Source of the DNA: a bacterium
Lineage (GTDB): Bacteria > UBA10199 > 2-02-FULL-50-16 > JAJFLM01
NCBI GenBank assembly: GCA_965216315.1
Contig: CBDCFN010000016.1
Location: forward strand, 896,001 to 960,000
Length of the DNA: 64,000 nucleotides
Reading direction: 5' to 3'
The first letter of the stretch is position 1, and every line of letters starts with the position of its first letter. Shown piece by piece: positions 1 to 64,000 of this stretch. Position numbers and translations under genes: made by a program. The notes beneath the pieces were generated by a model. That model was not told the DNA's origin. It was given only the letters and a program-made list of their open reading frames with translations, and searched no databases.

Positions 1-1951
1 CGATCCCGAAGGTCGAAACGATATTCGTCCCGGCTTGCTTGACGGCGGTGCCAAAAGAACTGCCGATTTCAATCAAGTCCGCTTTGAACGTCGGAGCCTC
101 GATTTCTTCCTCGGACTGTGGGGTGTAGATTTCGCCCATCGATCCGACGATGATCTCCTTGGCAATCACTCCGGTGATCAGTGCAGCGGAGGCTTCCCAC
201 GTACCGAAGCCCAAGGGCTCAAAAATCGGGGCAATCGCTTGGCCGGTTTTCCCTAAGTAAGAATCTTGCTTGTCGGCGACCCCCCAAGGCAAATTAAGTA
301 AAAACCAAACGAGGATAGAAACGGCAAAAATATAGGTTCCGGCCTTCTTTAGAAAGTGTTTTCCTTTTTCCCAGGTATGAATCATCAAATTCTTAAAAGT
401 AGGGAGGCGATAGGGTGGTAATTCCATGATGAACATCGGGGCTTCGCCTCGAAACAGCGTTTTTTTGAAAATGATGCCGACGAGAACGGCAAAGAGGATG
501 CCGGCGACATAGAGCGACCACAATACCAGCCCGGAGTGCTTGACGAAAAAAACGCTCGCAAACAAGACATAGACCGGCAAACGCGCGCCGCATGACATCA
601 AGGGGATAAGTAATGAAGTCAGGACCCGGTCGCGCGTACTTTCTAGGGTGCGCGTGGCATAAACGGCGGGGACGTTGCAGCCGAAGCCCATCAGCATGGG
701 GATAAATGACTTACCGTGGAGTCCAATCGTGTGCATGGCGCGGTCCATGACAAAAGCGGCACGCGCCATGTAGCCGCTCGCTTCCAGAAAGGTCAGGAAA
801 AACATCATTGCAAAGATCACCGGGACAAAGACCAGAACAAAGCCGACTCCGGCAATGACTCCATCAGTCGCTAATGAACTGACCCATGGAGGCGCATGGA
901 TCAAAGTGAAGAAGGCGGCAGTCCAACGCGAGATTGGACCGGCCATCATCATATCTACCCAGTCGACGAAAGGCGTCGAGACATCAAAGGTCAACTTAAA
1001 AACAAACCACATGGTGCCAAGAAAAATCGGGATACCGAGGAAACGATTTAAAACAATGCGGTCGATGCGTTCGGTCAGCTCTTTGCGTTTTACGCGCGGG
1101 CGCTGCAGAATTTCCTGCGTCAGACCGGCCGCTTGGCCGTAGCGGGCTTCGGCGAGTTGCCCTTCAATGTCGTCATCATGGGCTTTCCTGAGATGAGTCA
1201 ACGCGGGTTCAGTGAGCTCCTCGATATTTAGGAGGCGGGTCTCCTTAAGTACGTGACGATCTCCTTCGATGATTTTGAGCGTCAACCATCTTAGCGGATA
1301 CTTCTTGACCAGTTCCGGGTGTCTCTCTTGTAGTTGTAATTGCACTTGTTGGACGGCTGTTTCGATATCTTCGCCGTAATAGCAGGGCTTCGGCGGGGAG
1401 GGATGCTTACGCATGGCGACTTGAGCCGCGGCTTCAAATAATTCTTGGGTGCCGATTCCCTTCGTTGCGACTGTCTTGATGACGCGAATACCGAGGATCT
1501 CTTCCATTAATTGGGTATTGATTTTAAAGCCTTTCGCCTCGGCCTCGTCGTAAATGTTGAGCGCGAGCACGACCGGTATGCCCATTTCGATTAATTGAAT
1601 CGTCAGATAGAGGTTTCTTTCCAGATTGGTGGCATCAATCACATTAATGACGACGTCGGGATTTTTGTGGACGAGGTAATCGCGGGCGATGATTTCTTCT
1701 TGTGAGTAGGGACTGAGACTATAGGTTCCGGGAAGGTCGATGAGTTTCACGCGTTTGCCGCGGTGGTTTAGAATGGCTTCTTTTTTTTCGACCGTGACGC
1801 CGGACCAATTGCCGACTTGGAGACGAGTACCGGCGATGGCATTGATGAGCGTTGATTTCCCCGAGTTCGGATTGCCGGCAACGGCAATCGTCAGGTCTTT
1901 TTTAGGGACCGAAGCGGGGACTTCGGGGTGCTGCGAAGATACGGTTGACAT
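1..1951 (-). CDS. feoB: Ferrous iron transporter FeoB (3' end runs off the window)
   Basis: Manual translation from ATG 1951: GNPNSGKST (G1), VGNWSGVTVEKK, DLPGTYSL, DATNLERNLYL, MGFGCNVPA, MSCGARLPVY, ELPPYRLP. Spot-checked in frame. Absent from the ORF track, presumably because no stop lies in the window. Confidence 0.97.
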   Translation of the reverse strand, partial: MSTVSSQHPEVPASVPKKDLTIAVAGNPNSGKSTLINAIAGTRLQVGNWSGVTVEKKEAILNHRGKRVKLIDLPGTYSLSPYSQEEIIARDYLVHKNPDVVINVIDATNLERNLYLTIQLIEMGIPVVLALNIYDEAEAKGFKINTQLMEEILGIRVIKTVATKGIGTQELFEAAAQVAMRKHPSPPKPCYYGEDIETAVQQVQLQLQERHPELVKKYPLRWLTLKIIEGDRHVLKETRLLNIEELTEPALTHLRKAHDDDIEGQLAEARYGQAAGLTQEILQRPRVKRKELTERIDRIVLNRFLGIPIFLGTMWFVFKLTFDVSTPFVDWVDMMMAGPISRWTAAFFTLIHAPPWVSSLATDGVIAGVGFVLVFVPVIFAMMFFLTFLEASGYMARAAFVMDRAMHTIGLHGKSFIPMLMGFGCNVPAVYATRTLESTRDRVLTSLLIPLMSCGARLPVYVLFASVFFVKHSGLVLWSLYVAGILFAVLVGIIFKKTLFRGEAPMFIMELPPYRLPTFKNLMIHTWEKGKHFLKKAGTYIFAVSILVWFLLNLPWGVADKQDSYLGKTGQAIAPIFEPLGFGTWEASAALITGVIAKEIIVGSMGEIYTPQSEEEIEAPTFKADLIEIGSSFGTAVKQAGTNIVSTFGI

Positions 1952-1963
1952 GATTCGACTCTA

Positions 1964-2188
1964 CTAAGATTGCTCGAGCTCGATGGCCTCGGCTTCTTTT
2001 TTGCGCAGCGAGAGATGATAATTCTTGATAGTGACTTCCAGCGGATCACCCAAGGGGGCGATTTTTTTCATCGTAACCGTTTCACCGTTAAGCACGCCCA
2101 TATCCATGAGACGACGCTTGAGAGCACCGGAGACACCGACTCGTTTAATGACTCCACTTTCGCCAGGTCGCAGCATGGCGAGGTTCAT
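1964..2188 (-). CDS. feoA: FeoA family protein
   Basis: RRLMDMGVLNGETV..APLGDPLEV...LSLRKKEA signature; adjacent to feoB. Confidence 0.95.
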   Translation of the reverse strand: MNLAMLRPGESGVIKRVGVSGALKRRLMDMGVLNGETVTMKKIAPLGDPLEVTIKNYHLSLRKKEAEAIELEQS

Positions 2189-2430
2189 CGGCCATCCTTT
2201 TTAACAATAATTTTGTGGGCCATCCGACGCGCGATTGCAATACGTGAGTTGTCGACTTTGATGAGGAGGGGACCATGGCGGCCATTCGATAGCATTTCGA
2301 CCGATTGCCCTTCGCGGAGACCCATGGAAGCGACGCGTTGTTGTGCCTTCGGGTCAGGATCTTTGGGGGTGCCACGGACTTCGATGACGGTAGCCGTTTC
2401 TCCTGAGGATAATAGGCCTAATGCGACCAT
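2185..2430 (-). CDS. feoA: FeoA family protein (second copy)
   Basis: RVASMGLREGQSVEML...GPLLIKVDNSRIAIARRMA; SD GGAGG upstream; 4-nt overlap with the next feoA. Confidence 0.9.
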   Translation of the reverse strand: MVALGLLSSGETATVIEVRGTPKDPDPKAQQRVASMGLREGQSVEMLSNGRHGPLLIKVDNSRIAIARRMAHKIIVKKDGR

Positions 2431-2451
2431 AGGGGCCTCCTGAAGTCGTTA

Positions 2452-2470
2452 ATTGAAAATGACTTTCAAT
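2452..2470. promoter_or_regulatory. Fur-box-like operator of feoAAB
   Basis: ATTGAAAAT-G-ACTTTCAAT, a 9-1-9 inverted repeat with one mismatch, about 20 nt upstream of the feoA start. Confidence 0.8.
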
Positions 2471-2607
2471 ACCTATTAACCCCATTTTAGGTCGATCTGT
2501 CAATATGTTTTTCATCAGTAATGGGGCTCAGACGCCTTATTTCAGGGGGTTGCGGGGCTCGGCGGCCCCCTCCCGGAGGAGAGGGCTCGCTGAGGCGTCC
2601 GCAGAGC

Positions 2608-3459
2608 TTAGCTCGATTCGGAACTGTCGTCATCATCGAGATCCGTCGAGTCTTCGATGTTGTCGGCGATGATGTCGTCGATATTGCCGCACTCATTCTC
2701 AGTGGTGTCTTTGCTGATGACCAGAGTGCCGTCAATACTGAGGATATCACCTGAGTCCACGCAACTCTGGATATCAACGCCTTGCAGCCACTGTCCGATG
2801 TCTAAGGTCAGCAAGAGTTCATTGACATCCAATGCTTCAGAGATCGTTGCTCCCGTCGCACTTTCAAAGCGAATCTCTTTGTCGTCGTCGAGGAGCATAA
2901 TGAAGTCGGTGTCGCCGGCATCCAGCATCAGGGCCCCGGCAAAGAATACGGAGTGTTCTTTGAGCTCGTCGGGAACGCCGCTCGGCAACACGATGCCCTC
3001 ATCGGGATCATCTAATTTCAAATCGACCCTCTTTACGAGTCCGGAGGGTAAGATCACACTGCTTAAGTCAGGAGTCGCCTCACCGCTGAGTAAGTTATAG
3101 TAAAAGGGCCCATTAAATTGGATTTCATCTCCTTCATCGACTTCTATCTCGACTTCACATTCGGCTCCTGGGGGCAATGTAATGTCGAGAGAGTCACAAC
3201 TGACTCCATCCGGTAAGTGGACTTCTACTTTTTCAATAGCGATCCAGGCTTGATCTAAATCGAAGCCGGTTCCGCCGCTGTCGGCTACCACTAAGGCGGC
3301 CGGAGTATTATTAATTGCGAGCAAGCGAATATTGGTACTGCTGGCGTCGCCATCCAGGTTTTCGGGTGCATTGATGTTATTGCTTGTCCCGGAACCGCAG
3401 CCGGCAAGCCATAGCATGCAAATGACCGAGAACCCCATGAATTGTTTGAATTTCAACAT
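2608..3459 (-). CDS. Acidic lipoprotein of unknown function (DUF4382-like), paralog of 3525..4340
   Basis: Lipobox LAGC; SD AAGGAGG; shares FxGPF, D..QW...VD and I..N(I/L)E.S.DL blocks with the upstream lipoprotein. Confidence 0.75.
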   Translation of the reverse strand: MLKFKQFMGFSVICMLWLAGCGSGTSNNINAPENLDGDASSTNIRLLAINNTPAALVVADSGGTGFDLDQAWIAIEKVEVHLPDGVSCDSLDITLPPGAECEVEIEVDEGDEIQFNGPFYYNLLSGEATPDLSSVILPSGLVKRVDLKLDDPDEGIVLPSGVPDELKEHSVFFAGALMLDAGDTDFIMLLDDDKEIRFESATGATISEALDVNELLLTLDIGQWLQGVDIQSCVDSGDILSIDGTLVISKDTTENECGNIDDIIADNIEDSTDLDDDDSSESS

Positions 3460-3482
3460 GGCTCTCCTCCTTGAGATTGTGA

Positions 3483-3516
3483 GCTGAATGGCTTAGCCGG
3501 CGTTAAGCCATTCAGC
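3483..3516. other. Intergenic stem-loop with a 13-bp perfect stem
   Basis: GCTGAATGGCTTA...TAAGCCATTCAGC between the two lipoprotein genes; no U-tract. Confidence 0.7.
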
Positions 3517-3524
3517 GTATGTTA

Positions 3525-4340
3525 CTATGGAACAAGTTGCCCCTGCGCTAAGGAGTTTTCTTGCTCCGCTTCGTCTAATTCATCATCATTGTCACTGTCT
3601 TCAAACAAGTCCGAAGATAGTTCCAAATTCTTAATGATCTGCTCCAATAATATTTGATTGTGGCCTTCTTCGAGCAGAATGATGGGCTGGCCATCGGGCC
3701 CCAGGCTGATTTCAACATCAGGGGCATCGAGGTCGACATTGTTAAACCATTGATCCAGATCGAAGGCGATAAAGACTTGTTCAGTCCCGTTTTGAGAACT
3801 TAATTCAAAACCGGTGTTTTCATTTTCAAGTTCAAATTCTTCGTCCTTATTAAGCGTTACCTGAAAGGGGGTGCCGTCGCCGCGTTCACCGCTAATGACA
3901 ACGCTCTTGCCGGCGAGCGGGCTCGAAACGCTTTCTTCCAGCTTGGCGAGACGGAGTTCAATGCGGCAGTAGACGTCCTCCGGAATGCCTACCCCGACTA
4001 AGTTGGATTCATTGGTCGGATCGAGTAGGTCGACGATAAAAGGTCCGTCGAAGCGAATCTCTCCATTATCATCGAGAGTCTCGTCTTCACAGACTTCGAT
4101 GGGCCGGAAACGAATCCGCTCCAGCACGATGTCGGCCTGGGTCACATTTAAAGTTCCAACGATCAAGTGGGGCAATAGGACATTTTGGAGCGTGGAATTT
4201 TGATAGGCGATCACGCGCAGGTTAATCTTACTGGGATTGCCTGTCTCCGTACCTCCTTCCAGGGAAGATGTTTGGTTGCCGCAGGCCAGGCAGCCGATTA
4301 AGCCCAGCGTCCAAAATAGTTTGCTGAATAAATTTTTCAT
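3525..4340 (-). CDS. Acidic lipoprotein of unknown function
   Basis: Lipobox CLAC; GGTETGNP motif of the kind often seen downstream of TIGR02147 genes; 4-nt overlap with that gene. Confidence 0.75.
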   Translation of the reverse strand: MKNLFSKLFWTLGLIGCLACGNQTSSLEGGTETGNPSKINLRVIAYQNSTLQNVLLPHLIVGTLNVTQADIVLERIRFRPIEVCEDETLDDNGEIRFDGPFIVDLLDPTNESNLVGVGIPEDVYCRIELRLAKLEESVSSPLAGKSVVISGERGDGTPFQVTLNKDEEFELENENTGFELSSQNGTEQVFIAFDLDQWFNNVDLDAPDVEISLGPDGQPIILLEEGHNQILLEQIIKNLELSSDLFEDSDNDDELDEAEQENSLAQGQLVP

Positions 4341-5191
4341 CGCTTCGCTTTCCCCGGTTCCAGTGTAAGTGGAAACATTTGAATATTTATTTGAACGACG
4401 TCTTCCGTCGCCTCATTTGTGGCAATCATTTTTAAGATTTCTTGTCGGAATTCTTGGATTTTGTCCTTCAATTCCGGGAGCCTTTTCTTGCTGACGCCTA
4501 AGGTGAGGGCGCTGATATCTCTTTTTTCGGCCGGCAATCTATCTAGTACGAATTTGCTCAGGTCGAGCAGATTGAGATGATAGTTAAATACACTGAGCGA
4601 TTTGACTTCGGGCCCTGTGGAGGCGAGCGAACTCACTTGACGCCACTGTCCATCGGGTGCCTTCTCGATAAGAGAAAGCTTTTCCAGGAGTGCGATGGAT
4701 TTATCGACTTGCTCTGGTGAAACGGCCGGATAGAGTCTTTCACTGATCCATTCCGCTGTTCCGTCAAAGTCCTTTGCGACGACCAACTCGCGGATGACGG
4801 TATGATACCAGGTGTTATAATAATCATACTGCGCCTGGTCGATAGGTTTTAATTCCTTCAGTTTGCGGGTTTTGAGGAGGGCGCGAAAGTGTTCATCCTT
4901 CTCCTGATGGCTTTCCGCTTGATTGAATAAGACGAGGTGGTGAAAAAATTCGCGTTCTTGCTTATTCAATTTAAGTCCAGAGGCAAACTTTTCGATACTT
5001 TCAATCGTGAGATTGCGGTCGCCATCCATGACCAGCTTAAAAATATTGGAGGAGGTAAAACCGGCGCGTTTGGAAAAGGTCCGAAACGAAAATGCGGCGC
5101 GCGTTCCTTTGGCTTGTTGATACCAATCCCGCAGGAATTTACGGTAATCCCGGTAGCTGAAGAGGTCGATTGCTTTGGGTGGCTTGGCCAT
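4337..5191 (-). CDS. TIGR02147 family protein (N-terminal HTH-like domain plus DUF4423)
   Basis: DYRKFLRDWY..FSFRTFSKRAGFTS..LVMDGDRNLT, WYHTVIREL, RDISALTLGVS, VQINIQMFPLT. Confidence 0.88.
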   Translation of the reverse strand: MAKPPKAIDLFSYRDYRKFLRDWYQQAKGTRAAFSFRTFSKRAGFTSSNIFKLVMDGDRNLTIESIEKFASGLKLNKQEREFFHHLVLFNQAESHQEKDEHFRALLKTRKLKELKPIDQAQYDYYNTWYHTVIRELVVAKDFDGTAEWISERLYPAVSPEQVDKSIALLEKLSLIEKAPDGQWRQVSSLASTGPEVKSLSVFNYHLNLLDLSKFVLDRLPAEKRDISALTLGVSKKRLPELKDKIQEFRQEILKMIATNEATEDVVQINIQMFPLTLEPGKAKR

Positions 5192-5430
5192 GAATCAAAG
5201 CTACGCCGTCTCACGGAGTTCAGCAAGCTATTTGTATATTTTCAGCATACTTGAGTATGCATTTATTATTATAATTTATTGTAATAATTGAATAATTTAT
5301 ATGGTTTTAGTTAAATAGGATAGATTAAAGTATGCAACCCGCCTCTGAGCTGGGCCCTGTAATCATTGGGGAATTACGCAGCTCCGCCTAGGGTTTTCCA
5401 ATTTTCGCAAATTCCGCGCCCGAATTCCCA

Positions 5431-5457
5431 ACAACAAAAGCCCTTATTTTCCGATAA
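5431..5457 (+). promoter_or_regulatory. sigma28/FliA-like promoter
   Basis: ACAACAAA-N11-TCCGATAA, the same spacing as TAAAGTTT-N11-GCCGATAA. Confidence 0.55.
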
Positions 5458-5504
5458 ATTAGGGGAGTATTCGGTAATTATTAAGTTTTACCAAGGGAAG
5501 AACC

Positions 5505-6263
5505 ATGACTCTGCTAAGCCAAGTGAATGCCGCGACCTATCAGCAAGCCGTTGCCAGCTCGTTTTTTCAGAGCTTGGGCGTGCCGACGGATACCTATGCG
5601 GTACAGCTGGCCCCCCATATCTATTTAGAAGGTCACTCCAGCATCCGGCCGCCCCATTTTGGGAACTTTCAGCTGTTTCAAAGTACGCAGCCCCGACCGG
5701 TGTATGTGGCGGCATTGTTCGCCCAGACTGAACGATTCGCGGCCGAGGCGGCTCGTCCCGACCGGGTGAGTGAGAATGCCGGACACTATATGTTTGTCGG
5801 GACTCCAACGGCGGCGGATCGTATTAGCTTTGTCCCCGCACGCATCGAGACAACTTCGAGAAGTGACGTGACAAGTGGGCGTATCATGTCATCCTTATCG
5901 CTGCATGATTTTGGCATTGATGCCCTTATCCGACTCGGCCGAGATGATATGCTGGAATTCAAACGGGATCATCCCACGAGTCCGTATAGCTTGGCCTATT
6001 GGCTGGGTGGTTCGACTCTGGCCAGCAGATTTGAAGAGGTATCTGATCCAGATGAACTCTATGACATTATTGCCATCAGTGGCTTTCATTTTTTCAGCGA
6101 TGCCCCGTTTTTAAATTACTACCATACCCGCAAAAGGGCTGGCTTGAGCTCAACTCCTCCCCCCGACGAAGAGATCACGCAGCGCATCGATATACGCGCC
6201 GAACGTGTAGTACCACCACCACCGCCATTGCCGTCTATTGAGCCGGTCCGGCAAATTGCGTAA
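5505..6263 (+). CDS. Hypothetical protein with Pro-rich C-terminus
   Basis: 252-aa ORF with purine-rich RBS; no recognisable domain; ends ...PPPPPLPSIEPVRQIA. Confidence 0.65.
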   Translation: MTLLSQVNAATYQQAVASSFFQSLGVPTDTYAVQLAPHIYLEGHSSIRPPHFGNFQLFQSTQPRPVYVAALFAQTERFAAEAARPDRVSENAGHYMFVGTPTAADRISFVPARIETTSRSDVTSGRIMSSLSLHDFGIDALIRLGRDDMLEFKRDHPTSPYSLAYWLGGSTLASRFEEVSDPDELYDIIAISGFHFFSDAPFLNYYHTRKRAGLSSTPPPDEEITQRIDIRAERVVPPPPPLPSIEPVRQIA

Positions 6264-6393
6264 TTTCGCCTCAAATCAGCGGATTCATTTTTGCTTTTCA
6301 TAAGCTCTCTGCTCGCGTAAAAGAATAGTCAATGAAAATTCAAAGGAATAAGAGTGACGGTAGTATAACCAGCCTAATTACGGTAGGAATGCG

Positions 6394-7215
6394 ATGACGA
6401 CACCGAATATGAGTTTTGACGGCGAGGCGATCGCTAAGGGTTACGACGACTATCTGGTGCCGGTCATGTTCGATCCGTGGGCAGAGCGATTGATTGAGCG
6501 TGTTCCCCCTCACGCTGGGGCGACGGTACTGGATTTGGCCACCGGAACGGGGATTGTTGCAAAAAAATTGGCCGAGCGACTCGGGGTGGATGGGAAAATC
6601 TACGGAGTTGATCTGAACACAGCGATGATGCGGTTGGCGAAAGAACGCTGCGCTGATATTTCCTGCGCCATCGAATTCGTCGAAAGCTCAGCTGAAGCCA
6701 TTGACCTGCCCGATGCTTCCGTTGATTATGTCTATTGTCAGCAAGGGTTTCAGTTTTTTCCGGACAAGCAGGCGGCTGCGCGAGAAATCTATCGCTTATT
6801 GCGGCCGGGAGGTCGGGCGATTCTCACGACCTGGTTGCCGCTTTCAGAGTGCCCCTTTTTTGGGGCGATTTGTACTGCCTTAAACGAATGTGATGAGCCG
6901 GATATTGCGGCTATCATGGCGAGGCCTTTTGATCATATGCCGGCTGATGAACTGCGGCAGCCTTTTGACGCACAACCATTTGCCAAGGTGCAATTGGAGC
7001 AAGATGTGCGTGAGATGTGCATTACAGGGGGGATCGAAAGGGCCTATCAAACCGTCTTTGGGACGCCCATCGCACCCCTGTTGGAGGCGTTGCCGAATGT
7101 GAAACAAGAGGCCTTTCGGAACGCCATGCTCGGTCAGCTGGAGAAATTGCGTGGTGAGGATGGGATCACTTACGGTCACTTGGTAACCCACGTGCTCATT
7201 GCTGAAAAGGGCTAG
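6394..7215 (+). CDS. Class I SAM-dependent methyltransferase (UbiE/COQ5-like)
   Basis: VLDLATGTG, GVDLN, YVYCQQGFQFFPD, LLRPGGR. Confidence 0.9.
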   Translation: MTTPNMSFDGEAIAKGYDDYLVPVMFDPWAERLIERVPPHAGATVLDLATGTGIVAKKLAERLGVDGKIYGVDLNTAMMRLAKERCADISCAIEFVESSAEAIDLPDASVDYVYCQQGFQFFPDKQAAAREIYRLLRPGGRAILTTWLPLSECPFFGAICTALNECDEPDIAAIMARPFDHMPADELRQPFDAQPFAKVQLEQDVREMCITGGIERAYQTVFGTPIAPLLEALPNVKQEAFRNAMLGQLEKLRGEDGITYGHLVTHVLIAEKG

Positions 7216-7296
7216 TCGGTGTCTGTTGCCGAGGTAGAGAAAATCTACCTGGAAGCCAGTTGATCTGCTACAATCGGAGGCCGGAGGTACCCGGTC

Positions 7297-7800
7297 ATGA
7301 AGCACGGCATTCATCTCGTCCTCGCGGCATTCATCTTGACGGTCATCCCTGGTAGGCTGTGCCAAGCTGATCTAACGCTATTTAAGAAAGAGGCGGTCAT
7401 AGCAGCCATCAAAACGACTCAGCCTAATCAACGTTATTGTAGCAGTCCCGCCGAGTTTGTTCCCGAGACTGAATGCAAGTATAAGTTTACAGGTAAAATT
7501 GTCGGGCTTGAGATCTCGATGGAGGGGGTTCAAAAAAATATCGATTGCGTGGCCTACATTAGGACGCCGGACAATAAGTTAGTGAAGGGAACCGTGAGCA
7601 ATTTTGTATCGGGATCGCCTCCGGGTGAAGAACGCTGTGCATTGTTGAGGACCGGATTTAGTAGAGAAGACTCTGCCGAAATTACAATCTATTACTATAG
7701 TGTCGAGCTCGGTAGCACTGAGCCTTATCAGGAAATAATCGACGTGGGGCTCTTTAAGGGCGGTAAAAGTGCAGTAAAGTCTTTGCCGATGGCCTGGTAA
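7297..7800 (+). CDS. Hypothetical secreted protein
   Basis: SD GGAGG; Sec-type signal ending LCQA; four Cys in the mature part. Confidence 0.65.
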   Translation: MKHGIHLVLAAFILTVIPGRLCQADLTLFKKEAVIAAIKTTQPNQRYCSSPAEFVPETECKYKFTGKIVGLEISMEGVQKNIDCVAYIRTPDNKLVKGTVSNFVSGSPPGEERCALLRTGFSREDSAEITIYYYSVELGSTEPYQEIIDVGLFKGGKSAVKSLPMAW

Positions 7801-7828
7801 GAGTGCCGCATTTCTACCTGTGTCCTGT

Positions 7829-8284
7829 CTATGCTTGATACAACTCCATCGCCTTTTCACGTTCCATTACACTCGCCTCGATCTTGATGTGCCCCCAACC
7901 GCCGCTGCAAACACCGACATCAAAGCAACCGGCATGTCTAAAGGCGAGTTTATTAGGATTAATGCCCGCATACCATAGCTCCTGAATACCGAAGATGGCC
8001 TGGGTCATCACCGGCAAAATATAGGCACAGACTTTGGAGGGTGCCATCTTGCTGATCAGGTTTCCGTCTCCGGAAAAAAAGAAGCGAGTTCCTACCGTAT
8101 GCTGACTGTTGCATGCATTTGATTCAATGACTTCGAATATGATGGTCTTATTTTTCATGTCCGGAGCCACAGCCATCACCTTGGCGTTGCGCGGGTTGTT
8201 CTTAAATTGCTCGATTTCGACGTCTGAATAATTAAGGTGCTGTTTCATTAGTTCCCAGAGCTGGTCTGGAATTTGATCGGCCAT
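7829..8284 (-). CDS. Conserved Cys-containing hypothetical protein (TIGR04076-like)
   Basis: Start at ATG 8284 after GAGGAGG; EVIESNACNSQH..G, KVCAY and GCFDVG..GGWGHI motifs. Confidence 0.65.
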   Translation of the reverse strand: MADQIPDQLWELMKQHLNYSDVEIEQFKNNPRNAKVMAVAPDMKNKTIIFEVIESNACNSQHTVGTRFFFSGDGNLISKMAPSKVCAYILPVMTQAIFGIQELWYAGINPNKLAFRHAGCFDVGVCSGGWGHIKIEASVMEREKAMELYQA

Positions 8285-8338
8285 AGAAACCTCCTCTTGA
8301 CTTTTTATTTGGATCAATATATTTCGTATGCAAACTAA

Positions 8339-8800
8339 ATGTCCAGTGAAATCTCTACAATTAAACCCGTCGAGTGTCCTTATTATCTGGTTTCGCGTGT
8401 GAATCTCGTAGTGGCGGCCGCACTCAAGCGAGAACTAGCCGAAGCAGGGGTGGAACAAGTCAAACCCGCGTATCTGGGGGTGCTGATGTGTCTTTGGCGT
8501 GAGGATGGGCTGAAGGGTATTGAATTGGGAAGTAGGGCCGGCCTTGAACCGTCGACGATGACGGGTTTGATTGATCGCATGGAGCGCGATGGTCTCGTGG
8601 TACGGAAGTCGAGCCCGAGTGACCGGCGGGTCCAGCTCATCTATTTAACCGCCCAGGGAAAGCGCGTGCGCAAACCCGTCGAGGTCCTGCTCGATCGGGC
8701 ACTCCCTAAAGTTTTTAAGGGCATCACTAAGCGTGACCTTGCGTTTACGAAGGATGTGCTGCGCCAAATCCTGGAAAATGCAGATAGTCACAAATCGTAA
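8339..8800 (+). CDS. MarR family transcriptional regulator
   Basis: LEPSTMTGLIDRMERDGLVVRKSSPSDRRVQLIYLTAQG. Confidence 0.93.
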   Translation: MSSEISTIKPVECPYYLVSRVNLVVAAALKRELAEAGVEQVKPAYLGVLMCLWREDGLKGIELGSRAGLEPSTMTGLIDRMERDGLVVRKSSPSDRRVQLIYLTAQGKRVRKPVEVLLDRALPKVFKGITKRDLAFTKDVLRQILENADSHKS

Positions 8801-8825
8801 CTTTAACTGCTTAAGGGGGTCTATC

Positions 8826-9608
8826 ATGGACGATGTTATAAAAACCGAATGCCGTAAACAGGTAATGGAAATTGTTCTCAATAGACCTGAATCGTTGAAT
8901 GCGATGAGTATTCCGCTCATCGAAGGTTTGTTAAGCGCCGTTGAACGGGCCGAGAATCCAGATGTACGGGCGGTGTTGATTCGCGGTGAGGGGAGGGGGT
9001 TTTGTTCAGGGGGAGATATTGCGTTTTTTAAAGAAGTAATTGAGGAGGGCAAGGGTGTTCCGCGCAATATGCCCGATGATTTGCACCAAATGATCGAGAA
9101 TTTGCGGGCTCTTTCCAAGCCGGTGATTGCCGCCGTCCATGGTCCCGCGGCCGGTGCGGGAATGAGTTTGATGCTGGCCTGTGATCTCGCCTTGGCTTCG
9201 GATAATGCTGTGTTCAATCTGGCCTACGTCGGGATTGGGTTGTCGCCGGATGGGGGCTCTTCCTATTTTCTCCCGCGACACTTAGGAGTTAAGCGGGCGA
9301 TGGAGACCTTTCTGATGCCGCGTAGCGTCTCCGCTCAAGAGGCATGTGAGTTGGGGCTGATCAATCGCGTTGTGCCGGCAGACAAACTGTTGAATGAAAG
9401 TCGCGCCTTGGCGCAGCAACTAGCACAAGGCCCGACCACGGCTTTTGGAAATGTAAAAAAGTTAGTGCAGCAATCCTTCGCCAACTCTATCCACGACCAA
9501 TTAGCTCTCGAAACCGATTTCATCTGCTCGACCAGCCAGACCGAGGACTTTCAAGCAGGAGTGTCGGCCTTTCTAGCTAAAGAAAAGCCCCGCTTTGTGG
9601 GCAAGTAA
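8826..9608 (+). CDS. Enoyl-CoA hydratase/isomerase family protein
   Basis: LNRPESLNAM, FCSGGD, KPVIAAVHGPAAGAG, GLSPDGG, FLAKEKPRFVGK; start moved to ATG 8826. Confidence 0.93.
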   Translation: MDDVIKTECRKQVMEIVLNRPESLNAMSIPLIEGLLSAVERAENPDVRAVLIRGEGRGFCSGGDIAFFKEVIEEGKGVPRNMPDDLHQMIENLRALSKPVIAAVHGPAAGAGMSLMLACDLALASDNAVFNLAYVGIGLSPDGGSSYFLPRHLGVKRAMETFLMPRSVSAQEACELGLINRVVPADKLLNESRALAQQLAQGPTTAFGNVKKLVQQSFANSIHDQLALETDFICSTSQTEDFQAGVSAFLAKEKPRFVGK

Positions 9609-9812
9609 TGTTCGTGTTTCCATTCGATTGGTTAGCGGATAATGCGCGACATAGTTTTCTAGAACATTACCAGGAAACGAGCGACGTCAGTGAGTCTTTT
9701 ATGCGCCTAGAGGCGGTGGAAACGTGGGAAGATCTCTTAGTATGGGGTGGTTAGGAAAAACGCAATCCGTCGGTCTGGTGTTTCTCGGTTAGATATGAGA
9801 CAGTGACCGCCC

Positions 9813-10355
9813 ATGGATGATCAATCGCTGGAAAATCTCGTTCAGGCCGTACGCGACCAACACAGTCTGACCTGTCCCAAGTGCAAGAGTGAACTTTATG
9901 TTGTCTATCACGAGGATGTGGAGATCGACACATGCAAGCAGTGCAGCGGGGCGTGGGTCGAGCACATGACCGAGACGATGCTGTTGCGCAATCGCCCGGC
10001 GGGACTTTCCATTGATGAATTAAAGCGTCTCCGCAAAATATATCAACCCCTCGGTAAACTTGATGAGGTGCGCTATTTGCCGTGTCCGGTCTGCGACCAG
10101 ATGATGACCCGCAAGAATTGGGGAGCATCGTCGGGAGTGATTGTCGATCGCTGTGAGCTTCATGGCACCTGGTATGATGACCGGGAGCTGGATAAGATCA
10201 AAGAGTTTGTCCGGCTAGGCGGAATGGAATATGAAAAACTGATGGAACCGCGTAAGGACATGCAACGTTTGACGACCAAGCTCCATCACGAGGTCGAGCG
10301 CCTTGACAATAAGATCCTCCACGCCCGCCTGATGAATTTTTTCTTTGATTTGTAA
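9813..10355 (+). CDS. Double zinc-ribbon (zf-TFIIB-like) protein
   Basis: CPKC..IDTCKQCSGAW and CPVC..VDRCELHGTWYD. Confidence 0.8.
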   Translation: MDDQSLENLVQAVRDQHSLTCPKCKSELYVVYHEDVEIDTCKQCSGAWVEHMTETMLLRNRPAGLSIDELKRLRKIYQPLGKLDEVRYLPCPVCDQMMTRKNWGASSGVIVDRCELHGTWYDDRELDKIKEFVRLGGMEYEKLMEPRKDMQRLTTKLHHEVERLDNKILHARLMNFFFDL

Positions 10356-10451
10356 GCTCTGATTTCCCCTTGTTTCAGCTGCTATTTTCAAGGACAATAT
10401 AGAGAGACAACACCTGATCCCTGCTGGGTTTATGTAGAGGAGGTAGCTGGT

Positions 10452-11330
10452 ATGTGTCGTTTCGTTGTTGCTTTCTTTAGTCTAGGTCTATTGTTCTTGC
10501 CCGCCGGCGTTCAAGCCGCTAACGCCAATCTATTCATCGATGTACTCGATTCGGATACCGACACCGAGTTTGGGGGGGCACAGGTTGTTGAGGTCGTCAT
10601 CATCGATGCGGACAAAAAAGACACGGACAAGCCGGTTGGAGAGCCGGATGTTACCGCGAATGGCAAAGATATCCGGATGGCGCAGTCGGATGACGGGGAT
10701 TGGTATGGCTATATAGCCGATGACATGGAGGCGCAGGATGCCGATGAAGCGGAAGACCCGGACTTCGGGGTGTTTTGCAGCCGTACGACGGCTACAGGAG
10801 TATTGGGCGACGGGAGTACGGTAGGCAACGGTCTGGGGTTTAACGACACGAATGGCGTCGCTGTTGCACGAATCGGGAGTCTGCAAGGCTGGAGCAATGG
10901 CGTTGAAGCTTTCAATGCCTGTACTGGAACGCCGGGAGCGACCTTGCTCTTGAATGAGGCTGTGACGGACCCTCCAGACCTCAATACTTTCGGTAGCCTT
11001 CCCATCGGGCAGATCGGCGTTGATCTCAATGTTTGGCCCTTGGTGCAGCTATATAACTTCAATGTAGGGGTCAACGTAGTGATTCAATACAGTAAAGGTG
11101 GGGGGACGCAGACGCAGACCTTAGCGTACGTCGAAACGCCGCCGGACCCTCCTGATCCAGGGGATGATGATGGAACGGGCGACGGCGGTGACTCTGGAGC
11201 TGATACGGGCGGTGATTCGGGTGCGGAGAGTGGAGTCGACTCGGAAACCGAGAGCGCGGGGAATACGGAATCGAATAGCGAGAACGGCGGCGATTCGAAT
11301 GCCGCGGGTGGCTGTTCGCTACTTCGTTAA
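10452..11330 (+). CDS. Secreted surface protein: thaumarchaeal S-layer-like domain, acidic Gly/Ser linker, GGCSLLR tail
   Basis: SD GAGGAGG; signal peptide ending VQA; motifs ANANLF, QVVEVVIID, GEPDVTANGK.IRMAQ..DGDWYGY, DFGVFC, GQIG, WPLVQLY, VIQYSKGGG. Confidence 0.75.
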   Translation: MCRFVVAFFSLGLLFLPAGVQAANANLFIDVLDSDTDTEFGGAQVVEVVIIDADKKDTDKPVGEPDVTANGKDIRMAQSDDGDWYGYIADDMEAQDADEAEDPDFGVFCSRTTATGVLGDGSTVGNGLGFNDTNGVAVARIGSLQGWSNGVEAFNACTGTPGATLLLNEAVTDPPDLNTFGSLPIGQIGVDLNVWPLVQLYNFNVGVNVVIQYSKGGGTQTQTLAYVETPPDPPDPGDDDGTGDGGDSGADTGGDSGAESGVDSETESAGNTESNSENGGDSNAAGGCSLLR

Positions 11331-11337
11331 ATTTTGG

Positions 11338-12705
11338 CTACTCGCACACCTCATTACGGCAGACTTGTCCTTCCGCACAGTCGCTGTCTTGCGTACAGCT
11401 GGTTGAGCGGACGGGGAGGGCATGGTGGATGACCGTATCCATTATCTGATACTCTTCCTCTTTCTCGATCGGTACCGCTTCCATTTCGACGGTCGAGGCC
11501 GCTTCGTAAGTCCGCGGCATGCAGGTCGGCGAAAAATCATCATAGGTCTCAGAGCTCAAACGCTGCAATGCCGAACCGTCCGGGTTGATCATGTAGATAC
11601 TGCGTGATGGCATTCGACCGGGTTCGCGTGGTAACCCGAAAGAAAAGAAAATCTTTTGATTGTCGTGTGACCAACAGGGCGACGCGTAGTTCCCATTGAC
11701 GAGCGTCGCGTTTTCGATCATGCGAATATTACCGCAGAGGTAGTCACCGTTTCGACTCATGCCGGGTGAAACGCTCAATTCGCAGGTCCAAAGGCGATCA
11801 CGTATTCCGTCGTGGCGCACGAAAACGAGGCGGTTGCCATTCGGGCTAACGGCGACGTCTTTGCCCTCGATGGCTTCAGTGCTATGGGATGATGCGGAAT
11901 GATCTTTGAGGGGAACCAATTCACCGCTTTCGGCATCGACGACAAAGAGCCGATCCGTATCATCGCGAACGGTACGCGTACGCCCCGACTCAATTACGGT
12001 ATAGCTCCCGCGCTTAACCGACACGATCAGTTTATTGAACCAGGGATGGGCCGTATCGCGTATCGGCATCCAGCTTATTCGCCCCAAGGTACGTGTATCT
12101 GCCGAATCATCGCTGACGAGTATGGGTGGCGCTTCGGTGGTGATTGTATAGGGAAGTTCATCGAGGATGCGTATTACCGGATCGCGTCCGCTCGTATTTG
12201 TCGTCACCATGGCAAATTGTTGCCGTGGTCCCCAGGTTGGGTAGTGGGGGGTGAACTGATTACGAAAATGATACAGCGGAATCGATCCGCCCCCATTCAG
12301 TTTCCATACGGTTAAATACGATACGAGCTGTGCTCTGGATGCGTCGGTTTCGATAGCGACGATTTCCGATTGGGCATTGGCCGCCAATGAGCCGTAATGG
12401 AGGGTGTTTAACGTGTTTGGTGTCAGTTGACGCACGGAGGCGGGGGAGCACGTATCCGCATAAAATATATTTTTCACGTTGTGCTCGCGTCGTGAGATGA
12501 AGGCGTAATTGTAGCACTGCTGCTCCAGGGCAGCACGTCCCGGAAAGAAACGAGATCCCATTCGAGGCGTTTGTAGGAGATTGTGCGGAATCATCTGGGG
12601 CCGAACCAGCTGCAGTGACTTGCCGCCTGTAGGCGGCTCGGCTTGAATGACAGGGGTAAATGAACAGGAAAGCAAGAGAACGAACAGGAATGTGAGTTGT
12701 TTCAT
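11338..12705 (-). CDS. Secreted TolB-like (PD40) beta-propeller protein with C-terminal Cys-rich module
   Basis: Signal peptide; YPTWGP, VAVSPNGNRLVFVR, SPCWSHDNQKIFFS, IYMINPDGS; ends CTQDSDCAEGQVCRNEVCE. Confidence 0.75.
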   Translation of the reverse strand: MKQLTFLFVLLLSCSFTPVIQAEPPTGGKSLQLVRPQMIPHNLLQTPRMGSRFFPGRAALEQQCYNYAFISRREHNVKNIFYADTCSPASVRQLTPNTLNTLHYGSLAANAQSEIVAIETDASRAQLVSYLTVWKLNGGGSIPLYHFRNQFTPHYPTWGPRQQFAMVTTNTSGRDPVIRILDELPYTITTEAPPILVSDDSADTRTLGRISWMPIRDTAHPWFNKLIVSVKRGSYTVIESGRTRTVRDDTDRLFVVDAESGELVPLKDHSASSHSTEAIEGKDVAVSPNGNRLVFVRHDGIRDRLWTCELSVSPGMSRNGDYLCGNIRMIENATLVNGNYASPCWSHDNQKIFFSFGLPREPGRMPSRSIYMINPDGSALQRLSSETYDDFSPTCMPRTYEAASTVEMEAVPIEKEEEYQIMDTVIHHALPVRSTSCTQDSDCAEGQVCRNEVCE

Positions 12706-12843
12706 GGCTCGATTTTACCGTTATATAAAGGTTTCTGCAAGTTGCGTGCGCCGGTTGGGTTTAATGTGTTGCTGAATTTGTTTGTTTTTCCGCAGGACCT
12801 ATCTTAAGAGGTTTAAAGCAGTTATAATTAAGTTTGAGGAACT

Positions 12844-13998
12844 ATGAGCGGAGAAACTTCAAAAGGTCGTAACTGGGTGAATACCCTCTTCTTTTTTATC
12901 ACACCGGTTGCTGCCGTCGTAGTGACTATCTTCTATTTGCGCGCGGGTCCCGTCCCGATGTCAACGTGGCTACTGATGGCTTTTTTCATGCTTGCCTGTC
13001 CGCTCTCGATTACGGCGGGCTATCATCGGCTCTTTTCACATCGCACTTATCAGGCGCGCTGGCCGGTCCGACTGTTTTTCGTCCTCTTTGGTGGCGCCTG
13101 TTTCCAGGGTTCCGTGATTTGGTGGAGCAAGGAACATCGGGTGCATCACCGTTATGAAGATACGGATCAAGATCCCTACGGCATTCAAAAAGGTTTTTGG
13201 TATGCGCACCTGGGTTGGCTCCTTGAGAAGCGTGAAGAAGCCAGCGACCGCAACGTGCCGGATCTCATATCGGATCGCATGCTAGTCATTCAAAATCGGT
13301 ATTATCTTCCCTTGGCCATTGGGGTCGGTTTTCTGTTGCCGGCGGCGATTGCCGCGTTGTGGGGTGATTGGTGGGGTGGCTTTATCTTTGCGGGGCTTGT
13401 GCGGATGGTGATTGTGCATCACTCGACCTTTTGCATTAATTCCGTTTGTCATTTCTTTGGAAAAAAGACCTATTCACATCAACTCACAGCGCGCGACAGT
13501 TGGATGGCCGCCTTGCTGACTTATGGTGAGGGGTATCATAATTTCCATCACATGTTTGAGGGGGATTATCGCAATGGGATCCGTGCCTATCATTGGGATC
13601 CGACCAAGTGGTTGATTCGCACACTGAATGGTCTTGGTTTTGCGAAAAACTTGCACCGTATCAGTGCCAAACGCATTTTAGCGGCGCGTCTTAAGAATGA
13701 AGAACGTTTTTTGATGGACGCATTGAGCCGATATTCAGACCGTGCTCATGAGCAGGCTCTGGCCCTCATGCTAAGTTCAAAACGGCAGCTCCAACAGACA
13801 CATACTCGCTGGTTGCAGCTGAAAGCGGAATACCAAGCGCTAAAACATCAACAGCAGATTTCTATGAAGTCACGTCTCAAGCAACTCAAGGAAGACGTCC
13901 GGCAAGCGCGTCGCGAATTTCAGCAGGCGCGTGAGACGTGGTGCCAGTTGCTGAAGGAAACAACCTATACGTCAAAAATCACTGTTCCAAGCACGTAG
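12844..13998 (+). CDS. Delta-9-type acyl-CoA/fatty acid desaturase with C-terminal coiled coil
   Basis: His boxes HRLFSH, HRVHH and HNFHH; WDPTKWLI. Confidence 0.93.
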   Translation: MSGETSKGRNWVNTLFFFITPVAAVVVTIFYLRAGPVPMSTWLLMAFFMLACPLSITAGYHRLFSHRTYQARWPVRLFFVLFGGACFQGSVIWWSKEHRVHHRYEDTDQDPYGIQKGFWYAHLGWLLEKREEASDRNVPDLISDRMLVIQNRYYLPLAIGVGFLLPAAIAALWGDWWGGFIFAGLVRMVIVHHSTFCINSVCHFFGKKTYSHQLTARDSWMAALLTYGEGYHNFHHMFEGDYRNGIRAYHWDPTKWLIRTLNGLGFAKNLHRISAKRILAARLKNEERFLMDALSRYSDRAHEQALALMLSSKRQLQQTHTRWLQLKAEYQALKHQQQISMKSRLKQLKEDVRQARREFQQARETWCQLLKETTYTSKITVPST

Positions 13999-14700
13999 TG
14001 CCCAGTTGAAACTGGGTTCTGCCGCTTCTTCAGTGAATTCAACGTAGAATTTTTGTTCCCAGCTTCGTTGGCTGCGCTCGATGCATGCATCGTCTTGAGC
14101 GGAAAGAACAACGGCGAGATAGTGTGTTTTTTCGCCGTCCGCGCCACCTCGCGTCCGCGCGCCCGAGAGATAGCTCGGGTGATTGTCTATCAGATCGTTT
14201 ACGACGTTCATGGGTATGTTATAGGAGAATCTACAAGACCTGTAAGCTCCACTGCCGACTGGAGTCAATGTCTGAGTCTGCCACGGGATGTCCCGATTAG
14301 ACATGCCGGGGATCGTCGCCTTGAATTTGATTTTTGCAGTGACCCGGCTGCAATCGCCATCCGTTGTGCTCAGGTAAAAGTCACCTGTCAGTTCGGATAT
14401 ATCGGTCAACTGCGCTACGTCTATTTCCGGGACTGCATGAAAATTGGTAACGCAGCTAAGATTCGAACTCCAATCCCAGCTATAGGGCCCCAGTTGAGCA
14501 CTGTACGACGCATTTTGACGAGCGTGAATGCAGCGTATTGCCGACACCGGATTTAAACGGTGCGAGAAATCCTCTATAACCTTTATGGATGTATCGGGCG
14601 AAAGAGGTATCTTGGTAAATTTCGATTGCGCTATGGATGTCTCGCTTAGTAAGCACGCTGCGCTTGCCGCCAACAAAACAAGAAAAAGTCGTATTTTCAT
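13972..14700 (-). CDS. Hypothetical secreted Cys-containing protein
   Basis: SD AGGAGG; hydrophobic signal peptide; sigma54 promoter upstream. Confidence 0.7.
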   Translation of the reverse strand: MKIRLFLVLLAASAACLLSETSIAQSKFTKIPLSPDTSIKVIEDFSHRLNPVSAIRCIHARQNASYSAQLGPYSWDWSSNLSCVTNFHAVPEIDVAQLTDISELTGDFYLSTTDGDCSRVTAKIKFKATIPGMSNRDIPWQTQTLTPVGSGAYRSCRFSYNIPMNVVNDLIDNHPSYLSGARTRGGADGEKTHYLAVVLSAQDDACIERSQRSWEQKFYVEFTEEAAEPSFNWALRAWNSDF

Positions 14701-14728
14701 AGTGGCCTCCTAGCTGCCTCTATTGTCG

Positions 14729-14744
14729 TGCAATAGCTGTGCCA
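14729..14744 (-). promoter_or_regulatory. sigma54 (-24/-12) promoter
   Basis: Minus strand TGGCACAGCTATTGCA with exact GG-N10-GC spacing; IHF-like TATCAGTAGGTTA at about 14781-14793. Confidence 0.85.
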
Positions 14745-14834
14745 AAGGCGAGTAGGTGTACTGTGAAAAATAACAATATTTATCAGTAGGTTATATGAGC
14801 ATACCGCAATATTGCGCGGCTATTTTGTTATCAA

Positions 14835-14853
14835 TATGAGAATTATTCTCATT
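14835..14853. promoter_or_regulatory. Fur/PerR-like inverted repeat
   Basis: Perfect 8-1-8 ATGAGAAT-T-ATTCTCAT at 14836-14852, between divergent genes. Confidence 0.6.
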
Positions 14854-15008
14854 ATGATAAAAAGGCGGCAATTCCTGTGCGTTCTCTTGTTGCGCTGACT
14901 ATGTTTTCACGAATACGGTTGAGTTTCAATTTAGGACTCAACATAATCTCAACTCGCTTGCTAACGGGTGTTTATTAGAGGGACACATCATCACAAAGGA
15001 GAAATGAT

Positions 15009-15491
15009 ATGGGAGTTTCACGTTTACGTTTTAGTGCTATTAACTTTATTTTGATCACAGCATTAATTACGGTCTTTGGAACATCCTCTTCTGTTGCCGA
15101 AGAGAAAAAGGAGAAATCTCTCTATGAACGGTTGGGTGGTGTCTACAGTATTGCTACGGTCGTTGATGACTTTATCGAGCGGGTCCTGGTCAATGACATC
15201 CTCAATGCAAATCCGGCCATTGACAAGGCCAGAACTCTCGTCCCCAAGGCCGGGCTTAAACATCGTGTGACTGAGTTGGTTTGTCAGTCGACGGGTGGAC
15301 CGGAAAAATACAACGGTCGTACGATGAAAGATTCACATAAACATCTGAATATTACCGAAAAAGAATGGCAGGCTATGCTCGATGATTTCAAGAAATCTTT
15401 AGCTAAGTTTAAGGTTCCCGCCAAAGAGCAGGGTGAGTTGATTGCTATCGTTGAGAGTACCAAGAAAGATATTGTCGTGTCGGGTAAATAA
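15009..15491 (+). CDS. Group I truncated hemoglobin with N-terminal signal peptide
   Basis: SLYERLGG..IATVVDDF, TGGPEKYNGRTMKDSHKHLNITEKEW; hydrophobic leader ending SVA. Confidence 0.9.
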   Translation: MGVSRLRFSAINFILITALITVFGTSSSVAEEKKEKSLYERLGGVYSIATVVDDFIERVLVNDILNANPAIDKARTLVPKAGLKHRVTELVCQSTGGPEKYNGRTMKDSHKHLNITEKEWQAMLDDFKKSLAKFKVPAKEQGELIAIVESTKKDIVVSGK

Positions 15492-15554
15492 CGATTGAGC
15501 GAGGGTTTTGCGACTCCGTAAAGTCAACAGCAGTCTTGTCACTGCGAGGATTCC

Positions 15555-15581
15555 GCAACTTTCTCCCTCAATAGTCGAAAC
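15555..15581 (+). promoter_or_regulatory. sigma28/FliA-like promoter
   Basis: GCAACTTT-N11-GTCGAAAC, 13 nt before ATG 15595. Confidence 0.55.
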
Positions 15582-15594
15582 CGGCTTTGTTGCG

Positions 15595-16626
15595 ATGGCC
15601 CTTCAATTGACGACAACTTACCTGACGGCACCGCTCTTGGCGAGTGTGCAGCTGGCACGCCCGGAGTGCCACGTGGCCATCCTGCGCTCCTTAGAACGGG
15701 ATGAGTTTATCGAGGTCGCTGAGCCTATTGGCCAAGTCGTCGCACGTCTGGAAGCATCCGGTAATTTTATCACTTATCTGGAAGCTCCGGAGGAAAGTCC
15801 GTGGCAGGCGACACAGCGCTGGCACAACTCATTGCCGGAGCAAGCCCGACATCCCCATCTCAATTCATTGGTGTCTCCAGGGCCAACGCGCTGGTTTAAA
15901 AGTGAGGCGGACCTGGTCGAGGCGTATCATGCCCGTGTCGTGACAGTATTGAAGCATGGTTTGGAATTTTTTGCAGGACAACCGCCGAGCTGGGAACAGG
16001 CATATGCCATGATTGCACCCTTGGAACAACAGATGCTGTTGCGAGACCGCATTGAGCGGACCGAGGTGCTGACCCCGCAACTTAATGAGGTCATTCTGAG
16101 CTTGGGCCTTCGCCATTATGCGGTGCGCGTTTGGGAACGACTCCAGTATTGCGTTGACGAATGTAACATCGAAGCCTGGTCCCATTCTAATGAACTGAAT
16201 CCTAATGTGCGTTACGCAAAATACCACGCCGCTCAGACTAAACGCTTGTCGACGATGTCGTGGGCCATCAGTGCGGTGGCTCAGGCACGTCATTTATTGA
16301 GTCAGGATGCTCAGGGCGGTCCTTATCGGGGCCGGGACACGCGTGTTCAAATTGACTGGGAGTGGGAGCACGAGCGCTTTATGCAGGTTGTCGCCAACGC
16401 CCGTAGCCTAAGAGATTTTTCAGAAAGCAACGAGGACGCAAATGCGACGCATTTTCGGCAGCAAGTCATGGAACAACTGAGTCGAGCGGTGATCGCCGCG
16501 GATATGGGGGCGATGACGATGTATTTATTAGAGCAGGTTGCGACCTTGATACATCACGAAGATCCGGAGTTGCAGGAGGAGTTGCGGGCGGCCTTTCTCG
16601 CGGCGCAACTCAAGAGGCCGTGCTAG
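15595..16626 (+). CDS. Hypothetical protein (orphan, probably helical)
   Basis: Long ORF with no recognisable domain; start set at ATG 15595 downstream of the putative promoter. Confidence 0.6.
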   Translation: MALQLTTTYLTAPLLASVQLARPECHVAILRSLERDEFIEVAEPIGQVVARLEASGNFITYLEAPEESPWQATQRWHNSLPEQARHPHLNSLVSPGPTRWFKSEADLVEAYHARVVTVLKHGLEFFAGQPPSWEQAYAMIAPLEQQMLLRDRIERTEVLTPQLNEVILSLGLRHYAVRVWERLQYCVDECNIEAWSHSNELNPNVRYAKYHAAQTKRLSTMSWAISAVAQARHLLSQDAQGGPYRGRDTRVQIDWEWEHERFMQVVANARSLRDFSESNEDANATHFRQQVMEQLSRAVIAADMGAMTMYLLEQVATLIHHEDPELQEELRAAFLAAQLKRPC

Positions 16627-17050
16627 CCGAATCGTGACTCTGATGACAGAACACCCAGTCGGAATGATCTTCATAATGTTCTTTCTTCCACACTGGAGCC
16701 CGCTTTTTGAATTCCTCGATCATGTAGCGACAGGCCTCCATCGCCTCATTGCGATGCGGGCTACTGACCATGATGACAATGCCACACTCGCCGACATCTA
16801 GCTTGCCGATGCGTTGGATGAGTGCAAGTTCGTGAATCGACAAGCGTTGTTGAATTTCTGAAATAATGCGCTCAACTTCGGCGCGCATAAAGGCTTCATG
16901 GACCTCATACTCGAGACCGGAAACCTCTTTTCCAACATTGGATGCGCGTATCGTCCCCTCAAAGCTCGCGATTGCACCGCAGGAGGGGTGCGCAACGGCG
17001 GTGCGGGCTTCATTGAGGTCGATGAGCTGGTCAGTTACTTTGATCAGCAT
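16610..17050 (-). CDS. moaE: Molybdopterin synthase large subunit MoaE
   Basis: GAIASFEGTIR, LEYEVH, RIGKLDVGE, SSPHR, KKRAPVWKKEHY; start ATG 17050. Confidence 0.95.
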   Translation of the reverse strand: MLIKVTDQLIDLNEARTAVAHPSCGAIASFEGTIRASNVGKEVSGLEYEVHEAFMRAEVERIISEIQQRLSIHELALIQRIGKLDVGECGIVIMVSSPHRNEAMEACRYMIEEFKKRAPVWKKEHYEDHSDWVFCHQSHDSASTAS

Positions 17051-17051
17051 C

Positions 17052-17297
17052 TCATCCTCCCGCGACCGGCGGGATGAAAGAGACTTCATCGCCGTCGCAT
17101 AGTTTGTAGTCGGCATCAACGTAGGCATTATTCACCCCGTACATGAGGGAGTGATCCAGGAATTCCTGGTCGCAAACGTCCTTTAAAAGCCGTTGTGCCA
17201 GTTGAGTGACGGTTTCGCCGTCTTGGACTTCATGGTCGGCTTCGTCGGCCTTCATGCGCTCTCGCAAGATCGCAAAGTAGAGGACGTGTACCTTCAT
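17052..17297 (-). CDS. moaD: Molybdopterin synthase sulfur carrier MoaD
   Basis: VLYFAILRE...DGDEVSFIPPVAGG with C-terminal Gly-Gly. Confidence 0.95.
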   Translation of the reverse strand: MKVHVLYFAILRERMKADEADHEVQDGETVTQLAQRLLKDVCDQEFLDHSLMYGVNNAYVDADYKLCDGDEVSFIPPVAGG

Positions 17298-18520
17298 GGC
17301 GTCCCTCTCTTGATGAAGACTCCCGGCAATAAATGCACGGTCACGGACTCTCCAGCTTCGACTTGATTGGTTTCTTCGGGAAGAATGACTAAGCAGTTCG
17401 CTTGGGCAAAAGAGACCATCGTGTGCGAGCCCTGTTGTTCGAGTATCTCCACGCTTTCACCATCAAAACGTGCCCGCAAGAAATGCGCGCGATCACCTTT
17501 CTTTTTAAAATCAGCCTTCAGTGGACAGCGCAGGCTTGGTAGTGCCGGGGCCTGATGGCCCATCGCATGGAGCAGGGCGATGCGCGCATACTCGTAAAAA
17601 CAAACGAGTGCCGAGGCGGGATTGCCGGGCAGGCCGATGAGATATTGTGTGTCATTTCTTTTGCCAAAATAGATTGGTTTGCCGGGTTTCTGTTTGACCT
17701 TCCAAAAGATTTCTTCAACGCCGTGGCCTTGCGCAATTTCTTTGACGAAGTCATAGTCGCCGACTGAGACGCCACCGGTGATGATCAAGAAATCGGACTC
17801 GGCGAAGCCGGTTTCAATTGTGGCCAATAAGGCCTCCTTGTCATCAGAACACTGCATCACCATGGCCGGGGAGAGTTGCATTTCTTGGAGTGCGGCGACG
17901 AGCGCGAATGAATTCGAATCGAAGATCTTACCGGGTTGATAGTCTGTGAGTTCGGTAACGATCTCCGAACCGGTGACGATGATGCCAACCCGTGGGGGTG
18001 AAAAAATTTCAACCTGTTTTTGTCCGAGGCTGGCCAGTAGGCCGATGCCGGCCGAGGTCAACGCGTCGCCGCGTTGGAATACGGTCGTGTCTTTGCGTAA
18101 TTCCTCGCCCTGATTGCGAATATGTTTGCCGGCGGCGACCGGTGCGTTAACGCGAATTTGATCTTCGGTGCGTTCGACGTTTTCTTGGGGAATGACCGCA
18201 TCAGCACCCTTCGGCACCATTGCGCCGGTAAAGATGCGTGCGGTCTCACCCGCTTGCAAGGTCCAATCCGGTGCATCCCCGGCGGCCACGGTGTGCGTTA
18301 CTTTTAATGAGGTGTGTGTGGCGGCGTTGGCGTCCTGTGTATCAGCCGCGCGTACGGCATAGCCGTCCATTGCAGAGTTATCAAAGGGGGGTGTATCGAA
18401 AGGCGCGTTGATGTCAGCGGCCAAGACGCGCCCCAAGGCCTCTTTGAGGGGGACAGTCACCGTTGCGCGTCGGACAACGGTTTCGATGATTTTTTGTTGG
18501 GCTTGCTCAACCGATATCAT
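17294..18520 (-). CDS. moeA: Molybdopterin molybdenumtransferase MoeA
   Basis: PPFDNSAMDGYA, RIFTGA, TGGVSVGDYD, KPGKP, GLPGNPAS. Confidence 0.97.
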   Translation of the reverse strand: MISVEQAQQKIIETVVRRATVTVPLKEALGRVLAADINAPFDTPPFDNSAMDGYAVRAADTQDANAATHTSLKVTHTVAAGDAPDWTLQAGETARIFTGAMVPKGADAVIPQENVERTEDQIRVNAPVAAGKHIRNQGEELRKDTTVFQRGDALTSAGIGLLASLGQKQVEIFSPPRVGIIVTGSEIVTELTDYQPGKIFDSNSFALVAALQEMQLSPAMVMQCSDDKEALLATIETGFAESDFLIITGGVSVGDYDFVKEIAQGHGVEEIFWKVKQKPGKPIYFGKRNDTQYLIGLPGNPASALVCFYEYARIALLHAMGHQAPALPSLRCPLKADFKKKGDRAHFLRARFDGESVEILEQQGSHTMVSFAQANCLVILPEETNQVEAGESVTVHLLPGVFIKRGTP

Positions 18521-18531
18521 GATGTGTTCCT

Positions 18532-18984
18532 TTATTCGGTTGTAACTCCCATTTCATCGAAGACAGCGGCGGTTTCTTCAGTAGAGAGCAGTTGGTCAAT
18601 GCCGGGATAGAGGACGCGTTCTTCTTTATGATTGTGATGCTTTAAGATGAGCAGCACTTGTTCCGCATCCGCAGCCACGTCCATGTCTCCCGCCTGGAGT
18701 TTTTCGTAGATGGTATTCAAGCAGTGTTCAATTTGACGGTGTTCTGTTCTCATGACCGCTGTCGGTCCACTGTCACGCATATCCGTTTTTTCCTCAAAAC
18801 GCGGAAAGAGTATTTCTTCTTCCCAACGAATATGGCAAATCAGTCCGTTCATAAACTCTTCAAATAGCTGGGTGGCCTTCTCAAGCTCGTTGGTCTTACA
18901 ATCTCTAAATGCATTGAACAGGCGATCAAGGCGCCCGTGATCCTCCTGGTAATACTGGCTAATCGTTTCTGTTGGCATAGACAT
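18532..18984 (-). CDS. Hemerythrin-like (HHE) domain protein
   Basis: DHGRLD, HIRWEEEILFP, GPTAVMRTEH, HNHKEERVLYP. Confidence 0.88.
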   Translation of the reverse strand: MSMPTETISQYYQEDHGRLDRLFNAFRDCKTNELEKATQLFEEFMNGLICHIRWEEEILFPRFEEKTDMRDSGPTAVMRTEHRQIEHCLNTIYEKLQAGDMDVAADAEQVLLILKHHNHKEERVLYPGIDQLLSTEETAAVFDEMGVTTE

Positions 18985-18989
18985 TTCCT

Positions 18990-19742
18990 TTATATGAGTC
19001 CCCAGACAAGACGGCCGGAGACGAACAAAATCAAGACGGCGGTGACTCGTTGCAATACTTGTTTAGAAATCACCCCTGAGCCCAAGCGACTGCCGATTTG
19101 TCCGCCGAGAAAAACCGCTAACAAGAGTGGGATGAGTAGGTTCATTTCGATGGCCCAACCGCCCTTGCTCAGTTGGCCGACCAGGCCGGCCATCGAGTTG
19201 ACCAGGATAAACACGCTCGCCGACGCTGCGACTTCTTTGGCGTGAGACCAGCCGAGTAAAAAGAGCACCGGGGCGAGAAAGATGCCGCCGCCGATGCCGA
19301 CGAGTCCCGAAAGAGCGCCCAGTAAGGCCCCGATGGGTAGGCCGACGAGCCACGCCTGCTTCCACTCGATGTCTTTGCGCACCTGAAATGACTTGTCAGT
19401 GATGAGCATGCGTGCGCCGGCAATTGCTAAGGAAAGGGCGAGCAACGAAATAAAGACGGTCTTCTCGACCGGAATGCGGCCGGCCAGATAGGCCGCGGGA
19501 ATCGAAGTGACAAGAAACGGCAAGGTCTTGCGGGCCGAAAAATGCCCCGCACGGACAAAGAAATAACAACCTCCGAGGACAACCGTGATATTACAAATCA
19601 GAGCGACGCGCGGCATGTCGAGATAGGGAAACGCGAAAAGGGCGAGCAAGGCTAAATAAGTGGAGCCGCCGCCAAAACCGGCCGTCGAATAGAGTAGGGC
19701 GGTCAGGAAAAATAAAGGGACTAAATAAATTAACATCTCCAC
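18990..19742 (-). CDS. TauE/SafE (TSUP) family permease
   Basis: YSTAGFGGGSTY and GLVGIGGGIFLAP repeats; multiple TM segments. Confidence 0.9.
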   Translation of the reverse strand: MEMLIYLVPLFFLTALLYSTAGFGGGSTYLALLALFAFPYLDMPRVALICNITVVLGGCYFFVRAGHFSARKTLPFLVTSIPAAYLAGRIPVEKTVFISLLALSLAIAGARMLITDKSFQVRKDIEWKQAWLVGLPIGALLGALSGLVGIGGGIFLAPVLFLLGWSHAKEVAASASVFILVNSMAGLVGQLSKGGWAIEMNLLIPLLLAVFLGGQIGSRLGSGVISKQVLQRVTAVLILFVSGRLVWGLI

Positions 19743-20647
19743 TAATGACCACCTCCTTTGATCATGTTGAAGGCGTGGAGGACGCTTGGGAAAATTGCGG
19801 CGAGGGATTCTTTGACGCCGTTTGAAGAGCCCGGGAGCGTGATGACGAGTGTCTTACCGCATAGCCCGACAACGCTGCGTGACAACATTGCGTATGGCGT
19901 GCGGCGTTGCCCATAGGCGCGCATCGCCTCGGCAATTCCCGGGGCATCTTTATCAAGCATGTCGCGCACGGTATCAACCGTGACGTCGCGGGGGCCGAGC
20001 CCCGTTCCTCCGGTCGTGACCACCAATTGAATCCCTTCATCGACCCAGCTCTGGATCATTTTGCGAATCTCGCCGGGATCATCCGGTACGATTTCATAGT
20101 GTGCGACGGGCAGCGGAATTGCTTCCATCGCCTCTTTGATAATGAGCCCGGACTTATCGCTCTTTTTCCCGGCCGAAACGCCATCCGAGGTGACGAGGAC
20201 GGCACATGACGGATGATCAAAAAATTCCTCTTCGTAATCGCTCTTGCCGCCTTTTTTGCCGATCAATTTCGTCTCGCCGATGCTGATTTCTTTATCGATG
20301 GCCTTGGCCATGTCATAGATCGTCAAGGCGGCGATGGATGCTGCGGTCAGGGCTTCCATCTCAACACCGGTCTTTCCAATGGTACGTACTTGCGTCAGGA
20401 TGCGGATTTCCGTTTCAAAAATTTCAAACTCAATCCCGATTTTGTCGATCATGAGGGGGTGACAGTGGGGGAGCAGCTCAGGAGTTTTCTTGGCCGCCAT
20501 CAATGCCGCAGCGCGGGCGATATTGAGGACATCGCCTTTAGGGGTATCCCCACTAGCGACCCGTTTGATTGTCTCTTCGCGGGCGAGAAAACGCGATTCC
20601 GCAATCGCAGTGCGTAAAGTTTCTATTTTGCTCGATATATCAATCAT
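19742..20647 (-). CDS. moaCB: Bifunctional MoaC/MoaB(MogA) fusion
   Basis: N-terminal MIDISSK..KGDVL..AKKTPELLPHCHP..TGVEMEAL..YDMAKA; C-terminal DKSG, TTGGTGLGPRDVT, LPGS. Confidence 0.93.
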   Translation of the reverse strand: MIDISSKIETLRTAIAESRFLAREETIKRVASGDTPKGDVLNIARAAALMAAKKTPELLPHCHPLMIDKIGIEFEIFETEIRILTQVRTIGKTGVEMEALTAASIAALTIYDMAKAIDKEISIGETKLIGKKGGKSDYEEEFFDHPSCAVLVTSDGVSAGKKSDKSGLIIKEAMEAIPLPVAHYEIVPDDPGEIRKMIQSWVDEGIQLVVTTGGTGLGPRDVTVDTVRDMLDKDAPGIAEAMRAYGQRRTPYAMLSRSVVGLCGKTLVITLPGSSNGVKESLAAIFPSVLHAFNMIKGGGH

Positions 20648-20649
20648 AA

Positions 20650-21633
20650 TTACCCTCCGATGCCGTACATGCCGCAGGTCGCGTTATATTGCGGTAATAA
20701 GAAGCCGCCATGGTCTTCGCGTTTCATTCCGATCATGAGTTTAACGGTTTCGATAATCGTCTCATCAGCGATCCCCGGCGTGCGAAGCAGGGTGCGTAAG
20801 CTGTCGGATTCATCGTAGGCGAGGCAATCCTGAATGCGGCCATCAGCCGCGATGCGGATGCGATTGCACTTGTGACAAAAAGGCTCGGAGACGGCATGAA
20901 TCAGTCCCACGATAGAGTCTAATTCCGCGATTTTATAATACTCGGCGGGGCCGCGTCCCAGCCGTTTACCGTAAGGAACGAGTTGCCACTTGCGACTGAG
21001 CCGTTCAAGGACATAAGAGGTCGGTAGAAACTGATCTTGCATGGTCTGGGCCGGTCCGAGCGGCATCAGTTCAATGAAGCGCAGAAGTAGTTTGTTGTCG
21101 GCCGCAAAGCGGACCATGGAGTCGATTTCATCATCATTTAAACCTTTCATGAGCACGCTATTGATTTTGACCGGGCCTAGGCCCGCGGCCTGAGCGGACT
21201 CAATGCCGGACAAGACATCCTTGATCTGTCCGCCATGGGTAATTTTTTCATAGCGTTGCGCATCGAGCGTATCGAGGTGGACGTTAATGCGCTTGAGTCC
21301 AGCCGCTTTGAGTTCCGGCGCCAGTTCTTTAAGCTTGTAGCCGTTCGTTGTCAGGAGAATGTCTTCGAGTTCGGGGATTTCGCTTAAGAGCTCAATGAGT
21401 TCGGTGATGTTTTTGCGCAACAAAGGTTCTCCGCCGGTGACGCGGACACTACGTACGCCTAGTTGAACCAGCATACCGATGAGCCGTGCCATTTCTTCAT
21501 AGGAGAGGATGTCGGTGCGTGCTTGTTTAACGGCTCCTTCGAGCGGCATGCAATAGGCGCAACGCAGGTTACATAAATCGGTGACCGACAGGCGTACATA
21601 TTCGATTTGGCGGGCGTGTCCATCAGCTAGCAT
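20650..21633 (-). CDS. moaA: GTP 3',8-cyclase MoaA (radical SAM)
   Basis: YVRLSVTDLCNLRCAYCMP, TGGEPLLR, FCHKCNRIR...DCL, C-terminal IGG. Confidence 0.97.
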   Translation of the reverse strand: MLADGHARQIEYVRLSVTDLCNLRCAYCMPLEGAVKQARTDILSYEEMARLIGMLVQLGVRSVRVTGGEPLLRKNITELIELLSEIPELEDILLTTNGYKLKELAPELKAAGLKRINVHLDTLDAQRYEKITHGGQIKDVLSGIESAQAAGLGPVKINSVLMKGLNDDEIDSMVRFAADNKLLLRFIELMPLGPAQTMQDQFLPTSYVLERLSRKWQLVPYGKRLGRGPAEYYKIAELDSIVGLIHAVSEPFCHKCNRIRIAADGRIQDCLAYDESDSLRTLLRTPGIADETIIETVKLMIGMKREDHGGFLLPQYNATCGMYGIGG

Positions 21634-22204
21634 GTTGTGTCTCCAGACGCATGAGATCTTGCTTCGTGTTGATATTGATGGCCGATGTCCCGGCGAGTGG
21701 GACGCGGACTACATTAGAGGTTTCCCGACAGAACTCCCCCACGGATTTGTTTCCCGAATTCAGGAATGAGTTCATCGCTGCGAGCAGCCCCTTTGAGTAA
21801 ACGCCGAGCGTATAAGCGGCCTTGCCTTCGTATTCCGCAATGGCGATATCCTGCTGGGCTGAATTCTTAATGATCAATTCGATATCGTCGAAGTTGAGGA
21901 GGGGCATGTCACAGGCAACGACAAAAATACGTTGGTTTGACGTCAAACGCAGTGCCGTTGCAATTCCCCCGAGTGGCCCCAAGTTGGGGATATCATCGCA
22001 GACGACTTTGATGGGGAGATTGCGATAAAATTCGGGACTGTTCGTGATGAGCAGTGACTCGGAAAAAAGATGTTTGATGACTTTGAGGATACGAAAGATG
22101 AACGGAACCCCACCGTAGCGGGCGAAGGCTTTGTTTTCACCAAAACGCGATGATTGGCCGCCGGCGAGAATGACGCCGGTTATGTCGGGGTAAGTCGGCT
22201 GCAT
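21623..22204 (-). CDS. mobA: Molybdenum cofactor guanylyltransferase MobA
   Basis: ILAGGQSSRFGENKA, GPLGGI, ACDMP, ININT; start ATG 22204 after AAAGGAG. Confidence 0.93.
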   Translation of the reverse strand: MQPTYPDITGVILAGGQSSRFGENKAFARYGGVPFIFRILKVIKHLFSESLLITNSPEFYRNLPIKVVCDDIPNLGPLGGIATALRLTSNQRIFVVACDMPLLNFDDIELIIKNSAQQDIAIAEYEGKAAYTLGVYSKGLLAAMNSFLNSGNKSVGEFCRETSNVVRVPLAGTSAININTKQDLMRLETQHAS

Positions 22205-22206
22205 AG

Positions 22207-22345
22207 TATCTCCTTTGCAATTCAGTCCTCGCAATTTTCAAGAAAATTGTGGGGACATCGGTAGGTATTGCCGTTTCCAACAATACCCCGCCCCATGTGT
22301 CATACCTTAACTATAAAAAGGCTTAGATCCATGGGGTCGGAGAAA
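22207..22345 (-). ncRNA. Moco/Wco-class riboswitch (MOCO_RNA_motif-like)
   Basis: P1 TCTCC/GGAGA sequesters the mobA SD; P2 CCCCATG..CATGGGG carries the receptor TCTAAG/TATGA; P4 GGTATTGTTG-GAAA-CGGCAATACC; 3' TGCAAAGGAG. Confidence 0.85.
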
Positions 22346-22364
22346 GCTTATATGAAATGCTATC

Positions 22365-22535
22365 CTATAGCTTTTTTTGCAAGGCCTCCGTTTCGTTTTT
22401 GACTTCTTTCATGCCACTCTTGAAATTCTTGAGGAAGCTTCCGAGTCCTTTGCCCAACTCGGGGAGTCGCTTGGCACCAAAGAGCAGAATAACCACGGCG
22501 GCGATAATGCCTATTTCCCAGGGACCAAGATTCAT
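22365..22535 (-). CDS. tatA: Twin-arginine translocase subunit TatA/E (56 aa, below the ORF-track cutoff)
   Basis: [42 protein letters not shown]...; SD AAGGAGG. Confidence 0.95.
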
Positions 22536-22617
22536 GACAATTCCTCCTTAAAAATAGCTGGACCTAAGTGAAGCATGTTTGCCGCGCTGAGGGGAATGAC
22601 CACAAATAGCATCCGAT

Positions 22618-22631
22618 ATGATCTATGTCAT
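22618..22631. promoter_or_regulatory. Crp/Fnr-type box upstream of tatA-mob-moa
   Basis: ATGAT-CTAT-GTCAT. Confidence 0.6.
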
Positions 22632-22682
22632 CTCTTTGTTTGCGCAGAGATGCAATAGAAACACGAATAATAACAGCAATAT

Positions 22683-22717
22683 ATGATGAATATCGTCAGA
22701 TATGATTAATATCATAT
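22683..22717. promoter_or_regulatory. Tandem Crp/Fnr-type boxes upstream of the nar-act operon
   Basis: ATGAT-GAAT-ATCGT (22683-22696) and ATATGAT-TAAT-ATCATAT (22700-22717). Confidence 0.7.
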
Positions 22718-22806
22718 GCCATCATGACGCTCCGCATTGTTGGGAAATCACTGAATCGATATTCATTGAACATAATATGAATGAAAACCCGAAAGGACGA
22801 TGCGTT

Positions 22807-23625
22807 ATGAGGTATCGTTTTTATGTCTTACTGGCCCTCACTTTTTTTGCGACGAGCTTCTTCAGCAGCGAAGCGATTGCCTTTAATGCCGGCGCCTATT
22901 TCGACAAAAATTGTACGAGTTGTCACACGGTCGGTGGGGGGGATGATATTGGTCCCGACCTCAAAGATATCTCCAAGCGTCGCTCCGAAGAATGGTTGAT
23001 CAAATTCATTCAATCGTCACAAAGCGTGATCAAGTCCGGTGATGCCGCTGCGATTGAGTTATTTAATAAATATAAGAAGAAAAAGATGCCTGACCAGGAT
23101 TTGAATGATTCAGAGGTCAAGGCGATATTGGCCTTTATCGAAAAGGGTGGGCCAGCCGAGCAGCCGATCGAAGCCAAGCCGGCCACAGCTTCCACTAAAG
23201 AAGACGTGGAAAGAGGCCATGATCTCTTTTTAGGGATTCAACGTTTCTCAGCGGGTGGGGCGGCATGTATTTCCTGTCATAGCGCCGGTGCCTTTGGTCC
23301 TTTGGGCGGCGGGACATTAGGTCCTTCATTGTCTCAGGCCTACTCCAAGTATGAAGATAGGGGGATGTCGAAGGCGCTCGCCAATACAGGCTTTCCAATT
23401 ATGAAGGAAATCTACGCGGACAAGCAACTCACTCCCGAAGAGGCCTTTGCCGTAAAGGCTTTTCTATATCAGGTAGACAAAAAGGGTGAGATTGCAGGGG
23501 ATTATCAGAAGAAGTTTCTCTTTCTGGGGATTGGTGGCGGTGTCATCGCCATGGGTCTCATTGATTTTACATGGCGTAAACGCCGCAAGAAGAGCGCCAA
23601 GCCTCGGCGCGGAGGTGTCTCATGA
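22807..23625 (+). CDS. narC: Membrane-anchored diheme cytochrome c (NarC-like)
   Basis: Signal peptide ending AIA; CTSCH and CISCH; C-terminal TM helix with basic tail; 4-nt overlap with narG; start moved to ATG 22807. Confidence 0.82.
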
Positions 23626-26600
23626 GTTGGATCCAGGACTTAGTGGCTCCCCAAACACGTAGTTGGGAAGATTTTTATCGTAATCGCTGGCAGCACGACA
23701 AGGTGATTCGCAGCACGCATGGTGTCAATTGTACGGGCGGCTGTTCGTGGAACATCCATGTCAAAGATGGAATTGTCACTTGGGAAATGCAGGCCTTGGA
23801 TTATCCGTCTCTGGAAAAATCACTGCCGGGTTATGAGCCTCGGGGTTGTCAGCGCGGTATTTCTTTTTCTTGGTACCTCTATAGTCCGATCCGCGTGAAG
23901 TATCCTTATATGCGCGGTGCTCTGCTCGATCTGTGGAGAGAGGCAAAGCACAATTTCAGCGATCCTGTCGAGGCGTGGGCATCGATTCAAAAAGATGAAG
24001 CGGCCCGCAAGAAATATCAGCAAGCGCGCGGTAAGGGCGGTTTTCGTCGCGTCCATTGGGATGAAGCCTTAGAATTGATGGCTGCGGCCAATATTTATAC
24101 GACCAAGGAGCATGGACCTGATCGGATTACAGGGTTTTCACCAATCCCGGCGATGTCGATGCTGAGTTACGCTTCGGGGGCACGTTTTCTTCAACTGATG
24201 GGTGGCGTGTGTTTGAGTTTCTATGATTGGTACTGTGACTTGCCGCCTGCCTCTCCGGAGATTTGGGGTGAACAGACCGATGTGGCGGAAAGCGCGGACT
24301 GGTATAATGCTAAGTTCCTCGCGGTCATGGGGGCCAATCTCAACATGACGCGAACGCCTGACTGCCATTTTGCGGCAGAGGCCCGTCACAATGGGAGTAA
24401 GATGGTCGTCTTTTCTCCCGACTTCAGTCAGGTCTCTAAGTATGCGGATCAGTGGGTTCCCATCAATGCCGGGCAGGATGGCGCCTTTTGGATGGCCGTA
24501 TCGCATATCGTGCTCAAAGAATTTCATCATGAAAAGAAGACGCCGTATTTCATCGACTACACCAAAAAGTTTACCGATTGTCCGTTTTTGGTCGAACTGA
24601 AGAAAGAAGGTGACAGCTACGTGGCCGGCAAATTTGTCCGCGCCGACCGTATCGATAAATATAAGAATGTGGAACTCGGCGAATGGAAGTTTTTGATGGT
24701 CGATGAAAAGACCGGCAACCCGGTGATGCCGGGGGGGGCTATGGGCCACCGTTGGCAGAAGAAGCCTGGTGACTGGAATCTGAAATTCGAGGACGGCGAG
24801 GATGGAACTGAATTTGAGCCGACTTTAAGTTTGCTGGAGAACAGTGACGGTACGGCGAGCGTCAAGTTTGATGATTTTGGTGACGATGTGAGTCATCAGC
24901 GTGAGGTTCCGATTAAAAAGCTGAAGACGACGGATGGCGAAATAGTCGTGACGACGGTCTATGATCTTTTGATGGGCCAGTATGGAGTCAGCCGTGGTTT
25001 AGGCGGCGATTATCCGAAGAGTTACGAAGAGGATGGGGCCTATACCCCGGCCTGGCAGGAAAGAAAGACCGGGATTGGTCAGAAAACCGTCATCGGGTTT
25101 GCACGGAGTTGGGCAAGCACGGCGGAAAGTACGAAAGGGAAGTGCACGGTTATTATCGGCGCTGGTATCAATCACTGGTATCACAACAATTTGATCTATC
25201 GGGCGGCGATTAATTCCCTGATGCTCTGTGGTTGTATCGGGGTTAACGGTGGTGGTCTGAACCACTACGTTGGTCAGGAAAAGTTAGCGCCACAGGCCTC
25301 GTGGGCGCCCATTGCATTTGCAAAAGATTGGCACAAGCCTTCACGCCTGCAGAATGCTCCTTCGTGGCACTATGTTCATTCCGATCAATGGCGTTATGAT
25401 AGTGGTCACAAAGGGTATCACAAATGTCCCGATAACGAGCTGACCGAAGGGCACTCCATCGATCACAATATTCGCGCGGTTAAGAATGGCTGGTTGCCTT
25501 TCTTCCCGCAGTACAACAAGAGCAATTTAGATCTCTGTCGCGAAGCCGAAAAGAAAGGCGCTAAGGACAATCAAGGCATCATTGATCATGTGGTTAGTGA
25601 ATTAAAAAGTGGCGAGCTCAAGCATACGATAGAGCAGCCGGATGCTGCGGATAGTTGGCCGCGTGTTTGGTACATCTGGCGCGGAAATGCGATTATGTCG
25701 AGTGCCAAGGGCCATGAGTATTTTCTCAAGCATTACTTGGGAACCCATCACAATGATATCGCGGAAGAACTGGCCGAAGGACAGGTCAAAGATGTGGCCT
25801 GGCAGAAAAATGCGCCCCAAGGAAAGATGGATCTGGTTGTCGACCTTAACTTCCGCATGGATACCTCGGCGCTCTATTCAGACATCGTCCTGCCGGCGGC
25901 CTCATGGTACGAAAAAGCCGATCTGAATTCGACGGACATGCATTCCTTTATTCATCCCTTGTCAAAGGCGATTCCTCCGGTTTGGGAGTCTAAGAGTGAC
26001 TGGGACATCTTTAAGGCGGTTGCCAAGAAGACGAGTGAAATCGCTAAAAAACATTGTCCCGAGCCTGTCAAAGATCTTGTGACGATTCCGTTGACTCATG
26101 ATACGCCGGACGAAATTGCTCAGCCCAAGATGCAAGATTGGAGCAAGGGGGAGTGTGAGCCGATTCCCGGAAAGACCATGTATAAGATGGCAGTGGTCGA
26201 ACGGGATTATACCAAGATTTACGACAAATATGTTTCGCTGGGGCCGCTTGCCAGTAAGACGCTTGGTGCGCATGGCATTAGTTATGAGGTTGAGGATTTC
26301 TATAACGAATTGGTTGAGACCGGTCCGACGGTCGAGTGGGAAGGGAATAAATATCCTTCCCTGGAGGAAGCGGATTATGCGGCCAATGCCGTCTTGAACT
26401 TGGCTCCGGAAACCAACGGGGAATTGGCCTATCGAGCGTATAAGCACGAAGGGGACCGCGTTGGAATTGATCTGACGGATCTTGCGAAGGATAGCCGTGA
26501 TTTCCGGGTCAGTTATACTGATTTGCAATCGCAGCCGCGTCGCATGGTCAATAGCCCGATCTGGTCCGGGTTGATGACGGATGGTCGGGCTTATTCGGCC

Positions 26601-27227
26601 TATTGCTACAATGTCGAATGGCTGGTTCCCTGGCGGACGCTGACCGGGCGACAGTCCTTTTATTTGGATCATGATGCCTACATCGCTTTCGGGGAACACC
26701 TGCCGACGTACAAACCGTCACCACGTCCGGAAGCATACGGCGATTTGCGTAAGAGCTTGCAAAGCGGTGATGCCAAGATGCTCAACTACCTGACGCCTCA
26801 TGGTAAATGGCACATCCATTCGACCTATGGGGATACGTTGCGCATGTTAACGCTTTCACGCGGGACGGAGCCCTTCTGGATGAGTGAAGAGGATGCCGCG
26901 GATCTGGGGATTCATGACAACGATTATGTTGAAGTGCACAACGACAACGGTGTTGTGGTGACACGGGCATGTGTGAGCGCGCGTATTCCGAAGGGTGTCT
27001 GTATTATTTACCACTCGCCGGAGCGGACTTATTCAGTCCCGCGTTCGCCGTTGCGCAACTTTAAGCGGGCCGGCGGTCATAACAGTTTGACTCGGACGCG
27101 GCTCAAACCGAACCTGATGGTCGGTGGCTATGCGCAATTCACCTATTTCTTTAATTACTGGGGCCCGACGGGGTGCAATCGCGATACCTTTGTAACAGTT
27201 CGTAAGCTCGAAAAGCTTGTATGGTAA
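23622..27227 (+). CDS. narG: Respiratory nitrate reductase alpha subunit (Mo-bisMGD, cytoplasm-facing)
   Basis: [12 protein letters not shown]...EPRGCQRG (FS0), [32 protein letters not shown]; no Tat signal. Confidence 0.96.
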
Positions 27228-27239
27228 GGATGGTGACCT

Positions 27240-28730
27240 ATGGATGTTAGATCGCAAATTTCAGTCGTCTTCCACTTAGATAAGTGCATTGGCTGCCACA
27301 CCTGTTCCATAGCGTGTAAGAACGTATGGACGGATCGCAAAGGTGCCGAATACATGTGGTGGAACAATGTCGAAACGAAGCCCGGCACGGGATACCCAAC
27401 GGAATGGGAGAATCAAGAAGAGTATAAGGGTGGCTGGGAAAAGAAAGGGGACGGTATCCAGTTAAAAGGTGCCGGTAAACGCCGTGGCCTGAAAAACATT
27501 TTCCATAATCCTAATCTTCCCATCCTTGATGACTATTATGAGCCCTGGACGTACCGTTATGAGGACCTTTTTAATGCCCCTCCAGGCGATGACCAGCCGA
27601 CGGCGCGCCCGGTTTCACTTGTTACCGGAAAAAATATGGAGATTAAGGCCGGCCCTAACTGGGATGATGATCTCAGCGGAAGTCCGGATTACGCCCGTAA
27701 CGATCCGAACTTAGATCAACTGTCGGAAGCCGAGCAGGAAGCGATGTTTCAGGTTGAAAAGTTGGTCATGTTCTATTTGCCGCGCATTTGTAATCACTGT
27801 CTCAATCCCGCATGTGTCGCAGGGTGTCCGTCTGGCGCGATTTATAAACGCGGTGAGGATGGGATTGTCCTGATCAATCAGGAAAAATGTCGTGCCTGGA
27901 GAATGTGTGTCACGGCCTGTCCGTACAAGAAAACCTATTATAACTGGAGTAGCGGAAAGTCCGAGAAATGCATTCTTTGTTATCCGCGTATCGAATCGGG
28001 TCAGGCGCCCGCCTGCATGCATTCCTGTGTGGGACGGATTCGTTATCTGGGGATGATGCTATATGATGCGGATCGTATCCATGATGTCGCTTCAGCCGAT
28101 GAGGCAGATGTCGGACAGCTCCAACGCGAGATGATACTCGATCCATTTGATCCTCAGGTGATTCGAGCTGCGCGTGAGAATGGCGTACATGATTCGGTGA
28201 TTGAATCCGCTCAACAATCACCGGTGTTCAAGTTTGTTAAGGAGTGGAAGATCGCCTTGCCGCTGCATCCCGAGTTTCGTACCTTGCCGATGCTTTTCTA
28301 TGTTCCTCCCTTATTGCCGATTATGGGAACGGTTAGCGATGAAGTCTATGAAAGTGTGACGGATGGTCTGTTTAGTTCCATAGAAATGAGTCGTCTGCCG
28401 ATTAAGTATTTAGCTTCATTATTCTCAGCGGGGAATGAAGGGATCATTCGCGAAGTGCTGAAGAAATTACAGGCCGTTCGCGTGCATCGTCGCCAAGTAA
28501 CGGTCGGAGATCAAGACGAGTCCGTTGTTTCACAGGCGCTTAAGGAGGTGGGGATGACCCCTGAAGAAGCGGATGCGATGTATCGATTGACCTCGCTGGC
28601 TAGTTTCGATGAACGCTTTGTTATTCCTCCGTCCCACCGGGAAGAGGCGATAGAAACGATCGCTAATGTTGACGATCGTAAGGGCGAAGCCGGGCTCGGG
28701 TTCCGCTTTGCCGGACAGAGGGGGTTGTAA
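27240..28730 (+). CDS. narH: Nitrate reductase beta (Fe-S) subunit
   Basis: DKCIGCHTCSIACK, RICNHCLNPACVAGCPSG, CRAWRMCVTACPYKK, KCILCYPR, PEFRTLPM. Confidence 0.97.
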   Translation: MDVRSQISVVFHLDKCIGCHTCSIACKNVWTDRKGAEYMWWNNVETKPGTGYPTEWENQEEYKGGWEKKGDGIQLKGAGKRRGLKNIFHNPNLPILDDYYEPWTYRYEDLFNAPPGDDQPTARPVSLVTGKNMEIKAGPNWDDDLSGSPDYARNDPNLDQLSEAEQEAMFQVEKLVMFYLPRICNHCLNPACVAGCPSGAIYKRGEDGIVLINQEKCRAWRMCVTACPYKKTYYNWSSGKSEKCILCYPRIESGQAPACMHSCVGRIRYLGMMLYDADRIHDVASADEADVGQLQREMILDPFDPQVIRAARENGVHDSVIESAQQSPVFKFVKEWKIALPLHPEFRTLPMLFYVPPLLPIMGTVSDEVYESVTDGLFSSIEMSRLPIKYLASLFSAGNEGIIREVLKKLQAVRVHRRQVTVGDQDESVVSQALKEVGMTPEEADAMYRLTSLASFDERFVIPPSHREEAIETIANVDDRKGEAGLGFRFAGQRGL

Positions 28731-28731
28731 C

Positions 28732-29292
28732 ATGGCATCGCATCGGGATCGCTATCAAACGTTATCAGACTTGCTTAAATATCCGGACGAGGGCTTTCAC
28801 GCTTTTGTTGCCGCTTGTGTCAGTAATCTAGAGGACTATCCCGAGAGCCTTGAGCAGCTGACACCTTTTCTGGACTATGTGAAGGGGGCGAGTCGGACCG
28901 AACTCGAAGAACTTTATATCCGGACTTTTGATATCCATGCAGTCTGCCATTTGGATATTGGATATGTCCTTTTTGGCGAGGACTACAAGCGCGGTCAATT
29001 TTTAGTCGAGATGAAGCAGGAGCAAATTCGAGCTGGTAATGATTGTGGAGCGGAGTTGCCGGATCATCTTCCTTGCGTGCTCAATCTTCTTGGCATGATG
29101 GAAGATCAGGCGCGCGCCCAGGACCTCGTCCAAATACTTGTATTGCCGGCGATTTACAAAATGATTCAGAGCTTTAAGAAGGCGGGAAATGTTTATCGCT
29201 GTGTCTTGGAAACGATCCAGTTAGTTGTTGAAGCCGATTACGGAAAGGTAGTGGCTTTGCCTACTTATAATCAGACGGAGGCCTCATTATGA
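28732..29292 (+). CDS. narJ: Nitrate reductase maturation chaperone
   Basis: EELYIRTFD, GEDYKRGQFL, ELPDHLP; start ATG 28732. Confidence 0.92.
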   Translation: MASHRDRYQTLSDLLKYPDEGFHAFVAACVSNLEDYPESLEQLTPFLDYVKGASRTELEELYIRTFDIHAVCHLDIGYVLFGEDYKRGQFLVEMKQEQIRAGNDCGAELPDHLPCVLNLLGMMEDQARAQDLVQILVLPAIYKMIQSFKKAGNVYRCVLETIQLVVEADYGKVVALPTYNQTEASL

Positions 29293-29975
29293 GCGATTAT
29301 CTCCTCTTTAGTGTTTATCCTTATATCGCCATAGCGATCGAACTCATTGTTTCTATTTGGCGTTTTCTCATTCGGCGCCATGAGTTTTCGAGTCTTTCGT
29401 CGGAATTTCTGGAGAGTAAAGAACTCTTTTGGGGGTCCGTACCCTGGCATTACGGAATCTTGTTTGTGTTACTCGGACACCTGGTTGCTTTCCTTTTTCC
29501 GGCGGAAATACTGGCGTGGAATAGCATGCCCGTGAGACTCTTGATTTTAGAGGTTACCGCCTTGACCTTCGGCTTGCTGGCTTTGGTCGGGATTGTCTTG
29601 TTGCTGATCAGGCGCGCGACCAATGCACGTATTCGGGTTGTTACATCTAAGATGGACGTCGCTATTCTCCTGATTCTCTTTGTTCAGGTGGCGAGCGGCG
29701 TTGGTATCGCCCTGACCATGCGTTGGGGTTCTTCGTGGTATGCCTCAGTATTGGTCCCATATTTGCGGTCGCTATTTGTATTGAATCCCAATGTGGCCCT
29801 CGTGGCGGATATGCCGCTACTAGTCAAGGTTCATATATTGTCGGCGTTTACGATTGTCTTGTTATTGCCGTTTACGCGGCTGGTGCATTTTCTCGTTATG
29901 CCGATCAATTATCTGTGGCGTTCATATCAATTGGTGATTTGGAACTGGGATAGAAAGAATATTCGGCGGCCATAA
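29289..29975 (+). CDS. narI: Nitrate reductase gamma subunit (diheme b)
   Basis: SSLSSEFLE, WHYGI...GH, KVHIL...PFTRLVH heme ligands. Confidence 0.96.
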   Translation: MSDYLLFSVYPYIAIAIELIVSIWRFLIRRHEFSSLSSEFLESKELFWGSVPWHYGILFVLLGHLVAFLFPAEILAWNSMPVRLLILEVTALTFGLLALVGIVLLLIRRATNARIRVVTSKMDVAILLILFVQVASGVGIALTMRWGSSWYASVLVPYLRSLFVLNPNVALVADMPLLVKVHILSAFTIVLLLPFTRLVHFLVMPINYLWRSYQLVIWNWDRKNIRRP

Positions 29976-30020
29976 GAGAAAAAGTTAACTTAAAGAGGGA
30001 GCGTGTAGAGGGGTGATGAG

Positions 30021-31808
30021 ATGAATATAGCTCATAAGGCAACTCGAATTAATCTGTTCAATTTTTCCACGAGGCCCATGCGGGCGTTTCACATGTCGTG
30101 GTTTGCCTTTTTTCTCTGCTTTTTTGCCTGGTTTGGTATCGCGCCTTTAATGGCGGTTGTCCGCGATGAACTGGGCCTTACTAAGGCGCAGATCGGAAAC
30201 ACAATCATTGCTTCGGTCGCGATTACCATTGTTGCGCGGCTTTTTATCGGTTGGCTCTGCGACCGGATTGGCCCGCGTTTAACATATACCTGGCTTTTAA
30301 TATTGTGCTCTTTCCCCGTCATGGGAATTGGTCTCGCACAAAGTTATGAAACGTTTTTATTGTTTCGTTTGGCTATCGGCGCAATCGGGGCTGCCTTTGT
30401 CATAACGCAGTACCATACCTCGGTGATGTTCGCGCCCAACTGTGTCGGGACGGCGAATGCGACCTCGGCCGGTTGGGGGAATCTCGGCGGCGGGGTCACG
30501 CAGATGATCATGCCGCTGATTTTTGCGGCCTTTGTTGGGTTAGGGTATTCGGACTTCTGGAGCTGGCGTCTGTCGATGGTTGTTGCCGGTGGCGTTTGTT
30601 TGGTTACTGGTGTTGCCTACTTCTTTCTGACAACGGATCTTCCCGACGGCAATTTTAAGGAGCTGCGGGCCAAGGGTCTGCACCCCGGTAAGGAGCACGT
30701 CAAAGGCAGCTTTTTGATGGCTTGCAAGGATTACCGGGTCTGGGCCTTGTTCATCATTTATGCGGCTTGTTTCGGGATTGAATTGACGATTAATAATATC
30801 GCTGCCCTCTATTTTAAAGATTATTTCGGACTCGGACTGAAGACAGCCGGTCTGGTTGCCGGTCTATTTGGCCTAATGAATATTTTTGCGCGAACCACCG
30901 GCGGCATCATCGGTGATAAATTTGGACATACGGGAGGGCTTAAAGGCCGCGTGAAATGGCTCTTTATTGCCTTATTTATCGAAGCACTCGCCTTAATGTT
31001 GTTTTCGCGGATGACGGTTCTGCCGCTGGCTATCGGAACGATGGTGGTCTTTAGTCTCTTTGTCCAGATGTCGGAAGGGGCTACCTATTCTGTCGTTCCT
31101 TTCATTAATAAAAAGGCCTTGGGTTCCGTTGCCGGTATTGTCGGCGCCGGCGGCAATATGGGTGCTGTTGCGGCAGGTTTTCTGTTCCGAGCTGAGAGTA
31201 TCTCCTGGCCGCAAGCCTTGTTGATATTGGGGGGCATTGTGGCTGTTTGTTCTTTTGCCACTTTCTTGGTGACTTTCTCCCCCGAAGCGGAAGCAGAAGT
31301 CAGAGAGGAGCACGATAAGGCATTGGCTCATCGTGCAGCTGCGGAAAAAGAGCGTGTTCCCTGGATTCATGTTCCGCCGCTGCCCCATGTCTTGAGCTTA
31401 ATCAAGCCAATGGATGCGTTGCGTGCCTTTCTCGGCGTCGCGCTGATCGTAAAGGGCGTCTATTTTATTATGAACATGCAGGAATTTGAAGTCATCGTTG
31501 GCACCGTAGGACAGTTCCAGAATGTTTTATCCTGGTATGTCGTGTTGGCCCACGTCATTGGTGGTGCGTGTCTCGCGATTGGCTTGGCGACGCGTTTTGC
31601 GGCATTTTTGAATATTACGGTGGTGCTTGGCGCCGTTATTTTTGTTCACTCGGCGGAAGGTTTGTTTAGCTCCGGGCAAGGCCTTGAGTTGACAATATTT
31701 GTGCTGTTTGCATTGTGCCTGCTTTTATGGCGCGGCTCCGGATATTTCTCGTTTGATGAACTGATCCGTTACAACAGCGACATTAAATCTGCGATGGCAG
31801 AAGAATAG
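30021..31808 (+). CDS. narK: NarK1/NRT2-type nitrate transporter (MFS) fused to a C-terminal DoxX domain
   Basis: FHMSWFAFF.CFFAWF, GTANATSAGWGNLGGG, GIVGAGGN; an extra ~130-aa 4-TM tail LRAFLG..KG..GLATRFAA..GSGYFSFD. Confidence 0.9.
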   Translation: MNIAHKATRINLFNFSTRPMRAFHMSWFAFFLCFFAWFGIAPLMAVVRDELGLTKAQIGNTIIASVAITIVARLFIGWLCDRIGPRLTYTWLLILCSFPVMGIGLAQSYETFLLFRLAIGAIGAAFVITQYHTSVMFAPNCVGTANATSAGWGNLGGGVTQMIMPLIFAAFVGLGYSDFWSWRLSMVVAGGVCLVTGVAYFFLTTDLPDGNFKELRAKGLHPGKEHVKGSFLMACKDYRVWALFIIYAACFGIELTINNIAALYFKDYFGLGLKTAGLVAGLFGLMNIFARTTGGIIGDKFGHTGGLKGRVKWLFIALFIEALALMLFSRMTVLPLAIGTMVVFSLFVQMSEGATYSVVPFINKKALGSVAGIVGAGGNMGAVAAGFLFRAESISWPQALLILGGIVAVCSFATFLVTFSPEAEAEVREEHDKALAHRAAAEKERVPWIHVPPLPHVLSLIKPMDALRAFLGVALIVKGVYFIMNMQEFEVIVGTVGQFQNVLSWYVVLAHVIGGACLAIGLATRFAAFLNITVVLGAVIFVHSAEGLFSSGQGLELTIFVLFALCLLLWRGSGYFSFDELIRYNSDIKSAMAEE

Positions 31809-31819
31809 GGGAAGGGCGC

Positions 31820-33451
31820 ATGACACGGCTTGAAAAATGGGATGTCGAAGATGAATCTTTTTGGGAGAAAACAGGGAAGAAGATCGCCTTTCGCAACCTT
31901 GTTATTTCAATTCCGAATCTCCTCTGTGGTTTTTCTGTTTGGCTTTACTGGGGGATGATCGCCAAGATCATTCAGAAGATTCATTTTGGTAGCGGTGAGA
32001 CTCTATTCAATTTTACCTTTGGCAACGACGGGGCCCCTATCACGGGCGATGCCTACCGCGCCTTGCTGTTTACCTTGCCGGCTGTAGCCGGCTTAACCGG
32101 CGCGACGTTGCGTATTCCCAACTCATTCATGATTGCGATCAGCGGTGGCCGTAACGTCAAGTTTATGACGACGATCTTGTTGATTATTCCCGCGGTTGCG
32201 GCGGGCTTTGCTCTCCAGAATCCGAATACGCCGTTCTTTACGTTTATCCTGTTGGCGGCGCTCTCCGGCGTTGGGGGTGGGGCGTTTGCCTCCTCCATGT
32301 CCAATATCTCTTTCTTCTTCCCGAAACGCATGCAAGGTCTTTCGTTAGGGTTGAATGCCGGGCTCGGGAATGCCGGGGTCAGTGTCATGCAGTTCCTGAT
32401 TCCTTGGGCGATCACCTTCGGGATGTTCGGTGCGATTGGCGGTGAACCCTATGTCTTTGGGGCAAACAATACTCAGCTCTGGGTGCAGAATGCAGCGCTC
32501 GTCTGGGTGCCTCCCATGAGCGTGCTGGCTATATTGGCTTTCCTTTTTATGAACAATCTCCCGCAGCATAAGTGCGGGTCGACACCTATTGCGATTGCGA
32601 AATACTTATGGCTGACGATACTGGGCTTCGGTGGGGCTGCGATCGGTATCACCCTCTTGTTGATTGATTGGGGTGCCTTCCCGGTTCTCTTGAAAATCTT
32701 CGTCGTGCTCGTCATTGCGGTTATTGCAACCTTGTTGTTCATGCGCAACTTGACGCCGAAGGAGACTAAGGAAAACCTGAAAGGGCAGTTCGCGATCTTC
32801 CGCAACAAGCATAACTGGATCATGACCTGGCTCTATACAATGACTTTTGGTTCGTTCATTGGTTATGCGAACGCCTTTCCCAAGCTTATTGATGACGTCT
32901 TTGGCGTGATTCGAGTGGATGCTTCAGGTAATCCCTTGGCGGAAGCCATAATGAACCCTAATGCGCCTATCTCGTCCAAGTACATTTGGATCGGCGCCGG
33001 TGTCGGTGCGCTGATTCGGCCGCTCGGTGGTTGGCTGTCGGATAAACTCGGCGGTGCGCGGGTGACCTTCTGGGATACCTGGATCATGATCGGTGCAACG
33101 ATTGGGGCAGGATACTTTGTTGCCTTAGCCAACCAATCGCCGACGCCGGAGCAGTTTTTTATTCCTTTTCTGCTATTGTTTATCCTCTTGTTTGCGACGA
33201 CGGGCGTCGGGAATGGATCTACTTTCCGCATGATCCCGATTATTTTCTCGAAAGAGCAGGCGGGGCCTGTCCTCGGATGGACTTCGGCCATTGCCGCCTA
33301 CGGGGCTTTTTTGATTCCGAAAATCTTTGGCACGCAAATCAAGGCGGGGACGCCTGAGTATGCGCTTTATGGATTTGCGGCCTACTATGCGACGTGCATC
33401 GTTGCGTGCTGGTATTGGTATAGCCGTAAGAATGCGGAAATTAAGTGCTAG
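31820..33451 (+). CDS. narK: NarK2-type nitrate/nitrite antiporter (MFS)
   Basis: RNLVISIPNL, GGAFASSMSNISFFFPK, GLNAGLGNAG, TFGSFIG, GNGSTFRMIP, SAIAAYGAF. Confidence 0.93.
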   Translation: MTRLEKWDVEDESFWEKTGKKIAFRNLVISIPNLLCGFSVWLYWGMIAKIIQKIHFGSGETLFNFTFGNDGAPITGDAYRALLFTLPAVAGLTGATLRIPNSFMIAISGGRNVKFMTTILLIIPAVAAGFALQNPNTPFFTFILLAALSGVGGGAFASSMSNISFFFPKRMQGLSLGLNAGLGNAGVSVMQFLIPWAITFGMFGAIGGEPYVFGANNTQLWVQNAALVWVPPMSVLAILAFLFMNNLPQHKCGSTPIAIAKYLWLTILGFGGAAIGITLLLIDWGAFPVLLKIFVVLVIAVIATLLFMRNLTPKETKENLKGQFAIFRNKHNWIMTWLYTMTFGSFIGYANAFPKLIDDVFGVIRVDASGNPLAEAIMNPNAPISSKYIWIGAGVGALIRPLGGWLSDKLGGARVTFWDTWIMIGATIGAGYFVALANQSPTPEQFFIPFLLLFILLFATTGVGNGSTFRMIPIIFSKEQAGPVLGWTSAIAAYGAFLIPKIFGTQIKAGTPEYALYGFAAYYATCIVACWYWYSRKNAEIKC

Positions 33452-33469
33452 TTTGTTGGAGACTATGGG

Positions 33470-34060
33470 ATGGAGCGTTTACGGCCTAAATTCATTACAC
33501 TTGCAGTCATTGTCGCTGTAGTCGTGTTGCTGAGTGTCTTGATAAAAGAATGGTATCGGATCGGGATTAACCAAGGGTATGAGCCCGATCAGCCGATTGA
33601 CTATTCACATAAAATTCATGCGGGCGATCATAAAATAGCCTGTTTGTATTGTCACTTTGGCGCGGAAAAGAGCCGTCATGCCGGGATTCCTCCGACGCAG
33701 GTCTGCATGAATTGCCATAGTGTCATTAAGAAAGATTCGCCGGAGATCGCCAAGATAAAAAAAGCGCTCGCGGAAAAGAAGCCGATTGAGTGGGTGAAGG
33801 TCCACAATTTACCAGATTATGTTTACTTTAATCATAAGCAACATGTGAAGGGCGGTGTTTCCTGTCAAGACTGCCATGGCGCCGTGGAGACAATGTCGCG
33901 GGTCAGACAAGTCGAGCCTTTGACGATGGGCTGGTGCATTGAGTGTCATCGCGAAAAAGGTATTACGCCGCCAGAAGGACATTTTACGGAGATGAAGAAA
34001 GGGACAGTAGAGGCCGGTTTCCGCTTTGGTGGAATGGACTGTGCTAAATGTCATTATTAA
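33470..34060 (+). CDS. actA: Alternative complex III pentaheme cytochrome c ActA
   Basis: N-terminal TM; QPIDYSHKIHAG; five CxxCH (CLYCH, CMNCH, CQDCH, CIECH, CAKCH); LTMGWC. Confidence 0.92.
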   Translation: MERLRPKFITLAVIVAVVVLLSVLIKEWYRIGINQGYEPDQPIDYSHKIHAGDHKIACLYCHFGAEKSRHAGIPPTQVCMNCHSVIKKDSPEIAKIKKALAEKKPIEWVKVHNLPDYVYFNHKQHVKGGVSCQDCHGAVETMSRVRQVEPLTMGWCIECHREKGITPPEGHFTEMKKGTVEAGFRFGGMDCAKCHY

Positions 34061-34064
34061 GCCA

Positions 34065-37010
34065 ATGAAACGAGACGAAACAAAAAAAACCTATTGGAAG
34101 TCATTAGAGGAGCTGCATCAGGATCCGGAGTTTCTCGAACAATCAAAGGATGAGTTCCCTGAGTCTGCACCGAATCGCCGTGACTTTCTTAAGCTGATGG
34201 GCTTTAGCGTGACGGCGGCGTCTTTGGCCGCCTGTTCCCGGTCACCGGTGTATAAGGCGATCGCATATCTGGATAAGCCCGTCGATACAACGCCGGGCGT
34301 GGCGAATTACTATGCAACGACCTGCGCCGGCTGTGAAGCGGTCTGTGGCTTGTTGGCAAAAACGCGTGATGGTCGGCCTATTAAAATCGAAGGCAATCCC
34401 GAATCTCCGATAAATACAGGGAGTACCTGTGCGACCGGGCAGGCTTCGGTGCTGTCACTCTACGATGGTGCGCGCCTGCAAGGACCGCAGCTAGCTGCGG
34501 CAAAATCAAGTTGGAATTCGATTGATAAGTCGGTGCGCGAGGGTCTTCAAAGTGCTGTCGCGGCGGGAAAGAAAATAGCTTTGCTGACGGGCACGTTGAT
34601 GAGCCCGACGACACGCCAGCTGATAAGTGAGTTTACTGCGCATTATACGAATGCGGAACATATTACTTATGATCCCGTCTCTGTTGATGCGATTTATGCG
34701 GCCAATCAGGAGAATTTTGGTAAGGCCGTTATTCCCAGTTACCTCTTCGATAAGGCCAATGTCATCGTGGGTGTTAACGCTGACTTTCTGAATACTTGGA
34801 TATCACCGGTCGAGTTTACGCAACGATACAGCAAGGGCCGCAAGCTTGGGGATAAGTCAGAGATGTCGCGGCACGTTCAGTTTGAGTCCTATGTTTCGTT
34901 GACGGGGAGTAATGCCGACCAAAGGGTTGGTATCCAGCCATCGCAACAGGGTTTGGTGCTCTGGGGGTTGCTTGCCGAGATAGCCCGCCTTGCCGGTGGT
35001 GCCTCCGTTCCAACTCCGGATCTGAGTGGTTTGGATGCAGCATTTATTAAGAAAACCGCCCATGAATTGTGGAAGAGTCGCGGCGAGTCTTTAGTGGTGT
35101 CCGGGAGTAATGACGTGGCTCATCAACGTCTTTGCAACGCTATCAATGCGCAATTAGGCAATGTTGGCAGGACGATTGACTTAGATAATCCAATTCGTCG
35201 CAATTCGGGGACTTCTAGGTCGATTCAAGAGCTGGTTGCCGATATGCAGAAAGGGGAGGTTGGCGCGCTTATTATTTATGGTGTCAATCCCGCCTATGAC
35301 TACGCGGAGGCTGAGAAGTTTAAGGAAGGCCTTAAAAAGGTCAAATTATCCGTCTCATTGGATCCTTATCGCACCGAAACGGCGGCGTTAAGTAAGGTGT
35401 TGGCGCCTGATCTTCATTATCTGGAGGCCTGGAATGATGCCGAGGCGAAGGCCAACCTCTTTCACTTAACGCAGCCGACAATAGCGCCGCTCTATAATAC
35501 GCGTGCGGCTCAAGACAGTCTCTTGAAGTGGATGGGAAAGAATACGGATTATTATCATTATCTTAAGGACGCTTGGAAAAGTAAGATTTTTTCGCAGCAA
35601 TCGCGTTTTGCTAGCTTTAAGTCTTTTTGGGATCGCGCCCTGCATGATGGCGGAGTGGCCTTTCCTGCACAGACCCCGAGGCACCATGCCTTTTCGGGCA
35701 ATGTCAGTTCATCCATAGCGCAGGTGAAAGGGCAGCAGGGCAAGGGAGGTTATGAGCTTTATCTTTATGAAAAGGTGGGCGTACGAGATGGCCGCCACGC
35801 AAATAATCCCTGGCTTCAAGAGCTGCCGGATCCCGTTAGCAAAGTGACCTGGGATAATTATGCAAACATGGCGCCTGAGGAAGCGAGCCGTCTGGGTCTG
35901 AAACAGGGAGATATGATTCGACTCAGTGTGGGCAATCGCAAAATCAAATTGCCGGTCTATCTGCAGCCCGGACATCCGGTCAAAACAATTTCTGCGGCCC
36001 TTGGTTACGGGCGCAAGCAGGCGGGGAAGGTTGGGAATAATGTCGGTGGCAACCTCTATCCTTTTGTGACACTAACGAAAGAGTCTTTTATTTATCATTC
36101 AGGCGGGTTGGATGTCAGTAAGTCCACTGGACGGCACAAATTAGCTGTCACGCAAACACACAATTCGATGGAAGGTCGGCCGATTATCAAGGAAACGACA
36201 CTTCCGGCCTATCAGGCGAATCCAAAGTCCGGTAACGAAGACAAAGTTCATTTAGTATCGTTGTGGCCTGAGCATAAATACACTGGGCAGCGCTGGGGGA
36301 TGGCGATCGATTTGAATGCCTGTACGGGGTGTTCGAGTTGTGTGGTTAGCTGTCAGGCGGAGAATAATGTTCCGGTCGTTGGGCAAGACGAAGTCTACCG
36401 GCGTCGCGAGATGCATTGGATAAGGATTGATAGGTACTATAGTGGCACTGAAGAGAATCCCGATGTCGCCCATCAGCCAATGATGTGCCAGCATTGTGCG
36501 AATGCTCCTTGCGAAACGGTCTGTCCGGTGCTTGCCACCGTTCACAGCTCGGATGGGCTGAATCAGCAGGTTTATAATCGCTGTGTGGGGACCCGCTATT
36601 GCGCCAATAACTGTCCGTACAAAGTTAGACGCTTCAATTGGTTTAACTATGCGGACAACGACAAGTTTGATTACAACATGAATAGTGAGATCGGTAAGAT
36701 GGTTCTCAATCCCGATATTGTCGTTCGGTCACGCGGCGTGATGGAGAAATGCTCCATGTGTATCCAACGTATCCAGGAAGGGAAGTTGAAGGCACGGGAT
36801 GAGGGTAGGAAGGTGAAAGACGGGGATATCCAGATGGCATGCCAGCAGTCCTGTCCGTCAGATGCTATTGTATTTGGCGACTTGAGCGATCCTAAAAGTC
36901 GCATTTCGAAGCTTGTTAAAAATGATCGTTATTATCGCGTCTTAGAAGAGCTGAATGTACAACCCGTTGTGGGTTATCTGACGAAAGTTAGGAATATTGA
37001 GAAGGGTTAA
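34065..37010 (+). CDS. actB: Alternative complex III subunit ActB (Tat lipoprotein, Mo-less molybdopterin fold plus Fe-S domain)
   Basis: YWKSLEEL, NRRDFLK..LAAC, NNPWLQELPDP, CTGCSSCVVSC, CQHCANAPCETVCP, CVGTRYCANNCPY, EKCSMC; start moved to ATG 34065. Confidence 0.94.
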   Translation: MKRDETKKTYWKSLEELHQDPEFLEQSKDEFPESAPNRRDFLKLMGFSVTAASLAACSRSPVYKAIAYLDKPVDTTPGVANYYATTCAGCEAVCGLLAKTRDGRPIKIEGNPESPINTGSTCATGQASVLSLYDGARLQGPQLAAAKSSWNSIDKSVREGLQSAVAAGKKIALLTGTLMSPTTRQLISEFTAHYTNAEHITYDPVSVDAIYAANQENFGKAVIPSYLFDKANVIVGVNADFLNTWISPVEFTQRYSKGRKLGDKSEMSRHVQFESYVSLTGSNADQRVGIQPSQQGLVLWGLLAEIARLAGGASVPTPDLSGLDAAFIKKTAHELWKSRGESLVVSGSNDVAHQRLCNAINAQLGNVGRTIDLDNPIRRNSGTSRSIQELVADMQKGEVGALIIYGVNPAYDYAEAEKFKEGLKKVKLSVSLDPYRTETAALSKVLAPDLHYLEAWNDAEAKANLFHLTQPTIAPLYNTRAAQDSLLKWMGKNTDYYHYLKDAWKSKIFSQQSRFASFKSFWDRALHDGGVAFPAQTPRHHAFSGNVSSSIAQVKGQQGKGGYELYLYEKVGVRDGRHANNPWLQELPDPVSKVTWDNYANMAPEEASRLGLKQGDMIRLSVGNRKIKLPVYLQPGHPVKTISAALGYGRKQAGKVGNNVGGNLYPFVTLTKESFIYHSGGLDVSKSTGRHKLAVTQTHNSMEGRPIIKETTLPAYQANPKSGNEDKVHLVSLWPEHKYTGQRWGMAIDLNACTGCSSCVVSCQAENNVPVVGQDEVYRRREMHWIRIDRYYSGTEENPDVAHQPMMCQHCANAPCETVCPVLATVHSSDGLNQQVYNRCVGTRYCANNCPYKVRRFNWFNYADNDKFDYNMNSEIGKMVLNPDIVVRSRGVMEKCSMCIQRIQEGKLKARDEGRKVKDGDIQMACQQSCPSDAIVFGDLSDPKSRISKLVKNDRYYRVLEELNVQPVVGYLTKVRNIEKG

Positions 37011-38408
37011 GTGATGATATCAGCCGCTGAAAATGAGAGGCCATCAGCTAACGTTGTGCGCGGAGTCAGCAAACTCCGCCAGATTACCGCGGAAGTCTTA
37101 CGTCCATTGGAGACGCGCCCGGGAGCGGCTTGGTGGCTGACCTTTGCGGTCGCGTGCTCGGCCTTAGGAGTGGGGGCCGTAATGATCGCCTATCAGATTG
37201 CCGTTGGTATCGGCGTTTGGGGGCTCAATAAAACGATTGGCTGGGCCTTTGACATCACTAACTTCGTGTTCTGGATTGGTATTGGTCATGCCGGAACCCT
37301 GATTTCGGCTATTCTACTATTATTTAGACAGCGTTGGCGTAATTCGATTAATAGAGCTGCCGAGGCCATGACGATTTTTGCCGTGATGTGCGCCGGTATC
37401 TTTCCCGTCATTCATATGGGACGTCCATGGCTCGCCTATTGGGTCTTTCCCTATCCAAACACGCGTGGTTCGCTGTGGGTCAATTTTCGCTCACCGCTGT
37501 TATGGGATGTCGTCGCGATTAGCACCTATTTCACGATCTCTTTTGTTTTCTGGTATATCGGAATGATCCCCGACCTAGCCTTGATGCGTGATCGGGCTAA
37601 AGCCGGGATCAAGAAGAAGCTCTGCGCCCTATTTAGCATGGGTTGGAATGGTTCACAACGTACCTGGGCACGTTATGAGATGCTCTGTTTGATCTTGGCC
37701 GGTTTGGCCGCGCCGCTTGTAGTCTCGGTTCATACCATTGTGAGTATGGACTTTGCCACGTCCGTTATTCCTGGGTGGCACACGACTATTTTTCCGCCAT
37801 ATTTCGTCGTTGGGGCGGTTTTCTCCGGCTTCGGGATGGTCATGACGCTGATGATCATCACCAGAAAGGTGATGAACTGGGAAAAATACATTACTTTGCA
37901 ACATCTCCAGGCGATGGCCAAGGTTCTGCTTGTAACGGGTTCGATAGTCGGATTTGCGTACTTAACCGAGTTTTTTATGGCTTGGTATAGTGGTAACCAA
38001 TTTGAGCTATTTACCTTTGTTAATCGCGCAACCGGGCCTTATTGGTGGGCCTACTGGATCATGATGAGCTCAAACTTGATTGCGCCCCAGCTTTTTTGGT
38101 TTAGGAAGGTTCGCAACAGCGTTCCGATGATGTTCTTCCTCTCTATCATCGTTAATATCGGGATGTGGTTTGAGCGTTTCGTAATCATCGTAACCTCGCT
38201 TCATCGAGATTACCTGCCGTCGAGTTGGGCGATGTATACGCCGACTGTGATTGAGGTTGGCACGTTGATCGGGAGCTTCGGACTCTTCTTTACCGCGTAT
38301 CTACTTTTTATTCGCGTGCTGCCGGCGATTGCAATCAATGAGGTGAAAGCGATTACCAAGCTGGACACTGATTCGAGTGATTCGGAGGAGGCTGTGTCTC
38401 ATGGTTAA
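37011..38408 (+). CDS. actC: Alternative complex III quinol-binding subunit ActC (NrfD family)
   Basis: [52 protein letters not shown]. Confidence 0.95.
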
Positions 38409-38922
38409 ACGCTATGTCATAGGGTTCTTTGAATCGGACAAGACCATACTTAAGGCTGTTCGGATGCTGAAAAAAGAGGGCGTGAAGATTTATGATGCCT
38501 ATACGCCTTATGCGGTCCATGGACTGGATGAAGCCATGGGGTTGAGACGATCACGCTTAGGAATTGTGACATTTTTTGCCGGGGCGATCGGTTGTGCAAT
38601 TGCGCTTCTATTTCAGGTCTGGACCTCTGCCTTTGACTGGCCGGTGAATGTTGGAGGGAAGCCGGGTAACTCGTGGCCCGCATTTATACCGGTGACATTT
38701 GAATTAACCGTGTTGATAGGGGGCTTGGTGACCGTTGCGGCGTTCTTTATGCGGTCAAAGTTATTGTGGGGGAATAAAATTCATCTTCCGATTGAAGGGG
38801 TGACTGATGATGCCTTTGCTTTAATTCTCGATAATACGGATGGGGGCATTGATATAAGTGCTGCGGAGAGACGCATGCAAGAGCTTGGTGCGACGAAAGT
38901 GATGGAACAGGTGTTGATGTGA
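38401..38922 (+). CDS. actD: Alternative complex III subunit ActD (DUF3341)
   Basis: [37 protein letters not shown]; start ATG 38401. Confidence 0.93.
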
Positions 38923-39536
38923 AGCGTTATACCTTAAAAATCTGTGTTGTGAGCCTGTTAGGTCTGACCCTGTTGGCGTGTGAGCGAGACCATCGTAAGC
39001 CTGCTTTTATGTTTTTCCCGGAAATGGTGGAATCGGTTCCCTATGATAGTTTCGCCCCGAATGCCAACCATAAGGACGGTAAGACGTTGCAGCGTCCTGT
39101 TAAGGGGACAGTCCCTCGAGGATTTCTGCCTTATCCTTTTCCGGAGGACCGAGAGCGGGCTGCCAAAGAGCTCAAGAACATCCTGCCGAATACCAAGGCT
39201 GTTGTGGCGCGTGGCCAGCATTACTATGAGGCCTTTTGTCTTCCGTGTCACGGAGTGATGGGTAAAGGGGATGGGCCGCTGATTCCTAAGTATCCGAATC
39301 CGCCTTCATTTACGGCCAAGAGTATGCGTCATATGCCGGAGGGAGAGATCTATCACGTCATTACAATGGGATCCGGGCAGATGGCGCCCTATGCTACTCA
39401 AATTGACCCCGAGGATCGCTGGGCAATTGTTCGTTATGTACAAGTATTGCAGAAAGCAGGGAGGCCGACCGGACAGCCTGAGGCGCAAGAAGAAGTGAAG
39501 GCTTCTCCTCAAGAAGTCATTGAAGGAGGATTATAA
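38919..39536 (+). CDS. actE: Alternative complex III monoheme lipoprotein cytochrome ActE
   Basis: Lipobox LLAC, GTVPRG, CLPCHG, GQMAPYA..DRWAIVRY. Confidence 0.92.
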   Translation: MKRYTLKICVVSLLGLTLLACERDHRKPAFMFFPEMVESVPYDSFAPNANHKDGKTLQRPVKGTVPRGFLPYPFPEDRERAAKELKNILPNTKAVVARGQHYYEAFCLPCHGVMGKGDGPLIPKYPNPPSFTAKSMRHMPEGEIYHVITMGSGQMAPYATQIDPEDRWAIVRYVQVLQKAGRPTGQPEAQEEVKASPQEVIEGGL

Positions 39537-39540
39537 GACG

Positions 39541-40710
39541 ATGAAACCTATTCCGGCATTTAAAATGAAGCCCCGTTACAATTATATCGCTGGGGCGCTG
39601 ATGGCCTTGGGTCTCATCACCATCGCGGTGGCTTTTTATGTCGATCCTGTTCGCGCATGGGCTAACTTGCTGATTGATAATTTTCTTTTCATGTCATTGG
39701 GTCTCGCCGGAGTGTTGATTATCGCACTTGTGAATGTTGCCAAGGGGAGATGGGCAGGTGTGCTTAAAAGGGTTCCGGAAGCCATGATGTCTTGTTTGCC
39801 TTATGCCTTTATTTTGATGCTACCATTAGGATTGGGCCTGCATTCTATTTATCACTGGACTCATGCGGATGTTGTGGCCAATGACACGCTTCTGCAGCAC
39901 AAGGCACCGTATCTGAATGCAACATTCTTCATGATTCGTATGGTCATTTTCTTTGCTATTTGGATTTTTTTCGCAAAGTTCATGCGAAAGCATTCATTGC
40001 GCCAAGACAATGATGCAGACATGGTTCATTATAAAAGGAGTTATAAGGGGTCCGCTGCCTTCATAGTGGTGTTTGCGGTGACATTTTCTTTTGCCAGTTA
40101 TGATTGGCTCATGTCCGTAGAGCCACATTGGTTTAGTACGATATTTTCGCTTTATACTTTTAGCAGTCTCTTTTTACATGGAATTGCCGCGTTGACGTTG
40201 ATTGTAACGTTGCTCTATGAGCGCAATTATTTAGTCGGTTACGTCAATGAAAACCATCTCCATGACTTAGGTAAGTTGCTTTTCGCTTTCAGTACTTTTT
40301 GGGCTTACATCTGGATTTCACAGTACCTGCTGATTTGGTATTCGAATATTCCCGAGGAGACGACTTATTTTGTGCTTCGTAAGGATGAGGATTGGAACTG
40401 GCTCTTCTGGCTTAACCTCGGGATTAATTGGGTGGTGCCTTTCCTTGTATTGATGCCACGTGCGGCCAAAAGAAACGCTGCCTTGCTGAAACGCGTATCC
40501 ATTACCTTGCTTATCGGCTACTGGCTTGATCTTTTCTTGCGAGTGGCTCCCAACGTGCTTTTGGAAAGGAAAATCGGACTGATTGAGATTTTCATGGCGT
40601 TGGGGTTTGTGGGGCTCTTTTTCTGGGTGACAGGGCGTGCCCTGGGCAAGGCGCCATTAATCGCTCGCAATGATCCTTATTTACAAGAGAGCTTAAATCT
40701 GCATCAATAG
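39541..40710 (+). CDS. actF: Alternative complex III membrane subunit ActF
   Basis: DWLMSVEPHWFSTIF, HLHDLGKLLFAFS.FWAY, QYLLIWYSNIPEET; start ATG 39541. Confidence 0.93.
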   Translation: MKPIPAFKMKPRYNYIAGALMALGLITIAVAFYVDPVRAWANLLIDNFLFMSLGLAGVLIIALVNVAKGRWAGVLKRVPEAMMSCLPYAFILMLPLGLGLHSIYHWTHADVVANDTLLQHKAPYLNATFFMIRMVIFFAIWIFFAKFMRKHSLRQDNDADMVHYKRSYKGSAAFIVVFAVTFSFASYDWLMSVEPHWFSTIFSLYTFSSLFLHGIAALTLIVTLLYERNYLVGYVNENHLHDLGKLLFAFSTFWAYIWISQYLLIWYSNIPEETTYFVLRKDEDWNWLFWLNLGINWVVPFLVLMPRAAKRNAALLKRVSITLLIGYWLDLFLRVAPNVLLERKIGLIEIFMALGFVGLFFWVTGRALGKAPLIARNDPYLQESLNLHQ

Positions 40711-40717
40711 GGCCATT

Positions 40718-41371
40718 ATGAAAGATGACCCGATCAAGCGCTTTGTTGAACATGATTTGCCCGTGGCTGGCATGCCGCTCTCTCCGATGGAACCACCTGA
40801 GGCCACCGCACCTCCGTCGATTGAAGCCGTTGAATATGCCGACCTAAAAGGGCCGCTCAAGCAGTTATGGGATGAGCATGAAGACTACCTTAAAGTATTG
40901 GCGGTTTTAGATAATGCACTCATAGCCCTGCGAGAAAATAGTTGGCTGATGACGCCGGAGATTTCGACCGGCATTAAACATTTCTTTCAGTATGTCGATG
41001 AAAGGGCGAGTTCTCATAATAATAAGGAAGAGCGGGCTCTTTTTCCCGTGCTACGTGAAAAGTTGATTGAAGCAGGAGAATGCAGTCCGGGAGAAGATAA
41101 GACGACACCCGTTGATGTCATGGAAGAGGAGCATGATAAAGTAGGTCAGTCGGCTGCAATCATGTTTACGCTTCTTGGGCTTGCGCCTCGCGTCGAGGAT
41201 GAGAAAATTAGGAATATGCTATTTGATCACGCTTGCAACTTGGGACAGGAAATCGTTGAGACGATGAAGCTGCATATCTTTCGCGAAAATAATATAATTT
41301 TCCCATTGGCGCAAAAACTTATTGCGGATGAAGATTGGGACAGTATTCACAAGAAAATGAAGCGGTATTAA
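40718..41371 (+). CDS. Hemerythrin-like domain protein
   Basis: DEHE, HNNKEERALFP, VMEEEH, LHIFRENNIIFPLAQ; N-terminal SPMEPP motif. Confidence 0.85.
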   Translation: MKDDPIKRFVEHDLPVAGMPLSPMEPPEATAPPSIEAVEYADLKGPLKQLWDEHEDYLKVLAVLDNALIALRENSWLMTPEISTGIKHFFQYVDERASSHNNKEERALFPVLREKLIEAGECSPGEDKTTPVDVMEEEHDKVGQSAAIMFTLLGLAPRVEDEKIRNMLFDHACNLGQEIVETMKLHIFRENNIIFPLAQKLIADEDWDSIHKKMKRY

Positions 41372-41718
41372 TTTGAACGATCTGACGAAGGTTGGTGAGC
41401 GGCATCTTTGATAGCAGCCTTAGGAATGAAAGTAATCTTACAGTCGGTCGCTGCGGAGCAGGTGCAGCAGAACGGTGTTCCATCTAATATGTGATCGACG
41501 CCAACGAGCTGGCCATCGGAGATGCTGAAAACTTTTTCCTCACTGCATTTGCAGTCACTGCTAGAAAAATCAATCGTACCACTGTGGATGACATAGGCCC
41601 CGTACGGCTGGTGCTCTTCATAAAAGAGCACTTGTCCCGCCTTGTAATGGACAAGTTTGCCATGATCGATCAGTTTTTCTATTTGGGAGGTGACTGCCGT
41701 CAACTCATCATTGGTCAT
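41368..41718 (-). CDS. Stand-alone cyclic-nucleotide-binding (Crp-type sensor) domain, no HTH
   Basis: YKAGQVLFYEEHQPYGAYVIHSGTI resembles the sensor domain of the adjacent regulator; 116 aa. Confidence 0.75.
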   Translation of the reverse strand: MTNDELTAVTSQIEKLIDHGKLVHYKAGQVLFYEEHQPYGAYVIHSGTIDFSSSDCKCSEEKVFSISDGQLVGVDHILDGTPFCCTCSAATDCKITFIPKAAIKDAAHQPSSDRSN

Positions 41719-41774
41719 TAAAGCTAAGTTAATTAATCACTTAGCTATTGAAAATGACCAACAACAGTTGCCTG

Positions 41775-41790
41775 CATGATTTTCATCATG
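41775..41790. promoter_or_regulatory. Crp/Fnr-type box upstream of the sensor-only gene
   Basis: CATGAT-TTTC-ATCATG with perfect arms. Confidence 0.65.
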
Positions 41791-42504
41791 TCAGTATTCA
41801 AGTTGTGCCGTTTCTATCAATGCATCAGCATCGAGTATGGTGATGTCGCGATCTTTGACGGCAATGAGCCCATCTTTTCGAAATTCAGAGAGAAGGCGGA
41901 TGGCCGTCTCTTGGGTGGCCCCAATCATTTCAGCCATTTCTTCTCGCGACAATTGAAGGTCGATAAGGGTCCCATTTTCTTTTTGTTTGCCGTAAGATCT
42001 TTTTAAGAGGAGTAAGAGCTCTGCCATGCGTTCTCGTACGCTATGATGAGCCAAGCTGGTGGCTAAGTCTTCAGCCTTGCCTAATTCGCGAGCTAACTTA
42101 ATTAACATGCCTCGGTTAAGTTCCGGGTTTTGGGAGAGAGTCTCGAAAAAAGTTTTCGTATCGATACAACAGATACGGCAGTCTTCAATTGCTTCGGCCG
42201 TGGCATGATAACATTCCTCGGCGACGAGACAGCGATACCCGAGCAAGTCACCGGGGCCTGCAATGCGCACAATCTGCTGGCGGCCGCTTGCAGATGTCTT
42301 GTAGAGCTTTACGCGGCCCGCATTGATGCAATAGAGGCCGTAGGCCTGATTAGCCTCGTAGAAAATGATCTGACCCTTCTTGTAGTTGTTGACGGTCTTG
42401 TGGGCATCAATCTCCTCAAAATCGCCGGAATGCAGGTGGCAGAAGAGCCCACCGGCGCGACTGGAGCAGCTTTCACACTCGATTCTGGATTTTTTGGCAG
42501 TCAT
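41791..42504 (-). CDS. Crp/Fnr family regulator with N-terminal Cys cluster (Fnr-like)
   Basis: CESC-x8-C, cNMP-type barrel, HTH LSREEMAEMIGATQETAIRLLSEF. Confidence 0.92.
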   Translation of the reverse strand: MTAKKSRIECESCSSRAGGLFCHLHSGDFEEIDAHKTVNNYKKGQIIFYEANQAYGLYCINAGRVKLYKTSASGRQQIVRIAGPGDLLGYRCLVAEECYHATAEAIEDCRICCIDTKTFFETLSQNPELNRGMLIKLARELGKAEDLATSLAHHSVRERMAELLLLLKRSYGKQKENGTLIDLQLSREEMAEMIGATQETAIRLLSEFRKDGLIAVKDRDITILDADALIETAQLEY

Positions 42505-42606
42505 CTACCCCTCTCTAAACCATACCGGAGAGGCGTTTTCAAGGCCTTTGCCGGACTTTTTAATGTACACCGATTTGGTATGGATCGCAAATAGACGCTG
42601 GCCGGG

Positions 42607-43389
42607 TCAGGGGAGGGCGGCGATGTAGGCCACCCAAATTGCTGAATCCTCGTCTTCTTCGATCGGTTCGAAATTGCCATCACCTTCGTCATTTTCATCT
42701 TCGCCTTCCATATAGACGATGCTTTGAGAAAATCCGGCCTCGGCTAAAAGTTCGCGGATTTCCGGGATGCTCCAATAACGCCAATGGTATGTGAAGGCGC
42801 GGTACTGTTTCGGTTTGCCTTTTGGTTTGAAATGAATGGAAAAAGTACACTCTCGGTTGATCGGGTTATAACTTTCGCATTCCCAATAGTAAGTGAATTC
42901 ACGAAATTTTTTATCTTCTGTGCCTACCATTACGACTTCGGTCCCGCCTTTGGTATCGAGAAAGAAAATGCTATCTTTGTTCATCGACTTTCGAACGCTA
43001 ATAAAATATTGTCTGAGCGTCTCACGGGTCTTGAAAATCCAATAAGAGAAATTAAACGCAACGATAATGTCGGAGTGGATTCCATCGCTGAGTAGGACAT
43101 CCTGCTTGAGATAGTGGAGACGGGCCTGCTGCTCTTGGGTCAGAGCTGCGCGGTAATATTCCTGGCCGTATCTGAGCGCATCTTCACAGAGATCGATGCC
43201 AATTGCCGTATGCTTGTCACTCTGCTTGACCCACTCACTTGAAAGGTAGCCAGCACCGCAAAAGTCTTCACGGAAGGAGAGCGGCCGGTGACCGATGAGG
43301 CGTTGATATTCATCATTGAGGAATTCGAGGTCAAAGGACGCGTCTTGGACGGCCTGACTATACATCTTGTACTGTTCATGTGTGGGCAT
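42607..43389 (-). CDS. Class I SAM-dependent methyltransferase
   Basis: YSQAVQ, REDFCGAG, GIDL, AFNFSYWIF, FTYHWRYWSIPE; start moved to ATG 43389. Confidence 0.82.
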   Translation of the reverse strand: MPTHEQYKMYSQAVQDASFDLEFLNDEYQRLIGHRPLSFREDFCGAGYLSSEWVKQSDKHTAIGIDLCEDALRYGQEYYRAALTQEQQARLHYLKQDVLLSDGIHSDIIVAFNFSYWIFKTRETLRQYFISVRKSMNKDSIFFLDTKGGTEVVMVGTEDKKFREFTYYWECESYNPINRECTFSIHFKPKGKPKQYRAFTYHWRYWSIPEIRELLAEAGFSQSIVYMEGEDENDEGDGNFEPIEEDEDSAIWVAYIAALP

Positions 43390-43475
43390 AGGAGCGAGTC
43401 TTTGTATATGATTGAGCGAATATTGCAAGAAGTATAGACGATGATTCTGCTTATATGAAGGAAGAAGTTTATTGA

Positions 43476-43802
43476 TTAGTGCCAAATATGTCCGATTGAG
43501 ATGCTGACACCACTTCGTCTTCGTGGGTGATAGTGGCCGCGATAGGTTGGCCCGAAATAGACTCCCGGATACGTTCCGTAATAGTGATGACCGCAATCGT
43601 GACTATGGTAGTGACGATTCGAGTGATGGTATCGGTGCGAATCATGCGGATGATAGTAATGATTTTTGACTTTGCCACGGCTATCATGAGTATGACTCAT
43701 GTGAAAACCGGGTGGGTGTTCTGCCCAAGCGCGCGTCGATGGAATGGCAAAGGCCAAACAAACCACGATGCTCAACAAAGCCCTTAATAAGAAATGTACC
43801 AT
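43476..43802 (-). CDS. Small secreted His/Tyr-rich protein
   Basis: SD GGAGG; signal ending AWA; His-rich low-complexity mature part ending GVSISIGHIWH. Confidence 0.7.
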   Translation of the reverse strand: MVHFLLRALLSIVVCLAFAIPSTRAWAEHPPGFHMSHTHDSRGKVKNHYYHPHDSHRYHHSNRHYHSHDCGHHYYGTYPGVYFGPTYRGHYHPRRRSGVSISIGHIWH

Positions 43803-43899
43803 GCCCGACCTCCAGGCTTATTCTATCATGAGTCGCCTCCCTCAAGGCAATGCTTGCTTAAGGGGAAAGGCGTAACATATTGAAATGACGATGAAAATA

Positions 43900-44529
43900 T
43901 TACGGCCCCGTGCGGGATCGGCGCGCGCATCCCTTGTACATGTAGGCGGCAAAGCGCGGGGCTTTATCCATGTAAAAGCGGTCTAATTTTTCCAGCTGAA
44001 AGCCCGCCGTTGTGATCAGGTCCGCCATGTCACGGTTAAAATGACAGCCGTCGCCGATGATTTTTTGAACCGGGGTGAGAATGGTTTGTAGGCGACGCAC
44101 TGAAGGATCCGGGCTGAGTCCATGTTCAATGAAAAGAAAGCTTCCGGAGGGTTTGAGAATGCGCCTTAGTTCTCGCAAGGCACTCTCAACGTGATGGATG
44201 CTACAGAGTGTCCAGGTACTGACAACCGTATCGAAGCTGGCATCCTCAAGGGGGATTGTTTCTCCATTAAGTGTGAGGGCTTCTACTTCATGTGTTGCGT
44301 TGGCAATTCGCTGTTGAGCTTTTTTCATGACTCCCGGATTAATATCGATCGTTGTAATTTTATCGATGCCCTCGGGATAGAAGGGAAGGTTGAGCCCGGT
44401 TCCCAGGCCAATCTCAAACACATTCCCTTGGGCCTCAGTTAATAGATCCCTGCGGAGGGAGGCAAACTCCGGTTGCGACATGATCCATTCAAGGAAATGA
44501 GGGAAGATGTAACGAGAGTAGAGGCCCAT
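43900..44529 (-). CDS. Class I SAM-dependent methyltransferase (METTL7-like)
   Basis: VFEIGLGTGLN, FDTVVSTWTLCSI, FIEHG, GCHFNR. Confidence 0.9.
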   Translation of the reverse strand: MGLYSRYIFPHFLEWIMSQPEFASLRRDLLTEAQGNVFEIGLGTGLNLPFYPEGIDKITTIDINPGVMKKAQQRIANATHEVEALTLNGETIPLEDASFDTVVSTWTLCSIHHVESALRELRRILKPSGSFLFIEHGLSPDPSVRRLQTILTPVQKIIGDGCHFNRDMADLITTAGFQLEKLDRFYMDKAPRFAAYMYKGCARRSRTGP

Positions 44530-44621
44530 TCACTTCAAATAACCGAAAGAAAAACCCTTGATCAATTGAAAAGAGTTCTAGCCTTGAGAAATGAGAATTG
44601 GCTGTATATAAAGGAAGTTTG

Positions 44622-46397
44622 ATGGAAGTCGCAACCGGATCCACTTATGCACACCGCTTGGTCGATGCCTTTCGACGTTTTGCTGACCAGCCGGCAATGA
44701 AATGGAAGCAAGCCGGTGAGTGGGTACAGCTAAGTTATGCCGAACTTGGCCATCAGGTGTTCAGCTTGGCTGCCGTTCTCATTGAATCAGGGGTCCAAAA
44801 GGGCGATCGTATTGCCATCTATCTGGAAACGAGTCGGCCTTGGATCCTAATGGATTTTGCCTTACAGATCGTCGGGGCGGTAACGACGACGGTCTACCCA
44901 ACCCTTCCTGCCGAACAGGCTAAAAAGATATTACATGATGCTGAGGTCAAAGGATTGCTGACCACGCCGGAGCGTCTCAAGGCGCTTGAAGTGGATTTTG
45001 GTTTGCCGGCCTCGTGTGAGGTAAAGATGATCGTGGCTCACGATGAGCGAGATAGCTTTGAGTCTCTTTTAGGAAAAGGTGCGAAGCTATTGGCAGGTAA
45101 TCCATCGCTGACGAAGCGAGTAGAATCTCCCGACGTTGAGCTGGAAGATCTGTCGGCAATTATCTATACGAGTGGCACAACGGGTGAGCCCAAAGGCGCG
45201 ATGCTCTCGCATCGTAATGCGATTGCCAATGCGGATGCGGGAATTCAATGTTTCGCAATGGCCAGATACTACGTTAATTTTGTTCACCTTCCCTTAGCAC
45301 ATGTTGTCGCGCGCAATATGGTGGTTCCAACGGCGGTCATGACGGGAGATCTCATGGCCATTGCCGAGTCGGACCGTAACAAATGGCCTGCCAACTTTCT
45401 TGAGGTTAGACCAGTTGGAATGGTTACCGTTCCCTATTTGTTAGATAAGATATATGATCGTGTCATGGATAAGATAGCGCACCAGAGCTTGCCGTTGAGG
45501 ATCTTGTCACGATGGGCTCTGGCGGAGGGATATCGTTGCCGCGTGCAGCCATTATTGAAGGGTGGTCCTGTCCGTGAGCGGGCGACGCTTCGGTTGCGAG
45601 TCCTGGATAGTCTGGTCTTAAAAAAAATTCGTGCTATTTTCGGCGGGCGTTTGGTTGTCATTGTAACCGGGGCGGCCCATATTCGACTGGAGACAGTCGC
45701 TTTTTTCTGGGCGCTCGGTATTCAGGTCTATGAGGCCTACGGGATGACCGAAGTAACGACAGCCGGGACCTTTACCTGGCATCAAGATATCAAGTTAGGT
45801 ACGGTTGGAAAAGCTGCGCCGGGCATGCAAGTCAAGCTAGCTGATGACGGAGAAGTATTGTTGAAAGGCCCTAGTGTGATGAAAGGGTATTGGAAGCAAC
45901 CGGAGGCCACAGCTAAAGTGATTGATGCCGATGGTTGGTATCATACGGGTGATATTGGTTCTTTCGATAATGCAGGCTATCTTTCCATCGTTGACCGGAA
46001 GCGTGATCTTTTTGTTCTGGATACTGGGAAGAACGTAGCTCCGCAGGCGGTTGAAAATGCCTTAAAGCGGTCGGCGTGTGTTGAAAATGTCTGCGTCGTG
46101 GGAGACCAGCGACGTTACATCGTCGCCTTAATTGTTCCCGCCTTAGATGTTATTCAGCAGCGCTTGGGTCTTTCCAACCCGCCTGACAAGGAGGATCCTC
46201 GAGTGAAAGCCTTATTGGACGATGAAGTGGCCAAATATTCAGTTGATTTGGCTGTATTCGAACGTGTGAAGCGCTACGAGTTGCTTTCGGAACCATTTTC
46301 TACGGACAATGAGTTATTGACGCCGACATTGAAGCTGCGGCGTAAAAAAATTATCGAACAACACAAGGGTGTCATTGAGGGTCTCTATCGTCATTGA
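44622..46397 (+). CDS. fadD: Long-chain fatty-acid--CoA ligase (AMP-binding)
   Basis: IIYTSGTTGEPKG, YGMTE, GWYHTGDIG, GKNVAPQ, LTPTLKLRR. Confidence 0.88.
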   Translation: MEVATGSTYAHRLVDAFRRFADQPAMKWKQAGEWVQLSYAELGHQVFSLAAVLIESGVQKGDRIAIYLETSRPWILMDFALQIVGAVTTTVYPTLPAEQAKKILHDAEVKGLLTTPERLKALEVDFGLPASCEVKMIVAHDERDSFESLLGKGAKLLAGNPSLTKRVESPDVELEDLSAIIYTSGTTGEPKGAMLSHRNAIANADAGIQCFAMARYYVNFVHLPLAHVVARNMVVPTAVMTGDLMAIAESDRNKWPANFLEVRPVGMVTVPYLLDKIYDRVMDKIAHQSLPLRILSRWALAEGYRCRVQPLLKGGPVRERATLRLRVLDSLVLKKIRAIFGGRLVVIVTGAAHIRLETVAFFWALGIQVYEAYGMTEVTTAGTFTWHQDIKLGTVGKAAPGMQVKLADDGEVLLKGPSVMKGYWKQPEATAKVIDADGWYHTGDIGSFDNAGYLSIVDRKRDLFVLDTGKNVAPQAVENALKRSACVENVCVVGDQRRYIVALIVPALDVIQQRLGLSNPPDKEDPRVKALLDDEVAKYSVDLAVFERVKRYELLSEPFSTDNELLTPTLKLRRKKIIEQHKGVIEGLYRH

Positions 46398-47484
46398 TTG
46401 ACTCGGAAGCAGTCGGTTGCGTGCGAGCCTGTAGTTCGTCTTGCAACGTGGCTGTTCGTTTTTCATTGCCGAGATGTTGGTAGACGCCGATCAGTGCGTG
46501 GTAGGCGGCAACAAAAGGGCGTTGACCGCGGCCGCGATTACGTGCGATGCCGCGTTCGAGGAGTTGGCGTCCTTCTTCCATGTAAGGGCCACCCATTTCA
46601 CTCAGGATAATTCCTTTGGTGCTCATGTTGCGTGAATGGCCATTGATGGCTAAGGCATCATTCACGGCCTCTAAGGCGTCTCTGTAGTAGTTCATCGCCT
46701 CTTGCCAATCGTTTTCGACCCGTTCGAGGCGGGCCATTTCGAGCAAGATGAGCGCTTCTTCGCAATAATGCCGTGCGACTTTTGGATTCAGCTCTTCAGC
46801 GACGCAGATAGCGCGATTGGCTTCATCAAAGTATTGATCCGCCCGTTCGACATTGTCGGGAATAAATTGTACCGCGCGTTGGCGCAGGGTGACGGCCAAT
46901 TCACACCAACTGCGGGCGTGATGATTGAGGGTCACCAATTGGCGGAAATGACTTTCAGCTGGCGCTAATTTGCCGAGCTCGCGATAGCTGAGTCCGAGGT
47001 GGAGTAGTGCGCTTTTTGAAGGTTCGCCACGTTGACGCGAACGTTGCAGGATTTCATGCCAGTAAGTTACCGCGTCATCGTAGCGTCGCTGCGCTGAGGC
47101 CCAATGAGCTTGTTCAATGAGTGAGGTCGGTTCGGTTGTACTCGTAGTCATTGTGGCTTCGGTGCCAGGGGCTGAACGCTTGTCATTGCCTGCGAACTGC
47201 GTCCCGTCATTTTCGCCAGGCATAGCGGGGATGCGTTCTAACTGCAGCTCAGGCAAGTCGACAGCAAAGAGGCGGGCATTGCGCGTGAAGCTGTCGGTCC
47301 ATGAAATCGCCCAAGGGGCTTGAGTGAGGGGGGTTGCCTCGGCACGGTCGGCCGCCGTCGTGGCCCGCCATCCGCTGATACCGCTATGATCGAATAGAAC
47401 GGTCGTTCCGTTAGGTAAAAGGGGCATGATATTCAGTCCGCCATTGGGCATGAGCAGGCGCAATTGGAGGGCAGAGATAGTCAT
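46372..47484 (-). CDS. TPR-repeat protein with unknown N-terminal region
   Basis: ALLHLGLSYRELGKLAPAESHF and further TPR-like helices; start ATG 47484 chosen from the promoter position. Confidence 0.7.
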   Translation of the reverse strand: MTISALQLRLLMPNGGLNIMPLLPNGTTVLFDHSGISGWRATTAADRAEATPLTQAPWAISWTDSFTRNARLFAVDLPELQLERIPAMPGENDGTQFAGNDKRSAPGTEATMTTSTTEPTSLIEQAHWASAQRRYDDAVTYWHEILQRSRQRGEPSKSALLHLGLSYRELGKLAPAESHFRQLVTLNHHARSWCELAVTLRQRAVQFIPDNVERADQYFDEANRAICVAEELNPKVARHYCEEALILLEMARLERVENDWQEAMNYYRDALEAVNDALAINGHSRNMSTKGIILSEMGGPYMEEGRQLLERGIARNRGRGQRPFVAAYHALIGVYQHLGNEKRTATLQDELQARTQPTASESINDDRDPQ

Positions 47485-47494
47485 TGTAGCCGCT

Positions 47495-47521
47495 CTATCG
47501 ACGCTGGGCCTATTTAGTTGC
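47495..47521 (-). promoter_or_regulatory. sigma28/FliA-like promoter
   Basis: GCAACTAA-N11-GTCGATAG, 10 nt before ATG 47484. Confidence 0.6.
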
Positions 47522-47548
47522 TTGTGATTGCAGGGGGCTTTGGGGCGC

Positions 47549-48205
47549 TTACTCTCTTTGATACAGGATGCGATGATAAACCGCCGTTTCGGTTCCTGTC
47601 TCATGGTTGGTCTCAAAACGGATCTCCTTGAGGCCACATTGATTGAATGAGTTTAGTTCCGAGCGTGCTAGTGGCCAAGGTGGGCCTGGTGGGTCCCTAT
47701 CCGATTCATCACGGCCATGACATACAACGAGGATGTGTCCACCCGCTTTGACGAAGCCGGCAACGGCTTCAATCGTTTGGGTGCGCACAGAAATAGGTAA
47801 CGCTTGGACCGTATAGACCTCCAAGATGAAATCAAATGCCGCTTGCCATTCCCGCGGTGCTTGAAACAAATCAGCGACTTGGTAGTTAACGGGAGAGCTG
47901 GGAAAGCGCTGTTGAGACCATTGGATGGCGGTTGGCGAAATATCAAAGGCTGTCACCTCAAAATTCCGCGCGGCCAAGGCCTCCGCATCATCGCCCAGGC
48001 CACATCCGACAACTAAGGCCTTTCGTCCGGCCCCCTGAATCTCATTCTGTTGGAGCCACTCAAGAACCTCAGGGTGGGTGGCGTTGCGGGCCCAAGGAAC
48101 GCTTTCTATCTTGCCGGCTGCCTCACGATAAAGAGGCTCAAACCAGTCAGACGGGTGAGCGGCGCGTTGCGCTAATTCTTGGGCTTTCTTGGTGGCATCG
48201 GTCAT
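47549..48205 (-). CDS. Class I SAM-dependent methyltransferase (TPMT-like)
   Basis: WFEPLY..VPW, ALVVGCGLGDDAE, FDISPTAI, GPPWPL. Confidence 0.9.
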   Translation of the reverse strand: MTDATKKAQELAQRAAHPSDWFEPLYREAAGKIESVPWARNATHPEVLEWLQQNEIQGAGRKALVVGCGLGDDAEALAARNFEVTAFDISPTAIQWSQQRFPSSPVNYQVADLFQAPREWQAAFDFILEVYTVQALPISVRTQTIEAVAGFVKAGGHILVVCHGRDESDRDPPGPPWPLARSELNSFNQCGLKEIRFETNHETGTETAVYHRILYQRE

Positions 48206-48224
48206 GATTGATTCTTTCGGGTCT

Positions 48225-48265
48225 TTGATCTAGATCATAGGGGTCCGAGGTATTTTCTGTAAAGT
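48225..48265 (+). promoter_or_regulatory. Fnr-type box with class II promoter geometry
   Basis: TTGAT-CTAG-ATCAT (48225-48238) and a -10-like TAAAGT (48260-48265) before the cytochrome gene. Confidence 0.65.
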
Positions 48266-48288
48266 AGAGACGAAGGGGAGGGCATTTT

Positions 48289-48717
48289 ATGCGACATATA
48301 TATATTCTCATCCTTGGCGTATTGCTGTGCGGAGCGGGGCTGACCAGTGCATTAGCTGGTAAGGCGTCTCATCAGCATGGGCCGGTGATGCCCTTGGAGG
48401 TCGTTCCGGAAACGAAGCGCTACATGAACCAGATGGAAGCGGCTTATTTGCGGTTGCAGATGCTCAGTCATAAGGACATGGCCGATTTCAAATCAATTGC
48501 AGCTGAACTAAAGAATATGGATCAAGCGGCCCGGAAGGTGGTAAAGATAAATAAAAATATCAAGCTCAACGAATTAATTAAAGGGCTACGCAAGCAGATC
48601 GAGGATGTCATGGAGGCGAACGAGAAGAAGCATCAAGAAGGCGTCGTGATGCACTTGGATGTCTTGCACGTGACCTGTTTTGCGTGTCACACGACCCATG
48701 CAAAACCAATTGATTGA
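48289..48717 (+). CDS. Periplasmic class II (c'-like) cytochrome c
   Basis: Signal peptide ending ALA; helical body; single C-terminal CFACH. Confidence 0.78.
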   Translation: MRHIYILILGVLLCGAGLTSALAGKASHQHGPVMPLEVVPETKRYMNQMEAAYLRLQMLSHKDMADFKSIAAELKNMDQAARKVVKINKNIKLNELIKGLRKQIEDVMEANEKKHQEGVVMHLDVLHVTCFACHTTHAKPID

Positions 48718-48721
48718 TCAA

Positions 48722-48988
48722 CTAGGTTGATGAACTCTGTTTTTTCTTGATCCAATCCTCATAGGACTTGCCGGCGGCTTCATCAACGCCGCTTAATTCA
48801 ATGGTGCTTAAGTCGGCAATGGGGAACTTCTTTTTTTCAGCGCTCCCTTCGAGAATAAGTTCAACAAACTCATCATTGCGGTTGAACAGATATCCGACCA
48901 CGTGACGCTTATCGGTGAACATAAGCGTCACGTGGCCGCGATAGTCAAATGCGGCTTCAATTTGTTCTTTGAGCGTCCGCGCTGTCAT
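48722..48988 (-). CDS. Small hypothetical protein (Sm/Hfq-like beta fold possible)
   Basis: AFDYRGHVTL...GYLFNR...AAGKSYEDW; 1-nt overlap with the fadE stop. Confidence 0.65.
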   Translation of the reverse strand: MTARTLKEQIEAAFDYRGHVTLMFTDKRHVVGYLFNRNDEFVELILEGSAEKKKFPIADLSTIELSGVDEAAGKSYEDWIKKKQSSST

Positions 48989-51471
48989 CAGCCCGCTGCT
49001 TTGAGATGCTCTCCAGGCTGAGCGCCCGCGCGGCCGACATACTCTTCTTGAGAAAAGTCATCGACCGTAATGGCGTCATAGCGCAGCTCTTCGGCCGTCT
49101 TGAGGACGGCCGCTTCTTCCTGGTTGATGACATTGGCCTTAATCGCCGCTTCGACCCGAGCTGCACCTTTGATTTTTGGCATCTGCTTGGTCTTGATCGC
49201 CTTACGGATCTTGCGGTCGACGGCCGCAGCCTCTTGAATGGCCTTGAAGGCCCGCTCTTGCCTAATTAAGGCTTCCTCAACGTTCTCCATCGGCGGGAAG
49301 TACATGCCTTCCGCGAAACGATCACGTTGTTCACCATCTCGTTGGCTGAGATCGGCGATAATATGGGTGATCTTATCGGCGACTTCAAAGCCTAAGGAGT
49401 TCATGCGTGACCAGGTACGAATGACGCGTTTGAACAAGAACTTGATCGGAAAAGGTCCTCCGATATTCTTAAAGATCCCATCGAATGCCTTTTGGATCTC
49501 AAAGCAGGCATGTTTCAGGCAGAAGTGCACGAAGGGGAGATCTTCCTTGCGTCGGCCTTCCGCCTCGAAACGACGAAGGACGGCAAAGCCTAAATACATC
49601 CAGGATAGAATATCGGCAAAACGTCCGGTAATCATCTGGCGTGCCTTCAATGTGCCACCGAGCATGCCCATGGCGACATCCGCCATGATTGCAAAGGTGG
49701 CCGAGGCCCACGCCAGTTTTCGATAGTATTGAGCGGTGGGACCACTGACGGGGGAGGCAACCAAACGTCCACGGGTTACGCTCAGCAGCACTGAGCGGAA
49801 CAAGTTGCGACTCACGTGACCGACATGGCCCCAGAAGGCCTTGTCAAAGCCGGCGAGATCCTTGTTCTCGAGCGTAGCCACTTCCTGATAGGCGTAAGGG
49901 TGAGCCCGTAACGCCCCTTGACCAAAGATCATCAAGGTTCGGGTCAGGATGTTAGCCCCTTCGACTGTGATGCCAATCGGTGCGGCGATGTAGTTGTTCG
50001 CTAAGAGATTGCGGGGTCCACGCGAAATAGCCGCACCGGCCACGACATCCATCGAGTCGGTGAGGGCCTTACGCATCAGCTCCGTCGATTGATATTTGAG
50101 CATGGCGGTGATGACAGGAGGCTTAATGCCCTTGTCTAGGGCCCCGCAGGTAAACTTACGGGCGGCTTCGAGGAGGTAGTTGTAACCGGCAATTCGCGAG
50201 AGAGGTTCTTCGATGCCCTCGAACTTACCGATCGACATGCCGAACTGCTTTCGAATGGTTGCATGATTGGATGCCGTTCGATTGCAGAGCTTGCCGACAC
50301 CGGCGCTTTGTGCGGGTAGCGAGATGCCGCGCCCGGCTGACAGACAATCCATCAACATGCTCCAGCCTTTGCCGGCGTTTTTGACGCCACCTACGATGCA
50401 TTGTTCGGCATCGACGATGACATCATGTCCTTCTGTCGGGCAATTATAGAAGGGAACACCAAGAGGATCGTGACGGCGGCCCAAGACAACACCCTTTGTG
50501 CTACCCGGGATGAGGGCGCAGGTAATGCCGAGGTTTTCACCCTTGCCGAGGAGATTATCTGGATCGCGGAGTTTGAACGCGAGTCCAACTGTCGTCGAGA
50601 TCGCAGCCAAGGTGATCCAGCGCTTCTTCCAGTTCAGGTTAATCTTAAGGCGTCCGTCATCTCCTTTAAAGAGAATGCCGTTAGAGGTGATCGCGCCCGC
50701 GTCACTCCCGGCCGTTGGTTCGGTCAGGGCAAAGCAAGGAATCTCTTCGCCAGTTGCCAGCTTGGGCAGTAAATCTTTTTTCTGTTCATCCGTACCATAA
50801 TGGATCAGCAACTCTGCAGGTCCAAGTGAGTTGGGGACCATGACCGTTACGCAGGCCGCCGTCGAGCGCGAAGCGAGTTTCATAATGACCTGACTATGAG
50901 CCAGGGCGGAAAAACCAAGCCCGCCGTATTCCTTCGGGATGATCATGCCGAAGAATTTTTCGCGGCGGATGATATCCCAGGCTTCATCCGATAATTCACG
51001 GGTCTTCCAGATCTTCCAATCATCGCATGCGTTACAGAGTTCGTTCACGGGGCCTTCCATAAAGGCATTTTCTTCGGCAGTAAGATCCGGATAGGGTTCT
51101 TTTAACATGTTCTTGAAATTGGGTTTTCCGGAGAAGAGATCTTTCTCAACCCAAACAACGCCTGCTTCAAGTGCCGTACGTTCCGTCTCCGAAATGCGCG
51201 GCATGATGGGCTTCATGATTTTTGCGACCCAGGAGGTAACTAAGAGGCGTCGTAGTGGGGTCACATTGAATATGAACGCAAGGCCGAGAAACGCATAGAT
51301 GATCGGTAATGGCGTACCAAAACCAATCAGCATGGCCGTGATGGCGATGCTCCAAAGAATCAGTCGTGCTCCAGTATAACCTAGAATTAGCACGACAAGC
51401 GCTGAACCGACGGCATACCAAACGGTATGCGCTTGTAGAAACCAGCCATGATAGGGATTAAGAAACTCCAC
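48988..51471 (-). CDS. fadE: Acyl-CoA dehydrogenase FadE (long type)
   Basis: VMVPNSLGPAELL, CFALTEPTAGSDA, GRGISLP, ITVEGANILTR, VDDF. Confidence 0.95.
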   Translation of the reverse strand: MEFLNPYHGWFLQAHTVWYAVGSALVVLILGYTGARLILWSIAITAMLIGFGTPLPIIYAFLGLAFIFNVTPLRRLLVTSWVAKIMKPIMPRISETERTALEAGVVWVEKDLFSGKPNFKNMLKEPYPDLTAEENAFMEGPVNELCNACDDWKIWKTRELSDEAWDIIRREKFFGMIIPKEYGGLGFSALAHSQVIMKLASRSTAACVTVMVPNSLGPAELLIHYGTDEQKKDLLPKLATGEEIPCFALTEPTAGSDAGAITSNGILFKGDDGRLKINLNWKKRWITLAAISTTVGLAFKLRDPDNLLGKGENLGITCALIPGSTKGVVLGRRHDPLGVPFYNCPTEGHDVIVDAEQCIVGGVKNAGKGWSMLMDCLSAGRGISLPAQSAGVGKLCNRTASNHATIRKQFGMSIGKFEGIEEPLSRIAGYNYLLEAARKFTCGALDKGIKPPVITAMLKYQSTELMRKALTDSMDVVAGAAISRGPRNLLANNYIAAPIGITVEGANILTRTLMIFGQGALRAHPYAYQEVATLENKDLAGFDKAFWGHVGHVSRNLFRSVLLSVTRGRLVASPVSGPTAQYYRKLAWASATFAIMADVAMGMLGGTLKARQMITGRFADILSWMYLGFAVLRRFEAEGRRKEDLPFVHFCLKHACFEIQKAFDGIFKNIGGPFPIKFLFKRVIRTWSRMNSLGFEVADKITHIIADLSQRDGEQRDRFAEGMYFPPMENVEEALIRQERAFKAIQEAAAVDRKIRKAIKTKQMPKIKGAARVEAAIKANVINQEEAAVLKTAEELRYDAITVDDFSQEEYVGRAGAQPGEHLKAAG

Positions 51472-51548
51472 GATCGACCTCCTGGGATGACGTTATGCGT
51501 TAATTCCATCTCTACAACTAAACTAAAGCGTCGAAAATGGGAAGAAAA

Positions 51549-51566
51549 AATGAATGAGCATTCATT
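51549..51566. promoter_or_regulatory. TetR/FadR-like operator upstream of fadE
   Basis: AATGAATG-AG-CATTCATT, a perfect 8-2-8 palindrome. Confidence 0.6.
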
Positions 51567-51638
51567 CTTTTACGGCTAACCTATATTTATTAAATAATTA
51601 CAATGAGTTAAAAATTAAAGTGTGACTGAGATCAGGGC

Positions 51639-51665
51639 GCAACATTATCCTGATCAGGTCGACAA
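51639..51665 (+). promoter_or_regulatory. sigma28/FliA-like promoter
   Basis: GCAACATT-N11-GTCGACAA, 7 nt before ATG 51673. Confidence 0.55.
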
Positions 51666-51672
51666 TCAAATT

Positions 51673-52083
51673 ATGTCGGGTCCATCTGGGTCAATAGGGC
51701 GCCTTACTGCCAGCGCGATTCCCCTGCTTCTGGAGGCCAGTTCTGACCTGCGGGAGTTTGCGGTGCAGCGATGGCTCTTTACTTCATCCTTTGTCGAAGA
51801 CCGGCAAACAGTGATTCACAATTTGGCCCGCCTTGCCGGTGCCACCACCGCTGTCAATCTTCACTCCCTCTCGGCCCAGGCACGCCGTATCTGGAGCTGC
51901 TTGAGAAGCCAAGACGCCGATGCGCGTTCTTTTATTCGTATTTCTCAGCATTTATTCAGTGCCGTCTTAGATGATGCGGAAACTGTCAGGCAGATAGCCA
52001 ATTCCGAGCGGGCGCTCAGTTGGTTCAGTCAGAGTTTCCTCGAAGAGGCAGTGCATTCCTTTAATGTTGTTCCAAGAAACTAA
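51673..52083 (+). CDS. Hypothetical protein (orphan)
   Basis: 136-aa ORF filling the gap; no domain recognised. Confidence 0.5.
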   Translation: MSGPSGSIGRLTASAIPLLLEASSDLREFAVQRWLFTSSFVEDRQTVIHNLARLAGATTAVNLHSLSAQARRIWSCLRSQDADARSFIRISQHLFSAVLDDAETVRQIANSERALSWFSQSFLEEAVHSFNVVPRN

Positions 52084-52933
52084 GGATGGCCTGCGCCAAT
52101 GCGTCCGGTTGCTCGTGATGGATCATATGACCTGCGTCTTTAATGACGATATGTTTGGCTGATGAAGGAAAATGTTTCAGTCTTTGCTCGATTTCCTCCT
52201 CTAAGTTATCACCTTGATACATGGAAGCTCCAAAACGACTGAGCTGGCCGGTTACGAGTAGGCATTGTGCAGTAATGCGTTCCCAAAACGGATAGATATT
52301 ATTCAATTGGAATAGGTATGGGTGGAGCCATTTGTGCCGTGGATCCGCGGCTATCTGCAACCCTTCGCTGGTTTGCGAGGTGATATGTTGCGCGAGAAAA
52401 AGAGCTCGATCTAACGGTAGCCGGGGGTTGGTCTTGCGCAGCCTAGCGGCGACACTCTCGATATCGGGATAGATGCGAAAAGCATGCGCTTCCATTGTTT
52501 CAATCCATCGCCGGATCCGTTCGGGCCCTTCGGATGCCGGCATATCTTTAATGCCAAAACCTTCAATGTTGGTGAAGTGGCTTATGCGTTCCGGAAAAGA
52601 GCCGGCATATAATGAAAGGATGTTGCCACCCATCGAGTGACCTATGAGTTTGAGTGTCTCGCCCGGGGCCAGAGACTCGAAGAGGGTGTGGGCATCGGCG
52701 ATATACTCATAGAAAAAATAACCGAGTGCCGAAGGGGTATGTTCCGTGTGACCCATGCCTCGAAGGTCGGGCGCAATGCAGTAATAATGTTCCTGGAGCT
52801 GCCGGCAGACGAAATCAAAGCTGGCTCCCATATCCATCCAACCATGAAAAAGAAAGAGTTTAGGCTTGTCGCTTTGACCCCATGTGTGGATGCGATGCTG
52901 CAAACCATTTATTTCGATCTCCATTATATCCAT
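52061..52933 (-). CDS. Alpha/beta hydrolase
   Basis: HGWMD, APDLRGMG, GHSMGG nucleophile elbow, AGHMIHHEQP; the start could be 52960. Confidence 0.92.
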   Translation of the reverse strand: MDIMEIEINGLQHRIHTWGQSDKPKLFLFHGWMDMGASFDFVCRQLQEHYYCIAPDLRGMGHTEHTPSALGYFFYEYIADAHTLFESLAPGETLKLIGHSMGGNILSLYAGSFPERISHFTNIEGFGIKDMPASEGPERIRRWIETMEAHAFRIYPDIESVAARLRKTNPRLPLDRALFLAQHITSQTSEGLQIAADPRHKWLHPYLFQLNNIYPFWERITAQCLLVTGQLSRFGASMYQGDNLEEEIEQRLKHFPSSAKHIVIKDAGHMIHHEQPDALAQAILSFLEQH

Positions 52934-53002
52934 GGCTTTTGTGACTCCATAGGCAAGCATTTCTTGATTTGTAAACCGATATTAAAGTAAAGTAGCTCCC
53001 TT

Positions 53003-54058
53003 ATGGACTTGTCTAAACTGATTAATACGAATGTGACCGGGTATGTGGATGTCCCGTCTCCGGATGATCTTCATGCCGAATTGCCGGCTCCAGACGAGAG
53101 TTTGCAGACGACTCTGGATGCCCGCAACGCCATTCAGAATATCCTGGATGATCAAGATAAGCGCCTTTTTATCGTTGTCGGCCCGTGTTCTATTCATGAC
53201 GTCGAAGCGGCCCTCGATTATGCGGGTCGACTCAAGAAAGTGGCGGATCAGGTTCAAGAGACCTTAATTCCAGTCATGCGGGTTTATTTTGAGAAGCCAC
53301 GAACGACTGTTGGATGGAAGGGACTGATTAACGACCCGTTTATGGATGACTCGTTTCACATTGAAGAGGGGCTGAAAATCGCGCGCCAACTCTTAATCGA
53401 TGTGACGAAGACAGGACTGCCGACGGCGATTGAAGCGCTGGATCCGGTCACTCCGCAATATTTTGCAGAACTGATCAGCTGGTCGGCCATTGGCGCCCGC
53501 ACCACGGAATCACAAACGCATCGTGAAATGGCGAGCGGGCTTTCGATGCCGGTTGGATTTAAGAATGGCACGGATGGGAAGATTGAGGTGGCGATTAATG
53601 CGATGAAATCGGCCTTAAGCTCACATCATTTTCTCGGCTTTGATTCAGGGGGGCACATTGCCAAATACGCGACGCGCGGGAATGCCTACAGTCATATTGT
53701 TTTAAGGGGTGGCGATGACGGACCTAATTACAGTGCTGAGAATATAAGCGAATGTGAAGCCGCCCTGCAGAAAGCCGGTTTGCGCGACAAAATCATGGTG
53801 GATTGCAGCCACGGCAATTCCCGTAAGGATTTTAAGAATCAACCGCAAGTCTTCAGGGATGTTATTGATCAGGTGCTTAACGGCAATCGAGCTATTTGTT
53901 CGATGATGGTTGAGAGCAACATTCATGAAGGTAATCAGAAAATTACCCAGGATCTTAAGCAACTCAAGTATGGAGTTTCAGTCACGGATTCGTGTATTGG
54001 TTGGGAAACGACTGAAGAGCTCTTGCTTGAGGCACATGAGCGGCTCAAATCAAGATAA
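53003..54058 (+). CDS. aroF: Class I-alpha DAHP synthase (AroF/G/H type)
   Basis: GPCSIHD, RVYFEKPRTTVGWKG, IGARTTESQTHRE, VDCSHGNS, SVTDSC. Confidence 0.93.
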   Translation: MDLSKLINTNVTGYVDVPSPDDLHAELPAPDESLQTTLDARNAIQNILDDQDKRLFIVVGPCSIHDVEAALDYAGRLKKVADQVQETLIPVMRVYFEKPRTTVGWKGLINDPFMDDSFHIEEGLKIARQLLIDVTKTGLPTAIEALDPVTPQYFAELISWSAIGARTTESQTHREMASGLSMPVGFKNGTDGKIEVAINAMKSALSSHHFLGFDSGGHIAKYATRGNAYSHIVLRGGDDGPNYSAENISECEAALQKAGLRDKIMVDCSHGNSRKDFKNQPQVFRDVIDQVLNGNRAICSMMVESNIHEGNQKITQDLKQLKYGVSVTDSCIGWETTEELLLEAHERLKSR

Positions 54059-54060
54059 AA

Positions 54061-55311
54061 TTATTGTGGTCGAATTAGCTGAGCCATGTCTGTGCCCGTT
54101 GGGTTCTGGAATACTTTGAGTCCAAATTCACCTGTAACCGCCAACAGATGATCAAAGATATCCGCCTGGATATTTTCATAGTTGGACCAGGCGGTATCAT
54201 TACTAAAGCAGTAGATTTCGATTGGAAGCCCGGTGGGTTCCGGTTTTAAGTGGCGGACGATCAGCGTCATGTTCTGGTGAATTTTGGCGTGGTTTTTCAA
54301 GAAATTTAAGATGTACGCGCGAAAAACACCAATGTTTGTCATCTTGCGTCCATTCACTGGTTCAGCTGTATTGATTTGGTGAGTTTTATTGTATTCGGCG
54401 ATCTCTTGTTTTCTCTTTTGAATATGCGTTTGGAGGTAATCAATCCTGGTAAAGCGCTCGATTTCCTCAGGAGTGCAGAATCGTATGCTGTTCATATCGA
54501 TATGAAAAGATCGTTTGATGCGTCGGCTACGAGATTCAGACATTCCCCGCCAGTTTTTAAAGGAATCCGCGACGAGCGAGTAAGTGGGGATGGTCGTTAT
54601 GGTTTTGTCCCAGTTTTGAATTTTGATGGTCGTCAACGAAATGTCTAGTATCTCGCCGTCGGCACCGAACTTGCTCATCTCAATCCAGTCACCTTTACGC
54701 ACCATATCATTGGCCGCGAGCTGAATGCCGGCGACGAATCCTAAGATGCTGTCTTTGAAGACCAAGATGATAATGGCGGTCATGGCACCGAGTCCCCCGA
54801 GGATACCGAGGGCGGACCTATTGAGTAAGGTTGCTAGGACGAGAATAGCGCCAACGACCGTCGTGATTATTTTCAATACTTGAGCATAGCTCTTGAGTGG
54901 TTTTTGCCGGGAGATATCGGTTGTTTGATAAATGCTAAGACATGCACTGATGATGGCATTGATGACCAATAAGCCAACCAGGACCATGTAGGCGATAGCG
55001 GCTCGCTTGATCCAGTCAACGATGTCTGGAGATTTAGGAAAGGGGAGGGGGGCGAGCGAGTAGATCAAGAGTGCAGGGACGATGTGGGCCAGGCGTGCAA
55101 AGACATTATGATTAATGAAGGCATCATCCCAATGAGTCTTGGTCCGACGCACAACAGCGCGTATGGATCGAACCATGATGCGATTTGTAACAATATCAGC
55201 GATGATCGCGACGATCAGGATGCCAACGACGACAGTCAGCACGCTGATTTCGTGTCCGAGTTTCGCAGGAAGGCCCAACGCCAGTAATTTCGTTTCAATA
55301 TACTTCAACAT
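54061..55311 (-). CDS. Mechanosensitive channel, MscS family (YbdG-like)
   Basis: FKDSILGFVAGIQL, GDWIEM, NWDKTITTIPTY, FKNWRGM, TNIGVFRAY, FQNPTG. Confidence 0.92.
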   Translation of the reverse strand: MLKYIETKLLALGLPAKLGHEISVLTVVVGILIVAIIADIVTNRIMVRSIRAVVRRTKTHWDDAFINHNVFARLAHIVPALLIYSLAPLPFPKSPDIVDWIKRAAIAYMVLVGLLVINAIISACLSIYQTTDISRQKPLKSYAQVLKIITTVVGAILVLATLLNRSALGILGGLGAMTAIIILVFKDSILGFVAGIQLAANDMVRKGDWIEMSKFGADGEILDISLTTIKIQNWDKTITTIPTYSLVADSFKNWRGMSESRSRRIKRSFHIDMNSIRFCTPEEIERFTRIDYLQTHIQKRKQEIAEYNKTHQINTAEPVNGRKMTNIGVFRAYILNFLKNHAKIHQNMTLIVRHLKPEPTGLPIEIYCFSNDTAWSNYENIQADIFDHLLAVTGEFGLKVFQNPTGTDMAQLIRPQ

Positions 55312-55371
55312 GAGTCGGGGGGTCTTCTAGCATATTTCTTTCGAGGGAGGGAAGTGCGAATTGCGGTAACG

Positions 55372-55608
55372 CTAATCGTCACCGGTTTGCTCTTTGTCAA
55401 TCATGCGTTTGGCGCGACGTAGTAAGAATTGATTGGCGGCATCTTCGCTTTCGAAATCGCCCACTTTGACGGTGCCGACGTTTTTTCTTTTGGTATCCGG
55501 GCCTTCATTGCGGGGGCCCCACTCGCATTTGAGGACGCCGGCACGGGATTCGTAGAGAAAAATGCGGTTTTCACGATAGATTGTTACCGGTTCTTGTTCA
55601 GATGACAT
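55372..55608 (-). CDS. Small hypothetical protein
   Basis: 78-aa ORF with GAGGGG SD. Confidence 0.5.
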   Translation of the reverse strand: MSSEQEPVTIYRENRIFLYESRAGVLKCEWGPRNEGPDTKRKNVGTVKVGDFESEDAANQFLLRRAKRMIDKEQTGDD

Positions 55609-55838
55609 CGTAGTGCTTCTCCCTCTCAGGTCATGAAAAAAGCAATTTATACTAGTGAGGCGCTAGGATCTATCAAATTATTTGTCTTTCACGCTGCGTT
55701 AGTGCACTGCGTAAAATCGTTGATATAACTGGGTATTATCAATGACGCACCCGCGAATCCCTATAAATAAAGGCTTTGCTGTTTGTAGGGGTTGTAAAAT
55801 AGCGTAAAATAAGGACAAACGCGTTTAAGGAGGTAACT

Positions 55839-56249
55839 ATGAATGCTGCCGCATTTAAAAAAGCGTTCCTGTTTGGGCTCGCTGGTACGGCCGTCCTGAC
55901 GGCTTTCACTTATCTGGCAGGTTTCATGAAGCTTCCACATCCCGACTATCATGGCATGATTGCCGGCTGGTTTAGCACCGGCGCCACCTTATCTTGGGTG
56001 GTCTATTTTGCCTTTGGGATCGTGTTGGCTTACGTCTACAAAGGCTTCCTCGCCGCCCACTTACCCGCTGATTCCTGGAAGAATGGAATTGTCTATGGCG
56101 TGTTGCTGTGGGGACTCGTTCAGTTCGTGTTGATGCCTGTGTTTGGAATGGGCTTCTTCTCGGGCGGGATGCTCACTGCCTTTGGAATGTTGCTAGGCAA
56201 TGCCTTTTATGGGGCCATTGTCGGCTATCTTTACGCGCACTCGAAGTAG
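55839..56249 (+). CDS. 4-TM membrane protein of unknown function
   Basis: SD AAGGAGG; four hydrophobic segments. Confidence 0.75.
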   Translation: MNAAAFKKAFLFGLAGTAVLTAFTYLAGFMKLPHPDYHGMIAGWFSTGATLSWVVYFAFGIVLAYVYKGFLAAHLPADSWKNGIVYGVLLWGLVQFVLMPVFGMGFFSGGMLTAFGMLLGNAFYGAIVGYLYAHSK

Positions 56250-56268
56250 CGTGTTGCGTTCCCAACTC

Positions 56269-56305
56269 AATCGAGTCGGTCACCTTAGGGGCCGGCTCGA
56301 TTTTT
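56269..56305 (+). terminator. Rho-independent terminator (possibly bidirectional)
   Basis: AATCGAGTCGGTC...GGCCGGCTCGATT followed by a T-run, between convergent genes. Confidence 0.7.
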
Positions 56306-57080
56306 ATGTATCAACTCCATCGACATGATGATCCAAGACGGGGATAGCGCTGCGCATTTTGTTGACCAGTTCAATCTTCAGAGTACTTCCTAACACAACC
56401 TCTCGATCCGCAGCATTACAAAGCTGGGTTCCATCGGGCGCCCAGATGCCTGATTGCCCGCCGAAGAAAATATCGTCAGTAGCGGGACCAATCCGATTAC
56501 ACAAAACGACATAGGCTTGGTTTTCAATAGCGCGCGCTTTCGCAAGATCGATCATGTGGTGACAACGCTCACGAGGCCATTGGGCCGAGATAAGAAACAG
56601 AGTCGCGCCTTCAAGGGCACTTTGACGATACATGCCTGGAAAGCGGAGATCATAACAGATACTGAGATTCGTGCACCACGTTCCGATTTGCGCATTAACG
56701 CGTTGCTTGCCGGCGCAGAAGCGTTTGTCTTCGTCCATAGAGGCAAAGAGGTGGACCTTGTCGTAATGGATCGGTTGTGACCCGTCAGGGGACAGTAATA
56801 GGAAGCGGTTGAAATAACCGCCATGACCATCACGGACCACATAGCTCCCACCAATCCAGGCGCTGAGTTGCTGACTCAGCTCCTGGATCTGGCGAACAAT
56901 ACGGTCATGGTGCTGACTCACATAGCTGGGCCAGGATTCATGATGATAACCGGTCGTCCAGAGTTCGGGGAGGAGGTAGAGTTGGGCTTTGCCATGGGAC
57001 CGGATGAGTTCCTCGGCGTGGATCTGGTTGGCCTCAGGGTCACCGTCTTGACCCTTCATCTGGACAATGGCGACATGCAT
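56304..57080 (-). CDS. Carbon-nitrogen hydrolase (omega-amidase YafV/MtnU-like)
   Basis: Triad motifs LPELWTTGY, YDKVHLF, ICYDLRFP; ARAIENQ. Confidence 0.9.
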   Translation of the reverse strand: MHVAIVQMKGQDGDPEANQIHAEELIRSHGKAQLYLLPELWTTGYHHESWPSYVSQHHDRIVRQIQELSQQLSAWIGGSYVVRDGHGGYFNRFLLLSPDGSQPIHYDKVHLFASMDEDKRFCAGKQRVNAQIGTWCTNLSICYDLRFPGMYRQSALEGATLFLISAQWPRERCHHMIDLAKARAIENQAYVVLCNRIGPATDDIFFGGQSGIWAPDGTQLCNAADREVVLGSTLKIELVNKMRSAIPVLDHHVDGVDT

Positions 57081-57200
57081 GGTCTAGCTGTAACGTAAAA
57101 GATCAAGCGTTACAATTAGAAATAAGTGCTAATGCGCTGATAAATATCGTGATTTGCGCCATTGACGCATTAGTCCGGATAGACCATAACCACAACCATT

Positions 57201-57746
57201 ATGCGGCGAATGGACCTTGTTAAACAGCTTGAAACTCACCCATCTTTTGATGCCACTGAGGCGAAGAGTGTTCAACGGGCAAAAAATTTTGTAATGGCTC
57301 ATAAAGATTGTTTTGAGCGGTCTCACGCCGAAGGACACGTAACCGGCTCTGCTTGGTTGCTTGATCCTAGCGGAACGCGTGTCCTGCTGACGCATCATAA
57401 GAAACTCAATAAATGGATCCAGCTTGGCGGGCATGCGGATGGCAATCCCAATATATTGCAAGTCGCCTCGCGAGAAGCTCATGAAGAATCGGGGCTTGCT
57501 GATATCATCCCCTTGTCGGAGCAGATCTATGATGTCGATGTTCATTGGATTCCGGAGCGCCCTGGAGAGTCTGGTCATTATCACTATGATATTAGATTCA
57601 TTCTACAAGCCAAGTCTTCGGATTCTTTTCGCGTAAGTGATGAATCCCATGATTTGGCATGGATACACCAAGACGATATGAAGGGCCTTGAGTTGGAAGA
57701 GTCGATTATGCGTATGTATCGCAAATGGTTGCGTTGGAATCCCTAG
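57201..57746 (+). CDS. NUDIX hydrolase
   Basis: GHVTGSAW, GGHADG...ASREAHEESGL, HYDIRF. Confidence 0.92.
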   Translation: MRRMDLVKQLETHPSFDATEAKSVQRAKNFVMAHKDCFERSHAEGHVTGSAWLLDPSGTRVLLTHHKKLNKWIQLGGHADGNPNILQVASREAHEESGLADIIPLSEQIYDVDVHWIPERPGESGHYHYDIRFILQAKSSDSFRVSDESHDLAWIHQDDMKGLELEESIMRMYRKWLRWNP

Positions 57747-57781
57747 TTTAAGGAGTGGGTATGCAGCGAGGACATGGAGTG

Positions 57782-58414
57782 ATGTCGGATCAAGAGACAC
57801 GTGAGCTCATATGCGAGCTATGCCGCGATTTTTATCGGCTCGGTTGGGCGAGCGGAACAGGCGGTGGCATTTCGATTAAACGAAGTGGGCAGATTTATAT
57901 GGCATCGAGTGGCGTCCAAAAAGAGCGCTTGAGTGTCGATGATATTTTTGTCTTGGATGAAGAAGGTGTCATTATGCAGCCGGCGCGGGCAGGTCTCGAG
58001 CTTTCTGAGTGTCACCCCCTCTTTATGAATGCCTATCAGATAAGAGGTGCGGGGGCCGTGTTGCACAGTCATTCCATTAATGCCGTTCTTGTGACTTTGC
58101 TTTATGAGGATGCTTTTAAAGTAACGAATCTTGAGATGATGAAGGGGATCGACGGGGTCGGTGTATTTGATACGCATGAAGTTCCGATTATTCCCAATGC
58201 GGCGCGGGAAGGGGAGCTTTCAGGTGCGATGGCGGCCGCAATGCGCGATTATCCAAAGGCGCAGGCTGTGCTCGTGAAGGGCCATGGGGTCTACGTGTGG
58301 GGTAAAGATTGGGTGCAGGCAAAGACGCAGGCGGAGTGTTATGATTATTTGTTTCAGGCGGCGGTGATGATGAAGCGGCTGGGACTTGATCCTTCATCAG
58401 GAGGTCAGTCATGA
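57782..58414 (+). CDS. mtnB: Methylthioribulose-1-phosphate dehydratase (APIP-like)
   Basis: GWASGTGGGISI, SGVQKERL, SECHPLF, HSHS, HGVYVWG, AECYDYLF. Confidence 0.93.
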   Translation: MSDQETRELICELCRDFYRLGWASGTGGGISIKRSGQIYMASSGVQKERLSVDDIFVLDEEGVIMQPARAGLELSECHPLFMNAYQIRGAGAVLHSHSINAVLVTLLYEDAFKVTNLEMMKGIDGVGVFDTHEVPIIPNAAREGELSGAMAAAMRDYPKAQAVLVKGHGVYVWGKDWVQAKTQAECYDYLFQAAVMMKRLGLDPSSGGQS

Positions 58415-58848
58415 AAATCAGTTGGCTGAGTGATGGTAGCGAAGTGATATCCGATGAACTGAAGAAAGTCGGTATTGTTGCGGACTGGATTGATCCTAAT
58501 CTGGGCGTGTATTTGGACGTGATAGAAGGCTGGAAGCAAAAACGCGATTATGCGGCCCATGACGAAGTGAAACTAACTTCTGATACACCTAATTTGGCAA
58601 CAATACTAGATAATTTCAAGCGGGAGCATCGGCATACGGATGATGAAGCCCGCTATATTGTCTCCGGTGCCGGCATTTTTGATATTCGTTCGGCTGATGA
58701 TCGGTGGATAAGGGTTGAGGTCGAGTCAGGAGACTTTGTCATCGTTCCCGCAAATGTGTATCATCGTTTTAAATTAACAGCTAGCCAGCAGATCCATGCG
58801 GTAAGGCTTTTTAAAGAAAATCCGTCTTGGCAAGCGATATTTCGATGA
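58411..58848 (+). CDS. mtnD: Acireductone dioxygenase (cupin)
   Basis: EHRHTDDEARY..G.GIFDIR, PANVYHRF, AVRLF. Confidence 0.92.
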   Translation: MKISWLSDGSEVISDELKKVGIVADWIDPNLGVYLDVIEGWKQKRDYAAHDEVKLTSDTPNLATILDNFKREHRHTDDEARYIVSGAGIFDIRSADDRWIRVEVESGDFVIVPANVYHRFKLTASQQIHAVRLFKENPSWQAIFR

Positions 58849-59486
58849 GGGTAGACGTGAATACGGAGCAGGAAGAAGCGAAGGCAAAAAAAACCGAGAT
58901 AGAAGAAAAGCCCCTAAAGAAACTAAGTCGTGACGAGATTAACGAGTTGCCTCTGGGCCGCTACGAAGGGGACATACAACTTATTAACTCTGATGCAGAT
59001 TTGAAGTCAGCGCTAGCAAGCATACGGAGTGAATCGCTGTTGGGGTTTGATACGGAAACGCGCCCGGTTTTCAAGAAAGGACAGTCCTATCCGCCGGCAC
59101 TGTTGCAATTGGCAACGAGTGACTGCGTCTTTATTTTTCAGCTGAAAAAATTGGGTTATCCGAATGCGTTGATCGATATTTTGTCCTCGGCCGAGCATAT
59201 GAAGAGCGGCGTGGCGTTGGATTTCGATGTGAAGGAACTACAAAAGGTCATGACTTTTGAACCCTCCGGTTTTATTGAGCTCAGCCACTTAGCCAAGGAA
59301 AAGGGGATTGGCAACAATGGTCTTCGCGGGCTCACGGCGTACCTGCTGGGTTTTCGTATTTCAAAGCGAGTAAAGACATCAAATTGGGATCGGGAGGAGC
59401 TAAGTGAGTCGCAGATCATTTATGCGGCAACAGATGCATGGGTGAGCCGTGAGATTTATTTAAAACTCTTGCAAATCGATCCGTGA
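58845..59486 (+). CDS. Stand-alone 3'-5' exonuclease (DEDDy, WRN-like)
   Basis: GFDTETRP, LLQLAT, SNWD...QIIYAATDAW. Confidence 0.92.
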   Translation: MRVDVNTEQEEAKAKKTEIEEKPLKKLSRDEINELPLGRYEGDIQLINSDADLKSALASIRSESLLGFDTETRPVFKKGQSYPPALLQLATSDCVFIFQLKKLGYPNALIDILSSAEHMKSGVALDFDVKELQKVMTFEPSGFIELSHLAKEKGIGNNGLRGLTAYLLGFRISKRVKTSNWDREELSESQIIYAATDAWVSREIYLKLLQIDP

Positions 59487-59490
59487 CCTA

Positions 59491-60507
59491 TCACGGAGTT
59501 AGTAACACCTTCCCAAAATTTTTGTGATCCTGGATGTACTGGTGCGCGGCAGCGGCCTGATCGAAGGGAAATGTCTTGTCGACGATCGGGTCAAAGGTTT
59601 TTGTTGCGGCGAGATCGATGATTTCTCGCAGTGTTTCACCGAGGAGGGTGCGGTGCTCCCATAGATGACCGAGGTTGACGCCAAAGACACCTTTATTCTC
59701 ATTCATCAGTGAGATCGGCTTAAAAGTTGGCATCGAGAGTAAGCCTTTAATTGCGGAGGTGAGACTTCTTTTGTTGCCTGTACTAAAGCTGGAAACTCCA
59801 AACATAAAAAGCCGGCCCAAAGGTGCGAGACTTCGGTATCCCTTGCGAAAGGAGTCGCCACCCACGGCGTCGATAATAATATCGACGCCTCGTCCCGCTG
59901 TGATGCGTTTGATTTCCGCTTCAAAGTCCTGTGTGTGGTAGTCAATGCAGTGAGTGACGCCTAATTTTTTGAGTCTTTCATGTTTTCCGGCACTAGCAGT
60001 GCCAAACACTTCGGCATGGCGCCACTTGCACATTTGTAGGGCCGCCTGGCCAACACCTCCTGCGACGGCATGGATCAGGACCTTGTCGCCAGCTCTTACA
60101 TTGCCAAGATGGAGGAGCATTATCCAAGCTGTCAGGTAGTTGACGGGAATAGCGGCGGCTTGCTCAGCGGAAAGATCTTGAGGTAAAGGGAGGACGCTCG
60201 CTTCAGGGACGCAGACGACATCGCTATAGCCGCCAAATCGCGTCAGGGCGACAACGCGATCGCCTTCTTTGAATTCAGTAACGTTCGTGCCGATTTGGTC
60301 GATGATGCCGGCGACTTCGTAGCCGACGACAGCGGGGAGTTTAGGGGCATCAGGATAGAGGCCCATGCGCGCGAGGATGTCCGCGAAGTTGATGCCCGCC
60401 GCATCGACGCGAATGCGGACCTCACCCATTTTTGCCTCAGGATCCGGGGCCTCGCGAATTTCGAGGACTTCCGGCTTGCCAATTTTAGGGATCCAGACTT
60501 GCCTCAC
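59491..60507 (-). CDS. MDR-family NADPH:quinone oxidoreductase (VAT-1-like)
   Basis: GINFADILARMGLY, PVNYLTAW, HAVAGGVG, KNFGKVLL. Confidence 0.9.
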   Translation of the reverse strand: MRQVWIPKIGKPEVLEIREAPDPEAKMGEVRIRVDAAGINFADILARMGLYPDAPKLPAVVGYEVAGIIDQIGTNVTEFKEGDRVVALTRFGGYSDVVCVPEASVLPLPQDLSAEQAAAIPVNYLTAWIMLLHLGNVRAGDKVLIHAVAGGVGQAALQMCKWRHAEVFGTASAGKHERLKKLGVTHCIDYHTQDFEAEIKRITAGRGVDIIIDAVGGDSFRKGYRSLAPLGRLFMFGVSSFSTGNKRSLTSAIKGLLSMPTFKPISLMNENKGVFGVNLGHLWEHRTLLGETLREIIDLAATKTFDPIVDKTFPFDQAAAAHQYIQDHKNFGKVLLTP

Positions 60508-62738
60508 TTCGTCTTGTAATCAAACGCAAGCTTGTCTTTTTTGCAACGAATAATCACGTCACCTCCGTCACCGAGTTGTCCAAAGAGGATCTCGCTGGAG
60601 AGGGCATGTGAGATCTCGGTCTCGATAAGCCGACGGATGGGGCGCGCACCGAATTGAGGGTCGAAACCTTTTTTGGCAATATAGGCCCGCGCACTGGGAT
60701 CAAGTGTCAGCGTAATTCCTTTGGCTTTTAAGCGATCCTCAAGTTCCGCCACCATTTTCTCGACAATTTGCTCGATCACTTCCGTCGGGAGCGAGTCAAA
60801 CTGGACAATCCCGGTGAGTCGGTTGCGAAATTCAGGGGTAAAGGCCTTTTCAATGGCCTTCTTGCTCTTGTCTTCGTATTCGGCCTTGCCAAAGCCAACG
60901 GTTCTCGTGCTGCTTTCCCGCGCGCCAATGTTGGTCGTCATGATGAGTATGACCTGACGAAAATCCGATTTGCGACCGTTATTGTCAGTTAAAGTTGCGT
61001 AATCCATAATCTGTAGCAGGATATTAAAAAGATCTTCATGCGCTTTTTCAATTTCGTCTAAGAGGAGGACCGTATGAGGGTTGCGATGGATGGCGTCGGT
61101 TAAGAGTCCCCCTTGGTCAAAGCCGACATAACCGGGCGGTGCGCCAATGAGACGTGAGACCGTGTGCTTCTCCATATACTCACTCATGTCAAAACGCGTG
61201 AATTCGACTCCCATGACTTCTGCAAGCTGACGGGCGAGTTCGGTTTTTCCTACGCCGGTTGGTCCTGCAAAGAGAAAAGACCCAATGGGTTTTTGGGGTT
61301 CACCCAGGCCGGCACGCGCCAGACGAATGGATTTAGTGATTTGATCGATGGCGTCATCTTGTCCGTAAATAAGTAACTTGAGGTCACGGTCCAGGTGCTC
61401 CAATTTAGCTTTGTCATCAACTTTGACCGTTTGGGTTGGTACCTTCGCAATGCGCGAGACGACGTCTTCGATATCTTTAGGGCTGACGCGTGGGTTTTCT
61501 TTTTTGCTCTTCAGTTTGACGTTCGCTCCGGCTTCATCCATCACATCGATGGCCTTATCCGGGAGAAAACGGTCATTGATGTATTTAGCCGATAGTTCAA
61601 CGGCTGCTTTCAGGGTGGCAGGACTGTAACGGACTCCATGAAACTCTTCATAGTATTGCTTGATGCCCTTAAGAATTTTAATCGACTCGTCTATTGACGG
61701 TTCATCGATTTCGACTTTTTGAAAACGACGCGAGAGCCCATGATCTTTTTCGATGAGATTTCGATACTCTTTGTAAGTTGTGCTGCCGATGCAATTAATT
61801 TCACCATTGGCCAGGGCCGGCTTAAGCAGGTTCGATGCATCCAGGCTTCCCCCGGATACAGCGCCAGCACCAATTATCGTGTGAAGTTCATCGATAAATA
61901 GAATATTGTTTTCATCTTGCTTGATAGTTTGAATGACGGCCTTGAGACGCTCTTCAAATTCACCGCGAAACTTGGTGCCGGCCAGCAATGAGGCCATATC
62001 GAGAGAATAGATCTGGGCCTTTTGTAAGTGATCAGGGACTTTCTTATTAACGATATTGAGTGCGAGTCCTTCAACGAGGGCGGTCTTGCCGACCCCGGCA
62101 TCCCCGACAAAGATGGGATTGTTTTTGCGACGCCTTGCGAGGATATGAACGGTGCGATCCAGTTCTTGTTCTCGCCCAATAAGCGGATCAATTTTGCCAA
62201 GGCGCGCCTTCTCATTGAGGTTGATGCAGAATTGTTCCAAGGGGCTCTTGGGCTGCGGGGTCCCTTCACTCGATTCGGCTTCGGGAAGGGGAATAGAGGT
62301 CTGCGGGTGAACTTTGGAGATATGGTGTGAGATATAACGTATCAGGTCATAGCGGCGGATATTGTGTTTGGAGAGAAAATAAACCGCATTCGATTGGGCT
62401 TCACGAAAGAGAGCGACGAGTACGTTGCCGCCATCAAGTTCTTTTTTTCCTGAGGATTGCACCTGAGCTGCCGCCAATTGAAGTACAAGCTGCACGCCCA
62501 CGGAATAAGGAGTTTCTTCCTGTTGCTCTGGAAGCGCTTCTAAGTGATTTTCAAAAAAACCTTCAAGATCATGTCTTAGGTCATCGAGGCGCGCGCCGCA
62601 ATGATAGAGGATATCAGAGGCGACTTGGTCATGGGTCAGCGCATAAAGCAGATGCTCGAGGGTGACATACTCATGTTTTCTGTTGCGAGCTTCTTCCTGA
62701 GCGCGTTGTAATGTTTTTTCGAGGCCTTCGGTGATCAG
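60504..62738 (-). CDS. clpA: ATP-dependent Clp protease ATP-binding subunit ClpA (744 aa, CTG start)
   Basis: Two AAA modules ([28 protein letters not shown]). The N-domain [13 protein letters not shown] lies in frame upstream of the ORF-track start. Confidence 0.95.
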
Positions 62739-63085
62739 TTTTTATCTCCTTTGTCTTCTTCCATGATGCATTCCAACGGGTGCTCATGTTTTTTGGCGAG
62801 ACCTTTGACGTGAAAAATTTTAGTACGCGCGACATCATAGGGATAAATACCACATATCGCGCTTCCTTGTTTGTGAACTTGAAGCATGAGGGCGACGCTT
62901 TCTTCTTTTGATTTATGAAAGACGCTCTCTAAAAGCCAGACGACAAAATCCATGGGGGTATAATCATCGTTTAAGAGAATAATGCGATACATCGGCGGCG
63001 GGCGGACATCGACGCGCTCCTCCGTCAGTATCTGGGCATCACCCTCGGAACGGTCGTCTCCAGGGTTCCAATCGTCACCCGCCAT
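62735..63085 (-). CDS. clpS: Clp protease adaptor ClpS
   Basis: YRIILLNDDYTPMDFVV, MLQVHKQG, HPLECIME. Confidence 0.96.
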   Translation of the reverse strand: MAGDDWNPGDDRSEGDAQILTEERVDVRPPPMYRIILLNDDYTPMDFVVWLLESVFHKSKEESVALMLQVHKQGSAICGIYPYDVARTKIFHVKGLAKKHEHPLECIMEEDKGDKN

Positions 63086-63179
63086 GGCGGTAATCTTCAT
63101 GAAATCCATAAAATTATTCGCAACTTCCTTCTCTAACTACCTAAAATAATTCATAATACACAATTTTTCACGTCAAAAA

Positions 63180-63818
63180 TCATTCACGGAGTGTTTCCCG
63201 TAATTTATGCATGAAATCAGCTCGATCAAGCTCTTTGGCCCCCAAACTGGCGAGCAGCGGCGTGAGTAGCTGGACGTCCATCCACGTGCTGCCTTGAGTT
63301 TTCAACTGTTCGACGGTCTTAATAAAGGCATATTTAGAGGCATGGCTTACGGTATGAAACATGCTTTCTCCGCAGAACATTTTGCCCATTTTGACGCCAT
63401 AAAGACCACCGACAAGGTGATCGGATGAGTCTAGGACTTCGAAGCTGTGTGCAAAGCCTGCCTTATGAAAGGCGAGGTAGGCCGTGATAATTTCTTCCGT
63501 AATCCAGGTGCCCGGCTGGCCTTTTCTGGGTGTCATTGCGCATGCTTGGATGACTTCCAGAAAACGTGTGTTGGTTCGAAATTGGAAATGAGTCTTTTTA
63601 AAGTAACGGAGCAGCCGTTTCGTAACCTTTAAGTCATCGAATTCCAGTATGGCTCGCTTGGGTGGGGCAAACCAGAGCAAGGGGTAGCCTTGGTGGGGCC
63701 ATGGGAAAATGCCGTTGCGGTAAGCGAGTTCAAGTGTCGGGACCTCGAGGTCGCCGCCAATGGCGACGATTCCGTTCGAGTCTGCGGTTTCGACGGGAGG
63801 AAAGGCACTTACGACCAT
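63180..63818 (-). CDS. aat: Leucyl/phenylalanyl-tRNA--protein transferase
   Basis: AIGGDL, AYRNGIFPW, GTWIT, AHSFE, LVGGLYG, GESMF, ASK; start ATG 63818. Confidence 0.96.
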   Translation of the reverse strand: MVVSAFPPVETADSNGIVAIGGDLEVPTLELAYRNGIFPWPHQGYPLLWFAPPKRAILEFDDLKVTKRLLRYFKKTHFQFRTNTRFLEVIQACAMTPRKGQPGTWITEEIITAYLAFHKAGFAHSFEVLDSSDHLVGGLYGVKMGKMFCGESMFHTVSHASKYAFIKTVEQLKTQGSTWMDVQLLTPLLASLGAKELDRADFMHKLRETLRE

Positions 63819-63825
63819 GACCCTA

Positions 63826-63999
63826 TTAAGCCTGACAGAGGGCATTCCGGTCAATCATCGGGTTGCTCTTGACTCTTAGAGCGTTTCGCGTCACCCTTTC
63901 GGCTATGCGTAGCAATAGGAAACTTATACCGTTAGCCATCTGTGTCATGACTTCGTTTGTTTTCTTTTCGTCGACAAGTGGGTTGGCTGAATATGAAGA
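63826..63999 (-). CDS. 3' end of an unidentified gene entering from the right edge
   Basis: Open frame ...NPLVDEKKTNEVMTQMANG...NALCQA* stops 7 nt before the aat start. Confidence 0.4.
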   Translation of the reverse strand, partial: SSYSANPLVDEKKTNEVMTQMANGISFLLLRIAERVTRNALRVKSNPMIDRNALCQA

Positions 64000-64000
64000 G

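Follow-up and report, generated by a model that had tools for sequence, protein, structure and literature searches.

The window analyzed here, a stretch of 64,000 nucleotides, encodes a bacterial protein of 292 amino acids whose folded part is one copy only of domain 1 (D1) of the surface layer (S-layer) proteins of ammonia-oxidizing archaea (AOA). The remainder is a low-complexity stalk followed by a 7-residue tail. The protein is not a complete AOA S-layer protein, since it has a single folded domain and belongs to a bacterial genome. We are highly confident of the identity of this domain as an AOA S-layer D1 and of the architecture of the protein.

A preliminary description made from the sequence alone had listed a Sec signal, a domain of ~205 amino acids, a Pro/Asp/Gly/Ser stalk and a GGCSLLR end, and all four can be read in the translation (Table 1). 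The ATG of the open reading frame (ORF) is the first start codon downstream of the preceding in-frame stop. In the signal region a hydrophobic core is combined with a single basic residue and the VQA end, as is typical of a Sec signal, and the region can be aligned with the signal peptide of an orthologue, P0002. Stalk and tail together have a net charge of -16. A Pfam scan of the 292-residue protein gave no family, and the matches of an NCBIfam scan were limited to low-complexity noise (ClfA/ClfB) in the stalk. A promoter scan found no sigma-70-like promoter upstream of the ORF, and a terminator-like stem over the stop codon was weak, being no stronger than in shuffled sequences.

Table 1. 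Positions in the window of the gene, its putative ribosome-binding sequence and the parts of its product.
Feature	Position	Strand	Residues	Basis or remark
ORF with ATG start, 292 amino acids	10452..11330	+	1-292	
Shine-Dalgarno-like GAGGAGG	10437..10443	+		8 nt 5' of the ATG; read from the sequence
Predicted Sec-type signal peptide (MCRF...GVQA)	10452..10517	+	1-22	Predicted cleavage after VQA; by inspection
D1 of AOA S-layer proteins, 205 amino acids, elaborated Ig-like fold	10518..11132	+	23-227	phmmer, AF2, Foldseek, VIA-align
Acidic low-complexity stalk (Pro/Asp/Gly/Ser/Glu/Thr)	11133..11306	+	228-285	Translation
Tail GGCSLLR with Cys288, and stop codon	11307..11330	+	286-292	The genome's Cys-type sorting signal without its helix

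The sequence search and the monomer fold comparison that had been proposed for the domain both pointed to the S-layer protein of Nitrosopumilus maritimus (NmSLP). With phmmer, residues 19-226 of the query aligned with residues 33-256 of PDB chain 8c8k_A (E = 3.5e-37, 131.6 bits), and the identity to NmSLP D1 was 38-43%. The sequence blocks that the preliminary description had listed for Nitrosopumilus S-layer proteins are every one present in this alignment and in the same order: ANANLF, QV.EVV.ID, GEPDVT.NGK..RM.Q..DG.WYGY.AD, DFGVFC, GQIG, WP..QLY and VV.QY.KGGG.Q..TL. An AF2 model of the domain (pLDDT 94.7, pTM 0.91) was compared to the PDB with Foldseek, which returned NmSLP entries only (8c8l/m/n/r; E ~1e-17, TM 0.77-0.80). 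Agreement of this kind, confined within the PDB to NmSLP, goes far beyond chance. Aligned onto NmSLP residues 37-257 with VIA-align, the model gave a Z of 25.5 and an rmsd of 2.1 Å over 194 aligned residues, compared to a Z of 5.3 for the next unrelated chain. The domain also starts at the predicted signal cleavage site, as had been claimed: residue 1 of the model (Ala23, the predicted first mature residue) superposes on NmSLP residue 37, where according to the structural paper the model built into the cryo-ET map starts (PMC11153153). In N. maritimus this N-terminal domain faces outward and lines the pore at the center of every S-layer hexamer.

Within the domain, the bacterial D1 keeps 36 of the 41 columns with a conservation of 90% or more, together with the conserved D1 Cys pair. 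As counted on an ungapped phmmer block, one member of the acidic pair of the central pore is kept (Asp73, here Asp59) and the other, Glu74, is replaced by Lys60. The pore-lining chemistry is therefore not fully conserved. P0002 keeps the equivalents of both Asp73 and Glu74. As far as the available sections of the structural paper describe the S-layer of N. maritimus, the N-terminus forms the central two-fold pore, a charge gradient runs from the outside to the membrane along the N- to C-terminus, the hexamer is held by many domains with its six-fold symmetry broken at the N-terminus, and the lattice binds cations non-specifically in simulations (PMC11153153).

Compared to NmSLP (Nmar_1547; PDB 8c8k-8c8o and 8c8r; von Kuegelgen et al., Nature 2024, PMC11153153), the bacterial protein is alike in the sequence and fold of D1, in the placement of D1 as the first part of the mature chain, immediately behind the signal peptide, in the Cys pair and in its acidic character. 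In contrast, of the ten Ig-like domains it has a single one (292 versus 1,734 amino acids) and the lattice-building D2-D10 are absent. It also differs in its bacterial host, in the bacterial Cys tail at its C-terminus and in the Lys at the position of Glu74.

The host of the gene is a bacterium. The window lies within a 2,397,981-bp contig of a metagenome-type assembly that is 98.3% complete in 16 contigs, and it encodes FeoB, ClpA, NarGH, MoaA/C and FadE. The nearest named relatives of the ClpA are "Deltaproteobacteria bacterium" MAGs. With a genome of this type, in 16 pieces, one possibility is an assembly or binning artefact in which an archaeal fragment was misjoined to bacterial DNA, and the preliminary description had asked for chimeric assembly to be excluded. 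We consider such an artefact extremely improbable, as the archaeal-type domain and a lineage-specific bacterial tail share a single ORF and P0002 has the same fusion on another contig. Furthermore, two Logan contigs (7,754 nt and 23,898 nt), from two samples, cross the gene and its flanks and cover positions 9700-12800 with 0 differences, although these contigs may derive from the genome's own source samples and the check is not fully independent. The codon usage of the gene is native, 23.5% of 826 similar-sized ORFs being equally or more deviant. Its GC3 (0.582) compares with 0.56 +/- 0.076 for the genome. Its GC is likewise native, whereas that of the 160 homologue loci retrieved was 0.32-0.49 throughout. 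Run X5, from a second study, contributed a 241-nt piece only (11151-11391), which was insufficient to assign a habitat or strain. The runs listed with this locus included no RNA run. Synteny was uninformative: searches of the three closest relatives did not recover the Zn-ribbon gene that lies upstream, and the gene that lies downstream had only weak matches, located elsewhere.

We found D1 at E <= 1e-3 in 465 representative clusters, and 485 loci were confirmed in species genomes. The best 80 of these 485 loci were all archaeal, and 79 of them were named to Nitrososphaerota lineages. D1 was not found in any of 92 further genomes from the phylum of the host, nor in any of 40 relatives. The domain is rare outside archaea, but the protein is not a one-off, as there are at least two other bacterial-type carriers. 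D1 is overwhelmingly archaeal, yet it is not unique to this protein among bacteria. The domain begins within the first 70 residues in 180 of 194 homologues, whose lengths and C-terminal parts are very different.

The homologues were placed in a quick, unrooted tree with SH-aLRT support. The bacterial pair, P0001 and its orthologue P0002, was supported at 99. Together with a 36-row clade of ~1,060-residue AOA proteins (99) it formed one supported set (98), and a second tree run agreed. The pair branches outside the 36-row clade, in a polytomy. Since the tree is unrooted and the pair lies in this polytomy, how many transfers there were, and in which direction, is inferred. The nearest archaeal D1 is that of the ~1,060-residue paralogue family, and identity to any archaeal copy was at most about 46-47%. 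The preliminary description had assigned the domain to the Nmar_1547/Nmar_1201 type; the homology of D1 stands, but the nearest relatives are these paralogues and not the ~1,700-residue type.

The ~1,060-residue proteins are from Nitrosopumilaceae (for example Nitrosopumilus ureiphilus and Nitrosarchaeum koreense) and are labeled "peptidase" by NCBI. Their D1 is the closest among archaea (<=46% identity) and they share the supported tree group with the bacterial pair. They differ from the bacterial protein in being long and multi-domain, with a conserved C-terminal end of the ...YLVKKGIIRV type. We obtained a weak MG2 domain match for them and found no functional study of them in the literature searched.

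The most likely explanation for these data is an old transfer of D1 from AOA to an ancestor of this bacterium. The low identity to every archaeal copy and the native codon usage both argue that the transfer is old. In P0002 the signal peptide, D1, a comparable stalk and the Cys tail occur in the same layout at 50% identity, which suggests that the layout has been retained for a long time. Two metagenome scans for the contig of P0002 returned nothing in the first case and only archaeal-type loci of <=47% identity in the second.

It could be speculated that D1 is instead bacterial in origin, that it was passed to an ancestor of AOA and expanded there, and that the gene studied here is a vertical remnant. 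An unrooted tree in which the pair lies outside, and not inside, the 36-row AOA clade is compatible with this. However, it is very unlikely given that D1 is absent from the 92 other genomes of the phylum, that the best 80 of the 485 genome loci are archaeal throughout, and that bacterial-type carriers are few, amounting to at most 9 of 194 proteins scattered at at least three separate places among the archaeal sequences. The preliminary description had proposed an acquisition across domains of life, and the homology, the bacterial host and the archaeal distribution of D1 all favor a transfer from AOA, the direction being that suggested by an unrooted tree.

Other bacterial-type carriers combined D1 with different partners. 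P0109/P0200 (957 amino acids, from a Myxococcota bacterium MAG) and P0119 (611 amino acids, labeled "MYXO-CTERM domain-containing protein" by JGI) each contain D1-D2. Like the protein studied here, they have an N-terminal AOA-type D1 and a bacterial surface-sorting tail. On the other hand, they have kept D2 and further parts, and their tails are full-length with a transmembrane (TM) helix. As they branch elsewhere in the tree, they probably represent separate acquisitions, and the separate positions suggest that D1 has been captured repeatedly by bacteria.

Five proteins of ~420-445 amino acids with VPE[PV] tails (P0092, P0095, P0107, P0125 and P0158) were first read as bacterial PEP-CTERM proteins. 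This reading was rejected and they were not counted as bacterial: there was no NCBIfam match at E <= 0.01 for P0092, P0095, P0107 and P0125, and no Pfam match for P0092. AOA have a PEFG-CTERM signal that is similar to PEP-CTERM, so that the five proteins may be archaeal as well as bacterial. The NCBIfam model for the AOA PEFG-CTERM matched two other homologues, P0096 and P0153. A viral vector was also considered and found no support. The lone match in viral_contigs (L179, 33% identity) lies in a 1,636-residue ORF with no PHROG-positive neighbors and a GC of 0.36-0.40, and a BFVD search gave 0 matches at E <= 0.001.

The preliminary description had further claimed that the domain was grafted onto a stalk and tail specific to the lineage, and this agrees with the occurrence of the tail in 19 other proteins of the genome. 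Including this protein, 20 ORFs end in G-[GSA]-C-[ST]-L/I-x-R/K plus 0-3 further residues. Four residues follow the Cys here (SLLR) and 4 to 6 in the other 19 short tails, and similar acidic Gly/Ser/Asp linkers precede the short tail in other proteins of the genome. At least 11 other proteins have the full tripartite tail, in which a spacer, a TM helix and RRR come after GGCSL. TIGR03901 (NCBIfam) did not match this protein at E <= 1, while a genome-wide scan with it gave 11 other places. The TM helix and Arg-rich cluster are absent after the motif, where the protein simply ends.

The genome has one gene for a CPBP protease (PF02517), and it adjoins an Lgt-like gene. With 118.1 bits the protease exceeds the cut-off of 100 for NF040914 Mrt_core; among the equivalogs it scores best with MrtP, but its 175.8 bits are under that model's cut-off of 250. 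GspD, the type II secretin, is also encoded (522 bits, above the cut-off). As described in the available text on the MYXO-CTERM/myxosortase system (Haft 2023 preprint 10.1101/2023.06.07.544157; Guo, Haft and Wall, mBio 2025, PMC11980579), proteins such as TraA of Myxococcus xanthus have an N-terminal head, a stalk and an invariant-Cys motif, and the protein studied here resembles them. The likeness extends to a tail common to many unrelated exported proteins, and the genome also encodes a type II secretin and a CPBP protease of the myxosortase family. In contrast to MYXO-CTERM, the tail stops 4 residues past the Cys, lacks a TM helix, has just one Arg and falls below TIGR03901. The MYXO-CTERM mechanism (PMC11980579) served as our model for lipidation, cleavage and surface delivery. 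Because the tail has no TM helix and does not reach the MYXO-CTERM model, its processing by a myxosortase is put forward as an analogy.

Taken as a whole, our preferred reading, to which we give a little less than an even chance, is that an old AOA-derived D1 on the host's display scaffold is exported and displayed as a binding head, possibly for the AOA S-layer or D1. The donor would have been closest to the ~1,060-residue archaeal paralogue family, and D1 would have become fused to the host scaffold of flexible acidic stalk and GGCSLLR tail. The protein would be exported by the Sec pathway. By analogy with MYXO-CTERM, Cys288 may be lipidated (the Lgt-like gene adjoins the protease gene), the last residues may be removed by the single myxosortase-family CPBP protease of the genome, and the type II secretion system may deliver the protein to the cell surface, where the stalk would carry D1 at its distal end as an adhesin. 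The lipidation, cleavage, surface display and binding target are inferred only. As D1 is a lattice-contact module and an outward-facing part of the archaeal cell, the AOA S-layer or another D1-bearing protein is the likeliest target. We advance the AOA-binding role itself as a tentative proposal, with about one chance in three of being right.

Another possibility is that the D1 acquired from AOA is now a general-purpose Ig-like module of the surface coat, or one that binds cations, and no longer has a link to archaea, being one of many acidic tail-anchored proteins in a polyanionic coat. All 20 short-tail proteins are strongly acidic (net charge -3.7 to -17.8 per 100 amino acids, proteome median -0.75), and this protein is typical of them at -13.4. 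Its D1 has a net charge of -24, whereas the median among homologues is -11.3 (n = 310), a shift that would suit adaptation to the norm of the host. The native codon usage, the identity of <=47% to AOA copies and the non-specific cation binding of the NmSLP lattice in simulations, as given in the available text of PMC11153153, fit this explanation as well. However, acidity requires no particular fold, yet 36 of the 41 conserved columns and the Cys pair have been kept. P0002 moreover retains the entire layout at 50% identity, and the independent uptake of the same module by other bacteria suggests that a property of D1 itself is what matters. We regard a generic coat role as unlikely, if still a serious candidate. 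The preliminary description had also suggested an acidic module that binds cations or ammonium. We rejected acidity as evidence for ammonium binding: all 20 tail-bearing proteins share it, so it characterizes the tail class in general and is no specific sign of cation binding.

It is also conceivable that the displayed copies of D1 associate with one another, as rings or a sparse S-layer-like array of the bacterium's own. The retained fold and conserved positions of D1 would suit such an assembly, and in the available account of NmSLP the central pore is where the N-terminal domains come together (PMC11153153). We consider this improbable, since the same account has the NmSLP hexamer depend on many domains with its symmetry broken at the N-terminus, so that a lone D1 may not oligomerize, and since the long flexible stalk is unlike lattice proteins.

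Returning to the preferred reading of D1 as a binding head for AOA, it can be carried further. Several bacterial lineages may have independently taken D1 or D1-D2 and, presenting it on sorting tails of their own, might use it for homotypic docking onto the D1 rosette at the centers of AOA hexamers, for predation or for the exchange of nitrogen compounds. We think this extension rather unlikely. If true, it would mean that a surface lattice protein has been copied across domains of life as the ligand of its own receptor.

AOA rank among Earth's most abundant microbes, and the S-layer makes up their whole outer face. The bacterial protein may thus represent a means of contact with these archaea. 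The literature searched, as far as its accessible text goes, contained no partner, predator or adhesin recognizing the AOA S-layer. Likewise, the accessible literature on Nmar_1547/Nmar_1201 and on AOA S-layer transfer or Myxococcota described no bacterial homologues, and in the available text of PMC11153153 the homologue search of the structural paper used an archaea-only database.

The presence of D1 alone on a stalk shows that it is an autonomous, transferable module. Taken with the carriers from Myxococcota and of the MYXO-CTERM type, it suggests that D1 has been repeatedly useful to bacteria. The bacterial protein is a small, easily expressed probe for binders of the AOA S-layer. In addition, since one genome here combines a Cys tail that lacks the helix with full-length tails and a myxosortase, this bacterium is a good system for the study of tail processing.

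D1, the N-terminal domain 1 of NmSLP (Nmar_1547), the S-layer protein of Nitrosopumilus maritimus, occurs here in a bacterial protein that we refer to as the D1 protein. It is encoded by a single ORF (10452..11330, + strand; 292 aa), which begins at the first start codon past the upstream in-frame stop. A gene 96 bp upstream encodes a Zn-ribbon protein, the end of a convergent gene for an exported protein with weak PD40 and Cys-knot matches lies 8 bp downstream, and a fatty-acid desaturase gene is close by; none of these neighbors gave a functional hint for the D1 protein.

Features of the D1 gene and protein, and of tails and sorting genes in the host genome (G000; C15 and C16 are its contigs)
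Feature	Location	Strand	Basis or remark
Shine-Dalgarno GAGGAGG	8 nt 5' of ORF 10452..11330 start	+	read from sequence
Sec signal, D1 protein	residues 1-22, VQA end	+	by inspection of translation
Folded block, D1 protein	residues 23-227 (205 residues)	+	translation
Pro/Asp/Gly/Ser-rich stretch (stalk), D1 protein	residues 228-285	+	translation
GGCSLLR (tail)	C-terminal end of D1 protein	+	translation
Short tail, D1 gene	C16:906355 frame		one of 20 short-tail ORFs
Long-form tails	C15:254295-254393, C16:2205643-2205741, C16:463757-463861, others		GGCSL + spacer + TM helix + RRR
CPBP/Rce1-like gene and overlapping end of Lgt-like gene	G000:C16:1903461-1906751 (locus L164), ORFs 1465-2256 (-), 2114-2965 (-)		

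A phmmer search of all PDB chains gave one significant match, 8c8k_A (E 3.5e-37; query 19-226 against chain 33-256), a chain of 1,734 aa that the N. maritimus S-layer entries name “Cell surface protein”; no Pfam model matched the D1 protein. The blocks of the Nitrosopumilus S-layer N-terminus that the preliminary description had listed are all present in this alignment. The AlphaFold2 model of D1, computed from a 54-sequence alignment, had a mean pLDDT of 94.7 and a pTM of 0.91. Foldseek matched it only to the four NmSLP entries containing the D1 part (E ~1e-17, TM 0.77-0.80), the next match being at E 0.7. In VIA-align, model residues 1-205 superposed on NmSLP residues 37-257 with Z 25.5 and an rmsd of 2.1 A over 194 aligned residues (43% identity), compared to Z 5.3 at best for an unrelated chain and Z 6.9 for another Ig-like domain of NmSLP. 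The modeled monomer thus has the fold of the archaeal domain. According to excerpts of the structural study (PMC11153153), model building in the cryo-ET map of NmSLP begins at residue 37. Since the first residue of our model aligns to that residue, the bacterial and archaeal mature proteins begin at the same point, as had been proposed.

Within the domain, 36 of the 41 columns conserved at >=90% are kept, as is the near-invariant Cys pair of the family; of the five other columns, one is a gap and four are substitutions (Val to Ile, Ser to Asp, Phe to Ile, Val to Ala). The same excerpts (PMC11153153) describe NmSLP as an array of ten Ig-like domains, with its N-terminus at the hexamer center making a two-fold symmetric central pore, and with putative cation densities near Asp73 and Glu74. 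Counted on the ungapped phmmer alignment, Asp73 is kept as Asp59 in the D1 protein and Glu74 is replaced by Lys60. The excerpts also describe a negative charge that increases from the outside to the membrane, along the N- to C-terminus (PMC11153153), which makes D1 the outward-facing end.

The host is bacterial, and domain and tail are genuinely joined. The window spans 896-960 kb of a 2,397,981-bp contig in a 2.96-Mb genome (98.3% complete), and encodes FeoB, ClpA, NarG, NarH, NarK, MoaA, MoaC/MoaB, MoeA, FadE and a TIGR02147-family protein; the closest named ClpA relatives (~70% identity) are from MAGs labelled “Deltaproteobacteria bacterium” or plain “bacterium”. Both GC (0.561; genome 0.518 +/- 0.042) and GC3 (0.582; genome 0.56 +/- 0.076) of the D1 gene are within range, and 23.5% of 826 ORFs of similar size deviate in codon usage as much or more. 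Across 160 loci taken from genomes of archaea and from metagenomes, GC is 0.32-0.49. Two Logan contigs (7,754 nt and 23,898 nt) are each unbroken over 9700-12800 with 0 differences, in two samples of one study that may be source samples of the genome, which makes this check not fully independent. The archaeal-type domain and the bacterium-specific tail share one reading frame, and the same fusion recurs in an independent metagenomic protein, P0002. Together with the native composition, these observations make a chimeric assembly very unlikely.

When the D1 query (residues 23-227) was searched over 1.84 billion representatives, it matched 465 clusters at E <= 1e-3, 302 at <= 1e-10 and 39 at <= 1e-30; only P0002 exceeds 50% identity to it, at 53%. 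We confirmed 485 D1 loci in 185,579 species genomes. The best 80 of the 485 are all archaeal (79 named to Nitrososphaerota/Thaumarchaeota lineages, one just “archaeon”), with <= 46% identity to the D1 protein. The nearest ESM Atlas clusters are archaeal, and every longer D1 protein for which an organism is named comes from Nitrosopumilus, Nitrosarchaeum, Nitrosotenuis or “Nitrososphaerota archaeon”. D1 was found in 0 of the host's 40 nearest relatives and, at E <= 1e-5, in 0 of 92 other genomes of its phylum (the set holds 93 genomes, all of one class, 63 of high quality, host included). It is N-terminal in 180 of 194 homologs, whose lengths (~180-4,122 aa) and C-terminal parts vary; the two main archaeal architectures are ~1,060 aa and ~1,700-1,960 aa long.

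Three full-length members of the ~1,060-aa “AOA” (ammonia-oxidizing archaea) family, P0189, P0043 and P0098 (~1,040-1,060 aa), have amino-acid compositions of a very high-GC type (GARP/FYMINK reaching 5.1; family median 0.84), and one is encoded on a 3.17-Mb NCBI contig; their hosts may be other than Nitrosopumilales. P0131, a D1-headed protein of 2,170 aa with CARDB and dockerin domains, matched the NCBIfam model of the anammox Kustd1514-family S-layer glycoprotein (E 5e-15, residues 1117-1354), and P0109 matched it weakly, which hints at a distant link of AOA-type with anammox-type S-layer proteins. In a metagenome contig of GC 0.34 (L133), a D1-headed ORF of at least 719 aa (6135-8291, +) enters Cys-rich C..CGDG-type repeats at the contig end, an unusual combination in low-GC DNA.

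Carriers of bacterial type exist besides the D1 protein. P0002, a JGI protein of 306 aa, shares its layout of D1, acidic stalk and Cys tail; the signal peptides of the two can be aligned, and overall identity is 50%. P0109 (957 aa) falls in the same 90% cluster as a protein of a “Myxococcota bacterium” MAG. P0119 (611 aa), labelled “MYXO-CTERM domain-containing protein” by JGI, has D1, D2, Cys-rich repeats and a tail of GGCSC, TM and RRRR. Five other D1-D2 proteins of ~420-445 aa, which we do not count as bacterial, end in VPE[PV], a TM segment and basic residues, an end that we take to resemble PEP-CTERM. NCBIfam scans of four of them (P0092, P0095, P0107, P0125) and a Pfam scan of P0092 gave no match; the PEFG-CTERM of AOA themselves is similar to this tail.

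From 311 full-coverage D1 domains, filtered at 70% identity to 151 rows, we computed an unrooted tree (IQ-TREE, LG+C20+F+G4, quick search; SH-aLRT support). The D1 protein and P0002 form a pair (99), inside a 43-row set (98) with a 36-row clade of ~1,060-aa AOA proteins (99) and four VPE-tailed proteins; P0109 and P0119 are in the other half. A 69-row re-analysis was consistent (pair 97; five VPE-tailed rows 86). Archaea-to-bacteria transfer is the economical reading, because the domain is hugely diverse in archaea, was not found in the other genomes of the host's phylum, and has few bacterial carriers, which are spread over the tree; we infer at least three such events from the unrooted tree. 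Of the acquisition across domains first suggested, the homology to archaeal D1 stands and the direction is an interpretation of this tree. The low identity to AOA proteins, native composition, 50%-diverged ortholog, kept columns and Cys pair point to an old transfer followed by retention.

The display scaffold formed by stalk and tail is native to the host, as anticipated. The genome has 20 ORFs whose products end in G-[GSA]-C-[ST]-[LIVFM]-x and 1-4 further, mostly basic residues (closing with R, RR, RK, RF, RY, RRP, LKR, RSIH, or K alone). These are usually preceded by a Gly/Ser/Asp-rich linker, and many have Cys-rich DGNT..GDGC repeats. In at least 11 other proteins GGCSL heads a full tripartite signal of motif, spacer, TM helix and RRR, and one long-form tail protein passed the TIGR03901 cut-off. 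The short tail therefore has the signature of this Cys-type signal but lacks its helix, which makes it a variant form of a sorting signal known from bacteria. Exactly one CPBP/Rce1-like gene is present; it passed the NCBIfam myxosortase core model (118.1 bits, cut-off 100), and its closest model is MrtP (175.8 bits, under the cut-off of 250). The adjoining Lgt-like (prolipoprotein diacylglyceryl transferase) gene scored 103 bits to TIGR00544, under the cut-off of 118.9. The overlap of the two genes suggests that Cys tails are lipidated and cleaved in a coupled manner. The genome also encodes a type II secretin. In M. xanthus, according to PMC11980579, MYXO-CTERM proteins undergo Cys-dependent cleavage by the myxosortase MrtX, are predicted to be lipidated, and reach the surface via type II secretion. 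By analogy, the helix-less tail of the D1 protein may take the same route of cleavage, lipidation and type II secretion. With both tail forms and a single myxosortase-family gene, this genome is a good case for the question of how helix-less tails are processed.

With its distal head domain, flexible acidic stalk and putative lipid-type anchor, the D1 protein is laid out like surface adhesins and receptors such as TraA. D1 is reused as the N-terminal head of many AOA surface proteins, and bacteria of more than one lineage have acquired it, in the same orientation. This layout, the reuse and repeated uptake, and the position of D1 as a lattice-contact module and outward face in AOA lead us to rank first, tentatively, a role as a binding head for AOA S-layers or other D1-bearing proteins. 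Nearly as likely, the protein could be a generic acidic coat or cation-binding module: its D1 has a net charge of -24, more acidic than 95% of 310 homologs (median -11.3). All 20 tail-bearing proteins are as acidic, so this acidity looks like adaptation to the host norm. For the same reason we rejected acidity as a sign of ammonium capture.

Bacterial carriage of an AOA S-layer domain is not described in the titles and abstract beginnings of the literature matches listed. The structural study sought NmSLP homologs in an archaea-only subset of nr, and its supplements may list homologs (PMC11153153). The S-layer domain itself is known from archaea; what is new is its bacterial host and its minimal architecture.

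Elsewhere in the window, a Moco riboswitch (RF01055, 22194-22354, - strand, 54.6 bits) lies upstream of a moaA-moaC/B-moeA run, and both adjoin a narGH-narK nitrate reductase cluster. Just downstream of the nar genes, 34026-38408 (+) encodes a 994-aa fused molybdopterin-like and Fe-S protein, QrcB/QrcC-like and with a TAT-variant signal, followed by a DsrP/NrfD-like membrane protein; this region looks like an alternative complex III-type module.

Follow-up and report, generated by a model that had tools for sequence, protein, structure and literature searches.

A nitrate reductase operon that includes a complete Alternative Complex III, and a possible electron route between the two

What is a complete Alternative Complex III (ACIII) doing inside a nitrate reductase operon that has no terminal oxidase? 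The question is raised by 14 plus-strand ORFs spanning positions 22807-41371 of the window (the whole stretch of bacterial DNA analyzed, 64,000 nucleotides), in the order narC-narG-narH-narJ-narI-narK1-narK2-actA-actB-actC-actD-actE-actF-hemerythrin. The cluster would encode four things: a nitrate reductase with its chaperone (NarCGHI plus NarJ), two nitrate/nitrite transporters, a complete ACIII, and a di-iron repair protein. ACIII has been described, in the part of the source drawn on here, as coupling quinol oxidation to proton translocation (PMC7439408). As the best, though unproven, reading, held at slightly less than even odds, we propose that this ACIII passes electrons from menaquinol via NarC into NarI and NarGH.

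An initial annotation had described 14 co-directional genes in this order, separated by 45 nt or less (18 nt between narK2 and actA) and with no internal terminator. ORF coordinates and gene families agree with that description (Table 1). Intergenic gaps range from -65 to +45 nt, and a scan that found 27 terminator-like sites (23.4 expected) placed none of them inside these gaps; the same scan gave 21 promoter-like sites (23.3 expected). The narC start at 22807 is likely the true one, because a signal peptide begins there; for actB, narJ, and actD, internal ATGs are the likely starts, so that apparent long overlaps vanish. The spacing between the last transporter gene and actA is -19 to +18 nt in all 11 other loci examined, and the ACIII genes are flanked on both sides by nar-operon genes. 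We infer that all 14 genes are co-transcribed as a single operon. The divergent tatA and the molybdenum cofactor (Moco) genes of the initial annotation were also recognized, both upstream of narC, and homologues of the Moco cluster adjoin nar genes in relatives L018 and L019. Homologues of the convergent cNMP-binding protein and CRP/FNR-family regulator flank the operon in L013, L107, L108, and L109.

Table 1. Positions of the nar-ACIII genes and neighboring features in the window
Feature	Position	Strand	Evidence or remark
Divergent Moco cluster: moaE, moeA, second hemerythrin, TauE-family exporter, moaC/B, moaA, mobA	16610-22234	-	NCBIfam and Pfam matches
tatA, 56 aa, divergent from narC	22365-22535	-	ORF; PF02416, 67.8 bits
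FNR/Dnr-type box TGATCTATGTCA	22619-22630	+	upstream of narC
FNR-type box TGATTAATATCA	22703-22714	+	93 nt before narC ATG (22807)
narC, exported dihaem cytochrome c, C-terminal membrane anchor	22807-23625	+	PF00034
narG, nitrate reductase alpha subunit	23622-27227	+	TIGR01580, 1538 bits (cut-off 1084)
narH	27240-28730	+	TIGR01660, 686 bits (cut-off 524)
narJ-like chaperone, likely start 28732	28666-29292	+	TIGR00684, 50.9 bits (under cut-off 59.35)
narI, dihaem cytochrome b	29289-29975	+	PF02665; TIGR00351, 131 bits (cut-off 106)
narK1, NarK-family MFS transporter with C-terminal DoxX domain	30021-31808	+	TIGR00886, 304 bits (just under curated cut-off 311.7)
narK2, NarK/NarU-like transporter	31820-33451	+	NF011608, 270 bits (cut-off 836); TIGR00886, 251 bits (cut-off 311.7)
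actA, pentahaem cytochrome c, N-terminal TM segment	33470-34060	+	five CxxCH motifs; alignments
actB, Tat-exported Fe-S subunit with MopB-like domain, likely start 34065	34026-37010	+	TIGR04519; RRDFLK motif; best solved relative 6btm_B, 721 bits
actC, NrfD-like quinol-binding membrane subunit	37011-38408	+	PF03916; 6btm_C, 642 bits
actD	38377-38922	+	PF11821, 183 bits; sole ActD match in genome
actE, monohaem lipoprotein-like cytochrome c	38919-39536	+	one CxxCH; LLAC lipobox-like site; PF13442
actF, second NrfD-like membrane subunit	39520-40710	+	6btm_F, 235 bits; 6f0k_F, 231 bits
Hemerythrin/RIC-like di-iron protein, final operon gene	40718-41371	+	PF01814; weak TIGR03652 match
Convergent cNMP-binding protein (41368-41718) and CRP/FNR-family regulator (41791-42504)	41368-42504	-	FNR-type box 41777-41788 between them

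In our reading, the Nar enzyme is of the Thermus type, predicted to face the cytoplasm and to carry a periplasmic dihaem cytochrome c subunit. NarC has two CxxCH motifs, a signal peptide, and a TM segment at residues 271-289 of the long ORF; inspection of the NarG N-terminus revealed no twin-arginine signal. The identity of narJ also fits its place in the operon. NarI retains all four histidine haem ligands and has Arg83 at the position of Escherichia coli Lys86, and it can probably oxidize quinol by itself, so that nitrate reduction would not need ACIII. The family of NarK2 is clear, with both matches under the curated cut-offs, and the DoxX fusion of NarK1 (PF07681 at residues 466-543) has an equivalent in relative G086.

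The ACIII is complete, as annotated, with actA to actF all present. The best solved relatives of ActB, ActC, and ActF are ACIII chains of structures 6BTM, 6F0K, 6LOD, and 8K9E, and alignments indicate that ActA here is without an extra N-terminal cytochrome c domain. A hemerythrin homologue closes nine of the 10 in-phylum operons (the tenth is cut by a contig end); in a nar clade that lacks ACIII, hemerythrin directly follows narI (L018, L019, L020, and L113).

The adjacency is conserved: within this single-class phylum, the same gene order occurs in 10 of 93 genomes, representing five families. ACIII is found in 11 of the 29 genomes of these families (10 with ActD, plus G077, in which actA-C are followed by a contig end). 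In these five families, which were chosen for the comparison after the data were seen, narG is present in all 11 ACIII-bearing genomes, and ACIII is missing from all 17 narG-less genomes. At ACIII loci of the phylum outside nar operons, caa3 genes (coxII fused to cytochrome c, coxI, and coxIII) follow in six of seven cases, and a SCO1 gene precedes them in five of those six.

Two FNR-type boxes lie upstream, in line with the initial annotation. Matches to TGATNNNNATCA number six in the window, against 1.69 expected, and none of 100 shuffles reached six. Paired FNR-type boxes lie upstream of narC in all 10 in-phylum loci. FNR most probably activates the operon when oxygen is absent. When a separate promoter before actA was sought, no conserved signal was found; FNR-type boxes occur within 2 kb upstream of actA in two of 10 loci, in differing places.

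The absence of a terminal oxidase holds for the operon, but not for the genome, which has two A-type oxidases elsewhere. Its single ACIII copy, the one in the nar operon, is not its sole complex III: a search for another revealed a Rieske/split cytochrome b complex, which is found in all 10 nar-ACIII genomes. The window genome is without other c-type-dependent N-oxide reductases. NirK and NrfA were not found in it, and NirS gave weak matches only (34 bits or less). Nor, cbb3, and NosZ are scored as not found because every COX1 and COX2 match in the genome (two of each) belongs to an A-type oxidase. Because the genome is 98.3% complete, these absences are not absolute. The initial suggestion that ACIII might supply nitrite, NO, or N2O reductases encoded elsewhere has no partner found in this genome.

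A connection between the two complexes is suggested by NarC. Its N-terminal haem domain shares 52% identity over 124 aa with the cytochrome c domain at the N-terminus of ActA proteins P0116-P0120 and matches residues 58-145 of 6btm_A (E 5.9e-9); on this evidence it and the mobile cytochrome c domain of Flavobacterium ActA are homologues. The latter is described in the portion of PMC8552683 used here as a mobile, membrane-anchored sixth haem, and is proposed there to ferry electrons onward from ACIII to cytochrome aa3. Among solved structures, the NarC domain is closest to a SCO1/cytochrome c fusion (2l4d, 56 bits), which scores above ActA (39 bits); therefore, the family of this domain is wider than ACIII.

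In the proposed scheme, menaquinol, which is likely made by the futalosine route because the genome has two PF02621 matches, would be oxidized by ACIII at ActC. Electrons would cross the Fe-S clusters of ACIII and then the haems of ActA and ActE, which would donate to the N-terminal domain of NarC, the presumed counterpart of the mobile domain on Flavobacterium ActA or on caa3 subunit II. From NarC, electrons would enter NarI via its periplasm-side haem and traverse the membrane to NarH and NarG, with reduction of nitrate. This route would run parallel to direct quinol oxidation by NarI and would make ACIII a second coupling site in nitrate respiration. The comparative data lend support to this option, which was the first of two in the initial annotation, but the route and the direction that the electrons take are inferred, and a Nar-ACIII supercomplex or a gain in energy yield is putative. 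The extra route would pay only if ACIII pumps protons, a proposal that others have based on structures. Passing electrons from c-type haems to haem bD of NarI may be an uphill step.

Electrons might instead leave by the same cytochromes. ACIII and NarC would then form an FNR-induced quinol:cytochrome c branch directed outward to periplasmic or membrane acceptors such as NirK, Nor, peroxidases, or, at low oxygen, the aa3 oxidases, while Nar uses quinol directly. In the part of PMC7694296 available, Thermus NarC is proposed to carry electrons outward from NarI to Nir/Nor, not inward, and is modelled as a bridge to them while complex III is repressed. The window genome also holds a caa3 cluster (SCO1, and a coxII-cytochrome c fusion) like those found downstream of ACIII elsewhere. 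Relatives with a NirK-like gene (G010 and G027, at 205-222 bits, below cut-off; about 12 kb from the nar-ACIII operon in G010) or a qNor-like gene (3.6 kb downstream in G086) may use such an outward route. However, the outward branch is rather unlikely as the explanation here: no Nir, Nor, Nos, or Nrf was found in the window genome, of five relatives checked, three lack a NirK-like gene and all lack NirS, and the narG-less genomes of the five families, with the same oxidases and cytochrome b complex, never carry ACIII.

Evidence from other phyla bears on whether the two complexes are wired together at all. Operons combining nar and ACIII genes also occur in Myxococcota (Byssovorax), Ignavibacteriota (Ignavibacterium), and Planctomycetota MAGs, among which the position of ACIII within the operon varies. 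NarGH proteins of every ACIII-linked locus form one group, set against the phylum's own unlinked clade (100*). Monophyly of the nar-linked ACIIIs was rejected (p-AU 0.0049), and therefore the pairing arose or was rebuilt more than once. Such rebuilding, with different ACIII lineages and different operon positions, argues against a co-transferred, co-regulated island in which both complexes are useful at low oxygen and ACIII and NarC are unconnected, as does the homology of the NarC domain to ACIII's own shuttle domain. Moreover, narC-like and narI-like genes remain beside actA after loss of narGH: they directly precede actA at 60 of the 80 nearest metagenome ActA loci and at three of 80 genome loci, in a sample that favors the nar-linked ActA subclade because its retrieval patterns were taken from nar-linked ActA. 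We thus consider an unwired island unlikely, although a patchy distribution within families suggests gain and loss as a unit, within the phylum the NarGH tree broadly agrees with the ActBC tree, and NarI looks self-sufficient.

The NarGH-less narC-narI-actA-F clusters, the majority among the nearest ActA relatives, can also be taken to mean that NarC and the distal-haem half of NarI serve this ACIII lineage as accessory subunits (for example, a second quinone site of Q-loop-like character or a periplasmic outlet), with NarGH as an optional add-on on the cytoplasmic side. NarI copies in these clusters keep the distal ligands H64 and H182 and have lost the proximal H54 and H200, and in L026 and L029 the gene after actF encodes a pentahaem protein that has an Ig-like domain. 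Such a unit is without biochemical precedent, the retrieval bias counts against it, and the window NarI is complete and ordinary, beside an intact NarGH; we judge it improbable.

One of two hypotheses set out in the portion of PMC10732223 used here would make the six-gene cluster, rather than a quinol:cytochrome c oxidoreductase, a new nitrite reductase bound to the membrane and acting on the nitrite produced by Nar. The position downstream of nar and the failure to find a recognized nitrite reductase in the window genome favor it, but for all six subunits the matches to solved ACIII chains run the length of the protein, and ActA has five CxxCH motifs and no CxxCK. In addition, 10 of the 11 histidines invariant in five nar-clade ActA proteins are invariant or nearly so in 46 nar- or cox-linked ActA proteins, and ActB has no PF00384 or PF01568 match, as fits a cofactor-less ActB. 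We therefore find this reading very doubtful. Reverse operation as a Nitrobacter-type nitrite oxidoreductase, with NarC feeding oxidases and ACIII serving reverse electron flow, is scarcely credible: there is a resemblance between NarC-type nar clusters and the nxr cluster of Nitrobacter (PMC7694296, in part), and the genome has two aa3-type oxidases, but FNR-type boxes precede narC, fatty-acid oxidation genes of heterotroph type lie in the neighborhood, RuBisCO_large is matched once, weakly (145.6 bits), by what looks like a RuBisCO-like protein, and carriers in other phyla belong to heterotrophic groups.

Recurrent in several phyla, the nar-ACIII pairing suggests that the "aerobic" quinol-oxidizing ACIII also feeds nitrate respiration. 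A similar arrangement was reported in Planctomycetota and KSB1 MAGs, where Nar genes lie upstream of a six-gene "novel NrfD-type complex" with the same gene types in 13 instances (PMC10732223); locus L056, from a Planctomycetota MAG, shows this adjacency too. In the portion of that report considered, the carriers belong to other phyla, the cluster is not called ACIII, a nitrite reductase or an unspecified respiratory role is proposed, and neither a NarC link nor a phyletic analysis is given. The narCGHJIKT operon of Thermus thermophilus, as far as the extracts of PMC7694296 describe it, shares the narC-G-H-J-I order followed by two transporters, a NarC that is a membrane-anchored periplasmic dihaem cytochrome c (likened by description), and a nearby CRP/FNR-family regulator, but it is described there without ACIII. 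The ACIII-aa3/caa3 chains of Flavobacterium johnsoniae (6BTM) and Rhodothermus marinus (6F0K) have the same six subunits in the same order and a tethered cytochrome c acceptor domain homologous to the first domain of NarC. The operon studied here differs from these chains in having no oxidase and in being apparently FNR-controlled; and whereas their tethered cytochrome c is carried on ActA or oxidase subunit II, here it is on NarC, anchored beside NarI.

The joining of nitrate reductase genes to genes for alternative complex III (ACIII, ActABCDEF) is real and conserved. The operon comprises 14 co-directional open reading frames (ORFs), and the names that the initial annotation gave them (narC-G-H-J-I-narK1-narK2-actA-B-C-D-E-F-hemerythrin) were borne out by Pfam and NCBIfam. 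NarG scores 1538 bits against TIGR01580 (cut-off 1084), and the equivalog models for NarH and NarI yield 686 bits (cut-off 524) and 131 bits (cut-off 106). The NarJ-like protein, at 50.9 bits, lies under its cut-off of 59.35, as do the two NarK-family transporters, at 304 and 251 bits, under the TIGR00886 cut-off of 311.7. The N-terminus of NarG has no RR motif, hence no Tat signal. Judged by these sequence features, the enzyme is a respiratory nitrate reductase NarGHI, predicted to face the cytoplasm. The first gene encodes NarC. Its signal peptide begins at Met36 of the long ORF (coordinate 22807), and together with two CxxCH motifs, a transmembrane (TM) helix near the C-terminus and a basic tail this predicts a membrane-anchored periplasmic dihaem cytochrome c of the NarC type. 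The final ORF encodes a hemerythrin/RIC-like protein.

The six act genes stand in canonical order, and ActD matches PF11821 with 183 bits. The closest solved relatives of ActB, ActC and ActF are ACIII chains of 6BTM, 6F0K, 6LOD and 8K9E (721, 642 and 235 bits). ActA (196 aa) is a pentahaem cytochrome with five CxxCH motifs and a hydrophobic N-terminal (TM) segment, and ActE is a monohaem cytochrome c (one CxxCH) whose lipobox-like LLAC is a putative lipid anchor. ActB carries a Tat-type RRDFLK motif and Fer4 domains, matches TIGR04519 and is MopB-like, with no match to PF00384 or PF01568, so that its MopB-like domain may lack the Mo cofactor; ActC is NrfD-type and ActF is the second membrane subunit. 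By gene content and order, ActD and haem motifs, actA-F is identified as ACIII, with a predicted role as quinol:cytochrome c oxidoreductase.

Distances between the genes span -65 to +45 nt, narK2 and actA being 18 nt apart, and the long overlaps vanish if internal ATGs are taken as the starts of narJ, actB and actD. The initial annotation had noticed no internal terminator; terminator-like sites in a consensus scan number 27, no excess over the 23.4 in shuffled sequence, and none lies in any gap. Promoter-like sites in a consensus scan (21 versus 23.3 in shuffled sequence) are likewise absent from every gap. The Fnr-type boxes reported upstream were also recovered, as two sites before narC. 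Core boxes of the TTGAT-N4-ATCAA type occur 5' of narC in 10/10 loci of the phylum, often paired 22 nt apart; FNR-type boxes within 2 kb (<=2 kb) before actA were found in 2/10 of these loci, at differing positions. The window contains six occurrences of TGATNNNNATCA, versus 1.69 expected. Some are found beyond the operon, including one that separates the fnr-like gene from the gene for a cNMP-binding protein, a hint that a small FNR-type regulon may exist locally.

Coordinates and arrangements of features in the window, its genome (G000) and other loci examined (L numbers; G031, G075 and G086 are species genomes of the same phylum)
Feature	Location	Strand or orientation	Remarks
nar-ACIII operon	window 22702/22807 to 41371	+	14 ORFs
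FNR-type boxes	22619 and 22703		before narC
TGATNNNNATCA boxes outside operon	window 41777-41788, 43304-43315, 48226-48237
tatA	window 22365-22535	(-)	PF02416; upstream of narC
Molybdenum cofactor (Moco) gene cluster	upstream of operon	divergent
Second hemerythrin (150 aa) and TauE/SafE-family anion exporter	window 18532-19742		inside Moco cluster
narK1	window 30021-31808	+	C-terminal DoxX domain, residues 466-543
NarK-DoxX fusion, G086	L106 7819-9585
Free-standing DoxX gene, Bacteriovorax MAG	L028 9252-9692		directly 5' of actA
CRP/FNR-family regulator	window 41791-42504	convergent on operon	downstream; scores under curated cut-offs
Small cNMP-binding protein	downstream of operon	convergent on operon
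NnrS-family gene, G031	L014 41-844		directly 5' of narC
Rieske/split cytochrome b6-petD-like complex	G000:C16:1616300-1621400 (L011 4342-9420)
A-type oxidase cluster	G000:C16:1418000-1422100 (L009 5996-10061)		SCO1-coxII(cytochrome c)-coxI-coxIII
RuBisCO_large match	G000:C16:235833-236594		probably RuBisCO-like (form IV)
nar-ACIII locus with frame breaks, G075	L110 (G075:C1:684001-704000)		single-contig genome
Byssovorax MAG			nar-linked; narCGHJI-actA-F-narK-narK
Ignavibacterium album MAG			nar-linked; narGHJI-K-K-actA-F-moaA-Rrf2
Planctomycetota MAG			nar-linked
Five-CxxCH/Big_5 protein	L026 9963-13082; L029 17358-20180		acidobacterial clusters

Several genes in and around these loci deserve mention in their own right. 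The Moco cluster includes a second hemerythrin and an anion exporter of the TauE/SafE family; homologues of the exporter adjoin nar genes at two other loci (L018, L019), so it may export nitrite or sulfite. NarK1 is fused to a DoxX domain, as is its counterpart in G086, and a Bacteriovorax MAG has a free-standing DoxX gene. DoxX/DoxD are membrane proteins linked to quinone. The NnrS-family gene in G031 encodes an NO-response haem-copper membrane protein.

Conservation of the adjacency, on which the initial annotation had staked its reading, was assessed in the phylum, for which phylum and class are an identical set of 93 species genomes. A narG gene (E <= 1e-150) is present in 19/93 and ActD in 37/93. 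The two lie 10-11 kb apart on the same strand in G000, G010, G027, G031, G060, G062, G075, G076 and G086, and the G077 contig breaks off within actC. By tblastn, narC-G-H-J-I, the transporter(s), actA-F and the hemerythrin gene recur in this order in all 10 genomes, with 43-84% protein identity to the window, and the last transporter gene lies -19 to +18 nt from actA in 11/11 other loci examined. Each nar-ACIII genome other than G077 has one ActD. G075 has frame breaks in narG and narH: at L110, narH is in two frames, narG is 5'-truncated and the actB match is shortened, which could reflect operon decay or sequencing errors.

These ten are spread over five families with 29 genomes in all, among which 12 carry narG and 11 carry ACIII, every ACIII carrier having narG; these families were grouped after the data had been seen, and their members, as relatives, are not independent samples. 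ACIII occurs in 0/17 narG-less genomes of the five families. In one narG carrier, G002 (80% complete), the contig stops soon after narK. A second NarG clade in the phylum (1430-1440 bits; G011, G013, G014 and G083) has the order narCGHJI-hemerythrin-narK, with Moco genes next in 2/4 and no adjacent ACIII. Where ACIII of the phylum is not joined to nar, coxII (fused to cytochrome c), coxI and coxIII follow actF in 6/7 loci, and a SCO1 gene precedes coxII in five of those six; ACIII followed by cox genes is the classical arrangement.

Relatives of ActA on genome contigs extend the pairing to other phyla, in-phylum relatives not being among them. The best 80 of 583 comprise three loci in which ACIII is linked to nar, three with narC-like and narI-like genes but no narGH, 50 followed by cox genes, and 24 with a different or truncated context. 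A FastTree analysis of NarG+NarH (17 rows, no outside outgroup) places all ACIII-linked enzymes of four phyla on one side of a branch of length 0.35 with support of 100, and the unlinked clade of the window's phylum on the other. In ActB+ActC trees, nar-linked ACIIIs of the phylum group with acidobacterial ones (97-99), apart from the cox-linked clade of the same phylum (99-100). A single origin of all nar-linked ACIIIs was rejected by an AU test (p-AU 0.0049; model LG+G4) of a group named after the first tree had been seen. Together, the rejection and the grouping indicate that one NarGH lineage joined ACIII more than once, at different operon positions. Such repeated joining argues for selection on the Nar-ACIII pairing, not for mere hitch-hiking.

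The rest of the genome (2.96 Mb, 16 contigs, 98.3% complete) shows what else ACIII might serve. The question of a second ACIII was answered by a single ActD match, that of the operon. ACIII is not the sole complex III, as a Rieske/split cytochrome b/multi-cytochrome-c complex is also present. Its Rieske and cytochrome b genes are followed by one whose 897-aa product contains several cytochrome c domains of class I, and this unusual 'bc' complex is common to families f1, f4, f9, f14, f15, f18 and f20 of the phylum. Split cytochrome b of the same type and haem-copper oxidase COX1 genes occur in all ten nar-ACIII genomes, and also in sisters that lack ACIII (family f4: COX1 in 14/14, cytochrome b in 12/14). 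The window's genome has two COX1 and two COX2 matches, all within two A-type oxidase clusters. Clusters like the tabulated one come after ACIII in other families of the phylum, but in this genome its upstream neighbour is lipoyl synthase, and this is the only nar-ACIII genome with that type of COX1 (510 bits).

An alternative raised in the initial annotation is that ACIII supplies periplasmic nitrite, NO or N2O reductases encoded elsewhere. ACIII has been described as feeding N2O reduction in a passage of PMC9270275, which cites Refojo 2012. In the window's genome, NirK and NrfA gave no match, cd1-propeller matches for NirS are all weak (<=34 bits), and no haem-copper enzyme beyond the two oxidases is present as a candidate for Nor or cbb3. 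The COX2/CuA search found the two CoxII only; with no further CuA protein, NosZ is lacking. A search with nos_propeller (PF18764) also gave no match, its control being likewise silent. No recognised c-type-dependent N-oxide reductase therefore accompanies ACIII in this genome. Two matches to PF02621 suggest menaquinone synthesis by the futalosine route. Separately, a RuBisCO_large match reaches only 145.6 bits in a 406-aa frame.

ACIII here very probably serves the Nar system specifically and is expressed together with it. How the two would be connected is a more tentative matter. In the scheme that we propose, the operon would be expressed as one FNR-controlled unit, and ACIII would oxidise menaquinol and pass electrons through ActA/ActE to the first haem domain of NarC. 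They would then move to the distal haem of NarI, across the membrane, and on to NarH and NarG. Quinol protons would be released outside while electrons travel inward, and ACIII, which is called proton-translocating in part of PMC7439408, may add pumped protons. We regard this route from ACIII through NarC to Nar as possible, at slightly less than even confidence.

Several observations count against it. NarI retains H54, H64, H182 and H200 and has Arg83 where E. coli has Lys86 (aligned to 3egw_C and 1q16_C); from E. coli NarI, we take the histidines to be haem ligands and Lys86 to lie at the quinol site. Arg83 was considered as a mark of ACIII-linked NarI and ruled out, as Arg is also present in the unlinked clade. 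With all haem ligands and a basic quinol-site residue in place, nothing suggests that NarI has lost its own quinol oxidation. Also against an inward route, outward electron flow through NarC was proposed for Thermus, according to an excerpt of PMC7694296; a NirK-like gene is present, below cut-off, in 2/5 relatives checked, and G086 has a qNor-like gene.

Clusters without NarGH bear on whether NarC and NarI work with ACIII. Among the best 80 of 486 metagenome relatives of ActA, 60 have a narC-like gene (at about -1450 nt) and a narI-like gene (about -800 nt) directly before actA and no narG or narH. Three are nar-linked (L114, L117 and L125, the last with narI then actA directly), 11 have too little upstream sequence and six are other. 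Because the patterns used for retrieval derive from nar-linked ActA, the numbers hold for that ActA subclade only. No coxI was found in the 17 metagenome loci (0/17) with at least 9 kb downstream of actA. The named genome examples are the three Acidobacteria loci among the best 80 of 583, in which the same two genes directly precede actA. The two genes are supported as separate by tblastn and Pfam; an apparent 'NarC-NarI fusion' (L027) and a 270-aa 'NarI' ORF (L026) were dismissed as longest-ORF artefacts in high-GC DNA.

In 56 aligned NarI-like metagenome sequences, H64 and H182 (window numbering) are kept wherever not gapped. H54 and H200 are both kept, among nar-linked loci, only in L117 and L125 (L114 lacks narI), and they are lost in nearly all NarI of the narC-narI-act type, the exceptions being four truncated or partial cases. 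By the E. coli NarI structure, H64/H182 are presumably the distal-haem ligands and H54/H200 the proximal-haem ligands. Removing narGHJ from narC-G-H-J-I-act gives exactly the narC-narI-act arrangement; with the distal histidines kept, this indicates that NarC and the periplasm-side half of NarI stay with ACIII even where the catalytic subunits have been lost. Most simply read, these sequences make NarC/NarI the portion of Nar that cooperates with ACIII. In the acidobacterial clusters, the gene after actF encodes a protein of 940-1039 aa that combines five CxxCH motifs with a Big_5 Ig-like domain and may be the terminal acceptor of the NarGH-less system.

A broader reading, which we consider unlikely enough to offer only as a suggestion, is that NarC and the periplasm-side half of NarI form a dedicated docking/acceptor module of one entire lineage among the ACIIIs, a modular 'NarCI-ACIII' respiratory machine. 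With NarGH, as in the window, it would be a two-site nitrate-respiring supercomplex; without NarGH, it would keep haem bD only and either use another acceptor or work by a Q-loop-like mechanism. On this reading, ACIII could no longer be called 'exclusively aerobic'.

If ACIII does feed Nar via NarC, nitrate respiration would gain a second coupling site, with an energy yield above the usual 2 H+ per 2 e-, which would bear on growth-yield models of sediment and soil nitrate reducers. NarC, whose role has to our knowledge been undefined since its discovery in Thermus, would acquire a clear job. The finding also draws attention to a narC-narI-ACIII cluster that is very common in metagenomes yet unstudied.

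The literature casts ACIII as a substitute for the bc1 complex in aerobic and photosynthetic electron transport, and NarGHI is the textbook reductase with no need of a complex III. The presence of ACIII in nar operons of four phyla, gained and lost with nar, suggests that both pictures are incomplete. In a portion of PMC10100899, ActB is said to act 'exclusively in aerobic respiration', and the origin of ActB was dated there on that basis. The adjacency itself is partly in print: sections of PMC10732223 describe Nar genes 5' of the six-gene cluster in 13 cases from Planctomycetota/KSB1 MAGs. That paper is the only one in the full-text literature in which we found a described nar-ACIII operon; papers behind subscription (Refojo et al. 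2010-2013) and supplementary files may mention one. What we propose as new is the wiring of ACIII to a cytoplasm-facing Nar through NarC.

NarC itself can be compared with known systems. Its architecture agrees with that of Thermus NarC, a protein required for Nar maturation whose binding to NarI was seen in two-hybrid assays, as described in PMC7694296. Among solved structures, the domain of the window's NarC is closest to a SCO1/cytochrome c fusion (2l4d, 56 bits), a caveat on the link to ACIII, and a complex prediction for the periplasmic part of NarC with ActA and ActE scored 0.00, which says nothing either way. Among 131 NarC relatives at E <= 1e-10, five (P0116-P0120) are fusions of a NarC-like first domain, 52% identical to NarC over 124 aa, an extra TM helix and a full ActA, 51% identical to that of the window. 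An orphan ACIII in G013 has an ActA with a NarC-like domain (39% identity, six CxxCH), and NarC shares a haem-site motif with the CoxII cytochrome c domain. The same N-terminal domain is found in F. johnsoniae ActA (6btm_A, 444 aa), where NarC matches residues 58-145 (E 5.9e-9), and is absent from the window's ActA. According to passages of PMC8552683, this domain in F. johnsoniae is a proposed mobile shuttle from ActE/ActA to cytochrome aa3, and R. marinus is without it, the extra haem c of caa3 filling its role. On these sequence likenesses, the acceptor domain appears to be attached to one of three partners: ActA, oxidase subunit II or, in the window, nitrate reductase.
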